Source: Bilabrum cf. latius (lineage: Eukaryota). Taken from it: a DNA stretch of 64,000 nt. Below the pieces are notes generated by a model. The model was not told the origin of the DNA. It did no database searches and worked only from the letters and a program-made list of their open reading frames with translations. Where the stretch lies: assembly GCA_965178125.1 (NCBI GenBank), contig OZ237741.1, positions 1,178,001-1,242,000 on the forward strand, given 5' to 3'. Below, one piece after another: positions 1 through 64,000 of this stretch; positions within the stretch are counted from its first letter, which is position 1; every line of letters begins with the position of its first letter. The translations under genes were made by a program, and so were the position numbers.

Positions 1-461
1 ACAGCCTCGCGACCGTGGCCGTGCTGTGCCCCTCTAGACTCGTCACTGCCATGGAGTGCTCCGGGTCCACCGGCGCCGCGCGTCTTGCGGAACTTGCAGA
101 GGCCGCATCAGAGGGCGCGGTGGCCCTTGGTGGGGTGGTGAGGACGGCGCTGGGCAGGCAGGCCGCGAGCAGGATACTGAGGCAGAGAGAGGTGGCAGGG
201 GCGCTCGCCAAAGTGGTCAGGGGGCGGGCAGGGGTGGCTTCAGACGAGGACGACGCGGCTGCGGGGGTGGGTGCAGCGCACGATGCTGCGAAGGGTCAGG
301 CGGACCCTGCGAGAGCCGGGCAGCTCGCGATGGTGTCTTGAGACTCGTGGCCTTTTCTTGAATAGTTCGCAATCAGCCAGCTTGACACGGATGACCGAAA
401 AATTAAAAATTGCTCGTCTGGCAGCGTACCAAAGTACGGACGCTTACCTTCGAAATCCGAA

Positions 462-2993
462 TCACTGCCCGGCAACACGGCCGTAACCCCCCCCGTAAAA
501 CTCCGCCTCGGCCTCGTCCTCCTCGCTCCCCACGTCCCTGTCTCCCATGGCCAGAGGGATCCCGCCCTTAGTGAACCGCTCCACGACCTCCCGCCCGTGC
601 CGCATGGCGAACCGCCCCCCCTGCATCTCCAGCTGCCGCACCGTGGGCAGAGGGGCCTTCCTCCCCCTGCCCCTCCTCCTCCTGGTAGCGTCGGCCATGG
701 GGCCCTATGTCTGTGCGCTGAGACTCTCTGGTCTGCACTCGGGGCAGCAGCAGCAGAAGCAGCAGCATACAAACCCGCAGGACACGCAACCAGCCACGTC
801 ACCCACCCCCTCGAGGCACCCGGCGCACCCGTTGCCCTTGTGAGCCTCGCCGTGGGGGGCAGTCAGCAGCAGCACCAGGCACCCACAGACCAGCTCAGGC
901 AGCGTGTAGAAGAACCAGGGGTAGAACGCCTGGCCCCACACGCCCTCCAGACGCAGGTTCCCGATCGGACCCAGCGCGAACAGCACCGCCCGCAGCGCGA
1001 AGAGAAAAGCGCACGCTACCATGATAGCCCCCACCCTTGTCATGGCAGCCTCGAGCAGCACCAGCAGCCTGGCCACCCGGCGCATCGTCGGCGTCTTGCC
1101 CCCCTCCCCTCTCCCTTCCCTGTCCTGCTCCTCTTCATCCTCGAACCACCCGAGAGCATCCCCGTCCCCGTCCCCGTCCACACCGGACCCCAGAGCCCCC
1201 GCCACACCAGCCTGCACCGACTGCACCATCGTGGACAGCAGAGCCACCGCCCCGCCGGCCCCGTCCTCCCGATTGGAGCCGCCACCGCTGGCCACCCTGT
1301 CTGCCGCCCGCTCCATCTCCCGCTCCAGACCGAACAGGGGATCCGACCACGGGCTCGCAGCTGCGCCCACCTGCCCCCCCGCACCCCGGGCGGACACGGA
1401 GCTCACCGAAGCGAAAGAAGCGCCCCGCAGACTACCCGCCACCGAGCCCCTGTGCCCCCCCAGCCCGCCCAGGGGCCCGCCTGCCGGCCCGAACGGAGAC
1501 CCCAGGCCGGTACCAGCCGCGGACCCGGCACCCGCTCGGCGGCCCATCCGGCCGGTCTCGCCCGCCAGCGCCCGGCGCCCCGAGAGCCTCGTTCCCCCGC
1601 CAAGATAGGAACCAGCCCCCACGTGGCTGTGCCCTGGTGTCCCTTTTGCGGGGGCACCCGCAGAGGAACCCCCGGGGGACGCACCCGCAGCGGTCCCCAA
1701 CCGGGGGACGGGCAGCTCCGGCCCCGTCATGGCAGCCCCTTGCGTGCTGCTGGGCTATGCGTCATCGTAATCAGCAGCAGCAGCAGCAGCCCGTCCGCGT
1801 TGTTCTATTCCCGCCGTCGTCGTCGTCTCCGCGCGCCGAACCGCCCGCAGCTCGATTCCCTTGCCGGATGCAGCAGCAGACCCCGGCCCGGGGACGCTCG
1901 TCACACCACCTTCTACCGATCCAAGCAGCGGCCGGCGGTGCTCCGGAGACCCCATTCCCTTCCCTCCCCCTCCCACACCTCGCACGGGTGTGTGACGAGC
2001 GCCCATGACGGCTGCAGCCAGGTCGCTGCCTCCCGCCCGTGCGCTCCCCTGCCCTCTGCCACCGTTGCCGCCGCCGGCCCCGCCGATCCCGATGACGCGC
2101 CCGAGCGCCTCCAGGGTCCTAGAGAAGATCTCCCCGCCGCCCCCGTCCCTCTGGCTCGGGGGAAGCCGCCCCTGCAGCACCGCGGCCAGCTCCAGCGGCG
2201 TGGACAGCCCGGGCCCCTGCCTCTGCTTGCTGCCCTCCTCCCTACCCGTCGCCTCTGCTCGCTCCTTCCAGGACCTGAGCCCCCCGAGCTGCTGGTCCAG
2301 GCCCTGCCTCACGATGCATCCGTTGTACAGGAGCGAAGCGGCCAGCAGGGCGTAGAGCACGCCCACCTGGATGAGGTAGAGGCGGTGCACGTTGTCGGCC
2401 GATTCCTTGTCGTCCACGATCAGAAACACCGCGAGGATGAAGCCCTGGATGATCACCTGCCAGACCGACAGGAGGAAAAAACTCAAATCCACGCAGTCCC
2501 TGCGAGGAACCGACTCGAGCGCCTTTTTTGCCGAGACGGCGTCCAGCTCGCCCCCGTTCCGGCCACCGGCCGCCTGGATCAGCGCCTGGCACGTGACTGC
2601 CCACTTGTGCCAGTACGTAACGATGAGCGAGAAGGCTGCAAAGAAGAGCAGCTATCCAAATCTATTCACGGCGCTCTCCAAGATCTGCTGCCCGCACCGT
2701 ATACCAGCGCGGCACGATGGCCTACCTTCGACTGGCCTCGAGTCGAGCAGGTCGGTGAACCGAAAGAAGAACCAACTAGCCCGGCACACGAAACAAATCA
2801 CAATTATAAAAGAGAAGTATGTCATAGTTCGCGGTATGTACTCGGGCACAAGGTCCAGCATGGCCCGGAATCGTTGCTGTGCATCCATCCGTCGCCTTTG
2901 CGTGTACGAATAGAGCGCGTAGAAGATGGCGGGGATAAACAGATAGCAGCTAATGGCCTCGTACGACGTCCACTGCGGGTCCCATCGCACCAT
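462..2993 (-). CDS. Multi-pass (about 7 TM) membrane protein, THH1/TOM1 (DUF1084)- or GPCR-like, with Gly-rich low-complexity insert; about 843 aa
   Basis: ORFs 2652-3065, 1755-2492, 705-1730 and 462-698 share one frame and are joined by TAG at 2652, 1755 and 705; ends TGA at 462. Hydrophobic helices include NRFG*LLFFAAFSLIVTYW, ACAFLFALRAVLF and FYPWFFYTLPEL. Start ATG (2993) is inferred. Confidence 0.65.
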
Positions 2994-3677
2994 GCTGACC
3001 CTGCCCCGAGCAGGGAGGCGATGATTTGAGTCAGTCGATCCGGGCGTGGTATGGGCGCCGCGCATTCGGCGGTGCGGAACATATCACACCACCAGCCAGA
3101 AAAGTCTGTCACAATAGTCACGCGTCTTTACATTGCGCAGGATTCCCGGTCCTCGAGTTGGATCCAAGCCGGGTATGCTTACTAGCTAAGCATATCTCGA
3201 CTCGCATCCACTGGCTGTGGGCGATATCATGTGAGCTTTGCGCGGCTAGATTTGGTCGTGTTCCTCCTCGGGACTTTGATTCATGACAGCTTCGAATGGT
3301 GCTCGATGAAGGACACCCACTCTAGAATTGCACTGATCCAATCTGGATGACAACCTTTGGTGCTGAGAGCATTCGTTGCCTTGCGTTTTTGAATTGATCT
3401 CAATGAAGATATTGCCCATTCGATAGGAAGTGCCGTATGATTTACCCTTGATTTGAACCTGGGCGAATCCAACTGAGAGATCGTGTAGTCATGAATAATT
3501 CTGTGCACTTTGTGTGGTATAGACCGCGTTGTGGGACGCGCAAGCCGTGAAATCTTGGTAGCTCGCTTTCCACCTCTCTGCTTCTCTCGCAGCAGACGTT
3601 CATTCGTACAGCCAACTAGTGGATAGACCACTACCATATCCTTTAGACAATCCATTATTTCTATTTTGTGCGAGAGA

Positions 3678-5219
<1,542 letters not shown>

Positions 5220-5366
5220 GAATGCCGCAATGGAGAGTTTTGTCGTCGCGAGAGGTGCACTTTTCATGCGGCATTTCCGGGTTGATTCCAATCCATGCAC
5301 ACGCGTGGCGCAGTGCAAAGAAACACAGTTGGGCTGCAATGAAGCCAAGATAAATTATTGTTTCGC

Positions 5367-5999
5367 ATGGCTGGGGCTCCTAAAGGCGCGCGACTGAAGC
5401 GCATCTCTTCGATTAGTGGCAAAGATGTTCGGGATCTAGAGGAGGTCTTCAAACGGATCGATATGAACGGCGATGGGAGGTTGAGTGCCGAGGAGCTCCG
5501 AGCGGCTTTGCAGAAAGTCCCGGGCATTGACGCTGCGCTCGTCGCAGACGTAGCGAATCGGATCGTAGAGCGAGCCGATATTAATGAGGATGGTTTCGTG
5601 GACATGAGCGAGCTGGGCCTTGCTGTGCACGATGATACCGTGACAGGAGCTGGAGATATCAGCGAGAAGGCACACGACTCTGCATCATGCTGCGCTGGGT
5701 TCTCCTGCGCTGGCTGCCTCAGCAGGATGCTGCTCGCATGCTGCTGCGTGTGCGGGGGCGACGGCGGCTCGCAGTATGGCAGCTCCGGCGGGCGCCCTGA
5801 GACGCAGAGGCGGCTAGATGAGCACAGGCAAGCCGTAGAGGCTGCAAAACTGCAATCGCAGTGGTAGCGCGGCGAGGAGTACCGCGGTGTAGCCCAGGCG
5901 GTGCAGCACCGCAACCCTACTAGTGGTGGCGGTGGCGAGGCCGAGCAGCAGGGGTCTAGTGCTAGTGGTGGTGTCCCAGCAACGGCACCTACAGGCTGA
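5367..5999 (+). CDS. EF-hand calcium-binding protein with Cys-rich segment
   Basis: Two EF-hand loops (DMNGDGRLSAEE, DINEDGFVDMSE); reads through TAG 5865 to TGA 5997. Confidence 0.8.
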
Positions 6000-6423
6000 C
6001 ACTCTGTCGACTCAATGGTGGAGATAGTTCCTGGGATGTTGGTGTTTGTGTGATTTGGTCGAGAGAATGCGGTTCTTGCGGCAAGCTTACAATAGCAGTG
6101 CGGTGACCCAGCCGATCCTTGCGCAGATCATCATGTAGCCTTACAGTTGCTGCCTTGGGCCACCACCCTATAGACCGGGGCCCGCAATTGTGGTCCGAGG
6201 GCTGGTCCAAGGGGCCAAAGTCCAGGGTGGGTGCAGCCGAAACGGAGCTGCACACAAGCTGCATGCTGCTGTAGTCTTGGTTGGTGTCGTACACTCGTCA
6301 TCCAGGCAGCACGCAGCCGAGAAAATCTCGGCCACAGCAAACAGCCGTGTGCAGCCAGTCCAGCAGCAATACTGTCCATTTCATTTGTTGTTATAAACCT
6401 TGACTCAAGCAGCTGGAGCAAGA

Positions 6424-8193
6424 ATGTCCTCCACGGGTGCTCTGGACGAGGAGATCTTGCTTGAAAGAGCGGAGAGAGCTGGACAGGCTGCCGCGAGGCT
6501 TGGTGCGAAACGAAGCCGCGCGTTCTTCGGTGGAAATCAGGAATATGGTCCTTCTTCATTTGTCCCCGGGGAAGCCACATTCATGCTGAGTGCAGTCGCG
6601 AATGAGTACGCGCACGTTGCTCTTCCTTAGCCGCCTCCCGGCTAGAAGGCCGCCAAGGCTGCAGCACAAAGGGCTGACGTCGAGAGTAGCTTAGGAATTC
6701 GACGAAATCCTCAGTTCATGCAGAGCGCGTCGAGCAGAGCGGACCACGAGGTTCCTAGGGCTCCGTTGATGCTCACGGACATCAAGGCCAGCGTGGGCGC
6801 AGGCGCGGCATCGAGCTCCGCGGCTTCTTCTTCATCCTCGTCCTCTTTGCAAGCAGCGCTGGTACCATCTCTTAGCGGTGATTTAAGCTCGCAGCAAGCT
6901 TCGTCCTTGCGATCTGCGGCCGCCGCTTTGGAGCAAGCGTCCGCGTCGGCGCGCGCCGATGCCACCCCGTCCACCACTGCGACAATCGTGAAGGACGCCC
7001 TGCGCCAAGGAGCCAAGCAGCAGGGCCTGGAACTAGGATCTGGCAGCGATGAAGGCGCCACTGCAGGCAGCAGCGCAGCCGCGGCTCGCGCCCAGGCGCA
7101 AACCGAGGCGGCGCTGAAGCGAGCCGGGGCCATGGCTGACGCTGCCCGTGGCGCCTCCAGGGCGATGGCAGGACGCGGCGCCGCGCGCGCCGTCCCGGTT
7201 CCGGAGTGGCACGCCCCGTGGAAGCTCATGCGCGTGGTGACGGGTCACACGGGCTGGGTCCGCTGCGCCGCCGTGGACCCATCCAACCAGTGGTACGCGG
7301 TAGGGTCGCAGGACCGCACGGTTCGGATCTACGACCTCGCCTCCTCCAAGCTGCGGCTGACCCTCACGGGCCACGTCAGCGCGGTGCGGGACGTTGTTGT
7401 CTCGGAGCGGCACCCGTACATGTTCACGTGCAGCGAGGACAAGCAGGTTTTCTGCTGGGACCTTGAGACGAACACCGTGATCCGCAAGTACTTTGGGCAC
7501 ACGGCTGGCGTCTTCTCTCTCGCTCTGCACCCCCGGCTGGACGTGCTGTTTTCGGCGGGGAGGGACAGCACCTGCCGGGTGTGGGACATCAGAACCAAGC
7601 ACCAGGTGCACTGCCTGCAAGGGCACAAGGACGCAGTGGTCAGCATCGGCACGCAGGCCGTGGAGCCCCAGGTGATCACGGGGTCGATGGACCGAACCGC
7701 GAGGCTGTGGGACCTGGCGGCGGGCAAGTGCCAGGGCATCCTCACCCACCACAAGAGGGCGGTTCGCTCCATCGCGTGCAGTACCAGGGAACGTTCCTTC
7801 GTGACCGCGGCCGCGGACGGTATCCGCAAGTGGGCTGGCGTGGACGTGCACCTGGAGAGGACCATGGAAGGCCACGCCGGGATCGTGCACTCGGCTGCTC
7901 TCAGTGACGAGGGCGTGCTGGCGTCGGCGGGCGACGACGGGGAGCTGAGGTTCTGGGACTACGGGACTGGCTACTGCTTCCAGTCGGCCAAGGCCCCCCC
8001 GCAGGCCGGGTCTTTGGATTCCGAGTCGGCTGTGTTCTCTCTCTCGTTCGACCGTTCGGGCAGCAGGCTGATCGCGTGCGGCGCGGACAAGACGATCAAG
8101 GTGTGGGGGGAGGATACGGAGGCCAGCGAGGAGACGCACCCGATCGACATGCGGGCGTGGCAGAGGGAGGCCAGGAAGCACAGGAGGCTGTGA
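6424..8193 (+). CDS. PLRG1: Pleiotropic regulator 1 / Prp46 WD40 spliceosomal protein
   Basis: [24 protein letters not shown]40 repeats and a C-terminal [10 protein letters not shown]...EETHP motif. The PLRG1-like N-terminus (KRSRAFF...NEYAHV) is in frame across TAG 6628 and 6643; ends TGA. Confidence 0.93.
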
Positions 8194-8413
8194 CAAGTGA
8201 CAATAGCGTGTGATGAGTGCGATGCGAGCAGAGGTTTGATTGGATCCAGTGTTTGCGCGCCAGCATTTGGCTATTATGCTCACTTACTCTTTCTGGCAGA
8301 ACACCCGAGAAATGCAACTACTCCACAGGCAGACCGACGCAGCGTCTGTGACGCACAGCCCCGCATCTCGCCCGCCCGCCACCCTTTCCAAACGAACCCA
8401 ATCGGATCCCAGC

Positions 8414-9284
8414 TCAGGACCCGCTCCCGCTCCCACCCGCTGCCGCGCCGCCGGCCGCGGCACCGCCGGCTGCTGCGACCGGCGCAGCAGCGGCCGGCTT
8501 GGCGGCCCCCGCTCCGGCTCCAGCCGCCTTGCCCTCCGCCTTGGCCTTGATGTGGGCCACCACCCACTCCATTCCCTCGGGGAGGCCGCTCCCCTCCAGC
8601 GCGCTGCACCCCTGGATGGACCAGTCCCGGTCCGAGATCTCCTCCAGCTCGAGGCCCATGGAGATTTCGTCCGCAGTCAGGGCACCAGCCTGGTCCTGCT
8701 TGTTGGCGAAAACGAGCAGCGGCACGCCAGTCAGCTTGTCCTCGCCAAGGAGCATCGTGAGCTCTGCCTTCACCTCCTCCATCCTGTCCTCGTCAAAGCT
8801 ATCCACAACGAAAATGAGGGCATCCGTGTTATCGTAGTAGTTCCGCCAGTACGGGCGGATGCTTGCCTGGCCTGCGCAGAGACGATAGTTCGAGAGAGAG
8901 CGGAATCGAGCGAATGGCTGTGGAGCTGCACCAAGCGAGGTCTGGACTGGCTCTAGGCCTCTGCAATGAATACACTCACCCCCGACATCCCATACGTTAA
9001 GCTTAAATCCCTCGTGCGACAGGCTCTTGATGTTGAAGCCCTGAGTAGGCATGATGCTGCGTGGCCAGTGGGGCGCGAACAAGCTCTACTCCGTACGGGT
9101 GGCGTCATATCTGCTGGCTACAGCAGGCAGGAATGCAATACGAACAATTTCCTTACTGTGTCGTGTCCTCGTTAGAAAGCTTCTTCAATACTGTGGTCTT
9201 GCCCGCGTTATCAAGGCCCAGCACCAGCAGCCTTGCCTCATTTTCTGTCTTCTTTAGCTTTCGAAGGAGCGATAGCAAGCCCAT
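8414..9284 (-). CDS. ARL3: ADP-ribosylation factor-like GTPase 3; introns 9057-9156 and 8872-8979; Ala/Gly-rich C-terminal tail
   Basis: [47 protein letters not shown] and ANKQD; GT-AG introns restore the frame. Confidence 0.92.
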
Positions 9285-9493
9285 AATGCCGCGATTTCAA
9301 ATTATGAAGGATTGATGCGTTCACTTCACGCCAACTTAAGCTGCTCAAGCGAGATATTGGGGGCGGCCAACGGCCGCAGAGCAGCCCTGGTTCTCGGAAG
9401 GTTGCAACCGCCCGAGCGGCGAGCCGACGGGGGTGCAACGCCCATGCTGCACGGCAAATGCACTTAACGAAAGTCCAAATGTATCATTTCGCA

Positions 9494-12364
9494 TCACCAA
9501 CTCATGAACCTGCCGATCAGGTGCGAGTACCTGGCGTTGGGCGGGTCCCTGGGCTGCTGCTTGAGCAGGTCGAGCATGAGGCTCGTCGTATCGCGCACCT
9601 GCGTGGTGTCAACCACCAGCTCCAGCGAGCGCTCAAGGTCCGTGCGACTGAACGTCATGCCGCGCGCGCGCTGGGCGGCAGCTTCCTCCAGCTCCCTAGC
9701 ACGGCGCACAGCCTCCCGCTCCGCCTCTGTGCGGCGCCGCGGCGCCGCGCTTGCGGAACTGCCCCCCACGGCGCTGCCGACCGCGCTGGCGGACCCCCCA
9801 AGCTCGCTGTCCACCACCCCGACGGCCGATCCCAGCCCCACGACAGACCCGTCCGTGGACACCATGGTCCCGGGGCCCACGCCCAGGGAGCGCCTCCTGG
9901 CGGCAAGCGCCCTGGACTCGCGCGGACCTTGACCGAGGACGGGACCAGACCGCACCATGGCACCGGGGGCACCGCGTCCTGGGCCCGGCGCTGGACTCTG
10001 CGCGGCGCCTCCCATGTTCCGCTGCAGGGACTCCATCGCCATCCTTGCCCGTGCGGCCTGCCCCGCCACCACGGTGGACGACCCGGCGCTGGCCACAGAC
10101 CCCGGCCCCGCCCCTGCTCCCAAGTTGTTCCCCCGCTTACCCCGCCTCTTGTTGTTCCCTGACCCCCAGGAAGGCCTGCCCTCCTCGTCATCCACGCCCA
10201 CGCCCCTCGCCCTCCTGGCCTCGTCCACCTGCTGCAGCACGCCGCCGAACTGCGCCCCCCTGCCCTTGCCCAGGTGCCTCCCCTCGGCGATCACGTCCTC
10301 CTCGCGCTGCTTCCGCCGCTCCATCTGCCTCCGCAGCGCGATCCCCTCGAAGCCCTCCCCCGAGGTCTGCCCCTGCCTTGCCCTCCTCGCCGCCTGATTC
10401 CACTTCTTGAGCTGCCTGTCGGCCTCGATCTCCCCCGCGTCAGGCCGGGTGATGTCCTCTGCCACGAGGTCAAGCAGGTCCCGTGTCTTGCCACGGTGGT
10501 CCCTTCCTATCCTCCTGCCGTCCCTGATGGCCTCCAGTTCTTTGGAAGCATCCACCGCGTCCCCCTCCAGCGTCTCCCTCAGGTAATCCGCCATGACCGT
10601 CGCGCTGATCATCTTGTAGTCTTGCAGGATCCTCATGATCCAGTCTCCGGCCTCTGCCCGCTCCCTTGCGACCTGTCCGCGGAGAGACAGCACCTGGCTG
10701 GGAGGACAGTCGTAGAGCGCCCTCTGCCGCTGCACCTCTTTCCTGCTCTCGTCCTACAGGATGGACAGCACGTGCTCGCACCTTTGCCTCTTCTGCTCCA
10801 TGGCTGTTCTCTGAAGCTCGGCCCAATCGGGAGCCGCGTCACTCCCACCTTCACCCCCCCCGTGGCCTCGCTCGCTCTGTCCCTGCCTTCTCCGGGTCAC
10901 GAGGGCCTGGCTCGAGCTGGAGGCCGACAGGCGACCCAGGCTGCGGGAGCCGCCGCCGGTCTTGGTCTTCTTGTTGTTGTTGTTGTTGTTGTTGCGCCTA
11001 CGGGCGGGTCGCTTCCGCTGCTGCTGCCCGGCGGTTTCCACTCCGGATCGATCGAACACGTACCTCAACTTGTCATCCGTGGCAGTGTGCGCCGTTTGGT
11101 GCCCCTGGCTCAGCGTCATGGTGGGCAGCCGAGCCGCCGACTTGCTGCCGCCCCCCCTGCCTCCCTGCCTCCTCCTGCCGCCTGGCTTGCCGCTGCCACT
11201 GCTCCCCCCTCCACCCATCCCCTGGCTCTCCCTCTGTGATGCACGCACCTGCAGCGCCATGAAATACTCTGGGTGCTCCCTTTCAACCGCCTTGGGGTAG
11301 AACCTGTCGTGCACCTCTCCCGTGGGCGCCACGAACAGGGTGGCATCGTCTGCTCCCTTGAGCAGCTCAATCCTAACAGCAGACACGAGGGTCCGCAGCA
11401 CGTTGAAAAAAGTGCTGTTCTCGGCGTATGCGGCCGTCAGCACGGCGGCGTCAGACACGCCCCGCTTGGAGAGGCTCTCTCGTCCCTTCCTGGGCGTCTC
11501 GTCCTCACGGTCCTTCTGCATGCGCTTCTTGCGGCGGATGGCCATGCGCTCGGCGAGCGTGCGCTTGGGCTTGGAGTCCTTGCCGTTCGAGGGAGCCCTG
11601 CTCCCGGAGGTGCCGTTGCTCGCCCTCGATTGCTGCGGCGGGGCACCTGCTCTGCTCCCTTCGAGCTGCTCCTTCCGCTCCAGCCGTGACAGCTACAGGC
11701 CCGGCGTGCTCGCCCGTGATCCGGTGCGGCGGAGCGGGGAAGGAGACCGAGGCGCGCCGGCACCTCCAGCGCGGCTGCTGCCTTGCAACTCTGCTCCCTG
11801 TGCCCCAGTGTCACCTACTCGCCGACCGGTGGCTGCGCGACCAGCAGCCGTCCTGGGACCGCTTCCGCGCTGGGCGCGCTACGCAGCAACAGAGGCGGAG
11901 TCCGGCAAGGAGGCTGCCGTGCTTGCCATAGATAGGACGCTTCGTTGGTCAAAGCCGATCGGCGTGGCACGAACCAAGCCGGTTGGGCCCTGATGCTTCC
12001 CCGAATCGTTGCTGATCCTAGAGTGCGACCTCGCTGCTTCACGCGCGAGTGCATTCGCGCGAGCTGGAACCCGCGGGACCAGCGATGCAACCATGTAAGC
12101 ATTTTCCTCCAACGGTCCTGTCAATGCGGCCGCGGTGCCTCGTGTCGGACTACCGGCGGGGCCGTACTATCCGGTCGGCCTCGGACGATCGCCAGCGGGC
12201 TGGCCTGCGGGGATCCCCCAGAACATCCCACCCGGCATCTTGCTAGGATCAGCTGCAAGCTATCTGGATTGGGCGCCACTTTGCGATGGAGGGCCTGGTG
12301 TGGCTCTGCGTGCAAGCGGGCGATGCGAAAGTGTGCTGCGCCCGGCTTCTGCGAGCTCGCTCAT
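9494..12364 (-). CDS. Hypothetical protein (about 956 aa), low-complexity and coiled-coil segments
   Basis: One frame from ATG 12364 to TGA 9494, interrupted only by five TAGs (near 12260, 12167, 11879, 11693, 10754). Confidence 0.6.
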
Positions 12365-12539
12365 GCTTGCCGTTGGGAATAAGAATTACACGATACAGGG
12401 CGCGCACTATTCAACTAGGAATGGGTGCTGGCGTATGAATTCTGTCTTTGCGGCTGCGTGTCCCCGCTTGTCTGGAATCGTTGGATCGTAACGGGTCTCC
12501 ACACCGGAACCGCCCTCCGAGTCTGCCGGAACGCCCCTC

Positions 12540-14780
12540 TCACGGCTGCAGCATGACGTGCACGTCTGCTGGCCCCTCGTGGTGTATGTGCGTCGCGTTG
12601 CGCTGCCTCCTGCAAGGAAGCATGTCCACCACCTTCAGGTCCTGGTTCTCTACCGAATTCCCCGGCTGTGCCGATGGCAGTGGCAGCGTCGCAGCCCCCC
12701 AACGGAGGCCCCCGCGGGCACCACCATCCAATCCTCCCCTTCCCCCTTCCTCGCTCCTGCTCTCGCTCTCATTCTTGCCTTCGATTACCCTCCCTATGAC
12801 CCTCTCCTCCACCAGCCATCCCTCGGGGCAGTCCTTCCTCCCCAGAAACACGACCATCCCCTCGGGCGAGTCGCCCTCCAACCCGTGGTCCAGCCGCTCC
12901 TCCAGCTGCCGAACCCTCTTCTCCAAATCGCTGATCCTCTCCTGCGACTCGTCCACGCGCACCGCCATCACCACCACCACGATCACAAGCAGCATCATCG
13001 CAAGGCTGGGAATTCCGTACGCGATGCCCGTCCAGCACCCCTGCAGGCACCACCCCTGGGATCTGCTACCACTGCTTCCAGTCTTGCCATCGCCCCCCCT
13101 GCCCGCCAGATCTCCAGAGGACCCCGCCCGTTGTCCCCGGGGCCGGCGCCGCGCACCAAGTTCCGCATCCTCCATCAAGGCCAAACCCCAGGCCTCGTCT
13201 GGCTCCACGTCGGACGCGCGCCGTCTCCTGCCCCCTTGCCCTCGCCCTTGCCCTTGCCCTTGCACGTGCCGGCCCATTCTCGCATTTACCTCGGCCCGCC
13301 CGATCTCCCCGAAACCCATGCTGCTGCCATCCCCATCCCGACCCCCCTCTGGGTCACCATGCAAGCCCGCCCCCGCCCCGGGGACAGTCCCCGAGCTGAC
13401 CCTGGAGGAGGTTACCGAGGACCGCGACCGGTGGAACCGCCTGCCAGTGCCAGAGCCAGTGGCGTGGTTGTTGATCGAGGGCGCCCAGCCGCTGCCGCCC
13501 TCCATGCCGTCGCTGTCGCTTCCGCTTCCGCTGCCGCTGGTGCTACGTCCCCTGCCTGCCCTCGTCACACCCCCGGCCCAGCCAGGAGCCATACCCCCCC
13601 CCAGCGAGTCCGCTGCCAGCAGTCCCGCCCTCAGACCCTGCCCCTGACCCTGACCCTCCGTGCTATCACTCGCCACACTATAACCCTCCCGTCTGCCCCG
13701 CTAGTAGTGTCTCCGAGAACCCCTCCTTGAGCCCTCCCCCTTCCTCCTCCCCCCCCTGTCCCGCTGCCTCTCGGTCCCTCCACCAGAGCGACGATCACGA
13801 CCTCTATCCCTATCCCTATCCCTATCCCTGTCTCTGTCTCTATCCCGTCCTAGCTGCTCAGGCTGACCCCGAGTTCGGCCGCGCCTGCTAGGGTTCCTTA
13901 CCTGCGGCGAAGGTTCGCTTCCCTCCCACCAAGCAGACGGCGCCGACGAGGACAAAGACATGCGCCCGCTGCGTCCGTGCATGTGCATGCCTCCACCCGC
14001 GCCCCTGCCGTGCGACGCCCCGCCCGTGCCTTCTGTGCCTGCGGCTCGCCTCGCCCCGGCATTTTCCTCCTCCTCTTCTTCCTCCTACCCCCGTGGTGTG
14101 AGCGAAGAAGACCCACCCACACCATCGTGGTGCCCGCTTCCCGTCCTGCTGCCGCTGCCAGTCCCCGACGTGCTGCCAGTCCCCGACCCACGCGCGATGC
14201 CTTGCCGCCCCATCCCATCAGATCTCTGCCCAATCAACCCTGCACTTCCCGTGGATCCGTTGGTATACCCAGTATCCGTGGTGGTGGCGCCCAGAGAGGG
14301 CCTCGAGGATACCCGTGGCACGCCGCGAGCAGGCCGAGCTCCCGGCGAGCGGTCTCTGCCGCTGTCAGTGCTGCCAAGGCCCCGCCTTGCTGCCCTCCCG
14401 GCAACTCCCTCCTATATGAGCAGCGATCGCATCTGAGGGGAATCTTGCTCCTCAACAACTGCGCGGCTCGCACTGCTCATGGCGTCTTCGTTCTGCATGC
14501 CGAACCTGACTTTGCCTGCCAGCCCTGCTTCCCTAGAGTTCAAGCTGGTCCCACCATCACTATCTTCCTTACCATCTAAATCTGTTTGCATCCTGCTGGA
14601 AACACCAGATGCACTTTCAACGCCATGATCGCTCCCAGTGCCGATTCCATTTTGCTGTTCCGATCTTGGGGATATACCGGGCTAATGCACGGCTCGACTC
14701 TCGTCAGCTTGTTGTGCATCGGTCTCAGATCTACCTTGTGCCTGTCTCACGCGGACCCCGAGGCCGTTAGTTGCTTCCAT
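12540..14780 (-). CDS. Hypothetical single-pass membrane protein (about 746 aa): disordered N-terminus, TM helix, coiled coil, C-terminal tail-collar-like domain
   Basis: One frame from ATG 14780 to TGA 12540 with four TAGs. TM segment LAMMLLVIVVVVMAV, heptads ISDLEKRVRQLEERL, then PEGMVVFLGRKDCPEGW. Confidence 0.6.
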
Positions 14781-14896
14781 GCCCCACAGAAACGTCACAG
14801 AAGTGCAGTTGCACCTGCCGCGCCCCCCCGTTGAAACCCCACGCTACCTCCGAGTCGGCCTTCTTAGTGTCGGTTCTTCGGCTACTTGAACAAATA

Positions 14897-17098
14897 ATGC
14901 GCCTAAGCATTGCAGTGCCAGCTTTATTTTGCCTTGCGCTCCGCGCTTACGGCGCAGCGCGGCCGATTCTGATGCTCCAGGTCGACGAAATGGATGCAAG
15001 ACTGCTCGACCCTTCTAGCCCTCTGTACCACCTAGTGGATCTTCCTAACCTGCGCCGCCTAGCCAGCGAAGGCGTCAACTTTGTTAATGCCATGTGCGAA
15101 AGCCCGCTTTGCGTACCCAGCCGGACAACCATGTGGACCGGCCGATTTACGCATCAGGTACGAGCCTGGTCGAACGTCGCCGGGATGAGCGTGGAGGTCG
15201 AAGACCAAACCAAGCCGGACCAAGGGTGCACATGTCTGCCTGGTTTCAACGAAAGCCGCTGCATTGCTCGCGGCGCGGCCCAGAACATCAACGGCACGAT
15301 CGCCCAGGCACTTGCGTCATCGACGGCTGGGTCCCTTTCCGTGAAGATGCTGGGCAAGATGGACATCGGGGGTGGCATGGGGGGAGGATTCCGTTGCGAT
15401 GGCGAAAAGACACTCGACCCAGCCGATAGCGAGCACGGGTTGCGCCGCCCAATCGCCACCGACACTATGTCACCCGATACGCACCGCACCCTCGACGGCC
15501 GTCCTGAAGAGGAGGCCGCAGCAGACCCCGCCCTGCCCCGCCAGTGCTCCGAGAAGGGAGGCCCCTCCTGCTACTACCCGGGGTGCGCCTACCACTCGTG
15601 GGCCCGGGCCGCCAACGTCAGCAAGGCCGTGTTCCGGCCCCCACTGGAGTGGATCGACTACAACTCGCCCAAGCCGGCCGAGTGGGACCAGGCCACCGTG
15701 GACAAGTGCGTGGAGTACCTCAATGCACAACCAAGAAAAGAAGGCGGAGGCGGCGGCCGTGACACGGACCCGGAGCCTTTCTTCCTGTACTGCAGCATCA
15801 ACGCCCCTCACCCGCCCATGTGGACGAACGCCACGTGGCTGAGGCAGGTGGCCCCCAGGGAGGTGGTCGACCAGGTGCTGCCCCGCCGACCCGCAGTCTC
15901 CGATCTGCACCCGTACGACTGGTACCAGTCCTTTTCGGAGGGCGTAGCGCAGGCGAATGTGAGCAGGGCGGACTTCGTCATGTACGTGAGGACGTACCTG
16001 GGCCGGGTGGCCATGGCAGACGCGATGATGGGCAGCGTGATGGACGCTCTGGAAGAGACCTGGGCCGCGGATTCGGCCCTCCGGCTCTTCGTTGCTGACC
16101 ACGGCGAGCTTAAGCTGCAGAAAGACCTGTGCGAGAAGATGTCGCCGTACGATGCCTCAGTCCGAGTTCCCTTCGTGGTGTCAGCGCCCAGGGACACCAC
16201 CGGGGCGAACTTGGGGTCATCGGGGTCATCGGCGGCTGCCCCGCCCCGCAACTCAACGGATATGCTGCCCGTGTCGCTGCTGGACATCTTTCCGACACTC
16301 TTCGACTTCGCCGCGGGCCGACAGGGGGCCGCACATGGTGCATACGAGGGGCTGGCGGGACAGAGCCTCGCGGGCTACCTTGGCCTCTCCCCCCCAAGTG
16401 AGGGAGAAAGGGAAGAAACAGGGTCGGTTGAGCAGGCAATGGAGTCCCCATGGCTGGAAGAGGCAGGGAACAGCCCTGCCGAGACGCTGGCGGCGTGGTC
16501 AGCTGGCGTGCGCAAGGGCGTGCAGGGCCGGGCCGTGGACCCTGGTGCCAGGGCATACCCGGACTGCCTGTCGGACGGTGTGCCCGCCGCGGAGCAGCGA
16601 GGCCTGCTGCCACTGCGCTGCAGTGCGATGCGCCAGTTGGGCCTGCAGCCACCGTATGACGCCCGGACGGGTCTCCGCACCTTTGTGACGTCCCAGTTTC
16701 ACGGCGAGGAGTCCAACACGGGTGCGTTCGTGGTGAGACAGGCCGACTGGAAGCTGATCCTGTACGGGCCCGCCCTGGGGTTCGAGGACTACCCCGAGCA
16801 GCTCTTCAACATGACGGCGGACCCAACCGAGAGCAACAACGTCGCGGGATCGAACCCCGCTGTGGTGGCGCACCTCACCGCCCTCTTGGAGAGCCAGTAC
16901 GACTGGAAGGCGGCTGACCTGGCGGCCAAGGAGGAGCAGCGGGAGAATTTCGTGGCGTGGGCGGAGGCCAAGGGGAGTGGGAACGGGACAGCGGGCACGG
17001 GCTGGCAGGGGGTGCTGGAGCAGTGCTACGATGGGCTGGACCAGGAGGACTTTGCTCGGTTCGAGGGGTGGATGCAAGGGAGCGGAAAGGGATGGTAA
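14897..17098 (+). CDS. Secreted sulfatase (arylsulfatase K / choline-sulfatase-like)
   Basis: Signal peptide, formylglycine motif CVPSRTTMWTG, GKMD, APHPP, ADHGE, KMSPYDASVRVP, and QLFNMTADPTESNNVA; ends TAA. Confidence 0.9.
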   Translation: MRLSIAVPALFCLALRAYGAARPILMLQVDEMDARLLDPSSPLYHLVDLPNLRRLASEGVNFVNAMCESPLCVPSRTTMWTGRFTHQVRAWSNVAGMSVEVEDQTKPDQGCTCLPGFNESRCIARGAAQNINGTIAQALASSTAGSLSVKMLGKMDIGGGMGGGFRCDGEKTLDPADSEHGLRRPIATDTMSPDTHRTLDGRPEEEAAADPALPRQCSEKGGPSCYYPGCAYHSWARAANVSKAVFRPPLEWIDYNSPKPAEWDQATVDKCVEYLNAQPRKEGGGGGRDTDPEPFFLYCSINAPHPPMWTNATWLRQVAPREVVDQVLPRRPAVSDLHPYDWYQSFSEGVAQANVSRADFVMYVRTYLGRVAMADAMMGSVMDALEETWAADSALRLFVADHGELKLQKDLCEKMSPYDASVRVPFVVSAPRDTTGANLGSSGSSAAAPPRNSTDMLPVSLLDIFPTLFDFAAGRQGAAHGAYEGLAGQSLAGYLGLSPPSEGEREETGSVEQAMESPWLEEAGNSPAETLAAWSAGVRKGVQGRAVDPGARAYPDCLSDGVPAAEQRGLLPLRCSAMRQLGLQPPYDARTGLRTFVTSQFHGEESNTGAFVVRQADWKLILYGPALGFEDYPEQLFNMTADPTESNNVAGSNPAVVAHLTALLESQYDWKAADLAAKEEQRENFVAWAEAKGSGNGTAGTGWQGVLEQCYDGLDQEDFARFEGWMQGSGKGW

Positions 17099-17205
17099 GG
17101 GGGCGGTAAGGCTGAAGGATAACGATTTGATCGAGTGCGTGTGAGTGTGAGGAGCAAGATGGGCCTTTCCGAACTACCCATGTCATGGATACACAATGTC
17201 CAGAG

Positions 17206-19540
17206 TCAGGCGGGTGACAGCACTAGTGCCACCACCCCATGCCCAGGCACCCTCGCGGCATAGCCCCCGGTCTGCGGCCCCAGGTCCTTCCCATTCCACA
17301 CGTCCCTCACGTCGAAGACGCTGCCCGCATCGAAGCCTCCGCTGCCTGCCAGACCAGCTCCTGCATCGTCCTCCACCATCCCCACTCCCTCCGCCCTCGC
17401 ACGGTCCTCGTAGGTGGGTGCCCGCGCGCTGGGCAAGTCCGACCATTTGGCGGCCACCTGCTCCTCGTTGGCCGCTCGGTTCACCAGCAGCACCACGTAC
17501 TTGCCCCCAGCCAGCGGACCCGCCCATACCTCAAGGTTGCCCGATCGCGAGGCCTCCACGCAAAAGCTCCCGCCAGTTGTGACGTGCCCCACGTTGTCGT
17601 CGTCGATGATGTCCGTGGCCGTGATGTGCAGGGAGGACCCACTCGGCGCAGAAGGGTCGAACGTGTACTCGGTGGGCGACCCTCCCAGCAGCCAGCGGGT
17701 GTGAGGCAGCGGGCCCGAGGAACCGAACTGCTCGTTGGGTGCCAGGTAAGGGTTCCTGGACGCATGAGACTTGAGCGTGTAATTTCCCAGTCCGCCGGCC
17801 GGCCCCCCGCTCTGCTCCAGCACGAACAGCAGCCCTGTGTCCTACTCGGCCTAGGATGGATCGCATCCTACGAGCCCTGCCCATTGAGACTCCACGTGCG
17901 CGCACAGAGCAGGCGCATCCGAGGTAGGCTCGGGGTTCTCCGTCCAGATGAGCCCGCCCGTCACCGGCTGCAGGGAGAGACAGACGCCCTCAGGGACGTG
18001 CTGCTGCCCCCCTCCCGCCGCGCGCACCAGCCCCGTGTCGCTCGAGTAGGAGAACTGCTGGTTCGCGTCTTGGTCCCCGCCCGTCTTGCAGCTGCCATCG
18101 AATACCAGAGGCCCGTGGAAGTCGTATATGTCCAGGCAGTGGCCCGTGCTTCCCAGCTGCATGTGCTGCACGGGTCCAGCCACCTGCAGGTGCCAGTTCT
18201 AGGTTGCGCTCGATGCGTCGCAGGCCTTGGCGCCCAGCTGGTACCCGCTTGCAGTGGCGGCATCGATGCATTCCCCGCTGCCTCGGTTCTTCAGGTGACT
18301 GAAAGTGCCCGTGGACACGCCGTCAAACTGCTACTTTGGGTCGTTGGCGTCGCAGGGGGCGATCTGGAGGTACGAGGCGTTGGAGGAGGCGGTGTAGTGC
18401 CAGCGCTGCAGCGGCTGGGAGCTGTTGCACTTGGCCAGCAGAACCACGCCATCCGATGAATCGGGCACGATGGTGGTGTTGCTGGGCGCGAAGGAAGCGA
18501 CTCTGCGCGCCTGTATGCCCAGAGAGTCCTGGTTCGCGTCCATGAGGTCTTGCTGCATGACGAGGTCAATTGTGGGCTGGGTCATGGAGGGCAGCACGTT
18601 GCCCATAAACATGAGGGATTTCTGGGCGGCGAACAGGGAAAAGTGCGTGCGCGCCTGGATGGTGCCTCGGTCCGTGGGGTCTGCGGTCGGAACAAAGTCG
18701 CCTCTTCCGACCTGTATGAAGTCCAGCCAGTTCCAGAAAGAACCAGAGCCCGTGTCGTTGTGCGCGTACGGCCACAGACCAGAGCCAATGTCCACCAGGG
18801 TCATGGCCGACAGCCACGAAGGCGTGATGTCGTGGCCAACCCTGCGCGAGTTGCCAAACTCCCCCGTGTACACCACGGTGATGTCCGGCTGCCCCTCAAA
18901 GGCGAGGCTGATGGATCCACCCACCCGGTCGAGGGCCATCTGCATGCGCCTGTAGTCGTCCTCAGTGTCGTCCGGCAGGCCGGTGCACGAGCTGCAGCTG
19001 TCGTCTTTCAGGAAATCAACGCCCTGCACAAATGACGGTGGGTACAACTTGGCTGTTTTACAAGTGGTACAGGGCCACATTTCGGAAGCGTACGACATGA
19101 TGCGAGAGCGTGCTACTCACGATTGAAGCGTAGTAGGCGGCATCGACAAGCTCATGAAGGCAGCTAGCCGCGAAGCCTTGGCAGGTGTGATCACCCCTCG
19201 CGGTGTAGATCCCGAAGCTCATGTTGTTTTTCTCCTTGATGTGCGAAATGACAGCCTCCATGCCGCCATTCGGAAACCTTACAGGGTCTGGGATCTGTCG
19301 CCCCACGCCGTTGTCTGTCCTATTGTGCAGCATCCAGCAGTCGTCCACATGTAGGATCGTGTACACTTTGCTTAGGCCTGTCTGAACCATGATGTCGCTC
19401 GCGTTGGTTAGGTCGTCGCCAGTCACCGAGCAGCCGAAGCTGGTCCAGCTGCTCCACCCCGTGGGCGGGGTTTGGGCGACGCCAGACGTTGCGTACGCAC
19501 CAGTCGCGAAACCTATAAGCGCAGAAAGGATCTACTTCAT
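17206..19540 (-). CDS. GH27 alpha-galactosidase/melibiase with inserted ricin-B-type lectin repeats; intron 19024-19120
   Basis: QTPPTGWSSW, VDDCW, FGIYTARG, GVDFLKDDSC, RRVGHDI and NQDSLGIQA; QxW/F lectin repeats; C-terminal VRDVW...VPGHGV. TAG at 19532, 18331, 18199, 17851 and 17842; ends TGA. Confidence 0.9.
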
Positions 19541-20426
19541 GAGATCAGTCTGAATGCAGCCTCAGAACTCCCATGAAGTCGAACCGCTAGATCTACCGAT
19601 TCAAGTTGCACGCAACTTCAACTTGAAGTTGAACCGTCGGCGTTCTGGCAGCCGGCGTATGCTAAACCTAGCGGTAGTGACATGGTCTGGCGAACTTATG
19701 AAATTAATCGAGTATTGGCCACTGCCTCGCCATCCCATCATCCGTGGCACGCCTTCGCAGTACCCAGCCGTGGGGAGCAGCGGAGCAAGCCTCCGTGAGC
19801 TGCGGATCGCACGAGCCACCCGTGTCGTGGATCAACTGAGACAAGCAGACTGCTACGATTCCATCGAGCGACCCGCCGCGTTCATATTCAACTGCATGTC
19901 TTCGCCACAAGGTCCCCAGCAGGCCACACTGCAGCGAGCACCTGCCAACAGCTGCACCACCGCACCCGCTGCTCACACGGACAGATTGGGCTCAGCAGGC
20001 TGCGTCATTTCAAAAGTGGGGTTGTATGTCGTGGGCATGCCCTCGTGAGGCAGGCTCACCAACTTCCCTGTCCACTCGAATGGAGGCAGCGTGTTGCCGA
20101 TAGCTGAGGGTCCGCTGGTCGCTCATGCCTTGCGCTCGCAGATCAGGTTGAAGGTGCCAGTGGTGATCTTGCCGTCGTAGCAACCGTCCGCCAACCTCGT
20201 CAGGTCCCAACGGCTGCAGATGGCGCCCATGGCGAGCCCCTGGAAACCGGGGGACCACCTTGTAGTGGTTCTCGCGCATGATCCACTTCATCAGTGACTG
20301 TGTGCCCTCGATGTCGTCCAGCACAGCGTAGTCCCTGCGCGGGGGGCGGCCTGGCAGCCGAGCTGCGCGAGGTTCTTGAGAGAGCTGGGGTGACCGCCCG
20401 CCTTCTTGGCCCAGTATGTGCGGTGC

Positions 20427-20560
20427 GGGCGGAGGCCGAGGGGAGCGGGAACGGGACAGCGGGCACGGGCTGGCAGGGGGTGCTGGAGCAGTGCTACGAT
20501 GGGCTGGACCAGGAGGACTTTGCTCGGTTCGAGGGGTGGATGCAAGGGACCGGAAAGGGA
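20427..20560 (+). repeat. 134-bp direct copy of the sulfatase 3' end (16959-17092)
   Basis: Near-identical sequence (3 mismatches by eye), offset 3468 bp. Confidence 0.92.
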
Positions 20561-20682
20561 CGGTACCTGGCGTCTGCAGTGCATCTATTGGTTTCAGGTG
20601 GCTACAATAGCACCCAACACTTCCGGAATAACGCAAAGGGCAATTCTTCCGAACTTGGTTGGCACTGGTTATCCGCAAGAAC

Positions 20683-22203
20683 ATGGAGTTTGTACAGTCT
20701 GCAGCCAGCACAGTATCAAGGTTGTCATATTTTGAACAAGGCCTGCTAGTTGCTGGTACGCTAGCTGTCGCGTATGTTGCATGGTACGTCCATGGCTACG
20801 CTACCAAGTCGATCTTTGCGGCCCCGAAGTCAGCCAAGCCGCAGCCTACCCATGGCGTGCATCGGACCGGCAAATCGAAGGTGCTTTTGTTCGGAGGAAC
20901 AGAGTTCAGGGGTCTCGTTGACGGGGGATCCCCGTTCGTGGGCAAAGTATCTGGATTTTTGCGAGCTGCTGGGATCTCCCATGTGCACCGGCCTTGTAAC
21001 CTCATGAAGGCCCCCAAAGGCAAGGTGAGCCATTTGCCAGATGCATGACATATAAATTGTACCTTTATTATTGCAGTTCGTGTCCCTTGTTCATTCATCA
21101 TGGCCAGAATCGCAGATGCCATATCTAGTCCACAAGTGCGCCGATCCGGCTAAAGAGAACAAAGACGTTGTCGTTGCTGACTCGACCTTTATGATTTCGT
21201 ATCTGATCCGTACGTTTGGCGCTGCTTCCAAAGGGGCCACGGTGAGAGCGTGTCTGCTGGCAGCTGCGAGACCCCCCCCGATTCCCATGTGCACCGCCGT
21301 GGCCCTGCCAATGTGCGCGAACATCAAGCATGAGAAACAGATTGCGTTCCACGCATTGCGCTCTCCATACCGTCGCAATAATTTAACTACCCACCGCCTC
21401 TGCAGACTGGCAACGTGCTGCGGATGGGGAAAATGCTCCTCGCACCGCGGGACCCGGTCACCGGTCTCACGAACGCCCGCCTGGCCGACCTCGCCATTGA
21501 GAGCGGCGAGGCGCCCGACGGATACCCGAGCTCGCGCGAGTGGGCCTCCGCCTTCAACATCCGCCGCATGTGCGAAGAGGCGCTCTACTTCACCGTGATC
21601 CCCGCGCGGTGGGTCTGGGACGACGACAACTTCAGGCTCGTGTGCGCCGAGGCGTTCCAGGGGATCCCCGCCCCGGTGCGGGTCATCCTCGAGCCGTGGA
21701 TCCGGGGCCAGGTGGCTGCTTCCGTCAGGGCCCAGGGCATCGCTCGGCACTCTCGAAGTGAGGTGGAGTCGATGGCCAAGGAGATGATCGACGCTGTCGA
21801 GGCGCACCTGTCCGACGGGAGAGCGTTCCTGACGGGAGCGCACCTCACGGACGAGGACATGGCCGTGTTCCACTTTCTCGAGGGGCAGTTCCGGACCGCC
21901 TGCAGGCACGCTCCCAAGCAGCACATCCTGCAGCACTGCCCGCTGATCGTGGCTTACACGGACCGCATCCGGCAGGAGGTGTATCCCGAGGAGGCCAAGG
22001 CAGCGCCTGACATGAGCTAGACAGGCCCTGCCGAGTGCATCCCCATGGCCATCGCGGCGCACGCGCGGAGGCAGAAGCAGAAGGACCCCAACCTCGTCGC
22101 TAGGTTCGAGGGGGCGCTGGCCCCGCTGCCGGATGGTGACTCAGAGGGGGAGGGGGGCCAAGCAGGAGCCGAGAGCCGCAGTGCCGAGGCCAAAGACGAC
22201 TGA
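20683..22203 (+). CDS. GST-like metaxin / failed-axon-connections (FAXC) family protein; introns 21025-21115 and 21242-21405
   Basis: N-terminal TM, SPFVGKVSGFLRAAGI, APKGK|MPY, VADSTFMISYL, RRMCEEALYF, GIARHS and FLTGAHLTDED; reads through TAG 22018 to TGA 22201. Confidence 0.85.
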
Positions 22204-22384
22204 ATGGATCCGATTGATTCAAACCCGGGCTGTTGCTCCAGCCTAGAATGCCCAGTTGCTTGCTACCGGTTGCAGACTGCCTTGAATCACCTACTTGCAT
22301 GAGCCTCTTTTGCTTCGCTAGTCCTCCATGCGACCCACTGGCAAGAGGAGGTGAGCACGAGCACCAACAACAACACGCCCCTGC

Positions 22385-25228
22385 TCAGCCCAGCATGCGC
22401 CGGATCGCGCGCGGTTTCCTGCCAGTCTGCAGCACGCTCGCGTCCCAGCGACCTTCTCCTCCAGTCGTCACGGTGCTGTTGGTGCTTGGCCCGGCCGCGA
22501 CAGCGTTGCAGCCAGATGCTTCGGACCCCTCGGGCCTCGGGTCGAAGCTCCCGTCCGGCCGGAAGGCGCCGCAGTGCTCGCCTTTCCACGCCCGCTCGGC
22601 CATATCAATCAACGCGTCCTCCTGCGCTACCTGCTCTTCCACACTTGCTTCGCTCGCCCGAGCAAGCGCTTCGCTCACCAGAGCGAGGGCATGTGCCACC
22701 GGCCAGTGAACGGACCTGTACTTGGCCTCCTTGACGGCCTCGGGCACCAGCACCCGCGGGTCTGGCCTGTCAACCTTGCTTGCTCCGTTGCCTTTGGTTT
22801 TCCCTGTATCGAATTCTTCTCCCAGCCAAGTCCCCTTGCCCTGCGGCCGGTACACCTGGTACGAGAGGCCCTCTGCTGCCGCGCCTATATCGCTAAAGTA
22901 TCCGTTAGGCAGCTGGTAGTTCTGGACCTCGATCGCAGCGGAACCGGTGCCGCGCATCCACAGCATGTTGGACAGCTCGTTCCCGTGCACGGTCACCAGC
23001 ACGTCGGCCGCCCTCATAAGCCGCACCTGCTCGTGGAAATCGAATCGGCCCAGGGTGCTGAGCCTCACGTCGAGCACCACGGGCTGCAGCCGAGTGCGCG
23101 GGCCCTCTCCTTTGGCCTTCCCTGCCTTGAGGATCGCCTCTGCTCGATTTCTGGCAGCCAACAGCTGTGACTGCGTCCCTCGATCGTCTCCCTGTGTCTC
23201 GTTGGCAAGGGACCAGGGCACGCGGGTGGGCAGGACGAGATCCTCGGGGGGAATGCCCAGCACTGCACCGAGAGTCTGGTGCAGATTGCTCTGGGACCTG
23301 CGGAGGACCGTGCGGTATAGCCACAGCACACGGATTACTCGAGGAGGCGGCAGTCCACCTGAAAACCCATCAGTTGCAGGTACTTTCATTCCAGCAGCAT
23401 TCCCACTAGCTTGCTCTCCCCACTGCTGCAGCCCATCCGGCCCCATCCAGGCGGGCACCGCAACATTTAACGCGTCCGTGTTCCCCACCGGCCCGGTGCT
23501 GCCCCCCCTAGGAACCGCCCATACCCTAGACCGGAACAAGGATTCCAGCTCCGGGTCCATCCCGGGCACGAACCCGCCAGCCGCCAGGGCCTTCCAGCCC
23601 CCCCGCCTCGTGTCCTCCAGCACGCGCACTGGTGCTGCCGCAGCTTTGCGCCACGCAGCCAGACGGGCCACGGCCATTGTGCGCCTCCTGATTTGAATCG
23701 GAGCATACGGAATGGGAACCGCCGGCGGCATCCCGAAGTGCGTCCGGCCCAGGCACAGCACGCCCCTGTCAGCCTCGTCGGGGTCGCCCTAGTATGCTCC
23801 CCCGTCAGCGCACAGATCGCCGTGCGTCTAGTCTGTCCACAGCGGGGTGCCCGGTTCCACAACCGCCAAATGTCGGGCGACGAATAGGTCCTTCACGAGT
23901 TTCTCTGGTGGCTTGCCCCAGCGATTCTCGGCTATGGATGACGCCCCAGTCGTCTGGGTGTGCAGCTCCTGCTGGTGCTGGTGCTGGTGCTGGTGCTGGT
24001 GCTGGGGGGCAACGGTCACCAAGCCATCCGGCCAGACCTGGAATTCGGTCAGGATCACCGTGTGTTCCCCGAATCCATCCGCCGGCCACATCGTTCTCGC
24101 ACTCGTACCGGCATTGGCCGAGACTGGGAGAAGCGCCGGGAGGTGGGCGAGGACCAGCGGCCTGGGGGCTCCTAGATTGAGCCAGTGGTCGAGTGCGGGC
24201 AGGTATCCGTTGGGCAGCCAGTGGGCGAGGTGCTGGCCCTCGAACATCTTGACCGCCAGAACAGTGGCGCCTGTTAGGTCTTGCCTGGGCCTGGGCTCGG
24301 GTTCGTACCCAAGGGCCTACCTCCTTGGCTGGCCCTTTCCAACGTGGTGACCCGTCGGTTTCCTGCCTGCCGCTGGCCCCGGTAGGAGCGCAGCCGTCGT
24401 GGGCTGGTAGTTGCGTATACCCGCTGGCATGTCACGATAGAGTGCTGCCACCTGCAGGCCCAGCCGGAACCCAGTGGGGGTTGCCTGGGCCCATGCAGGG
24501 ACCGGGGCGCTGGGGCCGAGCAGGCCAACATCCACTTGCTCCATGGGCATGGGATGTTCGCGCTGCTTTCGCACTCCGATTGCAACCGAGGAGTGAAAGG
24601 TGCACAGCATGTCCGGTGGCTCTCCAAGCGTGATGCTGTCCTCCGCGCGCTGGTCGCCGTCAACCGTGTTTGCGAGTGCCGCGCACAGCGGCAAAGGCGC
24701 TCTAGTGGAGCCTTTCATCTCGCGCAGGGTTTTCACAGATACGTCTTCCAGCCTTGATGCAGCAGCGAGATGGTGCATCGAGTGATCCCAAAGTGCGCCG
24801 GGGCCCATCAATCTTGGCTTGTCTTTGGTAGCACTATCGCTGTCGCCAGATTCACGCTTTGGCTGCACAAGCAACGTGACCACCTCCCCATCGTACTATG
24901 TGCCCCTAATGGCCGGCCTTGTTTCTCCTTCCAGCTCCTTAAGCACTGGCAGGCGAGCCAGTACGACATGCTGTCCGACTGTGCTTGGCCTTGGCATCCC
25001 ACTGGCACGGAAATCTGCATTAGATTCTGATTGCTAATCCTGTAGTGATAATGCTGATTCATATGCAATCGACCAAAGCCACGGCAGCAACACTAGCGCC
25101 TGGTACACGCACAGCAGAGCCATCAATATGCTCAGCATTGTAGTCCACGGGTTCACTGCGTACCGCGTAGGGTCCCATCCGCACTGCAAGCCCCGCACCA
25201 ATCGTCCTGTGCGATGCCTCTCTGACAT
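22385..25228 (-). CDS. Type II membrane glycosyltransferase, GT61 (DUF563)-like
   Basis: N-terminal TM, HLAHWL, and C-terminal FHEQVRLMRAADVLVTVHGNELSNMLWM...AAIEV. Frame continuous across TAG 25034, 24896, 24317, 23828 and 23789; ends TGA. Start inferred. Confidence 0.78.
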
Positions 25229-25398
25229 AGGGGCCTCGCGGCCCGGAAATCTAGCTTCCACAGCAGGTTCAGCCCAAATGTTCACTTTGTCCGGAACCCG
25301 GAAGAAAAGGAGAACCAATAATGGAAGAACCGGGCCTTTAGAGATCTACAAGCAAACAGACCAGCTATTCTGCCTCCACTTTGATTTTGCAAAGAGCC

Positions 25399-25992
25399 AT
25401 GGATGCTGTGTTTGCCTCCATGATTGAATCGTAGCCGAGACAATCGAAACCAAAGGATAGCAAGGCATAGAAAAAGAAGAAGAAAAAGTCCAAGAAATCG
25501 CAGAAAATAGCCGGGAGCAAGCGACCAAGGGGTGCTGATAGCAGTGATGAAATGGTTGCTGCTTTGCGTAGCGACGGAAACGAAACTTCAGGGGGGGTAG
25601 CATCGCGCAGTGGCAGTGCCGGCGATTCCGCGAGCAGTTCGCCTGCATAGCCAACTGCGAAGAAAAGGTCCAAGGCAGTAGCAGCAGCAGCCGCAAAATA
25701 GGATATTGATATGCTTCTCCAAGTATCTAGGGCAAAGAAACGGCGAAAAGAGCATGCTGCCAGGGTTGCAGCCAAGGAAGGCAAAGCGGTGGCAGAGGCG
25801 AAAGATGATTTGAGGAAACGGCTTGAAGAGTTAGAGCGCAAGCATATTGCGCTCAACGGGGGATCAGATCCATCAGAACCTAAGCCAGTGCGAACGGAGG
25901 ATGGTTTGCCTATCTATACGGTGGATAGCTTGAGCATCGGCAAGGGCGGTGGCACGCCACAGTGCCCTTTCGACTGCTCCTGTTGCTTCTGA
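25399..25992 (+). CDS. DUF1764-family Lys-rich protein
   Basis: C-terminus RTEDGLPIYT...GKGGGTPQCPFDCSCCF; four in-frame TAGs upstream of the listed ORF; ends TGA. Confidence 0.85.
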
Positions 25993-26064
25993 TTTTCGCT
26001 GCTTGTTTCGGTAATTAGGCAAAATCATGTTGAATCTGGTTGTAATCATGTAAGCCGGGGTTAG

Positions 26065-28320
26065 TCATCGCAGCCCGTCGGTGGCCGCAGGCAGCGCACC
26101 AGGCACCACCGCGCCCCCGGGCAAGGCCTCTTCCACGCTGCTGTCGCCCCCATCCATGATCGGAGCCTAGCCACTGGCACTACTAGCAGCACTCCTATCT
26201 TCACTACGGGCAGATGAGTTACCACCCGGCATAACACCCGCACCCGTGCCAGCACCATGTGCTTCCCCATCACCTGTCCCTAAACCCTCCCCCTGCATGG
26301 GACCCTGACCCCCCGCACTCCCCTGTGCCCCCTCCCCCTGCATGGGACCCTGACCCCCCGCACTCCCCTTTCCCCCCTCGCCCCCTTGCGCCGCCTCGAT
26401 CTCGTCCATCGAGAAAGACCCGAACTCCTTGTTCCACACGCGATAGTGCTCCAGCTCGCTCGCAGCCACCGAGCTGCGCACGGTCCGGATCGCTTCCTAA
26501 AAGTGCCTCCGGGAGATGGCAGCCAGCGAGGCCTCGCTCACCGCACCCAGCGCCTTGACACCCGCCAGCCCGCCCCCCGCGCCCGCCCTCCGTTGCTGCA
26601 GCACCAGGTCGCGCATCGGACCCATGGCAGCCTCGCGGCACAGGTTGTGCACGTCCGCTCCGGAGTACCCCGCCGTTTCCGCGGTGATCCAGTCCACGTC
26701 AGCGGCGGACAAAGAGTTCCGGTTCTGCCGCAGCAGCCTCCTCACGAGGAACTGCCTCGCGTCTGGGTCCGGCAGGGGGATGTACAACCGCTTCGTGAAG
26801 CGCCTGCGGGCTGCCTCGTCCAGCTCCTGCGGCCTGTTGGTTGCGCCCACCACGAGCACCTGCTGCCTCGAGTCCTTGTCCCCTCCCCCAGTGGCCCCGT
26901 CCATCTCCACCAGGAACTGCGTCTTGATCCGGCGGGAGGCCTCGTTGTCCTGCTCCGACCGAGCGGTGAGCAGGGAGTCGATCTCGTCGATGAAGACCAC
27001 GCTTGGACTCCGATACCTCGCCACCCCGAAGAGCGCCCTCACCATCTTCTCCCCGTCCCCGATCCACTTGCTCGTGAGGGAACTGGCGGAGATGGAGAAG
27101 AAAGTCGCGTCGCAGCTGCAGGCGACCGCCTTGCCTATCAGGGTCTTGCCTGTCCCCGGGGGCCCGAAGAGCAGCAGCCCCCTCGGGATGGCCCGCAGGC
27201 CCGTGAACAGGTCGGGCCTGGCCATGGGCCAGATCACCAGCTCGCCGATCGCGCTCTTGGCGTGAGGCAATCCGGCAATGTCATCGAACTCTACGCGCTG
27301 CCCGTCGTCCACCACCTCGTTCTCTATCATCTCCACCATGCGAGCCTCCAAGTTGGTCAGGCACTCGGGCAGCTCGGCCCCCTCTGCCTCGGCGCCTGCC
27401 TGCGCCGCGGCCACCTGCATGGCGTGAAGCGCAGTCCCCGGTTTCGCCGTGACACCGTCACCACCGCCGGCGCCCGAGCCCCCGCCGCCTTCCGTTCGCG
27501 GGCGGACGTTCCGGCTCGCCGCGGGCCCCCCTCCGCTGCCCGATCCAGAGCCGGCCCCGGCCCCGGCCCCACCTGCTGCCCCCTGCCGCCCCGGCGGGTT
27601 GAATGTCCGCCTCTTGAGACCAACCCGTGGCCTGGCTCTGCCCGCGCCATTACTACCATATGCATTGCCGCCCCCGTCGCTTCCCCCGCCCGAGCCGTAC
27701 CCGGCGCCCGCCCCGTTCATATGCTGTGCATCAGAGCCTCTTCCCCCACCACCTTTCTTCGCGAGATCGCGCATGTATTGCGCGCGAGCGCTGTTGAATC
27801 CGCCTGTGGGTGCACCTGTATCAGTTGCTGCGCTTGAACCGAGCGCGGTACCGCCACTAGCGGCGGCAGCGGCGCTGCGAGGCAATGAAGGGGGCGCCGG
27901 AGCAACTGCTCCGCTACTCGGCCGCGCAACTGCTCGCCCAGATCCCCCGCGCATGCCTCCAAACATGTGCCCGCTCAATCGCTTCATCATAACATCCATG
28001 CTAACCGACCCTCCAGTACTAGCGGCGGGTGCGTTCGCGCTCTGATATGGTTCGCCTGGACTGGTGTGCGACTTGGTTGCGGCCGCGGAGGAGGAGGACG
28101 AGCTGGCCGATGTCGTAGCGCTCTGAGCTAGCTGCCGCGCTCGCTCTGAAATTTCGTTGGCACGCATGTGGGACAAAAAGTCGGTTGAGAACAGCGGTGA
28201 TGCCTGCGCGAGCACAGTGATGCAGGCACGGGCAACGATGGTGCGATATCGGCGAGTTGCCGCCAGGCAGACATTTCGGCGCATCGGACGCAAGCGAATG
28301 CTCTCACAATAGCTGGACAT
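26065..28320 (-). CDS. FIGNL1: Fidgetin-like 1 AAA+ ATPase (start uncertain)
   Basis: [51 protein letters not shown] and [16 protein letters not shown]. The Vps4_C-like tail ([12 protein letters not shown]...WNKEFGS) follows TAG 26497; ends TGA 26065. Confidence 0.88.
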
Positions 28321-28854
28321 GGATCGGCACTGCTGAGTCGCCCTAAAACTGCGTCGGGGGACAATAGCCCCGCCAGGCCGCCGCGCACTGGAGGCAATTG
28401 GGGAGGTCTTGCCTGAGATTGGATTCTCTGCGAAGCGTGTCCCAATCGCCGGAGCTCTAGTGTATGCTCCAGTGTCGTCCCAGCACGGGTATTAGGAGAA
28501 TCAAACATGGCTCCGGAAGCTTGGCGCCGTGCGTCTCTCGAACCAGATGCGAGAGATACCAGCACGTGTCTGGCTCGAGCCACTCTCTCCGCATCGCCCG
28601 AGGAGTGCTCTCCATGGAGGTGAATATAGTCCTACATTAAGGCGGATTCAATAGTGTAGGCAGCGATGGCTTCCAAACTGCCTGGAAGCCTTGGTCGGGA
28701 AGAGAGAGAGAGAGAGAGAAAATAGAGTTTTCGCACGCAATTCAATACCAGAGACAATCCGAGGACTGCCACCAAAGGGAAGCATTTGAACCGAGAAGTG
28801 TGACGAGCCACAGCCACTCACAGGCAGACCCTCTAGAGTGAGCCACAGCCAGGC

Positions 28855-30813
28855 TCACAGCTGTCCACCGCCCGCCTACAACGCCTGTTGCCGCCGGCCC
28901 GCCACGTAATCCGAGTCCTGGTACCTCGCGGGATCGAACAGCTTCGCGCACGCCCCCCTCCAACCGGTGGCGTCCTCTGCCTCGAACGATGCGAACTCCC
29001 CGCAGGCCTGCGCCGCGACCATCTCCCCCGCCGCCATGGAAGCCATAATTCCGTACCCGCTCAATCCAGCCACGGTGAAGGCCCCCCGCACCGGGCAGGT
29101 GCTCCGCGTGAAGCGAGCATCCAGCGCACCCGGCTCGACTTCGCGGCACACGTCGCGCCAGCTGCGGCCGCCCCGCCCCACGAACCGGTCCAGCGAACCC
29201 GACAAACCTTCACCAGCTCGCCCCGGGCGGCCCCCCTCCCCCTCCCCCTCCTGCAGCAGCTCTACCGCCGGCGAGGCCCCCACGAGGGGCAAGTTCTCCG
29301 CCGTCCTGGTGTAGTACCCCCCGTCCACGCCCGGCACCCTCCCCGCCGTCGGTGCGGCCTCACTCGTCACACCTCGCCTTCTGGCCCACGCCCGCTGGGC
29401 CCGCCCCAGGGCCTCTGCGTCCCCCGCGTACGCCATCAGGTCCGGGATCACGCGGCTGAGCGCCCGCAGGCACAGCTCGGGATACAGCTCCGAGTCCAAC
29501 AGCCCCGCGTGGGTGGGGCACCCCGCGACGGGGGAGGGCACCTCCAGGGGGGCGTGCCAGCCCTCCCACAGCATCAGCACCGCGTCAGAGTCGGGGCCGC
29601 CGTAGGGCCGAAGGTGGGCGCCGGGCACCTGCTCCGCCCGCGCGAGGGCCTCTGCCCGGGCCGGCCCGAACCACTCGGTCACAGCCTCCAGCGACTCGGA
29701 GTCGTAATCCAGCTGCGCCCCGTCGGCGAGCACCACCATGGGTGCATTTCGGGGAACAACGCCGAGGGTGTCCCTGAGGAGCACTTTGGCGTGGAGCTCG
29801 CTGTACAGGGGCAGGTCCCCACCTCGCACCGCCCACCACGGCAAGCCCACGGCCCCGGCGGCCGTGGCCTCCCCCGACCACGGATCGGACGACTCGGAGC
29901 CGAAACCGCCACCGAATGGACCAGCACCTAGAAGGCGGTGCGTCTCCAGCGCCGCCGGCCCCGTGCAGTTCACGAACGTTCCGCAGGCTACGTCCTGCCT
30001 GTGGCGCCGCGGCCCACCGTTGCCCTTGCCATTCGACTCGTGAATGGACACGCCCGCCCCGACCACCCTTGGCTCTGCATCCCCACTCGTGCCACCCTGC
30101 AGGTGCACGGCATCCACGGCACCCCTCACTAGCCTGACCTCGCCCCCAGCGGCGCTTGCCTCCTGGCGTGCCGCCTCCAACGCCACCATGCCTGCGGTGT
30201 GGGCGGGCAGCCATCCGCACCTTCTGGCCCACGCGGCGCCAACGATGCCATCATCAAGGTACGGGAAGGCGTCTCGCACCGCGGCTTTGTCCGCCAGCAC
30301 GTCCACCCCGGGAGGAGGAGAAAGGGGAGGGGCACCTGTACCTGCACGCCATGCACCTGCGTGGTTGCCTCGTGGCGCATCTTGGAAGCTGCCGCGATGC
30401 TCCCGCACCATCGGAAACTCTGCCGGAACAGTGTCGTTGGAGCGACCATCGGATGTTTCCTCAAAAGCGGAGCACATTTCACGAATAAACGCATTGCTCC
30501 GACTGAGCTTCTCCCCGTTGCCTGGACTATTCCGAGTCACGAACAGGTACCCAGGTCGATGCATCTTGAAGTCTCCGCTCTCGCTTGCAAGCTCATCAAG
30601 AAGATCAATAGAGCGTGACATGAAGTGTCGCGACTCTGGCAGCGGCCAGGCGTCCCGAAAGCACTCAGTGCTTACTGCCGATGTGTACTACATCGCGGGC
30701 CGTGGATCTACTAAAAGGATGCGCTTCACGCCTCGCCTAACTAAGAATCGAGTAGTAGCGATTCCAGCAATGCCAGCACCTGCAACAACCGCATCAAATG
30801 TTGCAGGGATCAT
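28855..30813 (-). CDS. FAD-dependent oxidoreductase (DAO / sarcosine-oxidase-like family)
   Basis: DAVVAGAGIAG dinucleotide-binding motif lies upstream of TAG 30688; also TSAVSTECFR, DGGYYTRTAENLPLVG and LSGYGIMA. Reads through TAG 28876 to a C-terminal GGQL and TGA. Confidence 0.85.
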
Positions 30814-30924
30814 AAGGATCGGCAGATATTATGGCGGTTTCCGTTGCAGAAGATCGGGAGGCCGACTGACATGTGTGACGAGGGCACTCACAAATTTTCG
30901 AGGTTGCCACTTCACGGCAGCCTA

Positions 30925-33900
30925 ATGGCTGGTGTGTCCCGTTCACAACTATCTGAATAGTCTGATTTGATCGATAATGCTATAAAGTCCCTTCGACGAT
31001 TGATATCGCTGCCAGATGGGATCCGATCCGTCCTTCGGCGCCCTCCCTTTCGGCTGGTACTCGACGTTGCGATAGCAATCGACTCCAAGACGAAGGCCCT
31101 CGCCGGCTTATTCCAGGGCGATGAGAAGTCATCTAGGCGTATCAAGCAGCGCTACGGGAAGGATGGGAAAGCCCTAGTGTTGCAAAAGCTTGTCCGAGCT
31201 GTCGAGACTGCAACGGGTGCGAAGCAAGACTCCTTGTGCAGCGTTTCTGACATTCTTAGAGGGAAGAACCCGGGTCGGACGTGCAACCTCTTGCATCAGC
31301 TAGCCATTCTCGCGTCTGCTCCCGACTCTGTCGCCGAGCTTCAATCGGCCTCGAAGCTGGCTTGCACAGAATTCGAAATGGAGCGAATCCGTGTGTTTGG
31401 TCCCATCGGAACGGGGCAGAGCGCCATAAGCGATAAGCCGAGTGCCGGTGATACGGCTCACCGCGACGACAAGGCAATGCGCGCCGGCCCATTGCCGGTG
31501 AGAGCGGCTCACACTGGCACCGGCACTGGAATGCTCGGGGCACGCTCAGAAGCAGGCACGGACAAACTGCAGCATTCAAGAGGCGGTGAATTGAAATCAG
31601 CAATTCAAAAAAAGTTCAGACCCCTTTCAGCCAGACGCGCAGGCAGGTCAAAGCCCGTACTGGCGGAGACTCGCCACCTGCAGGACACGCCACAACTTGA
31701 AGGTACCAGTGGCCACCGAAACGCGCCGGCCGCAGAAGGAGCACCCACTCGTCACGCGTCGGTAGAGGGGGGAGGACTCGTCACACCACGAGGCAGACGT
31801 GCAGCCCTGGCTCGGCTGGGCCTCTCCACCGAGTCGGAGGGCGCGGCAGGGGAAGGGGCAGTGGCAGTGGCAGGGGCAGTGGAACGGGCAGGAGCAGAAG
31901 GGGAAGAGGCTGCTGGGTTCGCACCTTCTCGGTCCCGCGCCTCCGTGATGACCGATGGGGCTGGCCCTGCAGCTCACGAGTACATTGAGAAGGGTATGGT
32001 GCGCACTCGGCTGCGGCGGCCAATGTCGGCGGCTCTGTCGCGGCGCTCTCAGCATGACGGTGCTCGGATTCGCGGGGGTAGTGGCCGGCACGGGGCCGGG
32101 GACACGGTGCTGGGGGAGGGCAGGATCGGGGCGGTGGAGGGGGCGGTGGGCAGGAAAGCGAGGGCCTTGGAGCTGCTTGGTCTGGCATCTAGCAGTAGAG
32201 GCAGCACGGGGCGAGCGTCCGATGGGGTCGGAGGTGGTGCAGGGGCCGATGGTGCTCTGCGAGGGGCTGGACCAGATGCCAAAGCGAGTTCGTCGGTGCT
32301 TCGCGCGGCAGCATCTGGCCTTGGTCGCACTAGGCCGCAGTCCGCGACCGGAAGTAGGGGCACCGCGAGGCACAGGGACCATTTTGGGCTCCGGATGACA
32401 CGGGCAGCGGGCCGGAGAGACCAGGCAGACGGAACCGGTGCTGGGCCGCAAGGATTCGGCAGCAAGAGGCGAGCGCCCAGGGCCTCCGTGGCAACGAGCG
32501 GCGCGCTGTCAGGCGAGGGCTATGGTGGTCACGAGCATCGGCACGGGCAAGAACGTGAACGTTGGCGTGGGTCTGGGTCTGGGTCTGGGTCTGGGTCTGG
32601 GTCTGGCTCTGGCTCTGGCTCTGGGTCTGGCTCTGGCAGGGGTGCCTCGGTTCCGCTGTCCGGAGCGATGATCGGATCAGGGAGCCGCGCCGCGGCCCCC
32701 GCCTTGGGGTCATCTCCCTCCTGGACCCGTGCCACGGCCCCCGCCTTGGGGTCATCTCCCTCCTGGACCCGTGCCACGGCGGCTGAGAGCGAAGAGCTGG
32801 GGCAGAGGCTGCTGCTGGCGGCTGAGAAGGGAGACTCCGGGGCCGTGGGGGAGATCCTGGGTGAGTACGCCGTGCTGGGTCTCAGGCTGGGGAGCCAATG
32901 GGCGGGGAGGCTGGGGCATGCTGATGAGGGGGGCGGAGGGGTGGAGGCTGGGGGTGTCAAATCATCCGCATCGGAAGCGGGGGCTTTAAGTCCTGGATGC
33001 TCCGCTGGTGTCGGGGACAGGGGTCTGGAGCAGGAGATCTGGGACATGGCCGTGAGCGTGCTGCCAGACGCTGAGAGGGGGCTAAGCGGGTTCACTGCGC
33101 TGCATTACGCTGCATCTAGGGGTCACCACGAGGCCGTGTCTCTCCTGCTGTCGGCAGGGGCCTCCCCCGGGATTACGACCAGCGACGGTGACACTGCCCT
33201 GCACCTGGCCTGCGACGGAGGCCACTTCCGTGCGGTGAGGCTGCTGTTGGACTTCGGTGCCGACACCGAGGCCAGGTCGAGTGGCTCGCTGGACGAGACC
33301 CCGCTGTTCCCTGCGGCTCGAGGGGCCTCGCCGGGACACGAGTAGTGCGTGCGGCTTCTGCTCGCATCGAGGTGTGACGAGTGCGCCCGCAACCGGATCG
33401 GGGAAATCGCGTCCGAAGAGGCTGAGATGGCAAACATCGTGGGGATGCTCAGCGGGGACAGTGATGGAGCAAGTGCTCGCGCGGCCGGTCGCACCGGCCC
33501 CATCCACCGGATGGTGGCTCCGCTGCTCGTCCGTGTACTGGCAGCTCTGGATGCGGCTGACGTGGCGCGGGCGTGCATCGCTTGGGGCAGGGTCCATCGG
33601 CTGTGCTCTGGACCTGCTGGTGCCGTCCTCCTCGGCGGGCACGAGCGGGGAGGCAAGCCAGCCTCGGATGCTGCGGGGTAGCGAGGCTCAGGGGACAGTC
33701 AGCCGAGTGGAAGTGGTAGCAGGGAACATACTAGGGAATCGCAACCGCAATCGCAACCGCAATTGCAGCAGGAGCGGGAGCGGGAGCAGGAGCAAAACGA
33801 GGGGCAGGTCGGCGAGGAGGGAGCCAGTGGGGGAACAGGGGGCGGGGACGCTCCTGGTCCGGTGGCACGTGAAACATTCGATGCGCAGCAGCTTGCAAGC

Positions 33901-34059
33901 TCCGTTGCCACTGCCAGTGCTGCAGCGCGGGGTGCTTCTGACGCACCTGCCTACCACAGGGGCGCAGTGCACGGGGTGGGCGAGCACGAGGCCAGGCTGA
34001 GGCAACTGCTCGGGCTCGGGGGGTTTTCTAGGCCGGCGGCGTCTGACCTGTTCCGATGA
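30925..34059 (+). CDS. Protein with IFT54/TRAF3IP1-like N-terminal CH domain, ankyrin repeats and an F-box-like segment (about 1044 aa)
   Basis: LRRPPFRLVLDV...ILRGKNPGRTCNLLHQLA; ankyrin motifs GFTALHYAA, GDTALHLAC and ETPLFPAA; LLVRVLAALDAADVAR. TAG at 30958, 33343 and 33679; ends TGA. Confidence 0.7.
32569..32780 (+). repeat. Coding (GGGTCT/GGCTCT)n Gly-Ser microsatellite followed by a 42-bp tandem duplication
   Basis: Read directly from sequence; encodes (GS)n and APALGSSPSWTRAT x2. Confidence 0.85.
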
Positions 34060-34195
34060 TGATGGTGTTGGACCTTTCTCGGTCCCAATCTGGCCGCAGG
34101 GGGAAGAGCCAGATTTGGCGTGCCCGCACATTCGAACGTTCGCCGCCGAAGCCTACCGTTGAAACCGAGAAACTATTGTCCATTCTATCTCGACG

Positions 34196-37100
34196 ATGGC
34201 CGACAGCACTGCGGTAGGCGTTGCGAAAGCTCTCGTATCACTTTGCCGATCTATTTCCCCGGACAATGCAGCAGCGGCAACATGCGAGCGCGTGTGCAAG
34301 GCCGCTGGATACCTGACGGCCAATCGAGGTATGCTCTCTGTCCAAGCCTGCAAAAGGCATGCCTCTACCATCTGCCATTCGGATCCGTCTGCATCACTGA
34401 TTTTTATTTCCCACAGACAGCCTCGATCCAGCGGATGGTGAATTGGCGACCAAGGTAGTGTCAAGGTGCAGCTCCAACGGTACGTCCACCACTTTCGAGG
34501 CTTTTATTGAATTTATGATCCATAAAAAGTACGCGCATGAACCAGCACACATTTACTCCTTTTGCAGTATGCAAGAGTGCTCTTGCCACGACTTCGACGA
34601 AGGTGGCCGTTCGATTGGCTGTCACGTCGGACGTGCTGGGCTCCATGGCACCGCAGCACGACTCGCCGAGCAGCCTGGCGTTCCAGCAAATAATCAATAC
34701 TCTCATCAGGCACACTGCTGCCAGTTCCAGTCGAATCGCTGCCGTCACATCAGTGCTTCCAGACGTATAGGCGTCCCTAGCTGAGCTGATCGAATCGTGC
34801 TCCTTCCCGCCCCTCGTCGACTACGCCAAGTGCTGCGCTCTGGCGGCCGAGCCCCTCGCAGCTGCAGCAGCACGTGTATCGGCAGAGCCAGACGCGGCAT
34901 CCCCGCTGTCCTGGCCCTCGGGTGAGTGGCCCACGAACTCGCGCGTGCAGAGGCCAGCGGGATGGCAGTCAGCGACTGGCGAGGAGCACCGGCACCCCTC
35001 CCGCGGTGCATCTGGGAATAGGAGCAGCAAGAACAGCGAATCGGCTGCCTCTGCATTAGCCGCAGAAGCAGCCGCTCCCGGGACTGCGGCCTCCCTCTCA
35101 CTCGCCGTGGGGCAGCACCACCGTGCAATGCAGCAAGAGAGGTACACACCCCCCGACGAAGATGACGAGGACCAGGCAGCGGAGCTGACGGTTGCCACAC
35201 ATCCCGTACTGCGGAACCTCCCCGGCGGCGCCGCGGCCCTGCGGCGCAGCTGGCTGCTACCGCCTCATTGCACGGGGGTGGGCCGGAGCTCCGCGGCCGC
35301 CCTGGAGGCCCTCGTGCCCGCGGTGCAAGAAATCCTCCCCTCCCTGCACGATGGGTTGCATACGGGTCTCTCGCGGGCCCGTTCCGCCTGCGAGGCCGCC
35401 TTGCTGGCGGGCACCCAGTCGGCCTCGTGGGTAGAATCCCTGGCTGGTGTGGGCGCTGTGTCGGGGCTGTGGCGGGAGGGGGACCCCAGGTCTGGGTGGA
35501 ACAGGGACGTTTCGAAGCTGGGCTTTGTTCTCTCGGACGGGCGGGCTTGCCTGCGAGCCATGGAGCGACTCGGAGCCGCTATTCTATAGGTGGCTGCGAG
35601 CTCCGGGCCCCTGTCCGGATTAGAATCCTCTGCTTCAGGTGAGGGGAGCGGGGCCAGCCCGATGTCTCAGCCCCTGGAGCCGGCGCTACTGCAGGCTGCG
35701 TGGGAGGCCGTGCGGCAGCTTGGGCTCGTTGTGCCCGGTGATGCTGGTGGCAGTGCAACTGACGGTGGTGCTGCACCGGGTGTCATCCAAGACCAGGAAT
35801 CGCTCGGCGCCTGGCTGCAGAGAGGACAGGCCGTTTCTTCTTCTGCTGCTGCTGCTAGCGGGAGACCCATTGTGCAAGTTAGGCCGCCCTGGGGGCATGG
35901 CCTCCCGCTGGCCATTAGGGTGCCCGGTGCTTCGGCTGCTGGCGCTGGTGCAGGGGCTGGGCACCTAGCAGGGGCAGGGGCAGGGGCAGACTCGCCGGGC
36001 CGAGGCCAGGTGGTTGCAACCCCTAGCAGGGTGGTGGTTTTGAGAGACGCGGGCAGCACGCCCTCAGCTGCGCCAGGGCGCGAGACATAGTCCGGCCACG
36101 AGAGAAAGGAGGCCGCGCCCGGGGCAGTTGAGGCTGTGCTGGGCCCGTGGTTGAGGCACCAGAGGGTCTGCTGGATCTTGGCATACGGACACCCCGCGGG
36201 GCAAGGGGCAAGAAACAAGGGTGGGCGGGACGTGGGCGCACTCGTCACACTTCCGCCGGCACTGGGCAGTGCAGCGGACCACAGCGACGCGGGGGTGCGT
36301 GCCGATGCAGGGGCTGGAGTCGGGGCGGGGCCGAGCGCAGATTCTGGCGTGGTGCTGGCAAGCCGGAACTCTACTCCGGTGGGCAGCAATGGCGGTGGTG
36401 GAGCCGGGAGCATGCGCGCACGGAGGCGCCCCGAGGACTCGCAGGCGGGCGAGATCGGGCTGAGCGACGTAGGTGAGGCTGGCAGCGGGGGAAGCGCCCA
36501 GGAGCCAGCGAGGGAGGACGAGCCGGTGGCTGGTGGCGGCCTCCTTGATAGGCTGCTGCGCTCTATCTGCGGCTGCTGCTTCAGCGAGGCTGACGTCAAA
36601 GCAGCGACAGTTGTGCCGGTGGGCGGTGAGGGTCACCAGCACTAGCAGGAGCAGAAGCAGGAGCAGTCACAAGGTGGTAGGGGGTCAGCGGGAGGCGGCA
36701 GCAATGCCTCGCCTCGGGTCGGTCGCAATGCCGATCCAGCTGTTGCTGCTGCTGCTAGCACCGGTGCTGGCAGTGCCCCGCCAGCAGCTGCTACTGGCCC
36801 AGCTGTGTGGCCAGCTGGCACCCCCACGGCACTCCCAGACGACTAGGCTCCTGTGTTTGAGGCGATAGAAGAAGAAGATGCTGCCCTGAAGGTGCCTGCT
36901 GGCCCTGCAGTGGTGTTGTCCGGTGGACAGCAGGCAGCCGGGCCCAATGGCCTGGTTCACGGGCCTGTCAGTGCAACCGGCAGCGCGGAACCTACACTCA
37001 TCCAGGTGGTGCTCGTTGCACTTGCTGGCTTAGGCGGTCTGCACAAGAGGCTGACTGCCGCGGTAGATGCACTCGACGGCGTGCTGGCCGTGTGGCACGC

Positions 37101-38796
37101 CCAGGTCGGCCGCTCCCACTCGGACATCCTGCTCACTCAAGAGGGCAAAGAGGTGGGCTCGTCGGTCTACGAGCTAGATGCCACCCCCACTGCGGGGGGT
37201 TTCTCGGGGAGCAACGGGCCGGTGGATCCTGCCGCTGCCCGCCGGATTCTCGAGGAGAGCGGGATGGGGTCGAGCGAGCCGTGGAGGACTCGGTGGGCGC
37301 TGCAGGCTAGTGGCGCCATGGCGCTGCAATGCGATGCATCGAACCGAATCGTCACAGCGGCGCGCTCCGTCTTTACCCGACTGCTCCCCCTCGCCCGGCG
37401 CATGGTGCCCCAAACTGCCTGCAGCACGCTGGCCTCTGCAGTGAGTGGCTTCGTGCACGGGTGGGTGGGGCACGCAGCCAGGCACGGGTTGCGGATGGGC
37501 ACCGGCGGCGTCCTGCAGCTGCACACCGACCTGGTGTTCCTGAGGACCTGGATCTTGGCGGGGTGCCCCGTGGGGCGCGCGGTGGCGGACCTGGAGAAGG
37601 AGGCCAAAGCGGCGAAGGAGGCCGAAGAGGCCGCCAAGAAGGCAGGGGTGAGGAAGCCCAAGCCCAAGGACCCGCCGCTGCCGGACCTCCCGAAATGTGC
37701 GCTGCACTGCGCTGCAGTCCTGGCCGCCCGTCATCAGGCCACGGATCATCTGTTCCGGGATGCCACCGCCCAACTTGAGGATCACCGGCAGCAGGGGAAT
37801 CAGCAGGATGATGTGCAAAAGAGCGCGAGCGGTGCTCTCGGCTTTGACCTCGACCCCAACCGGCTGCCGGGGGCGGTGGCCGGGGACACTCCCCGGGGCG
37901 GTGCTGCCGACGATGAGCAGCAGCAGCAAGCCAGCGGGGGCAGGCGCCACTTTCCTGCCCCTGGTGCTGGTGCCGGTGTCGGTGGCGAAACTTCGGCAAC
38001 AGGTGGGCTCGCGGCGGCACTGGGTGCCTTGCGTGCCGGCTCGCCAGAGAGCACTCGACTAGAGGCACCGGAGGCGGAAGAGGGCGGCGTGCGGTGGACC
38101 TTCCACGGGGCCTCTGCGGTGGGGGAACTGCTGGGTGCATTGCCTTGCTGGGCACGGGCACACGGCGTGTTGCAGCTGCTCCTAGCGGGCACGGACGCGC
38201 CGGGGCGGCCGGGACACGCTCTGCTGGGCCCAAGCCCTGGCCATACGCCGATCGCACCCTCCACAGTAGTACCGATCGGGGGACGTGCAGCAACAGCGGC
38301 GGCAGCAGAGGCAATCGAAGGCTCTAAGGTCAGTCTGCGCACCGCCTCCCATCCCGCAGAGATCGGGGCAGGCGAACCCAAGGCGAACGGCAGTGCGGAC
38401 AGCACGAGCGCTGCTGGTGCTGCAGGTGCCTCCACGGGGGTCGGACAGGCGTGGGGTGGTGGTGGCGGTGTGGATGGCCCAGGCCAGGCAGCGGGAGAAA
38501 GCTCAGGCGCGAGCAATGCTGATGCAGCTCCAGAGTGGCCATTCAAGGTGCGCGCATGGCGTGGACCCGACGGGCAGGACTAGGCCACATTCCGGCTGGG
38601 CACGGTGGGGGCAGATGCATCTGTCGAGGACGCTGGTGTGTGGCTGAGGATTCGAAGGGGCCCTGGGGATGGGGCAAGCATCGAGGTAGAGAAAGAGGCG
38701 GTTCGGTCAGGGAACAAGGCGGGACTTCATCCGCTTGCGGTGGTCGTCGGTGGCGGGCTGGGGGCCAGCTAGCTGCCCGCCGTTGTGGCGCACTGA
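34196..38796 (+). CDS. Large Ala-rich protein with a CCDC142-like C-terminal motif; predicted introns 34329-34416 and 34480-34567
   Basis: One frame from about 34570 to TGA 38794 with seven TAGs. GWVGHAARHGLRMGTGGVLQLHTDLVFLRTWI resembles the CCDC142 GALQLxxD motif. Two 88-nt GT-AG introns link it to ATG 34196. Confidence 0.6.
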
Positions 38797-38935
38797 GAAT
38801 GGGGCGCCCGAGGCATGTCCGGGCCAGCTATGTCTTGCAGGCTATTTACACACATTTACGTGCAATCGGGTTCTGCCCCAATCAGTGTCGTGCACGCACC
38901 TTGACAACCGACTGTAGCAGGTATCGCTGTTTTGT

Positions 38936-40096
38936 TCAAGAAGACACCACACCCGCCGCACCCCCCGCGGCAGCTCCGCTCCCACTGCCTGCGTCACCTA
39001 CCTTGCCCTCTTCATCCGCACCCACACCTTCATCTGCACTGCAAGGCACTTCATCTGGCGAGTCCACCCCCAGAACTGGGAAGGCGCTCCCATCCGATCG
39101 CTGGAGCCAGTTCTCCTCGGGGTACTCGAAGCCCTCCGCCCCCTCCACCACGTGGATCGAGTAGGCGTGCCGCTGCGAGCTGCTGGTATTTCGCTCCGAG
39201 TAGTGCACGACGGCCCCGTGCAGGATGACGAGTGTGCCCGGGGGGCACTCGATGGGCACGGCCCCTTCGAGGCTGAAGGGCGCGGCCTCTGGCGGGACCA
39301 TCTCGGTGAGGGGCTCCTGGGGAGGGGCCTCCCTGGGTACGCTGGCCTCCTTGCCCTCCTCTGCCTCCTTGGACTCTGCGGCCGCAGGAGCAGGAGCGGA
39401 GGAAGAGGCTCCACCTGCAGACGAGGGCGCCGAATCGGACTCGGATGGCTCCAGGCCGGCCCTTAGGCCAGCGGCCGTGCGCCGAAAGTGCTGGCGGACG
39501 CCGGCTTTGTGGGAACCGGGAATCGCATACAAGCACCCGTTGTCCTTGCGACACTCATCCAGAGCCCACCAGAACCCCGTGCAGCTCTGAGGCTCCGTGT
39601 ACAGGAAGGTGCCGTCCTGGTGTGGGTTGACTGCGCCGCCAACACGCGGCGGCTTGAAAATATACATGCTCTGCACCACTGTTGGCTTCTTCATTCCGAG
39701 CTATTTCGAAGCGGATGCAACGAATGGTGATAACGACGCTTTCCTGAATGCCTTGGACTTTTCGTGCAGGGCATGGCCGACTTTATTCATGACTTGGTGC
39801 TTCTTATCTCTTAGATCACCTTCCTTTGTGAAGGCATCTTCCTCGAAGAAGAAGCGGATCTTATCACCAGAACCCAAAAAGTATTCATCTGACTTCCTGG
39901 TCTGTTCGTCTGTGGTAAACACGCTGACAGTCTTTGCATCAAAGCCGTCAATTAAGTGCGCAATCGAACGCTTCATGTCAGATATGCTAGAGGAGTCTAA
40001 CGCGTTCGGAATCACAAGAAATCCATCTCGGTCAAACTTCAAAAGCTATTCTTTCGATAGTGACTCAACTGGCTTGCTCTTCTCTACAGATGCCAT
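38936..40096 (-). CDS. PHYHD1: Phytanoyl-CoA dioxygenase domain-containing protein 1-like (Fe/2OG dioxygenase)
   Basis: FDRDGFLVI, YFLGSGDKIRFFFEE, NKVGHALH, QSMYIFKPP, PHQDGTFLYTEP and HGAVVHYS...RHAY; TAG at 40046 and 39701; ends TGA. Confidence 0.92.
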
Positions 40097-40234
40097 TGCT
40101 AGAGCAGATAGTCTGCTGCCATTCTTGGCATCGGCAACTGGTCATGAACGAACCCTGAACGAAAGTTCTATGCACTGTCCCCGGCCAGGCCGGCCTTTCG
40201 AAAACATCGGACTAGACAGCACACATACTCGAAA

Positions 40235-43200
40235 TCAGTCAGTTTTCTTGACCCTAGCGAGCAATGCTCTCGCCCGCGCCATCGCGTGCATGCTTCGAGC
40301 CAAAGCTGCATTGTGCGGTGCAGCAATCGACCGCTCCTGCCCCTCTCCACCCACAGCCTCACTGCTAGCCCCATCCCCGTCAGCCCCGCCGGCCCCGCCA
40401 GCAACCCCCACGTCCTCATCCTCCTCTTCCCCATCCTCCTCCACGTGCGCATCCGCCAGACCCCCGAGTCCGGACCCCGAGCTCTGCACCTCGATGCCGA
40501 CCGACTGCCCTGCCATGGGCGAGCCCGGGGTCATGGCCGGTGCCAGTGCAGACGCACCGGGGTCGCCTGGGGTCGGGGCCGGTGCCTGGCGAAGGACTGC
40601 CCCTGCCCCTGCCCCTGTCCCTGCCCCTGCCCCTGCCCCTACCCCTGCCCCTGCCCCTGCCCCTGCACCGCTGTCTTCATCTTCACCGAAGTATTCCATT
40701 TCCTCTGCCCTCCGCAGCGCCTCCTCCTCTTGCACCTCCTCCTCCTGCTCCTGCTCATCGTCCGAACTGGGAGCATCGCCCCAGCCTGAGGCATCTTTCC
40801 CACTAGCAGCAGCAGCACGGCCCGCTTCTAGAGCCTCCTTCTCTCTCTGCTCCACTTCCTTCCTGCCAACCGGACCCTCATTTTGCTCAAGATCCAGATC
40901 CAGATCCATGGGAAGAATTGCAGCATGCTCCTGATCAGCCGGTGCCTCTGCGACCTTCACGTTTCCATCGACCGCTGTGCCCTAGTCCTGCCCAACTGCC
41001 GCTGGTACATGCGGAGCCAAGACATCCTCGGATTCCACCTTGCCCCCCTTGCCGAGATCGGGCCCGGCGCCCTCGTCCTCGTGTGGCTGCAGCGAGGAAG
41101 GCGCCGGGTCTGTGCCTGCCGCTGGCTGGACTTGCGATGGCACGTCATTGCTTTGCGCCACAGTGCCATGCACCCCCTCCGGCCCTCCTGCAACATGCAC
41201 AGTATCATTCTCATCTCCACGAGCCGTATGATCATTGGCCTGCTGCCCACCTAGATCGCCGACTGCACCTGCATCATCGCCCTAAATATGCTTCTGCTGC
41301 TGCTGCTGCTGCTGCACACCCGCCTCCCTGTCGTTCTCATCCTACTCCACGTCACCAGCGCGCGAGCCCCGTTGCTGTCCGTCCTGCAGGCCCATCTCAA
41401 CGTCGACGTCGTCCTGCCCAGCAGCATTGTCGCCCTCCTCGTCCTCATCCTCAACTTCGTTCTCATCCTCGTCCTCAACCTCGTCGTGCTGATTCTGCTG
41501 CTCATGCTCGTGCTCATGCTACGGTGCCTCTTCCGTGATATTGGCCGCTGCACCGGTCCCGAAGCAGCAGCAGAAGCAGCAACCTCCACCCCGCTGCTGC
41601 CGGTAGTTCGGCACGAAGGTCGACAGACCTTCTCCACTGCAGTCGCATAGCAGGCAACAAGGCTCGTCCTAGTCGGGCCGCAGGCCGCCGAGCCGCCCCG
41701 TGCGCCGGCTGAGATCCAGCCTAGTCTTGGTGCGGTGCGCGGCCGGGTGCCGCTGCTCCTCTCTGGTCCTGGCAGGCGGCCCTGGCGCAGGCTCGGCCCC
41801 TACCGGCTTCCGGTCATCCAACCGTGGTGCTGCTGCGCCCTCCCCGCTGCGGTAGCCATGCCCATCAGCGTACTCGTCCTCCTGCCCCTGCTCCTGCTCC
41901 TGCTAGTAGGAATCATATCCACCCGCAGCACCAGCACCGGCACCGGCACCGCTGCCCCTGTCACCCCCAGCGTACTCGCTAGGGACACCCGCGGGAGCCC
42001 CCGGTGCCGGTGCCACGACATCGTCCTCGAAGGATCCAGCCTGCCTCGGGCTCGCCGGCCGCCTCCGCGACACCGATGACTCGGCTGAGCCTCTATCGTA
42101 GGACCTGCCTGTCTCTCCGCTCCTGTACCTTTCGTCAGGCCGGTCGCTACCCCGCCCATGGTCCGACATGTCCACTGACGCTGCGGCTGCTTGTGCCCCC
42201 GCGCCGCCCCCTCCGCTGACAGCCCCCTCCCAGTGCCCACTGCCTGTGCGGTTGTCACCCTGAAGCCGCCGTGGCGTTGCTTCAGCCGCATCAGCGTCCA
42301 TACCGTCCACGCTGCCGCAGCCGTGCTCGGAAGCAGAGGCCACTGAATCGTCCGCGCCTACCACGCCACGTGCCGTCTAGGCGGCAGCAAGCGCTGCCTC
42401 CCGCGCCCGTGCCATGTCTGCCTCCTTCTGGGCCTTGTCCCAGCGCCCGCTGCGCCTCGCCCGCATGTGGGGCGGCAGGCGGCTACTGGTCACCAGGGTG
42501 GGGGGCAGGCCGGGTGCCATGGGAGCCTCGACTGGCTCGTCGGCGGCTCGACCGCGATCTGGTGACCCGGCCTGCGCCTGTCGCCTGTTGTACTCCTCCT
42601 CCTGTCGCAGCTCGGCGGATGTCAGGCCGATGCCGCTCTGCCTTAGCGCCTCGATTCTGCGAGCGTCGCGGTAGGCAGCCACCTCCTCGTCTTCCTCGTC
42701 CTCGCAGCCCTCAATGCACGAGATGGGGATCAAAATGCTGATGTTCGTACCGAACACGTAGTCCATGATGCCCGCATCGATGTCCCGGAGCATGCGACCG
42801 AGAGATTTGAAAGCCTCCGACGATGCCCTCGACGTGTTGTTGAATGCGCCGGTGCCCGACCGCAGTCCCAGGAAGGGTGTCATGACCAGGAAGATGGACG
42901 CACCGAGCACCAGCAGGACGGGCGAAACCGCGAACGCGATCAAGAACACGGGCCACTCCCACAAGAAGTACCTGAGGTAGTCTCCGAACCCCAGGCCTCT
43001 CCTCTGGCTCTCGGCCTGCGCAGTTACTGCCATGTCTAACTCTTCCAGACCGATTCCCATCGAGTTGCGGTCCAGCACCGGCCAGAACATCACGATGGCC
43101 TTGTACCAAGTCACGAACAAGGCTAAGATGGTGAAGAAAAAGTACCACAGCGCGGTGAACGCGGGCACGACCGCAGCACCGATGATGCCAACGAACACGC

Positions 43201-45105
43201 TGGTGACCAGAGCGCAGCTGAAGTAGGGATCTGGCTCGCGGTTCGAGGGCGCGCAGCAGAAAGAGCTGAAGCTCAGTGGCGCGTTAGGGGACAAGCCCAG
43301 CAGAGCCCGCAGCAGGATCTCTGCCAGCATCCAGTAGTCCGTCGCAAAGTCGATGAGCCCTGCCTGCACGCCATACGGGAGCGGCGGCCGGTAGTCGCTC
43401 GTGTCCACCGAGGCCCCGCAGCAGCCCACCACTCTATCCTCCCTGGCAATCACGGCAGGGTCTGCGTCCTACCCGTGCACTCCCTACCCCCCGTTGCCCC
43501 TGCTCCCCCTGGAGCTGCTCTCCCTCCTGAGCTCCTCATCCCTGTCCAGAGCTCCCGTGCCCTCAAGGTCGTACAGCTCATCGGTCAGCTCAGTGTTGCA
43601 CAGCGTTCCACCGCGGCCCGTCCACTGCGGGCTTTGCGTGTAGTATACCACGAACCCGCTCTTGAAGCCCAGGAAGAAGCCCACCACGGGCAGAGACAGG
43701 CACAGCAGCAGGGCCGCCGCTGGCCACAGCAGGGCCAGGAGGGCTGCCACGATGACCCACGCGGGACGCTTACGGATGCCCCTTCGGTCAAGTCCGTACT
43801 CTTCGGCCCGCTGGGCCACGTGCAGATACCCGTACACGCACAACGGTAGGTATAGCAGCACCCCGGTAAGCGTGTAAAAGACCGCCTGCAGGGGTGCCAG
43901 GAGGCCCGCGCAGATCAGCCCGAGCAGCATGTCGCATATGCGGATCTCGCATGGGATACCTACCCAGTCCTGGTCCGAGTACTCGCTGAGCTGGAAGATG
44001 AGCTCGTCCGTGAGCAGGTTGTACCATGCTGTCATGTAGGTGCCCATCTGCGGACAAGAAGGATAGGGGGAGTTGGGTTGGAGAGGGGGGGGGGTGGGGG
44101 GTTGGAAGCGGGGGGGTTGAGATTGCACAAGTGTAGGGTGCTGTGACTGCTATCGCAATCGTGGTGCGGGGGAGTGAGGGTCGAGGCGAAGAGGACAGAC
44201 CCGTCGTGTATCCCCAGCCGTGCATAGCATTCAAATGATTATATCCTGTGGTTTGCGAATCTCACTCTCTTGATGGGGTCAGTAAACCCGCTGCAAAGGA
44301 AGAGGGCGTAGTGCACTCCCTCCGTGCACTGGGTCTGCCGACCGTTCAAGATGGCGAAGTAGGCGTGTACGTAGGCCGTCGCGATCGCAATGAAGATCAT
44401 GAGGATCACCGTTGCCGGAATGGCAAGGATGAACGCCAGTGGTAGCAGCAGGATAGCGATGAACCGGGCCCCGAGCAGCAGACGCGGCGTGATGCACAGC
44501 GCCAAGCACGACCGGTCGCACAGCTTCGGCAAAGCAAAAAGGTACATCCCAAGGCCCATGATGATTGCATACACCATGATGAATGGAAGAACCAGGGATC
44601 CTTCGATGATGCTGAGCAGCAGCGCCGAGGCAGAGACGAGCACTTCGCAGCAGATCTCTGCGCTGTCAAGCTCTGGAATATCCAGCTGCGGCGGCCGTTT
44701 TTGCAGCTCTTTATCGATCTCTTCGTTAACAACCAGATCTTCTAGGGCCTCTACCTCGCCCATGCGGTTGTCGTCGTCCAATGTCGCCCCCCTCCACCGC
44801 TCCTTAGTCTTCCTGGCTCCTGGCGGTGAGACGTACATGCCTCCGTCAGCCTCTGCCCCCCACTCATCACCTCCTGAATCGTCAGGATTGGATGGATCTT
44901 CATCTCGTTTACTTTCTGGTGCAGGACTCCGGTAGTACTAACCCCGCCTTCTGGAAGCAGGTGGGAGCCGAATGGCTGTGGTTGTGCGACCCGTCGGCGG
45001 TGCATCGGCAGGGGTCGGCGCCAACGCAGGGGCGGAACGATTGTGCAGCTTGTATGAGTCATATGCATCATCTGGGTACATGTCGCCTGGGCTTGCACTT
45101 GCCAT
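40235..45105 (-). CDS. Hypothetical multi-pass membrane protein with a long acidic disordered C-terminus; predicted intron 44048-44265
   Basis: Three hydrophobic blocks in ORFs 44239-44838, 43484-44128 and 42377-43453, joined by TAGs and one GT-AG intron; ends TGA 40235. Confidence 0.6.
40598..40666. repeat. Coding (CCCTGC)n hexamer repeat (Gly-Ala tract on the minus strand)
   Basis: Read directly from sequence. Confidence 0.8.
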
Positions 45106-45209
45106 GGCTTGCACTTGGGCCACCGGTGGATTTGCTTGGGATTCGTGAGGCAATTTGCAACGGCTCGCAATCGATCGGAGCTTACATTTCACGGTCGGGC
45201 CACAAAGTC

Positions 45210-46620
45210 ATGGCTCAAAAAGATGTCAAGCTTGTCATTGCAAACAAAATGTTTGATGCCGTAAGTTCTCGCCTGGCTGGCTCGGTTTGCGTTCTGTCTG
45301 TTGTTAATGGGCTGTCTACGTTTTTGCATTACTTGCCACTGCTGTGCTAGCAGGGTGTGGCTGCTCTCAACAAAGTCACGGATACCACAATACAAATGAA
45401 GTTTATCGATGCGATTAGATTCTTTGAAGCTGCGGCTGATACTTTCGTGACGATAGGAAAATGTGAGAATTGTGTATCGGCGAGCAGTAATCCAAGTCGC
45501 AGATCGTTCTTTGTCCAGTGGTAGCTCGGAAGCCTCACCGGTCTTGACCACAATCGCAGGGCGACGTGCTGGAGAGTCATACTTGCGCTGCTACGAGTCC
45601 CAGGTTCGCCTTGGTGACCGGTTGGCCGCCGCGACGTATGCCACCGATGCAGCACGTGCGTACAATAAGGTAGACCCAGCTTCCGCCATTCGAGCCCACC
45701 TGAAAGCAATCACGCATCTGGCAGGTACTGGTAGATTAGCCGCTGCTGCTGCTGAGCAGCTGGACGTTGCTGAGATATACGAAGAGGACGGGGCCTCGTA
45801 CGACGCAGCCGTCGCGCTGAGCAACGCAGCCGACTACTATGTCGCAGAGGCCATGCTGGCGCAGGCGGTGCACTGCCTCAAGCGAGCGGGGGCCCACCTT
45901 GTGGATGAGGAGAGATACAGCGACGCGCACGAGCGGTTCGACCGAGCGGCGAACCTCTCCCTGGACGACAACCTCCTCAAGTTCAACGCGCCGCCCATCT
46001 CGCTGGACGCCGCCCTGTGCCTCCTTTGCCTGAGAGACGACGAGCGGACAGTCAAGTACCTGAAAGACGTGTCCGAGAAAGACCTTAATTTCGTTGTCTC
46101 CCGTGAGAAACGGTTCCTGCTGGACCTGCTGCTGTGCGCGCAGGAGGGCAGGCTGGACGACCTGGTGGACCACATCTGGAACTACGACTATGCGGTGGAA
46201 CTGGAGCCGCACGAGCTGTCCATGCTGAGGGTGGTGTTCACCGTGGTGGAGGCATCCGTGCACACGTCCTCTGCTGACGCACAGGCGGCTCAGGCGGAGG
46301 AGGAGGACGCAAGCGAGGACAGCTGGGACGAGGACAGCTCGGGCGATGAGGACGAGGACGACGGGGGTGGCGCGGCCGCCAGCAGCCGGCGCTCGCGGAA
46401 ATCACAGAAGAAGAGAAAGAAGAGCAAGAAGAGCAAGAAATCCAAGGGAAGCAAGAAGAGCAAGAAAGCCAAAGGGGGTGTCTCGGCCGGTGATTCTCTC
46501 CTCCCCGACGAGGGCGACGCTTCAGACGGCAGCGGCAGCGTGGGTTCCGGCAGGACAGGATATACTGGAGCTACAGGTGTCACTGGGACGACAGGGGCGG
46601 CTTCAGGTGCGGGCAGATAA
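45210..46620 (+). CDS. Alpha-SNAP (NSF attachment protein)-like TPR protein with acidic/Lys-rich tail; probably two 5' introns
   Basis: AGESYLRC, AEIYEE, AADYY, DNLLKFNA, AALCLLC, SREKRFL and EPHELSMLRV match SNAP-family motifs; ends TAA. Exon boundaries are inferred. Confidence 0.75.
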
Positions 46621-47779
46621 CACGGTTTTGGCCGTGCTAGGCCGCGACTCGGATGCAAGATAGATATTGTTGAATACTGTGTTTCAAATCCAGGATCAGT
46701 ATGCACACTCAACATCCGGATATGCCACTAGTAGCCTTTCGAAATACGGCATTAGCACCGGTTGCTGCCTTAGGATCTTTAGTCTGCCCGGACCCCACTC
46801 TGGCACATGGACCGCAAATCGGACCCCCTCCAAAAATCCGCTAATCCGGATTCCGGATACACTCCGCAACTTTCCGTGCCAGTCAGCTTGTCTGCTAACT
46901 CATCCGAGATCCACCATTTCTCCTTTGTGAACTCCTGCCCCTTCATCTCTGACAGAGAGAATCCGCCACACCACCATCACACTACAGAAACACACATCAC
47001 GCTATCACGGCCGGGTTGGCTAGGTTGTTTATCTTTGCCATCCGGTACGACTTCCCGTAGTTGGCCTCTGACGCTGCGGAATCAGCACCATCCCCATTCA
47101 GCGCGGCACCGCCTCCCTTGCTGGTCGCCTCGTCGGGTCTGGGGGGGGGGGCGGGGCTGGTGCATGGTCCCACCGTCCGACCCACATTATTGCCGGCAAA
47201 CCACCACACCACCAGCACCACGGCAGCACCCACCGCCACACCGTGACCCGCAAAAATAGCCACGGGTGCACCCCCACCATCATCCCTTTCCCCACCATCC
47301 CCCTTCTGCGGGATGGGCTCGCCCCTCGCCTCCGCCACCAGCGCATCGGACGACGGCTGCACAAACCTCGCAGCCTACAGCACCGGTCGGTGTTGGCTTT
47401 AGAGTATGGCTATAACGGCAGGGTTTCTTCGAAGTGTGGTTTGTGTGCTGCGAATGCCCCAAAGTAGAAATACAGAAATACAGAAATACATTGTTGGGTA
47501 AAGATTCCATAAACACCCAGATGCACCGTCGCCCCCGAGGGGGTTTGGATGATCACCTAGATCCAGAGGAGCCCTAAAAACAAAGGACTACAAGACCCCC
47601 GACCCTTTCAGGCCAAAGGCCCCCCGTTCTCAGCCTATGCCGCTGAGTTCCCGTTCGTCGCCATCAGTGTGGTCCAAAGTAGATCTGCCTGCTTTTGTGG
47701 CGAGCACTTTTTGCGTGTTTCCACCCCGGCACTGGACTAAAGCAAGCAAGTGACGTCTCCTGACTACCTGATCGGTATT

Positions 47780-50700
47780 ATGGCATCAGCTAGCCCTGGA
47801 ACTGATAGCACCACTACAAAAGAGCCATAGACCCGTGCAGACTCTGCAGGGCCCGGTCCCGATCTGCCTGAAAGCTTTCTCGAAATCTGCCGCATGACGA
47901 ACTCGGGCAATACTGCATTGCGACATCGACAGGCCCTATAGATCCTGGACAGATGCACCAAGCCAGCAGATGGACTATGCTTACTTGATCACAGCGGATT
48001 TGGGGCAGTCTTCCGTGTGGTTCTCCCTCTAATCAGCGCTGCTGTTGCCGTTGGCGATGCCCCGCCTGTTTCTGACCTCTTTGCAGTCAAGGCAGCCTTC
48101 AACTGGGGACAGCCCGCATGCAAGTTCGAAAACATGGCCTTGCAAAAAGAGCTCGATGTGCTCGGTGGATTGCCCGAGCACCGCAACCTGCGCCGCGTGC
48201 TGTTCGAGTGCGTGTGCGAACCGCCCGTGTGGATGGTGGAGATGCTGCCTGACCCTAGATCGGTATGCATGAATGCCGGCGGTGCTCATCTCCTATCGAA
48301 GGACTCGTCAAACGCTGGTGCTCTTCCCCTGCGGCCCCAGAAGGCCCTGATGGTAGGCATGGAGCTGCTCGACAGCACGCTGCGTGATCACCTTAACATC
48401 GTGGAGGGGGATGAGCCGGGGTCCATGCCTGACGATGTGCTGGTGCAGCTGTCCAGGGATATCGCGGAGGGCGTGTATCATCTGCTGCAGCACGGGGTGG
48501 TGCACCGAAGCCTGAAGCTGGACAACGTCATGTGGTCCGCGACTGGGGGTCCGGATGGCGTTGGGCGGGCTGTGCTGACCGGTCTCGGGTGCTCGCTGCG
48601 TGTGCACGTAGATGGAGCTGCGGTATCATTGGGCAGCACTGTACCGGCCGATCCAGTCGCTGCTTCTGCCGCTACTTCTGGTGCGGATCCCAATGATGAT
48701 GATGCATGCATCGGTATTGGTGCCAGGGCTAAGCATGAGCCTGGTGTGGAGGAGGCACTGCATCAGGTAACATACCGGTAGTGGAAGGATGGCGGTGACA
48801 GGCTTGGTGGCAATTAGGCTCACATGGCCCCTGAGGTGCTTGACGGCTGGCACCGGGGAGATATGGGTGACTTAGACGCTCGTGTACCCTTCGGCAAACA
48901 GGCATCGTGGGAGCTGGGCGTATTACTGTACGAGCTGGCCACCGGAGGGCAGCACCCGTTCGGGGACCAGTATCCTGGCGAGATGCAGGATGGGAGCAAA
49001 CCAAGGCTCAGGAGTCTGGCAGCTGCAATGCATGCATGCAAAGCTCCGATGGCGGGTCATGATGTGCTGTCGAGGCGTCCTGGGTGGTATATCGACATGG
49101 TGCGTGGCTTGCTGTGTATCGACCCTGAAGACAGGACCGGTGTGGAAGACGCCGTGCGGATACTCCGATCGAGAGAGGCACGTTGTGCATTGATACCAGC
49201 TGTAGCTGATGTCCGAGCCTTTGTGCCTGCACTGCTTGCTGACGGGGCAGAGTGCGAGTCAGCGGTGGCCAGGGTGAGGGAGCAGGTGGATGGGCTGATG
49301 GCGAGGGGGGACTGGGATGGGGTGTATCGGGTGCTGTGGCAGCTGCGGGTGGAGTCGGGAGTGAATCGGCCTGACGACTTCCCAGACTAGCCCCGGCTGC
49401 TGCTCGATGAAGTACGTGGTGCTGTCACTGACCATGTGCTGACTGACGCGGGTGAACTGGAGAGGATTGTAAAAGGGCTAAGTGCAGAAGGGGCGACGGA
49501 CGCAGGAATTGCGACATTCTTGGTCTGGCGAATGTGCTACAAAAACGATAAAGCACAGACACGCTTTGTGGATGAAGGTGCATTGGACAGCCTGGTAGGA
49601 TTGCTTAGATCCAGCAAGGGCAAGGAGGCTGAGTATGCCGCTGGAGCGCTCGTCAACATCGCTGCTGGATCCGTTGACAAGATGCAGGCCGTGGTGGATG
49701 CCGGTGCGCTGGGAGGACTGGTTGCTCTGCTCGGATCCAGCAAGGGCAAGGAGGCTGAATATGCAGCTAGGGCACTTTAGATTATTGCTGCTGGATCGGA
49801 CGATCTCAGACAGGCCGTGGTGGATGCCGGTGCGCTGGTAGGTCTGGTTGCTCTGCTCGGATCCAGCAAGGGCGAGGAGGCTCAATGCGCAGCCGGAGCA
49901 CTTCACAATATCGCTGCTGGATCGGACGATCTCAAGCAGGCCGTGGTGGATGCCGGCGCGTTACCCGGGCTTGTGTCACTGCTCGGATCCAGCAAGGGCA
50001 AGGAGGCTGAATATGCCGCTGGAGCGCTCGTCAACTTCGCTGCTGGATCCGTTGACAAGATGCAGGCCGTGGTGGATGCCGGTGCGCTGGGAGGACTGGT
50101 TGCTCTGCTCGGATCTAGCAAGGGCGACGAGGCTCAATGCGCAGCCGCAGCACTTCACAATATTGCTGCTGGATCGGACGATCTCAGACAGGCCGTGGTG
50201 GATGCCGGTGCGCTGGGAGGACTGGTTGCTCTGCTCGGATCCAGCAAGGGCAAGGAGGCTCAATGCGCAGCCGCAGCACTTCTGAGTATCGCTGCTGGAT
50301 CGGACGATCTCAAGCAGGCCGTGGTGGATGCCGGTGCGCTGGGAGGACTGGTTGCTCTGCTCGGATCCAGCAAGGGCGAGGAGGCTGAATATGCAGCCGC
50401 AGCACTTCACAATATTGCTGCTGGATCGGACGATTTCAGACAGGCCGTGGTGGATGCCGGTGCGCTGGTAGGTCTGGTTGCTCTGCTCGGATCCAGCAAG
50501 GGCAAGGAGGCTGAATATGCAGCTAGGGCACTTTAGATTATTGCTGCTGGATCGGACGACCAGAAGCAGGCCGTGGTGGATGCCGGCGCGTTACCCGGGC
50601 TTGTGTCACTGCTCGGATCCAGCAAGGGCAAGGAGGCTGAGTATGCCGCTGGAGCGCTCGTCAACTTCGCTGCTGGATCCGTTGACAAGATGCAGGCCGT

Positions 50701-53479
50701 GGTGGATGCCGGTGCGCTGGGAGGACTGGTTGCTCTGCTCGGATCCAGCAAGGGCGACGAGGCTGAATGCGCAGTCGGAGCACTTCACAATATTGCTGCT
50801 GGATCGGACGATCTCAGACAGGCCGTGGTGGATGCCGGTGCGCTGGTAGGTCTGGTTGCTCTGCTCGGATCCAGCAAGGGCAAGGAGGCTCAATGCGCAG
50901 CCGCAGCACTTCTGAGTATTGCTGCTGGATCGGACGACCAGAAGCAGGCCGTGGTGGATGCCGGTGCGCTGGGAGGACTGGTTGCTCTGCTCGGATCCAG
51001 CAAGGGCAAGGAGGCTGAATATGCAGCTAGGGCACTTTGGAATATCGCTGCTGGATCGGACGATCTCAGACAGGCCGTGGTGGATGCCGGTGCGCTGGTA
51101 GGTCTGGTTGCCATGCTCGGATCCCGCAAGGGCGACGAGGCTGAATATGCAGCTAGGGCACTTTAGAATATCGCTGCTAGACTGAACGATCTCAGGCAGG
51201 CCGTGGTGGATGCGGGCGCGCTGGGAGGACTGGTTGCTCTGCTCGGATCCAGCAAGGGCGAGGAGGCTCAATGCGCAGCCGCAGCACTTCACAATATCGC
51301 TGCTGGATCGGACGATCTCAGACAGGCCGTGGTGGATGCTGGTGCGCTGGGAGGTCTGGTTGCTCTGCTCGGATCCAGCAAGGGCAAGGAGGCTGAAGCC
51401 GCTGCCGCAGTACTTTGGAATATCGCTACTGGATCGGACGGCAGGAAGCAGGCCGTGGTGGATGCCGGTGCGCTGGGAGGACTGGTTGCTCTGCTCGGAT
51501 CCAGCAAGGGCGACGAGGCTCAATGCGCAGTCGGAGCACTTCACAATATCGCTACTGGATCGGACGATCTCAAGCAGGCCGTGGTGGATGCCGGTGCGCT
51601 GGTAGGTCTGGTTGCTCTGCTCGGATCCAGCAAGGGCGAGGAGGCTGAATATGCAGCCGCAGCACTTCACAATGTTGCTGCTGGATCGGACGGCAGGAAG
51701 CAGGCCGTGGTGGATGCCGGTGCGCTGGGAGGACTGGTTGCTCTGCTCGGATCCAGCAAGGGCAAGGAGGCTGAATATGCAGCTAGGGCACTTTAGAATA
51801 TCGCTGCTGGATCGGACGATCTCAAACAGGCCGTGGTGGATGCCGGTGCGCTGGGAGGACTGGTTGCTCTGCTCGGATCCAGCAAGGGCAAGGAGGCTGA
51901 ATGCGCAGTCGGAGCACTTCACAATATTGCTGCTGGATCGGACGGCAGGAAGCAGGCCGTGGTGGATGCCGGTGCGCTGGGAGGAATGGTTGCTCTGCTC
52001 GGATCCAGCAAGGGCAAGGAGGCTCAATGCGCAGCCGCAGCACTTTAGAATATCGCTGCTGGATAGGACGATCTCAGACAGGCCGTGGTGGATGCGGGCG
52101 CGCTGGGAGGACTGGTTGCTCTGCTCGGATCCAGCAAGGGCAAGGAGGCTGAATATGCAGCCGCAGCACTTCACAATATCGTTACTGGATCGGACGATCT
52201 CAGACAGGCCGTGGTGGATGCCGGTGCGCTGGGAGGACTGGTTGCTCTGCTCGGATCCAGCAAGGGCGACGAGGCTGAATATGCAGCCGTGGCTCTTTGG
52301 AATATCGCTGCTGGATCGGACGATCTCAAGCAGGCCGTGGTGGATGCCGGTGCGCTGGGAGGACTGGTTGCTCTGCTCGGATCCAGCAAGGGCGACGAGG
52401 CTGAATATGCAGCCGTGGCTCTTTGGAATATCGCTGCTGGATCGGACGATCTCAGACAGGCCGTGGTGGATGCCGGTGCGCTGGGAGGACTGGTTGCTCT
52501 GCTCGGATCCAGCAAGGGCAAGGAGGCTCAATGCGCAGCCGCAGCACTTCACAATATTGCTGCTGGATCGGACGATCTCAGACAGGCCATGGTGGATGCG
52601 GGCGCGCTGGGAGGACTGGTTGCTCTGCTCGGATCCAGCAAGGGCAAGGAGGCTGAATATGCAACCGTGGCTCTTTGGAATATCGCTGCTGGATCGGACG
52701 ATCTCAGACAGGCCATGGTGGATGCCGGTGCGCTGGTAGGTCTGGTTGCTCTGCTCGGATCCAGCAAGGGCAAGGAGGCTGAATATGCAGCTAGGGCACT
52801 TTAGAATATCGCTGCTGGATCGGACGATCTCAAGCAGGCCGTGGTGGATGCCGGTGCGCTGGTAGGTCTGGTTGCTCTGCTCGGATCCAGCAAGGGCGAG
52901 GAGGCTGAATATGCAGCCGCAGCACTTTAGAATATCGCTGCTGGATCGGACGATCTCAAGCAGGCCGTGGTGGATGCCGGTGCGCTGGTAGGAATGGTTG
53001 CTCTGCTCGGATCCAGCAAGGGCGACGAGGCTGAATGCGCAGCCGCAGCACTTTAGAATATCGCTGCTGGATCGGACGGCAGGAAGCAGGCCGTGGTGGA
53101 TGCCGGTGCGCTGGTAGGTCTGGTTGCTCTGCTCGGATCCAGCAAGGGCAAGGAGGCTGAATATGCAGCTAGGGCACTTTAGAATATCGCTGCTGGATCG
53201 GACGATCTCAAACAGGCCGTGGTGGATGCGGGCGCGCTGGGAGGATTGGTGGCGCTACTTGGGTGGGACAGAGGCATGAAAGCTGTACACGCTGCTGTCG
53301 TGCTAGTGACAGTGTGGAACGGGTCCAATAATTTTAAAGAGGCTGTTGTGTCCGCTGGTGCAATTCCAAGGCTGATTCAAATGAGAAACCAGGGTGCTGG
53401 CGATGTGGCCATGCATGCGCGTCTGGCTCTAAGGCAAATGGATCCGGATTCCGGATGGATGACGTGTATTGCAACTTAA
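47780..53479 (+). CDS. Pseudokinase (PINK1-like fold) + about 30 armadillo repeats + C-terminal CaaX (CIAT); 1899 aa
   Basis: One frame from ATG 47780 to TAA 53477 with 15 TAGs and no TAA/TGA. Kinase motifs SGFGAVF, FAVK, HRSLKLDN, GLG, GGN*AHMAPEV and WELGVLLYELATGGQHPF; ARM consensus VVDAGALGGLVALLGSSKGKEAEYAARALxNIA. Confidence 0.85.
49565..53344 (+). repeat. Coding tandem array of 30 x 126-bp (42-aa) armadillo repeats
   Basis: GTGGTGGATGCCGGTGCG-type unit starts recur every 126 bp (49691, 49817 ... 53219); the first and last units are divergent caps. Confidence 0.95.
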
Positions 53480-56270
53480 TGGTCGGCGCCGCGCCCAGTC
53501 AATGGCGACGGGACCGATTTAAGTGCACGCAACTATTTCGGGGTTCTGGCCAAATCTGGAACCGCCCATTATCTCGCTTAATACTCATTCAACATGATAT
53601 TTAATCGCATTAAATGATTTAATATGATATTATACTCTGATTTTCGCGGTGGAAAATTCTGTTAGACATCGTGATGCGCACCTGTGATACCATGAAGGGT
53701 CGGTACCCCTTGTTGCTTGGGTGCGGCTACAGGCGTACACAGAGAGGGTTTTTGATCAAAACGCCTAGAATCACACCTCAACCCAAGTATCAATCGACTG
53801 TGAGATTAGCTGGAAAATGTTTTTGGTTAGCGTCTTGCCAGGCCTAGCCAAAGGCAATATCGCACTGCCCTGCAAGGGACATACATTCTATGATTCCAAG
53901 GCCCATAGAGGTCACTGCGCGAAATCAAGCCCGCAAATGTGTATTTTGACTATACTTACATCCCTTGCACCAGTTTGCGTTGAATTGATTTCGTGCCGAA
54001 CCGCCGGAACTGCACTGGGTCCGCGAAGTGGAATGCCTGGCGCGGCTGGGCTTCGTTCGAGCCGAACCAAAACGCCTCCTTCAAGCGCATGTCAGCCCGT
54101 AGAACCCCGTGACGGCTGAAGACGATACTTCGAGACTATCATCCCGGACCGCGTTGTCGCCGTCGCTATCTGCAATCCCTGCTCCTGTGCCTGCTCGGCT
54201 GCGTCCTGCGCTTCCTAATCCCCCAGCTCGTCTTCCTGGTCCTTCAGGTTGTCTTCCTGGTCCTTCAGGTCGTCTTCGCCATCGCTGCCGTAGCGTTCAA
54301 CCCATTTCTTGTGCATGCCTGACCGCAACTGTTCGCGTTTACGCCCTGCCGTGATGCTCGAGACCGCGCTTGGCTCGCCTGCTCCTCCCCCCGCCCTGCG
54401 CTGCTTCTTCAATGTCTGCAGCCCACCCTTTGCCCCCGCTCTTGGTCTTGCTCTTGCTCAAGCCCTTATACTCCCATGCCCTCTTGTCAGCGACGACAAA
54501 TAAACACGGCTCCAAGGACAGCTCCATCCAGCGTTTACTACGACAGCCTCCAGCAAGTCTCCTCCAGCCAAACCGGAACAACCGCGAGGCCAGGTCCAGG
54601 ATGCTCTCCCGCTTCTCTGTGTCCTCGATCAGCTAAAACGCGTTTCGGGCAGCATTCTCAGGCTCTGGCACCCCACGAACAAATCGGCTATCTCGGTTGG
54701 CCAGGATCCACAGCACTGCATGCCAAGACTGCACCAGCGACCCCACCGCGCAACCCTGGATCGAGCGACTTTCGCCGCTGGTTGGGCGAGGCTCTCCGCC
54801 AGAAAGTGGGCACATCGTTGTCATTGCTCGGCGCAGACGCTGGACCGCTGGTCGCCTCACCTCGCATTCTGTCTCGCCACGGGCGCAGCACGAGCACCTC
54901 CGGTCCCCCTGGATCCCCTGCCACCCTGCCCAGTGGTCCAGGCCCCGGAGCCGCCCGGGCGGTGCCAGAGCTCAACAGCTGGTTCCAGGCCAGCTGTACT
55001 GTTGAGCTTGTTTCTAGTTCTGATTGCCTAATTTAGACGCTTCAAGCTTTCCTTGGCTGTGTCGCATAGCTACAGAACGAGCGACTAAATAGCCCCGGTT
55101 CCACATGCAGAGGCTGCCGCAGATATGCCACCTAGCTCAAGATGAACTCGTACAAGCGCCAAATCCACAGTTCTAGGTGTCCAGCTAGTGATACCGACTT
55201 ACAGGACACGAAGGTATGTAGAGATAGGCCTCTTGCCGTGCACGATCGATAGTGCAGCGGCCACCAGAGAAACTGCGCATGCGTATGCAACTGCGCATCG
55301 AGCAGCCTAATGGTGATTTTTCTGCTGCTAAATAATTTTGTCCTCCTTCAGCGTATTCAAGCGTTGCTACATCCCTGTATCCAGTTTTAGAGGCTGACCG
55401 TCCAAATCTAAGGACCTGTCCAGTTGGCTTAGGCGGTCTCTCGCCTCAATCGAGGTGTATGATGTCTGCGAAACCCATCAGAATAGAACTGTAGTATGTA
55501 AAATACAAATATATAAAGGTAGTACCCTCCATTCTGCCAATCATGCATTTTAATCGATCATATCGACAAAAATATGTCCACGACACCCCTACCTTCAAAG
55601 CCAATTTGCAAAAATACGTCATCTCCGAATTCGCTCAAACTTCCAGACAATGATTAAAACCCACGGAAGGTACAGTAGAGGGAGAAAGAGAAGGGGGTCA
55701 GGCTTCGTTTCCATGCCAGACCTGCCTGAAGAGCACCGTGTTGCACGTCAGACCACAACAAATCGCCCGTAGTCCCGCCCAACACGGCACAATCGCGTCA
55801 AATAACGCAGAAATTACATTTAAACCTATGTACTAATCCAATTCACCGCACCTTCCTCGGAAAAATCATCAAGTTGTAGATTTCGGCTCGGCCAGCGAGC
55901 ACTCGGGACAGGCCATCACGCCATCCCAATTACCCCCACCATTTTACGATCAATGTAAAATTCAATGCCACCAAAAAAACAAATACACAATTCTATTTAA
56001 CATAAATTTTACGGTATTTGAGATATTGCCTCAATCTCGAGAAAATCGCGATTGAGTGCCAGGCGAGCAGCGCCTCACCTTGTCGGACGGGCCAGTGGAG
56101 CTACTTGCCGGATCCATGACCTCGGATCCAGCGCACCAATCGAATATAGTAATCAATTCATTCCTATTGTCAGACTTTTGAAAGAATTCATTCAGTGGTA
56201 GCCGAGGAAAGTGGCCGTAAAGAATCCGGAACCCTCTCCCGTCGCCATTGACTGGGCGCGGCGCCGACCA
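53480..56270. mobile_element. Non-autonomous TIR DNA transposon (2791 bp), PIF/Harbinger-like TAA target-site duplication
   Basis: Perfect 34-bp inverted repeats (TGGTCGGCGCCGCGCCCAGTCAATGGCGACGGGA at 53480-53513, reverse complement at 56237-56270). TAA lies immediately outside both ends (53477-79, 56271-73). AT-rich subterminal regions; no intact transposase seen. Confidence 0.88.
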
Positions 56271-56690
56271 TAAGACTAGACAACATTGATTACCAGAAGT
56301 ATCCGGATGCTACGTAGTGGTGGCCCCTACTACCTTGCATATCCAGATTTGTCTCGACGTCTGTACTTGGATACCATGATGGGAAGGGCTCTCGGAAGGA
56401 TAGAAATTCTGCGACCATGTGTGACTTGGGCCAACAGCTGTCAAATCGTGTACAATGTGCGATTTCAGTACACGGAGGTGCAGCACAGTGTGTCGCCTCA
56501 CAAACTGTACCTCAGTAAGCTAGGTAGGAATAGTGCCAGCCTGCGCCACTCGGTCTATAGTATTGTTCCACAGCCATTCCATAATGAACCCAGAGCTCTG
56601 GCATGCATCGCAAATTACCCAGCCACACAATCTGAATAGGATCAAAGCACGCCTCTACAGTTGACTATGATTCTAATGGCTGCGAGTCGA

Positions 56691-57716
56691 TCAGTCGCTA
56701 GCCCCTTCCGCCCTACCCCCGCCCTTCGCCTCGGCTACCTCTTTGGTGTTGAGGCCGTGCTTGGGCACGCCACCGCCTGCCACTGCCTCCAGGTTGTCTA
56801 GCGCCATGCGGGCCATCCGCGAGCGGGTCTTGAGGGTGGCTGAACCCACGTGGGGAGAGATCACCGCCCGCTCGGATCGAAGCAAGGGGTGGTCCCGGGG
56901 CAGCGGCTCTGGCTCCGTCACGTCGGTCGCGTAGCAGTAAATGCTCCCCGCCTCCAGGGCCTGTACCACGGCTTCGTGGTCCACAAGCTTGCCCCTGCCG
57001 ATGTTCACGAGCACTGCCTGCTCGTGCATGCATGCCAGCTCTTCGCTCCCGATCATGCCCTCGGTCTCTGAGTTGCAGGGCACTGCAAGCACCACGAAGT
57101 CGCACGCGCGGAGCAAGTCCGAGAGCTTGGCGGCGTACTCGGCTTTGCAAGCCGCTTCGATCTCGGGACTCGCACGCTTGCGATTGTGGTAGCTAATTTT
57201 CATGTCGAAAGCGAGCGCCCTTCGCGCGATGCACTGACCAATTCGACCAAGCCCCACAATTCCAAGGCGGCTGCCGTGAACCTCCACGCCGAACCAGTTC
57301 GGATCCACTCTCTCGAACCCCGGCGAGCGAACGCGCTTGTCCCCGCTCACAATGTTTCTGGCTCCGGCGAGCAGCAAAGCCATGGCAACGTCAGCCGTGG
57401 CTTCACTCATCGCGCCTGGCGTGTTGCCTACATATATATTTGCAGCTGTTGCGTCTGACGTGACGATGTGATCGCACCCCACCCCAAAGTTGCTGACTAT
57501 TTTAAGCTTCGGAAATCTGTCCAGAACTGTTTTGTCGACGGTGGGGTGCCCGTGAACCAACAGTCCTACTACCTCGTCAGCCCGATCTTCCGGCGGAGAC
57601 AAAGCCTCGGACAAGAGAACCTCAAATCGATCTGTCACCAATTTCTGCATGGCCGGAACAAATTCTTTGTCCATAACAACAAGCGGCTTCGATTTAGCCC
57701 CAGAAACCGCGGCCAT
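56691..57716 (-). CDS. D-isomer-specific 2-hydroxyacid dehydrogenase (glyoxylate/hydroxypyruvate reductase-like)
   Basis: SNFGVGCDH, GNTPG, GIVGLGRIG, LVNIGRG, DVTEPEPLP and SPHVGSAT; ends TGA. Confidence 0.92.
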   Translation of the reverse strand: MAAVSGAKSKPLVVMDKEFVPAMQKLVTDRFEVLLSEALSPPEDRADEVVGLLVHGHPTVDKTVLDRFPKLKIVSNFGVGCDHIVTSDATAANIYVGNTPGAMSEATADVAMALLLAGARNIVSGDKRVRSPGFERVDPNWFGVEVHGSRLGIVGLGRIGQCIARRALAFDMKISYHNRKRASPEIEAACKAEYAAKLSDLLRACDFVVLAVPCNSETEGMIGSEELACMHEQAVLVNIGRGKLVDHEAVVQALEAGSIYCYATDVTEPEPLPRDHPLLRSERAVISPHVGSATLKTRSRMARMALDNLEAVAGGGVPKHGLNTKEVAEAKGGGRAEGASD

Positions 57717-57850
57717 AACAACAAAATCAAAATATGGGGTGCACCAACTGCAAATGCCTCAGCCACACCTGTCTCCGATCGGATCGGATCGAGGGACCAG
57801 GAATACCCGGCCACCTGCGGCAAGCACGGCATAGCCCGTCCTTAAGGCCA

Positions 57851-60800
57851 TCATTCCAAGTCTGGGGGAGGTCCTTCCGGCAACGGGATGTCTTCTGGGA
57901 TGACAAAATCCACCCCTCCGGGTGGCGCACGGCCCTGTGAAGCTGCCGAGCCTGCCAATGGCGCCTGCTGGTTCTCGTACCCACCTGGCCAGTCTCCTGC
58001 AGATGCATCGTCATCGAGACCATCGCTCGCCCCGGGCACGGCTTCCTCGGCATACTTGGCTGCTGCCTCGAGCACGGCGCTCTGTTCGGGGGATCGAACC
58101 TGGGCCTTAGAGTTGCCCTAGGGCGATCCCATGCCCTTTGGATGCAAGGGAGGTGAACATGCCGGGTCACCACCATCCGGGTCACCACCAGCACCAGGTG
58201 CATCGCCACCCCGACCTGGGACAACACCGGTACCCGTGTCTTCGTGCCCGCCCTCGCCCCGGCGCCGGTCCCTCCCCCGCGGCTGGCCGGCAGGCGGCTT
58301 CACCCCCTTCCAATGCTTGGCCCTATCCCCTGGCAGACTGCCAATAACAATCCTAGTCTCTGCTCCGGCCAAGAACGACAGCGCGGCGTTCACTCGGGCT
58401 GCGTCTGCTGGGCTGGTCGCACCGCGGGTGGGCATTGGAGTGGACAGCTGCGAAGGGGAAGGCAACGCTTGCTTGCTCTCTGAGTCCGGTGTGCCGCGTT
58501 TGCCTCGCCCGTGCACTGCCCGACTCTTCCGCAGCGGGCTTGTCCTTGCTGCAGCCGAGCTGGCCTGGGGTACATCTCGAGGTGTGAGTCTCCGCCCACT
58601 GGCGCTTGCACGTCCCACTGGAGACAGCAGCAGAGGGGAGTGCTTCGGGGCCGCGGCGAGCTGCATGATTTTGCTGGGGCTATTAGAACTAGCGACAGCC
58701 TGCACTGGAGCACCACCATCATCGGCCTTGTGCTCGTGGCTGGTTGAAACAAGCTACCCATCGCTAAACGCCGACTAGGCTTCCACCGTCTCACCCACCG
58801 GCTTTGATGCAGCAAGGGCATCGGTGCCAAGCTCAGCCCCCCTGGCAGCATCCTGTGCTCGCCCTCCTGACCGAGCCGAAGCCAAGCGCTCCACATGCTC
58901 CGAGTCCATCGCGCCCAGGTCTAGGTGCATCGTCCGGATGCCCGGGCTTGGCGCGCCCGAGCCGGATCCGGTGCCCGGTGAGCTGCCGGCAGACCCGCGG
59001 CCCGATCTACTCTGCTCCTGCCCTAGTTGTTGTCTCTGCTTCAGCTCGGATGCTTCCACCAGCAAGGATGTTCTTCGCTTCGGAGCCAACAGCTCCTCCG
59101 TCAGTCGATCGGGGCGCCCGTCTAGCCGCATGGGCAGTCGGTCGGTGGGTGACCTGGCTGAGACATGCGCGGCAGGCTGCGGTGCTGGCCCTCGGCCAGG
59201 TGACGGCTGCTTGCCGGCAAATGCGCGGCGTGGCACCGCCTCTGGCGGCAGCGGCTGGCTGTTTTGGCGATGCTACGCGGGCTCCGGCTGCCATTGGGGC
59301 TTGTACCCTGGTATTGGCGCCGCCTTGTTGCGTCGCACCGCCTGCTGCACCTCTGCACGCCGCTGCATCCGAAGCGAGAGTCGCCTGCGGGAGTGATCGA
59401 GCGGAGACTCTCCCTCCTGCCGAGCGGCCGCCAGCTGCCTCCTCTCCGTGGCCGACAGCACGGGTCCATCCCTGCCCCCTTTGGGTGGGGATTGCGCCTG
59501 TGAGTCCTGGCTAGGCCGGGGCCCGCCCCAGCGGGACGGGCTGCTTGCCGAAGGGGAAGAGGCCGAGTTCAATGGGGAGAGAGAGGTCTATACCGCGGCA
59601 GGGCGGCCCGCCAGGCTGCTGAACGAAGCAGACGCGCGACCAGGACCAGTTCGACCTAGAGCGGGCTGTGCGCCCGAGGACTGCGAATGGGACGGCGATG
59701 TGCCCGGAGACAGGCGTTGTTCCAGCGAGAACAGGACGCTCTCAGCCGCACTGACAGCCGAAGGAGACTCTCTGCTCCCTGGCTGTATCTCGCCAGGCAC
59801 GCGCTTGGCCTTGGCCTGGCTCTCTGCTCCACTGACGGGTGGGCCGGTACTCCCGTCAGCCAGCCCAGCGCCGGCAAGCCGACTGTTGGCGCAACGCAAG
59901 GCGCCGGGATGGAAGGGTTGCCTGGCTTGTTCGCTGGCACATGCCAAATGCACCCCTTCTGAAGCGTACACGGCTGCAGCGACCGCCGGCACGACCGCGT
60001 CAGTCTTGCTCTTAAAATGCAAGACTTCCTGACCGTCTGGCAGAGGCGCGCCCCACGCCAGAGGCACGCGCACCTGTGCCACGGCACTGCCCTGCTGCTC
60101 GCTTTCGTCCACCGACACGCTCGCGCCCAGGCTGTGCAGCAGGATGGCTGCCACTGGCAGGGGCACCGTGTGGCACCCTGCATCCGACAACACCGCCACG
60201 AGGGGGGCCTCGGGGCCGCCTAGAGATGGCTCACGCGCCTGTGCCTTCAAAGGAGAAGATGGGGTGTTCAGACCATTGGACTGCACGCATATGAAGGCGG
60301 GCTGTCCACCTAGCAGCTAGCGCAGCGGGTTGGTTGCGGGTCCAGGGGATGCCTTGAGAACCAAAGCCGCGCCGTGCGACCCGTTGTACTGCTCCCATCG
60401 CTGCAGCACAGCACGAAACCGGCTCAGCGCATCTGCTGGGCCTACTGGCGATGCCAACGCAGCCGCCATTGCCCCGGCCGCAGCGGAGACGTGCTGCCAG
60501 GAGGTGCCTCCAGCAGCAACACTAGCCTCTGCTCGTTCGTCCTATCGCGGTGCAGAAGTGCGATCATGCAGCCCTGGTGCGTCTGCCGGCTTGTTCACCG
60601 AGCGCACTGCGAGGTACCGGTCATCCCGAGGATGCACCTCTGCCAGCCCATACGGCACCGGCGCCGTCTCGGCCTCGGTACTGCTAAGTGCATGCGATCC
60701 TAGGGCCAGGCCCACCTCGACAGGCAGCATGATTCTGAGTCCGGAACCACGTGGCTCTTCGACTGATGCATCACCTGGCTGTTGGCCAGCTTCTGACACG

Positions 60801-63143
60801 CCCGCATCAAGGTGCACCCTCAGTACAATCCCCACGCTCATCTCTGAGGGCGGCACCCCACTGCCAGAAACACCCCCGTGGTGCGGCCCAAGAGAACCCA
60901 TGGTGCCGTCTCGTGCGGACCCACCTGTCTCGAACGCCTCGCCCTCGCGGCCCTCTCCATCTCCACTCGGCCCATCCTCCTGTCCTCGTCTCCTCGGTGT
61001 GACCAGCGCCATCCTCTTGGAGACCCAGTCGCCCTCCCCGCCTGGACGAGCCCATGCCGACGATGTGCTCAGTGGGGAGGGCGCACCGCTGCGCGGGCCC
61101 ACACCGCCAGGGCCTGAGTCTCGCAGCCGGGCAATCGCGGGGTCTACTGGCCCGCTGCTGGGGGATGCCGCATCAATGCCGATTGGCCGTTCCATGCCTA
61201 GGCCTCCCGCTTGAGTCGTTCTCTAGCGGTTTTCTCTGTCTGCGTAGGCCTCCGAACGGCCTCGCACAGCCGCGGTGCCTGCACCTGCACCTGCGCCTGC
61301 GCCTGCACCAGCCCTGGTGCTGCCATTCGCATTTTCCACTGGAGGCGCTCTTCCAATCCCGCGGTCCTCGGATTCAGACCTGCCTGCGTGCGCGCCTTCA
61401 CCCGGTCGAGGTATCGCGCGAGGCAGCTTGCCAGCAGCCCTCTCGTCCTCTCCTCGACTCGGCGATGGAATGGGGATTGAAGCACCGCTTCCGCTTCCAC
61501 CCTGATTCACGCCCATCGCGACCTCAGACCCGTTTGCGCTCAACACGTGACCGCCTTCCACGTTTGCCTGCGACAATGCAGAGGAGCTGTCTGAGCCTCG
61601 CTGCGCCGCCGCCCCGTCCTCCCCACTGGCATTCTGCACCGCACTGCGGCGGCTCGGAGACCCGGAGTCGGAATGCTGGGCGGAGTCTCCCGGCTCCGGC
61701 TCGATGAGGCCGTTGTCCACGCTGCCCGCAGCAATGGCGGACAGGTGCCTCGAGCCCTGGTCCTGGTCCTGGTCCGTATCTTGGTCCGTATCTTGGTGCG
61801 GCAATGGCGAGCTCTTGGACTCGGACTCGTCCTCGCTGGCACCTGTCGCGCGTCTAGTGTCGTGGTCCTATGCATCCCCCGCAGTTACAGTAGCGTCTGC
61901 ATTGCTTCGTGCAGACTGCTTGTTCTCGTCCTGCGCCCCTGTGCCAGCAGCGCGCGATGGACTGGCGCCCCTGGCCGCCTGCATGGCCAGCTGCAGGATG
62001 GCGTCTGCGTGCGCAGCTTTGGCTGCTGCTACTGGTGCTGTTGGTGCTGCTGCAGCTGATGCCGACGTGTCACTTTCCTCACATTCAGGCATTTTGTCGT
62101 GCATCTGTCCGTTCTCCTCCTTGACATCCCCCTTGCCGCTCCCGTTGGCTGCACCCCCTGTCTTGCTACTGCCTGCATCCCCGACCTTGCCCCCCCTCTC
62201 CCTTTCTCTCTACCCAACCTCTAGTATCACTCCACTGTGGCCCGTGACAGCATCAAGCTGCCTCTGCAGCCTCGCCACCTCGTGCAGTGCACCCACCAGC
62301 TGGGCCTGCGCGGCCTCCGCCTCTCCCCTAGCCGATTGTACCAGCCTTTCCTGTCTCCGCCTCGCCTTTTCACTGGCCTGCGCGTTGCTTTCCCACGCCT
62401 CTGTGGCAGCCAGGAGCAGCCGCAGGGTCTGCATGCGCCACGCTTCCTGCCTGTGCCTGTCGCCCATCGCTGTCGCTGCATAGTGTAAGATGCAGGAGTA
62501 ACCACTAGGCTTGAGAAAGTACCGAGATAAGCAGGAGTAAACTACAAAAGACAAAGAGGCCATACATACGCGAAAAAGGCAAACACAGATCACATGGTGG
62601 TTGCAGGCAGAACACGCGCGGGGCATCAAAGGCCTACCAGTGCCAGTGGTACTGCGCATCATGATCCAGTGGCCTGGTCTCACCGATGGTCTCCCTCGAG
62701 AGCTGCATGCACAGAGCGCGGACACCCTGGGTCCACTGCATGGCACGGTCGTGCATCGCTGTGCTTCCCGAGCCAGCCGACGATTGCGAGGCTCTGGAGA
62801 CAGCTGAGTAGCTGGGATGGGCTGGAGCTCCAGCTGGTGGGAGCTACGGTGGCACGGGTGGCGTGCTGCCAGTGGCAGTGCCGCCAACTTGCGGCTGCTG
62901 GACCTCTTTACGGTATCGTCTGCCTGCCTGCCCCATTCCAAGCATTGGATTCACGTGCAACTTTTCCATTCTACCCGCCTGCGGACTTGAGGACCTTGAG
63001 GCCGAGTGGCTGGGTCCTGGAGATGGCAAGTTGCTTGGTGGGGCGGACGATGCTACAAAGTCGCCCGAAGCACGCCTGCGGCGATTGAGTGGCCTATCAA
63101 TCTTCATGTTGGGACGATCCGCACCAAGGTGTGCCGCTTCCAT
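57851..63143 (-). CDS. Large low-complexity hypothetical protein (5' structure uncertain; probable intron near 62480-62570)
   Basis: Nine listed ORFs from 62210-62941 down to 57851-58075 share one frame; the junctions I checked are TAG; ends TGA 57851. An upstream exon in another frame probably starts at ATG 63143. Confidence 0.5.
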
Positions 63144-63420
63144 AGCCCTAGTCCTAGCAGTCCTCTCGTGAGTCTTCCGAGCACGCAAAGCACCCGTCTA
63201 CACATCTGATTTTCCTCTCGAATGCTGCATCATTCTTGTTAGCCGACGCTATAGTGAGTGAAGAGATGTATCACTGGGGGTTTCCATCAAAAGAAATTCT
63301 GCGTAGCACAGGTAGGGGCTAAGATTTTCGCATTTGCTGATGTTATATAACCGCACGCAACCATATACCTGCGAAATACGGATTCACATCTCATCACAAA
63401 GCTGTCAACCTTATTGCCTA

Positions 63421-63849
63421 ATGGCATCCATACTTCGCAGAATAGCTTCACGGTGTCCTAGACAGCCACTAAAGGTAACCCGGTGGTCATGCCGCTGCAT
63501 CACCACATAGACGCCAGGTGAGCTGCATCTACCTGGAGTTGCAGCGAACGGGGACTACTTATCTGTGACAGTCCGAGTAAAGCCACGCTCGTCTTGTTCT
63601 AGAGTTTCAATAAATGATGCGCTTGGAGTTATTGATATTTGTGTAAAAGAGGAACCCGTGCGGAACAGGGCCAATGATGCCGTGATGAAAGCAGTTGCTC
63701 GTCTGTGCGGCGTGCCAAAGGAGGACGTTGTCTTGATGAGGGGAGCATCGTGTAGGATCAAAACTTTTCGTGTAAATCAGGATCCTGATCGGTGTATCAA
63801 GAAGATCGCCAGCAAGCTGAAGGGAAGAGACAGCCTTTCTAGAATTTGA
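63421..63849 (+). CDS. UPF0235/DUF167 (YggU/C15orf40-like) protein with basic N-terminal presequence
   Basis: VTVRVKPRS...EEPVRNRANDAVMKAVARLCGVPKEDVVLMRGASCRIK; extended upstream through TAG 63508 to ATG 63421; ends TGA. Confidence 0.85.
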
Positions 63850-64000
63850 GCAGCAAACCGTGCACCGCAAACTTGGGTTCGTATCGCAGCCAACGACATC
63901 AAATTGAATCAGCTTTTGCAGCATGACGACAAGCTTTGGGTGGTAAGACTTGATTGGAGGGGTGTTTTTTCTGCCTTCGCGTGGTCTTCATCCCCAAATG

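Follow-up and report, generated by a model that had tools for sequence, protein, structure and literature searches.

In-frame TAG codons very probably specify glutamine in the nuclear genome of a bicosoecid-like flagellate and in its endogenous virophages

Genes carrying in-frame TAG

The window, by which we mean the whole 64,000-nucleotide stretch of contig OZ237741.1 that was analysed, contains a series of protein-coding genes with in-frame TAG (Table 1). Open reading frames of at least 800 amino acids number 2 in the window under the standard code and 13 when TAG is left open, compared with 3 when TAA and 3 when TGA is left open.

Table 1. Genes of the window with in-frame TAG, and individual TAG sites and splice features of the alpha-galactosidase gene
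Feature	Position in window	Strand	Remarks
Alpha-galactosidase with ricin-type lectin repeats	17206..19540	-	Pfam Melibiase_C and Ricin_B_lectin; five in-frame TAG; stop TGA
Alpha-galactosidase exon 1	19121-19540	-	followed by 97-nt GT-AG intron, 19024-19120
Alpha-galactosidase, third codon	19532..19534	-	TAG; absent from the first-pass list
Alpha-galactosidase, lectin-repeat TAG	18331..18333	-	within Ricin_B_lectin match, residues 215-313
Alpha-galactosidase, lectin-repeat TAG	18199..18201	-	within Ricin_B_lectin match, residues 215-313
Alpha-galactosidase, two in-frame TAG	17842..17853	-	17851 and 17842
GST-like ORF	21382..22203	+	one TAG (22018); stop TGA; weak GST_C match, below cut-off
Glycosyltransferase-61 ORF	22385..25852	-	seven TAG in stop-to-stop frame, start not fixed; stop TGA
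FIGNL1-like AAA ATPase	26065..28491	-	TAG 26497 and 26167; stop TGA; Vps4_C match spans 26497
FAD-dependent oxidoreductase (DAO family)	28855..30828	-	TAG 30688 and 28876; stop TGA
MIP-T3 CH-like and ankyrin protein	30745..34059	+	TAG 30958, 33343 and 33679; stop TGA; Ank_2 spans 33343
1425-codon ORF, weak CCDC142 match	34519..38796	+	seven TAG, one of them (36643) within a Gln-rich tract; stop TGA
PHYHD1	38936..40141	-	TAG 40046 and 39701; stop TGA
OSGEP/Kae1, two frames parted by an intron	3678..5270	-	TAG 5025, 4881 and 4287

A first-pass annotation had proposed, from motifs around eight such codons, that TAG specifies Gln. All eight are indeed TAG, in frame, with the coordinates and flanking residues it quoted. 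Where TAG sites could be aligned to solved structures, two of five are mostly Gln. The codon at 40046 falls on Gln in the alignment with the human PHYHD1 structure, as had been claimed, and that at 4881 on Gln, Leu and Gln across three OSGEP structures, two of which thus agree with the proposal and one of which does not. The exception that the annotation itself had raised, at 4287, is genuine, being Leu in all three structures, and an OSGEP site that it had not cited (5025) meets Leu, Arg and Arg. The FIGNL1 codon at 26497, which had been listed in favour of Gln, aligns with Glu, Glu and Ala in three FIGNL1 structures and gives no pointer to Gln. A PDB search with the lectin region of the alpha-galactosidase returned no matches; the lectin-site TAGs draw their support from sister repeats within the same protein and from the QxW motif of ricin-type lectin repeats, which we take to mark the expected Gln position. 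Because the FIGNL1 (Glu/Ala) and OSGEP (Leu) residues, together with eRF1 and PRP8 sites described below, lie off Gln, the motif list is insufficient as proof, real though its sites are.

The contigs of sequencing runs X1, X4 and X6 show no differing letter at 18199, 18331, 33343 and 36643, nor do those of X4 and X6 at 26497; the TAG pair at 17842..17853 was also covered in this comparison, and run X2 had too little coverage of the window sites. Run X1 is labelled 'RNA? (probably DNA)', and its RNA status is deduced from splicing and depth: its contig diverges from the genome precisely at the splice acceptor of the alpha-galactosidase gene, and the depths seen were 7.38, 4.5 and 0, as against 7.36, 4.52 and 0 under a spliced and 8.63, 3.25 and 0 under an unspliced model. 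Editing of TAG to CAG in mRNA under a standard code would likewise yield Gln columns, through a U-to-C change, but this transcript-like contig shows no other letter over four TAGs (contigs hide rare variants), and editing would account for neither the CUA tRNA nor the altered eRF1; we consider it highly improbable. Assembly errors or pseudogene stops are even harder to credit. Passages of PMC10120064 report that assembly artefacts often lie behind premature stops in endogenous viruses; here, however, frames are broken by TAG only and not by TAA or TGA, the single-copy essential genes eRF1, PRP8 and GluRS carry TAG, the other runs agree, and 14 near-identical virophage copies all share the same TAG.

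The residue specified by TAG

TAG is a genome-wide sense codon, interchangeable with CAG and CAA. Nineteen dynein heavy-chain genes hold 279 in-frame TAG in 63,244 codons, with as many as 49 TAG per 10 kb, and 18 of the 19 loci have one frame without TAA or TGA over 10 kb. The first-pass annotation had suggested tabulating homolog residues at TAG columns; carried out on these dyneins, at many more sites, the tabulation returns Gln. Specifically, a decoding test restricted to columns represented by 20 or more homolog residues (139 of the 279 TAG) ranked Gln best, 227.6 log-units above Glu, and assigned all 61 sense codons correctly. TAG falls on Gln at 9 of 10 columns that are 90% conserved and at 19 of 28 that are 70% conserved, with none of the latter on Leu, and its off-Gln rate at highly conserved columns is about that of CAG and CAA. 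A gene-matched mixture fit allows Leu 0-2%, Tyr 0-4%, Ser 0-3% and Glu 0-14%. In a sister species (locus L102; 90% amino acid and 78% nucleotide identity), ten TAG stand opposite CAG (8), CAA (1) and GAG (1), and these columns, together with the dyneins and the virophage copies described below, bear out the proposal that TAG is read as Gln. Among 80 metagenome dynein loci, TAG is used in L102 and L103 (one species, 99.9% nucleotide identity), occurs once apiece in L112 and L174, and is absent from 76.

Several observations are less tidy. Gln is not top-ranked in 3 of the 19 dynein genes, which have 1-7 sites each; none of three TAGs in PRP8 lies at a Gln column, the columns including one with Pro in 115 of 116 and one with His in 117 of 118 homologs; and in an enrichment for neighbouring Gln, a weak signal, TAG ranks third among codons. 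TAG makes up about 9-14% of host Gln codons.

Codons that still stop

Coding signal persists past 231 of 271 TAG and 311 of 352 CAA, and past only 3 of 11 TAA and 12 of 79 TGA. Sixty-three of 68 long host ORFs contain TAG, and their terminal codons are TGA (59) and TAA (9); eRF1 ends in TAA, and PRP8, GlnRS and GluRS in TGA. UAA and UGA are thus kept as stops, without sense use in the dynein frames. The absence of any in-frame TAA from these frames rules out the code in which both UAA and UAG specify Gln (NCBI table 6).

It is unlikely, in our judgement, that UAG is mostly Gln yet ambiguous, ending a minority of genes or being read in part as Glu or Tyr. The case for such ambiguity includes a slight excess of end-like TAG (15/271 versus 76/2468 for CAG/CAA, p=0.047), an overabundance of TAG among the final 20 codons of long ORFs (p=0.010), the Tyr-like stems of the CUA tRNA and an excess of Glu at the 70% conserved dynein columns (for TAG, 7 Glu to 19 Gln, and for CAG/CAA, 19 to 265; p=0.003 by Fisher's test, without gene matching). 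The near-end excess traces to one block of the genome (C6), which holds a virophage and a repeated ORF in three copies, and is gone without it (8 observed versus 8.2 expected in the last 20 codons); a small minority of genes may still stop at TAG. The gene-matched fit given above confines both Tyr and Glu to small fractions. These same end counts rule out a context-dependent stop/sense code, TAG not being depleted near ORF ends.

A candidate tRNA and an altered release factor

The genome contains one copy of a tRNA gene whose anticodon is CUA and whose variable loop is short (G000:C23:907607-907679); the cloverleaf is the minimum-energy fold of this tRNA. It is nearest to host tRNA-Tyr (41 of 60 positions, compared with 36 of 60 for tRNA-Gln(CUG)) and is no near duplicate of either identified tRNA-Gln. 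It shares its D-stem and G73 with tRNA-Gln(UUG) and has the pair C1:G72, a eukaryotic Tyr determinant alongside A73 (PMC9976931, in part), which is here replaced by G73. No UUA tRNA appeared among pattern matches in the genome, a pattern that intron-bearing tRNAs could escape. The short loop and the Leu fraction of 0-2% rule out UAG as Leu. We propose that the CUA tRNA would be charged by glutaminyl-tRNA synthetase, reading UAG but not UAA. Even less probable than the ambiguity considered above is that UAG is read as Gln by near-cognate tRNA-Gln(CUG) in combination with a weakened eRF1, the CUA tRNA being minor or not charged with Gln. That the tRNA is single-copy and not close to either tRNA-Gln would fit this, as would the near-cognate read-through by tRNA-Gln reported for standard-code organisms (PMC13192750). 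However, a perfectly folding CUA tRNA has been retained, it has the D-stem and G73 of a tRNA-Gln, a Tyr-charged form would place TAG at Tyr columns, which is not seen, and the TAG density of the dynein genes needs efficient decoding.

The eRF1 gene has two TAG, both in the stop-reading domain. The first lies at a column that is Gln in 115 of 117 homologs and the second at the position of human L69, which is Leu in 116 of 117 and Gln in a plant homolog. Four substitutions precede the GTS motif, at positions where 100-108 of 110 homologs have the usual residue, and Ser of TASNIKS, present in 111 of 117, is replaced by Val; GTS itself, S33 and S70 are intact. According to passages of PMC4381064, L69A raises UAG read-through, and S33 and S70 matter for UGA; the passages available from an eRF1 screening preprint (PMC12440015) contain nothing on the six eRF1 positions. 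As predicted from these residues, the factor would have lost most UAG recognition and kept that of UAA and UGA. With two TAG in its own gene, an eRF1 that terminated at UAG would truncate itself, and the code change would tend to be locked in.

Endogenous virophages

Elements of about 31% GC in the genome encode a capsid that matches PDB 6g45 (E 1.5e-15) and Pfam MCP_V20_C, an rve+Chromo integrase and an AAA ATPase; the ORF preceding the capsid gene has no Pfam match. By capsid, packaging ATPase, rve integrase and low GC, they qualify as probable endogenous mavirus-like virophages. Three of four types use TAG as a sense codon and the fourth has no TAG at all; capsid identity among the three TAG-using lineages is about 23-28%. 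In type-3 capsid copies, TAG is exchanged with CAG or CAA at two columns. Their proteins would be made by the ribosomes of the host, whose code has been adopted by three of the four types. Scans of the viral_contigs set revealed no free virophage relatives, and among 19 matches to a 15-base tRNA-arm scan of that set, one is a CUA tRNA and the others are no tRNA. A giant-virus capsid search of the genome gave no match and is uninformative, its control also being without a match.

Placement and comparison with known codes

If the placement holds, the host is probably a single-celled, bicosoecid-like flagellate that trees put among stramenopiles near bicosoecids. In the PRP8 tree it falls within stramenopiles (support 1.0), outside the oomycete and ochrophyte group and on a long branch, and in the eRF1 tree within a clade of ten that includes Bicosoecida sp. 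CB-2014 (0.99); each is a single-gene tree with FastTree support, the latter with one named bigyran. Among the matches listed, the nearest are about 77% identical for full-length PRP8 and 94% and 89% for Cox1. The near-complete genome (48.6 Mb, about 60% GC) contains eRF1 and both synthetases. Passages on the bicosoecid Cafeteria burkhardae (PMC6972860, PMC8547959) describe similar traits, namely mitochondrial UGA as Trp and AT-rich mavirus-like elements (EMALEs) of several types with an rve integrase; its genome differs in having about 70% GC and 34-36 Mb, and those passages mention a non-standard code for the mitochondrion only.

Taken together, the evidence makes it very probable that this organism, along with at least one sister species, has a nuclear code that reads UAG as Gln and keeps UAA and UGA as stops, with UGA the main one. 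This code is already known. According to the parts of Panek et al. 2017 (PMC5304391) available, Iotanema spirale has UAG as Gln and UAA and UGA as stops, UAG being unseen as a terminator. Iotanema is a fornicate, whereas the present organism is probably a stramenopile; it ends genes in UAA (104) rather than UGA (15), the reverse of the preference found here; its eRF1 carries T32G within GTS, whereas here GTS is intact and its flanks, TASNIKS and L69 are altered; and a tRNA(CUA), though predicted for it, was not found, whereas the present genome has one. The ciliates Hartmannula sinica and Trochilia petrani read UAG as Gln with UAA/UGA stops, in most genes (McGowan et al. 2024, PMC11687900, in part), as does Protocruzia tuzeti, cited there. 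Those ciliates have 27-54% GC and end 86.9-98.3% of genes in UAA, in contrast to the GC-rich, UGA-dominant genome described here, and McGowan et al. detected no suppressor tRNA in the first two species. UAG is likewise uncoupled from UAA in the rhizarian exLh and in TARA phyllopharyngean ciliates, where it specifies Leu through a Leu-type tRNA with a long variable arm, unlike the short loop here; in exLh, eRF1 is altered at L69, for which the present eRF1 gene has TAG (PMC5304391 and PMC11687900, in part). In many ciliates, hexamitins, oxymonads and ulvophytes, UAA and UAG are both Gln, and endogenous viruses of Streblomastix share the code of their host; stop-to-Gln reassignment and viral conformity thus recur, but there TAA too is Gln, and the Streblomastix elements fall in a capsid group of Metamonada, not among mavirus-like virophages (PMC10120064, in part). 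In the literature searched, we found no report of this nuclear code in a stramenopile.

A broader reading, which we offer tentatively and consider rather doubtful as a whole, joins these elements: stramenopiles would have their first variant nuclear code, reached by an unusual route in which an amber suppressor arose from tRNA-Tyr (GUA to CUA) and subsequently came to carry Gln; the setting would be a GC-rich genome stopping at UGA, with lock-in through the TAG codons of eRF1; and the code would split the pool of marine viruses. If it holds, three virophage lineages were recoded and the fourth went without TAG, and the giant viruses that these virophages need ought either to be recoded for TAG or to lack TAG stops.

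Few nuclear codes treat UAG apart from UAA, and a major lineage would be added to them if the placement holds. The UGA-dominant ends break a pattern, since published UAG-only codes with counts prefer UAA. The published UAG-only Gln cases had neither a candidate tRNA nor a near-complete genome containing eRF1 and both synthetases; both are provided here, making directly testable how an eRF1 might ignore UAG yet keep UAA and UGA. In this clade, and in its virophages, most genes will be cut short by standard gene calling; this may be why searches returned no close named proteins. More generally, the pairing of host and virophage offers a system in which to study code compatibility.

Decoding of TAG

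A dynein search of the genome returned 28 matches, in which TAG was the sole internal stop codon, and 18 of the 19 10-kb stretches taken one from each of 19 dynein genes carry a frame free of TAA and TGA along their entire length. When these genes were compared with diverse homologues (149 of 150, one being left out at 99% identity) and TAG was scored only in columns holding at least 20 residues (139 of 279 codons), glutamine was the best residue, 227.6 log-units above glutamate; the same method decoded 61 of 61 sense codons correctly. Glutamine also ranked first in 16 of 19 genes taken alone. TAG stood at glutamine in nine of ten columns conserved at 90% and in 19 of 28 conserved at 70%, with seven of the latter at glutamate and none at leucine. 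The glutamate share at the 70% columns was higher for TAG than for CAG/CAA (p=0.003) in a comparison that was not gene-matched, and a gene-matched mixture fit across the 19 genes gave glutamate 1% (0-14%), leucine 0-2% and tyrosine 0-4%. The first-pass annotation, which had read TAG as glutamine from motifs and proposed homologue columns as the check, was therefore right, on stronger grounds than its own; none of the competitors it named (leucine, glutamate, tyrosine) dominates these dynein columns. The three TAGs in PRP8, at proline, histidine and variable columns, run counter to glutamine on a small scale. We hold with high confidence that TAG specifies glutamine and is read by a dedicated tRNA.

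The window itself (G000:C7:1178001-1242000) is gene-dense eukaryotic DNA of 62% GC, in an assembly of 48.6 Mb and 111 contigs. It holds two ORFs of at least 800 aa under the standard code, 13 with TAG open, and three with either TAA or TGA open. All eight TAG codons cited by the annotation were found in frame with the flanks it quoted, and they are uneven evidence for glutamine. The PHYHD1 codon (40046) aligns with glutamine in its homologue, and the admitted counter-example in OSGEP (4287), placed at a usually leucine position, faces leucine in three of three homologues. OSGEP 4881 faces glutamine in two of three homologues and leucine in the other (Gln/Leu/Gln), and the FIGNL1 codon (26497), put forward as a glutamine site, faces Glu/Glu/Ala. 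A further OSGEP TAG (5025) aligns with Leu/Arg/Arg. The lectin codons fall within a Pfam ricin-lectin match, a repeat family with a QxW motif; a search for structural homologues of these sites returned none. Many window genes are filled with Gly/Ala-rich insertions resembling the low-complexity one in PRP8 (see table).

A sister species (metagenomic loci L102/L103; 90% protein and 78% DNA identity) has 10 TAGs opposite CAG (8), CAA (1) and GAG (1) in the Bilabrum ortholog, whose single TAG lies opposite CAG in turn. Among the remaining 78 metagenomic dynein loci, 76 have no stop codon in aligned columns. The other two, the unrelated L112 and L174, have a lone TAG each, at tyrosine and leucine respectively, and these are probably errors or broken genes.

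Glutamine columns could also arise if TAG were edited in the mRNA. Run X1 is labelled 'probably DNA' and no run is recorded as RNA; we infer its RNA nature from a contig whose match to the genome breaks off at the splice acceptor of the alpha-galactosidase gene, with depths that agree with a spliced molecule and disagree with an unspliced one. This contig keeps TAG at four sites with no alternative letter, and the X1 pieces listed span 14 in-frame TAGs, all unchanged. Because of the run's label, and because contigs mask rare variants, this evidence only weakens the editing explanation.

Stop codons

Within 454 kb of genome, the coding signal persists downstream of 231 of 271 TAGs, as it does for CAG (1977 of 2116) and CAA (311 of 352), and downstream of only 3 of 11 TAAs and 12 of 79 TGAs. 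Near ORF ends TAG is slightly in excess, which traces to a single block that carries a virophage and three copies of one ORF; once this block is removed, 8 TAGs are seen where 8.2 are expected. Of the 68 ORFs in the other 354 kb that reach 400 aa, 63 contain TAG. The codon makes up 13.8% of glutamine-type codons there, and the 68 end in TGA (59) or TAA (9), though some of these ends may be intronic. Recognisable gene ends use TAA (eRF1) or TGA (PRP8, GlnRS, GluRS). The copies of the repeated ORF have identical ends with two TAGs nearby, one copy adjoins the virophage, and the ORF is probably a retrotransposon.

The mitochondrial contig (C111; 38,401 bases) has in-frame TGA and a UCA tRNA, and its long ORFs, all on one strand, end in TAA in 22 of 22 cases. 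Mitochondrial TGA is tryptophan, in a code distinct from the nuclear one. Mitochondrial Cox1 has environmental relatives at 94% and 89% identity.

Locations of features in the assembly (G000; C, contigs; L, loci)
Feature	Location	Description
Virophage insertion	G000:C6 about 466,500-490,000 (L213-L216)	23.5 kb, 31% GC
Type-4 virophage	L226 (G000:C21:636,500-646,499)	8 ORFs, 3412 codons
Long ORF repeated thrice	C6 near 409-411 kb, 454-456 kb, 491-494 kb	
PRP8 insertion	L075:1360-1850	in frame, ~150 codons, N-terminal region
Second 18S gene	L053 (G000:C95:6099-7900)	1802 nt

The CUA tRNA and decoding factors

A genome tRNA search (63 of 780 candidates scored, 48 matches) found one tRNA with a CUA anticodon, on C23, and two pattern scans found no other amber or ochre tRNA. 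It folds as a cloverleaf, with a short variable loop, G73 and the D-stem of tRNA-Gln(UUG). Among 26 nuclear tRNAs it is closest to tRNA-Tyr (41 of 60 positions; 36 of 60 for tRNA-Gln(CUG)), above all in the acceptor arm (12 of 15, next best 6 of 15). The eukaryotic tyrosine determinants are given as C1:G72 and A73 in the available text of PMC9976931. Since tRNA-Tyr is the best match, and C1:G72 is kept and A73 is not, the tRNA possibly derives from tRNA-Tyr with a later switch of identity to glutamine; the likeness may also stem from chance or convergence. Several tRNA genes with a CAT anticodon (L025, L035, L039, L046-L048) have acceptor and D stems in common with tRNA-Pro(TGG), so remoulding of tRNAs may be frequent in Bilabrum. 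A CUA-anticodon tRNA on a 512-kb viral contig (L240) has 15 anticodon-arm bases in common with the host one.

One eRF1 gene copy was found. Its first TAG lies at a glutamine column (115 of 117 homologues) and its second at the column of human L69, which is leucine in 116 of 117 and glutamine in a plant homologue. Changes affect the four residues that precede GTS, the serine in TASNIKS and the Lys/Arg position of the YxCxxxF motif; GTS itself, E55 and S70 are retained. In the portion of the yeast mutant study available (PMC4381064), L69A increases read-through most at UAG and UGA requires S33 and S70, N30A being without effect. Judged from sequence, the Bilabrum eRF1 would fit a factor still reading UAA and UGA, whichever of its changes is responsible. 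In GlnRS (L195), the anticodon-binding region has Gly in place of the Arg of the human FKRL motif. In E. coli the corresponding Arg recognises G36. Standard-code plants have Gly there as well, so the substitution may be meaningless.

Endogenous virophages

Genes on the C6 insertion specify a mavirus-like capsid protein, an ATPase, a primase-polymerase and an rve integrase that bears a chromodomain. The 40 matches of a genome-wide capsid search fall into four groups, and the genome holds at least four endogenous types. TAG is the sole internal stop in 35 matches, four have none and one has a TAA in addition. Fourteen type-1 copies have one TAG in common and, being near-identical, suggest a recent spread of this type. 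In types 1-3 (one element each) TAG is a sense codon and TAA the favoured stop: TAG occurs in 45 of 50 ORFs, as 32% of glutamine-type codons, and the ends are TAA (39) or TGA (11). A comparison of nine type-3 capsid copies shows CAG/CAA in place of TAG at two columns and AAA at one; two further columns, in the variable tail, pair TAG with unrelated codons. The eight ORFs of the type-4 stretch have 124 CAA/CAG codons and no TAG, sense or stop, so type 4 is legible in either code; it is perhaps a recent arrival.

Lineage and comparison with published codes

The PRP8 tree (65 of 120 hits used) places the organism within stramenopiles (support 1.0), on a long branch outside the oomycete and ochrophyte group, and the eRF1 tree (117 of 120 hits) joins it to Bicosoecida sp. 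CB-2014 in a ten-member clade (support 0.99). It is likely a bicosoecid or close bigyran. The second 18S gene differs from the divergent 1700-nt array on C12 and looks dinoflagellate-like, so the assembly may contain some foreign DNA. Mitochondrial UGA as tryptophan and mavirus-like insertions are also reported for Cafeteria in the available parts of PMC6972860 and PMC8547959.

As far as the accessible text of these sources goes, UAG alone is glutamine, with UAA and UGA stops, in Iotanema spirale (ends UAA 104, UGA 15; tRNA not found; PMC5304391) and in Hartmannula, Trochilia and Protocruzia (PMC11687900); 86.9-98.3% of phyllopharyngean genes end in UAA, and the tRNA was not found in the glutamine species (PMC11687900). 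The literature searched, mostly non-subscription papers without supplements, yielded neither a nuclear code variant in stramenopiles nor an identified tRNA for a UAG-only glutamine code, and in the portion available of a 2024 stramenopile review (PMC11412368) the genetic code appears in references only. The lineage is thus likely new for this code. In contrast to the UAA-led ends of Iotanema and the phyllopharyngeans, UGA dominates in Bilabrum, where a CUA tRNA, perhaps of unexpected origin, has moreover been identified. Endogenous viruses are reported to follow the host's variant code in Streblomastix (PMC10120064, available part); recoded mavirus-like virophages set Bilabrum apart from the published UAG-glutamine cases compared. 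The code type is already known, and the major lineage using it is probably new.

What the first reader, a model, noticed from the sequence alone, without database searches (positions are those of the whole stretch)
47780..53479. Hidden 1899-aa pseudokinase-ARM-CaaX protein: candidate variable-repeat sensor or immune-like receptor
Seen: the gene is only intact when TAG is read through (15 TAGs). It has an intronless N-terminal kinase fold, about 30 near-identical ARM repeats and a terminal CIAT. It lies in an atypical, transposon-hit island (46620-56690) between housekeeping genes. Known: highly conserved internal repeats with localized variability characterize fungal NLR-type non-self receptors (e.g. 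HET-E WD40 repeats), and CaaX boxes direct prenylation. Inference: a membrane-anchored receptor whose ARM array is a rapidly evolving binding surface and whose pseudokinase is a signalling scaffold. I do not recognise this architecture as described.
Basis: partly seen in the sequence, partly recalled or inferred. Interest (0 to 1): 0.85.

Follow-up and report, generated by a model that had tools for sequence, protein, structure and literature searches.

The report
Dead kinase fused to variable armadillo array
This is a real 1899-residue gene of a microbe that reads TAG as glutamine: an inactivated PINK1-like kinase joined to 31 armadillo repeats that differ almost only at the residues expected to touch a bound peptide. 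This suggests a diversifiable recognition protein, though its role is not shown.

Summary
Window 47780-53479 (+) is one open frame of 1899 codons with 15 in-frame TAG and no internal TGA or TAA. TAG is a sense codon throughout the window, most likely Gln.

The protein has three parts:
- a kinase-like domain whose nearest solved relatives are PINK1. It has lost the HRD and DFG aspartates and two glycine-loop glycines that most relatives keep;
- a helical linker;
- 31 armadillo (ARM) units of exactly 42 residues, 28 of them 83% identical to each other. It ends in CIAT on a low-confidence tail.

Variation among units is concentrated at H3 positions 22, 25, 26, 29 and 32. Four of these align with the positions that engineers change to reprogram peptide specificity in designed ARM proteins.

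Unnamed metagenome relatives share the kinase-linker-ARM layout, and many 85-95% alike contigs occur in the same sequencing runs, so this looks like a multi-copy family. A 2.8-kb inverted-repeat element sits exactly at the stop codon.

Immune function, prenylation, expression and repeat-number polymorphism remain untested. Kinase-ARM fusions already exist in algal and oomycete proteomes, but without this internal conservation. Verdict: new variant of a known kind, moderately interesting.

The parts
47780..53479 (+). Coding sequence: 1899 codons plus TAA stop, no intron needed. The 15 TAG sense codons start at 47828, 47939, 48779, 48815, 49388, 49778, 50534, 51164, 51794, 52046, 52064, 52802, 52928, 53054 and 53180.
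   Evidence: colinear match of relative P0002 over residues 73-587
47975..49177 (+). PINK1-like kinase-fold domain, about residues 66-466, with long insertions. It is catalytically degenerate.
   Evidence: Pfam Pkinase; PDB best hits PINK1; Foldseek kinase folds; domain boundaries are approximate
47987..48010 (+). Degenerate glycine-rich loop (DHSGFGAV). Only the third glycine of GxGxxG is kept.
48503..48526 (+). Catalytic loop reading HRSLKLDN. The HRD aspartate is replaced by Ser (codon AGC).
   Evidence: 5 of 6 relatives covering this loop keep HRD
48578..48598 (+). Activation-segment start reading GLG in place of DFG (Gly codon GGT).
   Evidence: 5 of 6 relatives keep the Asp (3 DFG, 2 DLG)
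49214..49558 (+). Conserved helical linker, residues 479-593, possibly cryptic ARM-like helices.
   Evidence: pLDDT 80-91 and seven helices; conserved in P0004, P0009 and P0010
49559..49684 (+). ARM unit 1, a diverged N-terminal cap (about 80% DNA identity to units 4 and 9).
49685..53212 (+). ARM units 2-29: 28 units of 126 nt, all distinct at DNA level. Variation is concentrated at unit positions 10, 22, 25, 26, 29, 32, 41 and 42.
53213..53464 (+). ARM units 30-31: degenerate C-terminal cap.
53465..53476 (+). C-terminal CIAT, a CaaX-like box on a tail of low model confidence.
   Evidence: last 6 residues have pLDDT under 50
53480..56270 (.). 2791-bp non-autonomous inverted-repeat element. The 34-nt perfect ends are at 53480-53513 and 56237-56270. 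The flanking TAA copies are at 53477-53479 (the gene's stop codon) and 56271-56273.
   Evidence: no Pfam family in any of the 7 ORFs that lie in or overlap it
47432..47640 (.). Dispersed high-copy sequence in the upstream intergenic region.
   Evidence: summed contig depth 9,594-21,274 against about 70-270 in the six bins before it (46600-47431) in run X2

Best explanation
An intact gene of a GC-rich eukaryote that decodes TAG as glutamine. It encodes one member of a lineage-specific, apparently multi-copy family in which a PINK1-like kinase domain is joined through a conserved helical linker to an array of highly similar 42-residue armadillo repeats.

In this copy the kinase has lost catalysis, so it most likely serves as a docking or allosteric module.

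The 31-unit array folds into a superhelix like importin-alpha and the designed armadillo repeat proteins. Its groove is lined by helix 3 of every unit. A nearly continuous asparagine ladder would hold the backbone of a long extended polypeptide. The variable residues on the same helix face form unit-specific side-chain pockets. Exchange of short segments between units reshuffles these pockets, so binding specificity can change quickly while the scaffold stays constant. The C-terminal cysteine box may tether the protein to a membrane.

Shown: the frame, the code, the domain composition, the motif losses, the pattern and position of variation, and the existence of relatives.

Inferred: peptide binding, the scaffold role of the dead kinase, recombination as the source of the mosaic, and prenylation.
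For: Code.
- 13 of the 14 long frames examined in the window carry in-frame TAG. They end in TGA (11) or TAA (3) (these frames were chosen under table 15).
- Two TAGs fall at the Q of QxW-type motifs inside the Pfam ricin-lectin match of the alpha-galactosidase frame (the motif itself is recalled).
- TAG is not depleted in the coding frame of this gene, whereas TGA and TAA are absent from it.

Kinase.
- Pkinase scores above its cut-off.
- The nearest solved sequences are PINK1, for this protein (E 2.5e-5) and for the intact relative P0002 (E 1e-9).
- With a 6-sequence family profile, all 12 hits at E<=1e-6 are PINK1.
- HRD reads HRS and DFG reads GLG here. Five of 6 relatives keep each aspartate.

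Selection on the array.
- No indel occurs in 31 units.
- Synonymous divergence between units is 0.19, but nonsynonymous divergence is only 0.025 at the 31 scaffold codons (ratio 0.20).
- Codons 10, 22, 26, 29, 32, 41 and 42 have nonsynonymous divergence of 0.23-0.50, above the array-wide synonymous value.

Structure of the array.
- The AlphaFold model of units 24-31 has pLDDT 86.6, with helix 3 spanning unit positions 22-35.
- The best structural matches are designed armadillo repeat proteins (TM 0.75-0.83, 40-42% identity), which are also the best sequence matches (E 1e-81).
- In that alignment our positions 25, 26, 29, 32 and 33 pair with the designed proteins' Q, E, W, S/R and N.
- The engineered 'Lock1' repeats visible in the same alignment differ from the consensus at exactly those first four positions.
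- Passages of PMC11228518 name residues 29, 30 and 33 of helix 3 as pocket residues.
- Asn is kept at position 33 in 24 of 28 units.

Mosaic.
- 254 of 990 informative site pairs show all four combinations, some only 1-10 nt apart.
- There are 17 different helix-3 cassettes in 28 units.
- Similarity between units does not fall with distance, and no long block duplication is present.

Family.
- The exhaustive search gave 185 hits at E<=1e-3 and 9 at E<=1e-30.
- P0004 and metagenome locus L001 show linker plus near-identical 42-residue ARM units with other helix-3 residues. L001 also carries 9 in-frame TAG.
- In runs holding the locus, many contigs 85-95% alike lie on the kinase blocks. Up to 15 (X2) and 17 (X5) contigs carry the same alternative letter at one place.
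Against: - No ligand, no expression data and no polymorphism data are available.
- The crude pN/pS is below 1 overall (0.50) and 0.56 at the 11 variable codons when compared with synonymous change in the same codons. No formal site test could be run, and recombination would confound one.
- The tryptophan position of importin-type pockets (our position 29) is never Trp.
- The two relatives with visible ARM units have Ser or His instead of the ladder Asn, so backbone binding may not be a family trait.
- An array of 31 units is far longer than any known peptide-binding ARM groove.
- The element inserted at the stop codon separates the frame from its former 3' flank and could impair expression.
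- GC3 is lower than in all neighbours, as in weakly expressed or young genes.
- The run labels are coded, so the diverged contigs might come from other organisms in mixed samples rather than from paralogues.
- PINK1 likeness rests on about 50 residues around the catalytic loop. The N-lobe model is poor (pLDDT under 50 for residues 1-202).
Confidence: 0.5

Rival explanations
1. Immune-like non-self receptor. The family would be a repertoire of sensors whose ARM grooves recognise foreign (viral, bacterial or parasite) proteins. The pseudokinase or kinase heads would signal, and prenylation would place the sensor on a membrane.
For: - High internal repeat conservation, with variation focused on the predicted binding face, is the hallmark described for fungal NLR repeats (passages of PMC4986451). 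Such conservation is rare elsewhere: only 2 of the 120 long ARM proteins examined show any.
- The family appears multi-copy and divergent.
- Between relatives, most differences also lie in helix 3. Seven of the 10 differences between our consensus unit and a P0004 unit are there.
- Transposon-rich surroundings and atypical composition are common at fast-evolving loci.
Against: - No nucleotide-binding oligomerisation domain or cell-death domain is present.
- No strain polymorphism, induction or interaction data exist.
- pN/pS is not above 1 by the crude estimate.
- No paralogue cluster is in the window.
- The analogy is by pattern only.
Confidence: 0.17
2. Ordinary cell-biological scaffold. This would be a long ARM solenoid (cytoskeletal, ciliary or trafficking adaptor) that grew by tandem duplication. 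Structural positions are constrained, and the helix-3 surface simply tolerates drift or is tuned to one long endogenous partner.
For: - Very long ARM proteins of 1000-3300 residues are common in protist and algal data: 223 hits at E<=1e-20 among the 8000 candidates scored.
- Kinase plus ARM fusions occur in several lineages.
- The window is otherwise a housekeeping neighbourhood (SNAP, 2-hydroxyacid dehydrogenase, PLRG1-like, AAA ATPase).
- pN/pS is below 1.
Against: - Loops and the outer helices, which are usually free to drift, are almost invariant here. The groove residues, usually the conserved ones in a protein with a fixed partner, are the most variable.
- Codon states at positions 29 and 32 differ by several bases.
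- The other 118 of 120 long ARM proteins show adjacent-unit identity below 0.5 (median of the 120: 0.26).
Confidence: 0.25
3. Decaying or silenced paralogue. This copy lost kinase activity, acquired a transposon at its 3' end and is on its way to becoming a pseudogene. The open frame merely reflects youth.
For: - Three catalytic motifs are degenerate.
- An element is inserted at the stop codon.
- GC3 is low.
- No run on record as RNA holds the stretch.
Against: - 1899 codons carry no TGA, TAA or frameshift, although units differ by 0.19 per synonymous site.
- The scaffold codons show pN/pS 0.20.
- The insertion preserves the stop codon and the coding frame.
- Another family member (P0013) is also degenerate at both aspartates, as expected for a maintained pseudokinase subtype.
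Confidence: 0.08

Closest known systems
Consensus-designed armadillo repeat proteins (dArmRP; e.g. PDB 5MFM, 5MFD, 6S9O) and their natural template importin-alpha
   Same: - 42-residue three-helix units.
- 40-42% identity and TM 0.75-0.83 to the model.
- An Asn ladder on helix 3.
- The positions that vary between our units are those changed by engineers to alter peptide specificity.
   Different: - Natural rather than designed, with 31 units instead of 4-10.
- No Trp at the pocket position.
- Net charge of units 2-29 is -52.
- Fused to a kinase-like head.
- Peptide binding is not shown.
PINK1 (PTEN-induced kinase 1)
   Same: It is the nearest solved kinase by sequence, for this protein, for an intact relative and for the family profile. 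The likeness covers the catalytic loop, the start of the activation segment and the GGN..APE segment.
   Different: - The match is short and weak.
- This copy lacks both catalytic aspartates.
- No N-terminal targeting or membrane segment was looked for with a dedicated tool.
- PINK1 has no ARM array.
- By structure search, IRE1 and CaMKII-type kinases rank as high or higher on a poor model.
Fungal NLR repeat domains with high internal conservation (HET-E/NWD WD40, and ANK and TPR arrays)
   Same: Near-identical tandem units, a mosaic pattern suggesting exchange between units, and variability focused on the predicted binding surface (for the fungal case; here).
   Different: - ARM instead of WD, ANK or TPR repeats.
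- No NACHT or NB-ARC domain.
- Mean unit identity of 83% is just under the 85% criterion of that paper.
- Repeat-number polymorphism and positive selection are untested.
Uncharacterised kinase-ARM proteins of algae and oomycetes (P0254 Phytophthora oleae, P0258 MMETSP transcript, P0236, P0246; P0200 Tetradesmus obliquus and P0250 Mesostigma by domain list)
   Same: - N-terminal kinase-like domain followed by a long ARM array in the 4 read in full.
- Some are also degenerate in the catalytic loop (HGY in P0254, HRA in P0258).
- P0200 and P0255 (Cladocopium goreaui) contain short runs of similar units, with adjacent-unit identity of 0.72-0.73 over 210 residues.
   Different: - Kinase domains are only generically related (BLASTP E 2e-4 or worse).
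- ARM units are 26-35% identical to each other in the 3 measured (P0236 gave too few units).
- None of the 4 ends in a cysteine box.
- None has been studied.
STKLD1 (vertebrate kinase-like protein with an ARM-type C-terminal region)
   Same: It is the nearest cluster by language-model features for the relative P0002 (score 0.96-0.97; ARM_LRRK2 on 26-43% of members).
   Different: This is a lead only. There is no alignment or E-value, it was not confirmed by any sequence search here, and STKLD1 has no tandem near-identical array.

Membership tests
Armadillo repeat proteins (Pfam PF00514) | Profile match above the curated cut-off | tested here: met
   472.3 bits against a cut-off of 20.6, 16 stretches
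Armadillo repeat proteins (Pfam PF00514) | About 42-residue units of three helices stacked into a superhelix | tested here: met
   30 of 30 spacings are 42 residues. The model has three helices per unit at pLDDT 86.6. TM is 0.75-0.83 to solved ARM proteins.
Active eukaryotic protein kinases | Kinase-domain profile match | tested here: met
   Pkinase scores 38.4 bits against a cut-off of 31.7, but only over residues 187-255. Kinase folds top the Foldseek list on a low-confidence model.
Active eukaryotic protein kinases | Catalytic Asp of HRD, Mg-binding Asp of DFG, and a GxGxxG loop | tested here: not met
   The motifs read HRS, GLG and DHSGFG. The beta-3 Lys (AVK), the helix-C Glu and APE are present. 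The motif definitions are recalled textbook knowledge.
PINK1 family | Closest sequence relationship among characterised kinases | tested here: met
   All 12 PDB hits at E<=1e-6 with the family profile are PINK1.
PINK1 family | N-terminal mitochondrial targeting and transmembrane segment; ubiquitin Ser65 kinase activity | not tested
   No targeting or transmembrane predictor was run. Activity is excluded for this copy by the motif losses and cannot be tested here for its relatives.
NLR / STAND receptors with highly conserved repeats | Central NACHT or NB-ARC nucleotide-binding domain | tested here: not met
   Pfam lists only Arm-type and kinase families, plus one spurious TrbC match with 0 stretches.
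NLR / STAND receptors with highly conserved repeats | Internal repeat identity over 85% across at least 100 residues (criterion of PMC4986451) | tested here: inconclusive
   Mean pairwise identity is 83.4%, or 88.6% to the consensus. The best 210-residue window of adjacent-unit identity is 0.90.
NLR / STAND receptors with highly conserved repeats | Repeat-number polymorphism and positive selection at binding-surface sites | not testable with these tools
No codon site-model program is installed.
CaaX-prenylated proteins | Cys at the fourth position from the C-terminus, with permissive a2 and X residues | tested here: met
   The end is CIAT. By the yeast rules in passages of PMC10320760, the main restrictions are D/E/K/R at a2 and K/P/R at X, and neither applies. 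Cys makes up 1.4% of residues in this protein, so a chance Cys at this position is not rare.
CaaX-prenylated proteins | Conservation of the box in relatives; actual lipid modification | tested here: inconclusive
   No relative's C-terminus was recovered (and loci). The modification itself cannot be tested here.
PIF/Harbinger-type DNA transposons (for the inserted element) | Terminal inverted repeats and a 3-bp TWA target duplication | tested here: met
   34-nt perfect ends, each flanked by TAA. The TWA rule is recalled.
PIF/Harbinger-type DNA transposons (for the inserted element) | DDE transposase gene | tested here: not met
   None of the 7 ORFs that lie in or overlap the element matches Pfam. 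It is non-autonomous at best.

The most novel reading that the evidence does not exclude
The array is a natural modular 'peptide reader'. Each pair of adjacent units would specify one or two residues of an extended polypeptide through a small set of interchangeable helix-3 cassettes (17 kinds in 28 units). This would be a protein-recognition analogue of TALE or PUF codes. An uncultured TAG=Gln protist lineage would use it as a diversifiable family of receptors wired to PINK1-like kinase or pseudokinase heads.
Probability: 0.12. Interest if true: 0.85.

Novelty: new variant of a known kind. Interest (0 to 1): 0.58.

Why it matters
Protein engineers have spent years trying to build armadillo proteins in which each repeat reads out part of a peptide. 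Here nature appears to have built a 31-unit array on almost the same consensus scaffold and to vary it at the same positions.

If the variation sets binding specificity, the family would give natural pocket solutions for modular peptide binders. It would also extend the pattern of conserved repeats with hypervariable contact residues, known from fungal NLRs, to ARM repeats and to a protist lineage with an unusual genetic code.

The case is also a warning for annotation. Under the standard code the gene is cut into fragments, which is how its relatives appear in public protein collections.

Tried and rejected
Searches that gave nothing:
- No whole genome is held for the window, so the paralogue census under table 15 could not be done. 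A tblastn of the window found no second copy.
- The word-index search with residues 1-595 at near lengths found nothing.
- The same search with the last 100 residues among shorter proteins found nothing, so conservation of CIAT is untested.
- Earlier scan notes hold nothing for this genome or these sequences.
- No tRNA gene lies in the window.
- A paper search for the designed-ARM residue numbering gave nothing useful. The numbering 29/30/33/36/37 is therefore partly recalled, anchored by passages and the alignment.
- A paper search on highly conserved internal repeats plus armadillo (628 papers held at least 2 of the 5 terms, 12 listed) listed none on ARM arrays of this kind. This is not proof that none exists.

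Expression:
- No RNA holder is listed for the stretch.
- Runs X5 and X6 are only guessed to be RNA. Their exact contigs begin at 47754 and 47744, which is 26-36 nt before the ATG, and the intergenic stretch 46808-47223 has no cover in them. I treat this as a weak hint at most.
- The uncovered bins of run X7 are not interpreted.

Assembly of the array and its copy number in other runs are therefore unchecked.
A tighter alignment, A2, was used instead.
- The ESM Atlas does not accept a protein that needs TAG read as a residue.

Ideas considered and rejected:
- TAGs as C-to-T (RIP-like) damage of CAG. Rejected because TAG is in frame in nearly all long frames of the window, and position 32 of the repeat uses TAG in 9 units with no CAG or CAA alternative there.
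- Assembly artefact or very recent block duplication. Judged unlikely because all 28 units differ at DNA level, the longest exact shared run at any unit lag is 124 nt, and identity does not depend on distance.

Weaker leads:
- UIM-like motifs in the tail of the relative in L002 were seen by eye, but Pfam reported none at E<=0.01.
- The STKLD1 likeness was not confirmed.

Correction:
- The sulfatase row was computed off-frame and is dropped.

Full report
**1. The observation**

Window 47780-53479 (+) translates under table 15 into 1899 residues ending at TAA. Under table 11 the same frame is broken by 15 TAG codons and by nothing else.

Frame 1 of this stretch holds no TGA and only the terminal TAA. 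Frames 2 and 3 hold 23 and 55 TAA+TGA. TAG is equally frequent in all three frames (15, 15, 13), so it is not avoided in the coding frame.

Pfam reports Arm at 472 bits in 16 stretches, the related ARM_ARMC5 and ARM_PUB families, and Pkinase at 38.4 bits (cut-off 31.7) over residues 187-255. Tandem Repeats Finder finds a 126-nt period with 28.9 copies.

**2. The genetic code**

The window is eukaryotic and GC-rich (0.62). No genome is held for it. I examined 14 long frames, chosen stop-to-stop under table 15.
- 13 of the 14 carry in-frame TAG.
- 11 end in TGA and 3 in TAA.

Several of these frames are recognisable genes: a PLRG1/PRP46-type WD40 protein (E 4e-126 to solved spliceosome chains), an AAA ATPase, SNAP, a 2-hydroxyacid dehydrogenase, a sulfatase and an alpha-galactosidase with a ricin-type lectin insert.

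In the lectin part, two TAGs stand where the QxW-type motif has Q (the motif is recalled knowledge). One TAG of our gene (residue 346, in GGN-Q-A-H-M-APE) aligns with Q in 2 of the 4 relatives that cover it. TAG = Gln is therefore the best reading. A dedicated tRNA was not found in the window.

**3. Anatomy of the array**

Anchoring on the D/S-A/E-G-A-L/I motif gives 31 units, and all 30 spacings are exactly 42 residues. Unit 1 is a diverged cap, units 2-29 are the near-identical core, and units 30-31 are degenerate.

The 28 core units are all different at DNA level and give 27 different proteins.
- Mean pairwise identity is 87.7% for DNA and 83.4% for protein.
- Identity to the consensus unit is 88.6%.

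Variation is sharply localized.
- Entropy exceeds 1 bit only at unit positions 10, 22, 26, 29, 32, 41 and 42.
- Position 25 has 0.86 bit.
- Positions 28, 33 and 34 have 0.6-0.7 bit.
- Codon states at positions 29 (AGG, GGA, GCA, GTG) and 32 (TAG, CAC, TGG, GTC, CTG) differ by several bases.
- Nine of the 15 TAGs are the Gln codon of position 32.

**4. Selection on the array, crude estimates only**

Pooled Nei-Gojobori counts among the 28 units are as follows:

| Codon set | pS | pN | pN/pS |
|---|---|---|---|
| All 42 codons | 0.19 | 0.097 | 0.50 |
| 31 scaffold codons | 0.12 | 0.025 | 0.20 |
| 11 variable codons | 0.49 | 0.28 | 0.56 |

- The pS of the variable codons is inflated by multi-step codon paths.
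- Per codon, pN exceeds the array-wide pS at positions 10, 22, 26, 29, 32, 41 and 42. It reaches 0.48-0.50 at positions 29, 32 and 41.
- The scaffold and the reading frame are clearly under constraint: there is no indel and no stop despite appreciable synonymous divergence. This argues against a dead gene.
- Diversifying selection at the variable sites is suggested but not demonstrated. No site-model software was available, and the array is recombinant.
- On recombination: 254 of 990 informative site pairs show all four combinations, some 1-10 nt apart. Similarity between units is independent of their distance, and the longest exact run shared at any unit lag is 124 nt.
- That pattern also makes a collapsed or duplicated assembly unlikely. 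However, the array itself was not checked against reads.

**5. Where the variable residues sit**

An AlphaFold model of units 24-31 plus the tail has mean pLDDT 86.6 and pTM 0.82. Each unit has three helices:
- H1 runs from position 39 to position 5 of the next unit.
- H2 spans positions 8-18.
- H3 spans positions 22-35.

Positions 22, 25, 26, 29, 32 and 33 therefore lie on one face of H3. The conserved A24, A27, L31 and I34 form the opposite, buried face.

The best structural matches are consensus-designed armadillo repeat proteins (TM 0.75-0.83, 40-42% identity). These are also the best sequence matches (E 1e-81), ahead of importin-alpha.

In that alignment our positions 25, 26, 29, 32 and 33 pair with Q, E, W, S/R and N of the designed repeat. 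The engineered 'Lock1' repeats printed in the same alignment depart from the consensus at exactly the first four of these positions.

Passages of PMC11228518 describe pockets formed by helix-3 residues 29, 30 and 33 of two adjacent repeats, and seven randomized library positions. I read passages only, and the figure that defines the positions is not held.

Asn at our position 33 is kept in 24 of 28 units. The variable positions thus coincide with the ligand-contact positions of the best-understood peptide-binding ARM scaffold. Units 2-29 have a net charge of -52.

**6. The N-terminal domain**

The nearest solved sequences are PINK1 from several species:
- E 2.5e-5 for this protein.
- E 1e-9 for the intact relative P0002.
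- All 12 hits at E<=1e-6 with a six-sequence profile.

The match covers mainly the catalytic loop and the start of the activation segment.

The AlphaFold model is poor in the N-lobe (pLDDT under 50 for residues 1-202) but good for the C-lobe and for a helical region at 479-600. Foldseek returns protein kinases generally, with IRE1 first and PINK1 at rank 12.

Against its relatives, this copy reads HRS for HRD, GLG for DFG, and DHSGFG for the glycine loop. Of the 6 relatives covering these motifs, 5 keep the HRD Asp and 5 keep the DFG/DLG Asp. One relative (P0013) is degenerate at both. The beta-3 Lys, the helix-C Glu and APE are retained. 'Pseudokinase' is therefore well supported for this copy, within a family that is mostly catalytically equipped.

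**7. Relatives**

The exhaustive profile-free search with residues 1-600 found 185 proteins at E<=1e-3, 33 at E<=1e-10 and 9 at E<=1e-30.

The best hits (40-70% identity) are short fragments from unnamed metagenome assemblies. This is expected if genes with in-frame TAG are called under the standard code.
- P0004 (312 residues) joins the linker to three and a half near-identical 42-residue ARM units whose helix-3 residues differ from ours.
- Metagenome locus L001 is one frame open at both ends with 9 in-frame TAG. It encodes an HRD/DFG-intact head, the linker and two identical ARM units.
- Locus L002 encodes a related head with 15 in-frame TAG but a different, non-ARM tail.

Seven of the 10 differences between our consensus unit and a P0004 unit lie in helix 3.

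Seven runs from three studies hold the N-terminal stretch. Four of them were laid on 46600-49690.
- Runs X2, X5 and X6 give exact contigs over the gene.
- In addition, many contigs 85-95% alike lie over the conserved kinase blocks. In X2, 186 pieces were laid: 46 at 99% or more, 29 at 95-99%, 44 at 90-95% and 67 below 90%.
- Up to 15 contigs in X2 and 17 in X5 carry the same alternative letter at one place.

This fits a multi-copy family. Because run labels are coded, I cannot exclude mixed samples.

**8. Context**

Perfect 34-nt inverted repeats at 53480-53513 and 56237-56270 are each flanked by TAA. The left TAA is the gene's stop codon.
- The empty site would still read ACT-TAA, so the insertion did not alter the protein. 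The CIAT end is native.
- The insertion did displace the original 3' flank by 2.8 kb.
- None of the 7 ORFs that lie in or overlap the element matches Pfam.
- A 3-bp TWA duplication is typical of PIF/Harbinger elements (recalled).

Upstream, 47432-47640 has about 100-fold higher summed contig depth than its surroundings, so it is a dispersed repeat.

GC3 of the gene (0.56-0.61) is below that of the 8 neighbouring frames measured (0.65-0.89).

The flanking genes are SNAP (45451-46620, +) and a 2-hydroxyacid dehydrogenase (56691-57758, -).

**9. The C-terminus**

CIAT sits on the last six residues, which have pLDDT under 50. Passages of PMC10320760 state that yeast farnesyltransferase accepts most CXXX sequences. 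The main restrictions are D/E/K/R at a2 and K/P/R at X, and CIAT is compatible with that. By the same token the box is weak evidence, because any Cys at that position would qualify and Cys is 1.4% of this protein. No relative's C-terminus could be recovered.

**10. Comparison with what is known**

Long ARM proteins are common in protist and algal data. The ARM-region search gave 223 hits at E<=1e-20 among the 8000 candidates scored, with 23-37% identity among the 120 listed.

Some combine kinase and ARM domains:
- Phytophthora oleae P0254, MMETSP P0258, P0236 and P0246 were read in full.
- Tetradesmus P0200 and Mesostigma P0250 are known from their domain lists.

Their kinases are only generically related to ours (E 2e-4 or worse). 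Their ARM units are 26-35% identical to each other in the 3 that could be measured.

Among the 120 listed proteins, only 2 (Tetradesmus obliquus P0200 and Cladocopium goreaui P0255) have any 210-residue window with adjacent-unit identity of 0.6 or more (0.73 and 0.72). Ours reaches 0.90 and stays high across the whole array. In those two, variation again includes the residue before the ladder Asn.

High internal repeat conservation is described for WD, ANK and TPR arrays of fungal NLRs and is rare elsewhere (passages of PMC4986451).

**11. Verdict**

The molecular reading is well founded on sequence and models: a catalytically dead PINK1-like head plus an ARM solenoid whose ligand-contact positions are the variable ones, within a multi-copy family.

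The biological reading as an immune-like receptor remains an analogy. Kinase-ARM fusion is not a new architecture, but the extreme internal conservation with contact-site variation, the PINK1-like head and the cysteine box make this a new variant worth a bench test.

Noticed in passing
whole window; e.g. 17206-19116 (-), 6397-8193 (+), 26065-28491 (-): The organism appears to use TAG as a sense codon (best read as Gln), while TGA (11 of 14 frames) and TAA (3 of 14) terminate. It is a GC-rich eukaryote with long, mostly uninterrupted frames. UAG-only reassignments are known from few lineages, going by the titles and abstracts listed. The lineage was not identified.
   Followed up: partly
53480-56270: A 2.8-kb element with perfect 34-nt inverted ends inserted exactly at the TAA stop codon of the ARM gene. 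It duplicated the TAA and left the coding frame untouched. No transposase domain was found.
   Followed up: yes
47432-47640: A short upstream stretch with about 100-fold higher summed contig depth than its flanks in the runs laid. It is a dispersed repeat of unknown type that includes an 8-nt x3 microsatellite at 47466-47490.
   Followed up: partly
L002:4114-7308 (+): A metagenome relative of the kinase head (HRD and DFG intact, 15 in-frame TAG) has no ARM array. It carries instead a long low-complexity tail with several motifs that look like ubiquitin-interacting motifs by eye. Pfam did not report them. This is intriguing next to the PINK1 likeness.
   Followed up: partly
30745-34059 (+): A frame combining a MIP-T3 (IFT54-type) CH-like domain with ankyrin repeats, which suggests a flagellated organism.
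   Followed up: no
17206-19116 (-): An alpha-galactosidase frame with a ricin-type lectin domain inserted between the catalytic barrel and the C-terminal beta-sandwich.
   Followed up: no
40235-44230 (-) and 57851-62950 (-): Two very long frames (1331 and 1699 residues, 10 in-frame TAG each), rich in low-complexity sequence, with no Pfam family.
   Followed up: no
proteins P0200 (Tetradesmus obliquus) and P0255 (Cladocopium goreaui): Short runs (about 7-8 units) of highly similar ARM repeats in two named algal proteins. They vary at helix-3 positions, including the residue before the conserved Asn. The phenomenon may therefore be wider than this lineage.
   Followed up: partly

Follow-up and report, generated by a model that had tools for sequence, protein, structure and literature searches.

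The HNWD and HIC NLR genes of Podospora carry repeats that are 80-100% identical within a gene and differ at few hypervariable binding positions; these repeats are gained, lost and shuffled by unequal crossover or conversion, and the genes themselves turn over (PMC13449251, in the portion available, whose survey covered WD40, TPR, ANK and LRR repeat types only). Brown algae's ROCO and NB-ARC-TPR candidate receptors form a multigene family with shuffled repeats and variable surface residues, one repeat per exon, that evolves by birth and death (available sections of PMC3341825). Tetrahymena LRR genes with 90-bp exons, numbering in the thousands, were expanded clonally by unequal crossover and lie near LINE-like elements (PMC6564038, in part). 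Designed armadillo (ARM) repeat proteins, or dArmRPs (PDB 5MFL, 5MFC and 5AEI), are composed of 42-aa repeats with pocket residues 29, 30 and 33 and Asn 37 (PMC11228518 and PMC4756613, in excerpt).

The 64,000-nucleotide stretch of DNA analysed here (the window) contains a gene joining a PINK1-like kinase domain to an ARM array. We give an even chance to the reading that its product is an intact protein for recognition inside the cell, one of a family that has expanded in this lineage. Like the HIC NLRs, it combines high DNA identity within the array (87.7%) with few hypervariable positions on the binding face, repeat shuffling and gene turnover; unlike them, it has ARM repeats, a PINK1-like N-terminal kinase, no NACHT/NB-ARC domain and a unicellular host, and the evidence of selection is weaker. 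Allelic polymorphism in repeat number is a feature of the HIC NLRs; in the ARM family the number is seen to vary between paralogues. With the brown-algal receptors it shares membership of a multigene family, in its case in an apparent stramenopile, the pairing of a signalling domain with shuffled repeats, and birth and death, but its array is an intron-free frame of ARM repeats and its signalling domain is a kinase. It resembles the Tetrahymena genes as a protist repeat gene expanded by unequal crossover and differs in lacking LRR exons and introns, its retroelement link being one copy beside one gene. In contrast to dArmRPs and importin-alpha, the array arose in nature, counts 30 repeats, owes its diversity to recombination, is attached to a kinase and is a predicted binder of peptides. 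A literature search retrieved no report of the kinase-ARM family or of a UAG=Gln code in stramenopiles; subscription papers and bioRxiv supplements were mostly outside its coverage, which leaves absence unproven.

Gene structure and genetic code

The encoded protein runs from the kinase through a helical linker and the ARM units, which make up its C-terminal two-thirds, to a C-cap (Table 1). The 1,899-aa frame contains 15 in-frame TAG codons and no TAA or TGA before the TAA at 53477. It can be read without an intron, the array being one continuous frame, and its start Met agrees with that of the sister paralogue L024. A Pfam scan of the linker gave no family. The retroelement-like repeat is a neighbour outside the gene, 90 bp upstream of the ATG, with 43 genome matches, nearly all 93-98% identical.

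Table 1. Features of the kinase-ARM locus (positions within the window)
Feature	Position	Strand	Description or basis
Kinase-ARM gene	47780..53479	+	Single uninterrupted frame, 1,899 aa with TAG read as Gln
PINK1-like kinase domain, predicted to lack catalytic activity	47849..49165	+	Pfam Pkinase E 7.7e-11; family profile against PDB; low-confidence model
Catalytic loop HRSLKLDN, lacking the catalytic Asp of the family's HRDLKLDN	48503..48526	+	Sequence compared with family
GLG in place of family DLG (DFG equivalent), Mg-binding Asp absent	48581..48589	+	Sequence compared with family
Conserved helical linker/N-cap	49166..49561	+	Model pLDDT 66-92; conserved in paralogues
Array of 30 ARM repeats, 42 aa (126 bp) each	49562..53341	+	Pfam; ungapped alignment to designed ARM 5MFL
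ARM unit 4, divergent LPGLVSLL/SVDKMQ type	49940..50065	+	Sequence
ARM unit 9, a copy of unit 4 but for one synonymous change	50570..50695	+	Sequence
C-terminal capping repeat and TAA stop	53342..53479	+	Sequence
5'-truncated copy of dispersed retroelement-like repeat, 8-nt tandem tail	47466..47689	-	Genome matches

A variant residue in the repeats had at first been read as a stop symbol, but in this genome TAG encodes Gln. Twelve dyneins hold 141 TAG and no TAA or TGA inside 38,490 codons, and Gln is the consensus in 14 of the 26 conserved TAG columns of their alignments. In Prp8, TAG is a sense codon at four sites, placed without an alignment tool. A DNA search recovered one copy of a tRNA with a CUA anticodon, which matches tRNA-Tyr at 50 of 75 positions and both Gln(UUG) and Glu at 49. 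The kinase family provides 19 TAG columns (Gln 7, Tyr 2, Asp 2, Trp 2), while the majority residue in 17 ARM columns is Glu in 9, Gln in 3, Ser in 3 and Arg in 2; this Glu excess would fit a one-step change between GAG and TAG and gives no help in fixing the residue. As judged from these comparisons, TAG is read as Gln genome-wide, with TAA and TGA kept as stops, and the kinase-ARM gene thus read is to all appearances an intact protist gene. TGG-to-TAG editing or decay was considered and is out, the dynein TAG columns matching Gln and not Trp or Tyr.

The PRL1 protein encoded in the window finds its best named matches in oomycetes (53-55%), a mitochondrion-like contig carries a UCA tRNA, and the main 18S measures 1,700 nt. 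These features suggest that the host is a divergent heterotrophic stramenopile, possibly a bicosoecid. Nuclear codes with UAG as Gln and UAA as stop are described for Iotanema spirale, Protocruzia tuzeti and two phyllopharyngean ciliates (PMC11687900, in part). The present code is like these in that UAG alone stands for Gln, UAA and UGA are stops, and a tRNA with a CUA anticodon is present; it differs in belonging to an apparently stramenopile genome, the accessible part of PMC11687900 naming no stramenopile case. Owing to this code, standard annotation would label the kinase-ARM gene and many others as pseudogenes.

The kinase and its family

The four best PDB matches of the kinase family profile are PINK1 (E 5e-15 to 7e-14), with PKC next at 8e-14, and the stretches K-x-x-F-N-Y and G-G-N-x-A-x-x-A-P-E are common to the family and PINK1. 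The profile matches to PINK1 stand at E about 1e-14; the ARM tail and the loss of both catalytic Asp in the window copy set it apart, and no mitochondrial targeting or transmembrane segment was seen by eye in the window protein. The VAIK Lys is present, HRD is changed to HRS and the DFG equivalent to GLG, so that the domain is predicted from its motifs to be a catalytically dead pseudokinase; its structure model has pLDDT mostly below 50. Both catalytic Asp are kept in 12 of 21 family genes.

The genes read include at least 21 kinase genes, making a family of about twenty such genes. Elsewhere its kinases are joined to ARM, Sel1, SPRY, Ras/Roc, U-box or PARP domains, and repeats of the type seen in the window gene occur joined to TPR (L037) and RING (L036) domains too. 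The kinase-ARM architecture occurs in another organism as well (L087), and a separate 43-aa ARM array (P0002) varies at the same helix-3 sites. Several members are broken (L029, L030, L031/L032), much as in birth-and-death families. Over kinase and linker, dN/dS is 0.44 against sister L024 and 0.28-0.38 in three other pairs. No Pfam match to NACHT or NB-ARC was found in the window protein or the six paralogues scanned, and no relative among viral contigs that would point to a viral origin.

Composition of the ARM array

Pfam Arm matches the window protein with E 1.6e-148, and each unit is predicted to form three helices (pLDDT about 90). The first-pass annotation had counted 30 units at 49565..53344; the count holds, and the boundaries are those of Table 1. 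The units are ungapped and free of indels, and the 28 internal ones have a mean DNA identity of 87.7%, all 28 differing at the DNA level and the longest exact match between units being 124 nt. The recurrence of the LPGLVSLL unit at two sites was likewise found (units 4 and 9).

With the unit counted from AVVD as position 1, variability is greatest at eight positions, 9, 21, 24, 25, 28, 31, 40 and 41. Position 9 apart, these lie in helix 3 and the following loop/helix 1, in agreement with the earlier placing of the variation. A scaffold almost invariant in DNA, as that annotation had it, was an overstatement: position 9 is G, V or P (17/9/2), codons 5, 6 and 10 have common synonymous variants, and pS is 0.11 over codons 1-20. 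In a gap-free alignment, variable positions 24, 25 and 28 coincide with dArmRP pocket residues 29, 30 and 33, and in a Foldseek search the model matched dArmRPs, with an rmsd of 2.1 A to 5MFC over 278 columns. This alignment and the fold match to peptide-bound designed ARM support the proposal that the sites of variation lie on the binding face: by alignment, the residues that vary correspond to the lining of the peptide groove in designed ARM proteins, while the backbone-binding Asn ladder is for the most part preserved. Unit position 32 (dArmRP 37) is Asn in 24 of the 28 internal units of the window gene and, counted over the family, in 116 of 157. Trp fills 55 of 314 cells at positions 28 and 31 against 2 of 6,280 elsewhere in the family units; the ancestral consensus likewise has Trp at ARM position 33. 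Positions 39-41 and 9 vary too, though outside the groove set.

Amino-acid heterozygosity in the groove is 0.446 in the window array against 0.167 at random positions (p = 0.00015), and 0.402 against 0.219 (p = 0.0005) in ten other family arrays, whose internal DNA identity is 80-87%. On the convex face it is 0.107 and 0.227, respectively.

Recombination between repeats

Among the 28 internal units, the four-gamete test finds 254 of 990 informative site pairs incompatible, the Hudson-Kaplan Rm is 10, and 21 different six-residue groove codes occur, in line with the observation that variants recur in new combinations. Linkage between sites is lost beyond about 20 nt. In a tree, 26 of the 30 window units form one gene-specific clade (support 0.99), and most long arrays cluster by gene. 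The duplicates L027 and L028 differ at 7 sites in 9,837 bp, 6 of them in units 6-7 and matching units 4-5, a tract that this match shows to be templated conversion between the two paralogues. Sister kinases carry 30 and about 22, 20 and 2, or 14 and 3 repeats. The second half of unit 4 matches unit 1 except at 2 of 57 nt, and the loci retrieved contained no inter-gene donor of units 4 and 9, the best of them having 7 mismatches in 36 nt. Together, the four-gamete failures, the gene-specific clade, the short linkage and the L027/L028 tract support concerted evolution: conversion and unequal crossover have homogenised the repeats within the gene, altered their number and re-dealt helix-3 cassettes. 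Shuffling is not fast everywhere, because five near-identical members of the P0002 cluster have kept their 12 repeats alike and in unchanged order.

Possible selection on groove positions

The array statistics covered 11 arrays, among them the TPR-ARM gene L037 and the kinase-less fragment L031; they omitted the duplicates L028 and L032, overlapping copies of L033/L051 and the first and last unit of each array, and five diverged arrays (54-70% identity) lay outside the heterozygosity, ratio and position-31 statistics. In the window gene, non-synonymous diversity in the groove is 2.28 times the four-fold synonymous diversity (p = 0.03); over the 11 arrays this ratio ranges from 0.81 to 2.28 (p = 0.46 with pi, 0.37 with theta). 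Position 31 alone exceeds the four-fold synonymous level in as many as 10 of the 11 arrays; its p = 0.0015 becomes about 0.06 over 42 positions, and three of the arrays (L027, L030 and L031) are related. Synonymous diversity is itself higher within helix 3 than outside (0.145 vs 0.099 in the window array; 0.31 vs 0.20 over 11 arrays, p = 0.04). The synonymous enrichment that would have spoken against the first-pass interpretation is thus partly present, being smaller than the amino-acid rise. NG86 pN/pS in the window array is 0.47-0.53 in helix-3 codons and 0.27 in the scaffold. Diversifying selection on the groove, also proposed at first pass, thus remains weakly supported: the window ratio and position 31 speak for it, the 11 arrays taken together do not.

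Alternative explanations

Concerted evolution with relaxed constraint alone, in which the scaffold is purged, exposed helix-3 residues drift and variety is a by-product, is possible if rather doubtful. It agrees with a groove ratio that stays close to 1 in 7 of the 11 arrays (p = 0.46 over all), with the synonymous rise in helix 3 and with NG86 ratios below 1 there. Equally exposed convex-face positions are nevertheless far less variable than the groove (0.107 vs 0.446), position 31 lies above the synonymous level and has multi-nucleotide alleles at intermediate frequency, and the Asn ladder and groove Trp are retained. We regard as unlikely an endogenous substrate- or cargo-targeting module akin to importin-alpha, Vac8 or PUB, each paralogue's array choosing partners within the cell for the kinase and its variation reflecting sub-functionalisation and not conflict. 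Stable partners would predict fixed, position-specific repeats instead of gene-wide homogenisation, and repeat numbers of 2 to 30 among close kinases, templated conversion in recent duplicates and several broken copies speak against it; yet the nearest matches of the array's fold are importin-derived designs, importin-alpha and Vac8, both Asp survive in 12 of 21 kinases, and the repeat type also sits on TPR and RING proteins.

That the gene is a decaying pseudogene, its stops spread by repeat shuffling, is very improbable in spite of 15 TAG under the standard code and the loss of both catalytic Asp. This reading and TGG-to-TAG editing are rejected because TAG columns match Gln in the dyneins and the kinase family; moreover, no TAA, TGA or frameshift interrupts the 1,899 codons, where 14 and 28 are counted in the two alternative frames of the non-repeat part, dN/dS is 0.44, and contigs of three sequencing runs match the kinase part without a difference (comparison over 47300-49600). 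No run is listed as RNA; one presumed to be RNA has contigs over the kinase part, which tells neither for nor against expression. Long tandem arrays are error-prone and the comparison with runs ends at 49600, but a collapsed or mis-polished assembly is scarcely credible when all internal units differ, exact matches between units reach only 124 nt, no indel occurs, ten other arrays show the pattern and the L087 organism has the architecture.

Proposed mechanism and implications

The account of a recognition protein that we favour starts from what the sequences show: the repeats are nearly identical and can therefore misalign, so that short conversion tracts and unequal crossovers keep the scaffold uniform within each gene, alter the number of repeats and deal small helix-3 cassettes out in new arrangements. 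Purifying selection would hold the scaffold while groove positions are free, variety perhaps being favoured at one or two of them (ARM 36 and 30). The solenoid is predicted to bind extended peptide segments, each repeat with its own side-chain preference, from which we infer a modular recognition code. With the least certainty, the kinase or, for the window copy, an active paralogue might signal that a ligand of variable kind (non-self or fast-evolving) has been bound, and the protein would then act as a defence or self/non-self sensor.

The about twenty kinase-ARM genes may form a variable recognition repertoire. More tentatively, we suggest that a heterotrophic protist keeps some 20 kinase and pseudokinase sensors whose ARM solenoids are natural, recombination-driven libraries of peptide binders, with each repeat reading a portion of a foreign peptide, conversion redistributing the pockets and the PINK1-like kinase as signal. 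If true, it would constitute a system of variable recognition independent of NLRs and offer ARM pocket specificities from nature, the free positions of the homogenised solenoids being the pocket residues that engineers randomise. It would extend the principle of high internal conservation beyond NLRs to ARM-kinase fusions, and makes the family a set of concrete candidates for the recognition of viruses, intracellular bacteria or kin by single-celled grazers.

The gene and its genetic code

The frame carrying the armadillo (ARM) repeats (47741-53479) contains 15 TAG codons and runs to its end without a TAA or TGA; over the non-repeat part of the gene, the other two frames hold 14 and 28 TAA/TGA. 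The same pattern recurs in other genes of this genome. Prp8 has four in-frame TAG, every internal stop in 28 dynein AAA matches is TAG, and in 12 dynein heavy-chain stretches (frames of 3,108-3,299 codons, 38,490 codons in all) TAG occurs 141 times while TAA and TGA are absent. Where a dynein column is at least 70% conserved, the residue facing TAG is Gln 14 times out of 26, Glu 4 times and Arg twice, the profile that CAG and CAA also show, and the two TAG sites of a PHYHD1-like gene in the window face Gln and Ser of the human protein. A nuclear CUA-anticodon tRNA combines a tRNA-Tyr-like acceptor stem with a tRNA-Gln(UUG)-like D arm. Together, these data show that TAG encodes Gln, in a nuclear code in which UAA and UGA stay stops. 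The '*' that the first-pass annotation placed at a variable helix-3 site is actually a Gln allele, carried by 9 of 28 units. Further window genes, such as 57851-62950 (-), 34519-38796 (+) and 40235-44230 (-), extend only if TAG is sense.

A passage of PMC11687900 lists UAG-only-to-Gln codes in one fornicate and three ciliates; our literature search found none in stramenopiles, of which the host is probably a heterotrophic lineage. Both family and code are common to relatives: L087, a metagenomic contig of a different organism with a kinase 47% identical, shares the kinase-linker-ARM order and has 9 in-frame TAG. A mitochondrion-like contig of the assembly (C111) carries a UCA-anticodon tRNA, and its code is likely of the UGA=Trp type. 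A second 18S rRNA gene (1,802 nt) differs from the 1,700-nt tandem copies on contig C12 and possibly comes from another organism within the assembly.

Features discussed in the text, with coordinates
Feature	Coordinates	Strand	Remarks
Full gene, 1,899 aa	47780-53479	+	kinase, helical linker, 30 ARM units, cap
ARM array	49562-53341	+	30 ungapped 126-bp units; Pfam Arm E 1.6e-148
Antisense frame over array	50606-53518	-	970 codons
Dispersed retroelement-like repeat	47466-47689	-	5'-truncated; 8-nt tandem 3' tail
Nuclear tRNA, CUA anticodon	G000:C23:907607-907679; L055:1500-1574	- in L055	regular cloverleaf
ARM paralogue L037	L037:2781-9899	-	TPR-bearing N-terminus; 25 homogenised ARM units of the family's repeat type
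ARM paralogue L036	L036:3029-6301	+	degenerate N-terminal part; ARM units of the family's repeat type, then RING
Family member L043	L043:1698-6683	-	kinase and ARM units separated by a long low-complexity GA/GAGF stretch
Segmental duplication, contig C22	~722,700-749,000 and 828,200-854,700		L027/L028, L031/L032, L118/L119
Second 18S rRNA gene (L085)	C95:6099-7900		
L087, JGI contig Ga0136560_1018461	1-2055	+	two identical ARM stretches

The N-terminal domain matches Pfam Pkinase, the helical linker matched no Pfam family, and the best solved structures for the kinase family profile are PINK1 kinases (E 5e-15). Because HRS replaces HRD and GLG replaces DLG, the window copy is a predicted pseudokinase, its catalysis lost; both Asp are kept in 12 of 21 distinct family genes and at least one is lost in 9. 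Kinase and linker are under purifying selection, with a dN/dS of 0.44 against the sister gene L024 (0.28-0.38 in three other sister pairs). The kinase part is covered without a single difference by contigs from three public runs that belong to two studies; one of these may be the source. The neighbouring retroelement-like repeat has 43 matches, nearly all 93-98% identical, and very high read depth.

Variation at the predicted binding groove

Mean DNA identity among the 28 internal units is 87.7%, and the eight most variable positions (counting from AVVD = 1) are 9, 21, 24, 25, 28, 31, 40 and 41. The scaffold, earlier called almost invariant at DNA level, is indeed conserved (pN 0.03 in codons 1-20) but not invariant (pS 0.11). 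Aligned to the designed armadillo repeat protein (dArmRP) 5MFL, the units need no gaps, and their positions 21, 24, 25, 28, 31, 32, 35 and 36 fall on dArmRP 26, 29, 30, 33, 36, 37, 40 and 41. Accounts of dArmRPs place pocket residues on helix 3 at 29, 30 and 33 (PMC11228518) and name Glu30, Trp33 and a conserved Asn ladder (PMC4756613). The predicted ARM part (pLDDT ~90) matches peptide-bound dArmRPs (5MFC, rmsd 2.1 Å over 278 columns). Groove-set positions outside 29/30/33 and the cited ladder are ones we take to be groove.

In the window array, groove positions have a heterozygosity of 0.446 and random positions one of 0.167 (p = 0.00015); the groove set was fixed after the window's variability table had been viewed. 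Ten other arrays, a more independent test, give 0.402 against 0.219 (p = 0.0005). Exposed convex-face positions reach 0.107 in the window and 0.227 in the ten arrays. Asn32 persists in most units (116 of 157), and Trp is nearly confined to positions 28 and 31 (55/314, against 2/6,280 elsewhere). On the alignment and the modelled fold, the free residues thus map to the groove, as the first reading had proposed.

Shuffling and repeat turnover

Recombination within the gene homogenises the repeats, re-deals helix-3 cassettes and changes repeat number, which bears out the proposed concerted evolution by unequal crossover or conversion. In the four-gamete test, 254 of 990 informative site pairs are incompatible (Rm 10), from 13/178 at less than 10 nt to 20-40% farther apart. 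Among nine variable cassettes, linkage (p < 0.05) is found in 5 of 36 pairs, four of them within 18 nt, so tracts are short. The 28 units carry 21 distinct six-residue groove codes, and the unit running from LPGLVSLL to SVDKMQ does occur twice, as units 4 (49940) and 9 (50570), one synonymous base apart. The duplicates L027 and L028 differ at 7 sites over 9,837 bp, six of them inside 144 bp of ARM units 6-7 (positions 21, 25, 26), where the L028 version has 2 mismatches to units 4-5. Such a cluster is what templated conversion would give; it may instead come from mis-polishing. The antisense frame over the array most likely just reflects the codon usage of the repeat.

A 78-aa kinase piece has 41 matches in the genome (E < 1e-18 in 25), and 31 stretches were fetched around kinase or ARM matches. 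Repeat number ranges from 2 to 30 across the family and differs between well-supported sister kinases: 30 in the window against ~22, diverged, in L024; 20 against 2 (L022, L023); 14 against 3 (L025, L034). One clade of the unit tree (support 0.99) takes 26 of the 30 window units; 6 of the 10 other arrays form entirely or almost entirely single clades, unlike those of L024, L025, L027 and L030, and 170 of 206 units have their nearest neighbour within their own gene. Broken or fragmentary members are L029, L030 and L031/L032. Contig C22 carries a group of clustered family genes and a segmental duplication (~105.6 kb apart, 99.9% identity) whose left edge lies inside a kinase-less ARM fragment.

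In other organisms, ARM accompanies the kinase in 2 of 47 long matches scanned, plus P0002; other partners are Sel1, SPRY, Ras/Roc, ubiquitin, U-box or PARP domains. P0002, a distant kinase relative, has its own array of near-identical 43-aa ARM repeats, variable at matching helix-3 positions and probably homogenised independently. Five members of its cluster, to which P0173-P0176 belong, share an identical order of 12 repeats, which argues against fast shuffling everywhere.

Selection and alternative explanations

In the window array, diversity at codon positions 1+2 is 0.260 for groove codons and 0.061 for others, with 0.114 at four-fold sites; groove diversity is thus 2.28 times the four-fold value (one-sided p = 0.03), and for theta the corresponding ratio is 1.55. 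When 11 arrays are compared, the groove/four-fold ratio spans 0.81-2.28, with no departure from 1 (p = 0.46). Only at position 31 (ARM 36) does diversity rise above the synonymous level in as many as 10 of 11 arrays (p = 0.0015, ~0.06 over 42 positions); position 25 does so in 9 of 11 (p = 0.012). Purifying selection on the scaffold is therefore clear, and the diversifying selection earlier proposed for the array is suggestive only at one or two groove sites. Drift at exposed sites over a homogenised scaffold, a less probable but serious alternative, agrees with the ratio across arrays and with four-fold diversity, itself raised in helix 3 (0.31 against 0.20 outside, across the 11 arrays, p = 0.04). 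The first-pass annotation would have counted synonymous changes equally concentrated there against its proposal, and this is partly the case; linkage to selected sites, however, would give the same pattern. Against drift, exposed convex-face positions vary less than the groove.

That the array targets endogenous partners seems unlikely to us. A pseudogene is very improbable, given a frame free of TAA and TGA and the dN/dS against L024, and an artefact is hardly credible: all internal units differ and the longest exact between-unit match is 124 nt, so the array is not a collapsed repeat.

Literature searches combining ARM, concerted evolution and kinase, or PINK1-like and armadillo in protists, returned nothing relevant. 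The mode of working resembles high-internal-conservation sensors such as the fungal HNWD NLRs, as an excerpt of PMC13449251 presents them, but the protein has no NACHT/NB-ARC domain. It also resembles the shuffled brown-algal receptors, as partly described in PMC3341825, but the gene lacks their repeat-per-exon structure. We give about even credence to the whole mechanism, in which the recombination-shuffled ARM solenoid would bind extended peptides repeat by repeat, its kinase domain or a paralogue acting as partner would pass on the signal, and the system may serve defence or self/non-self recognition.
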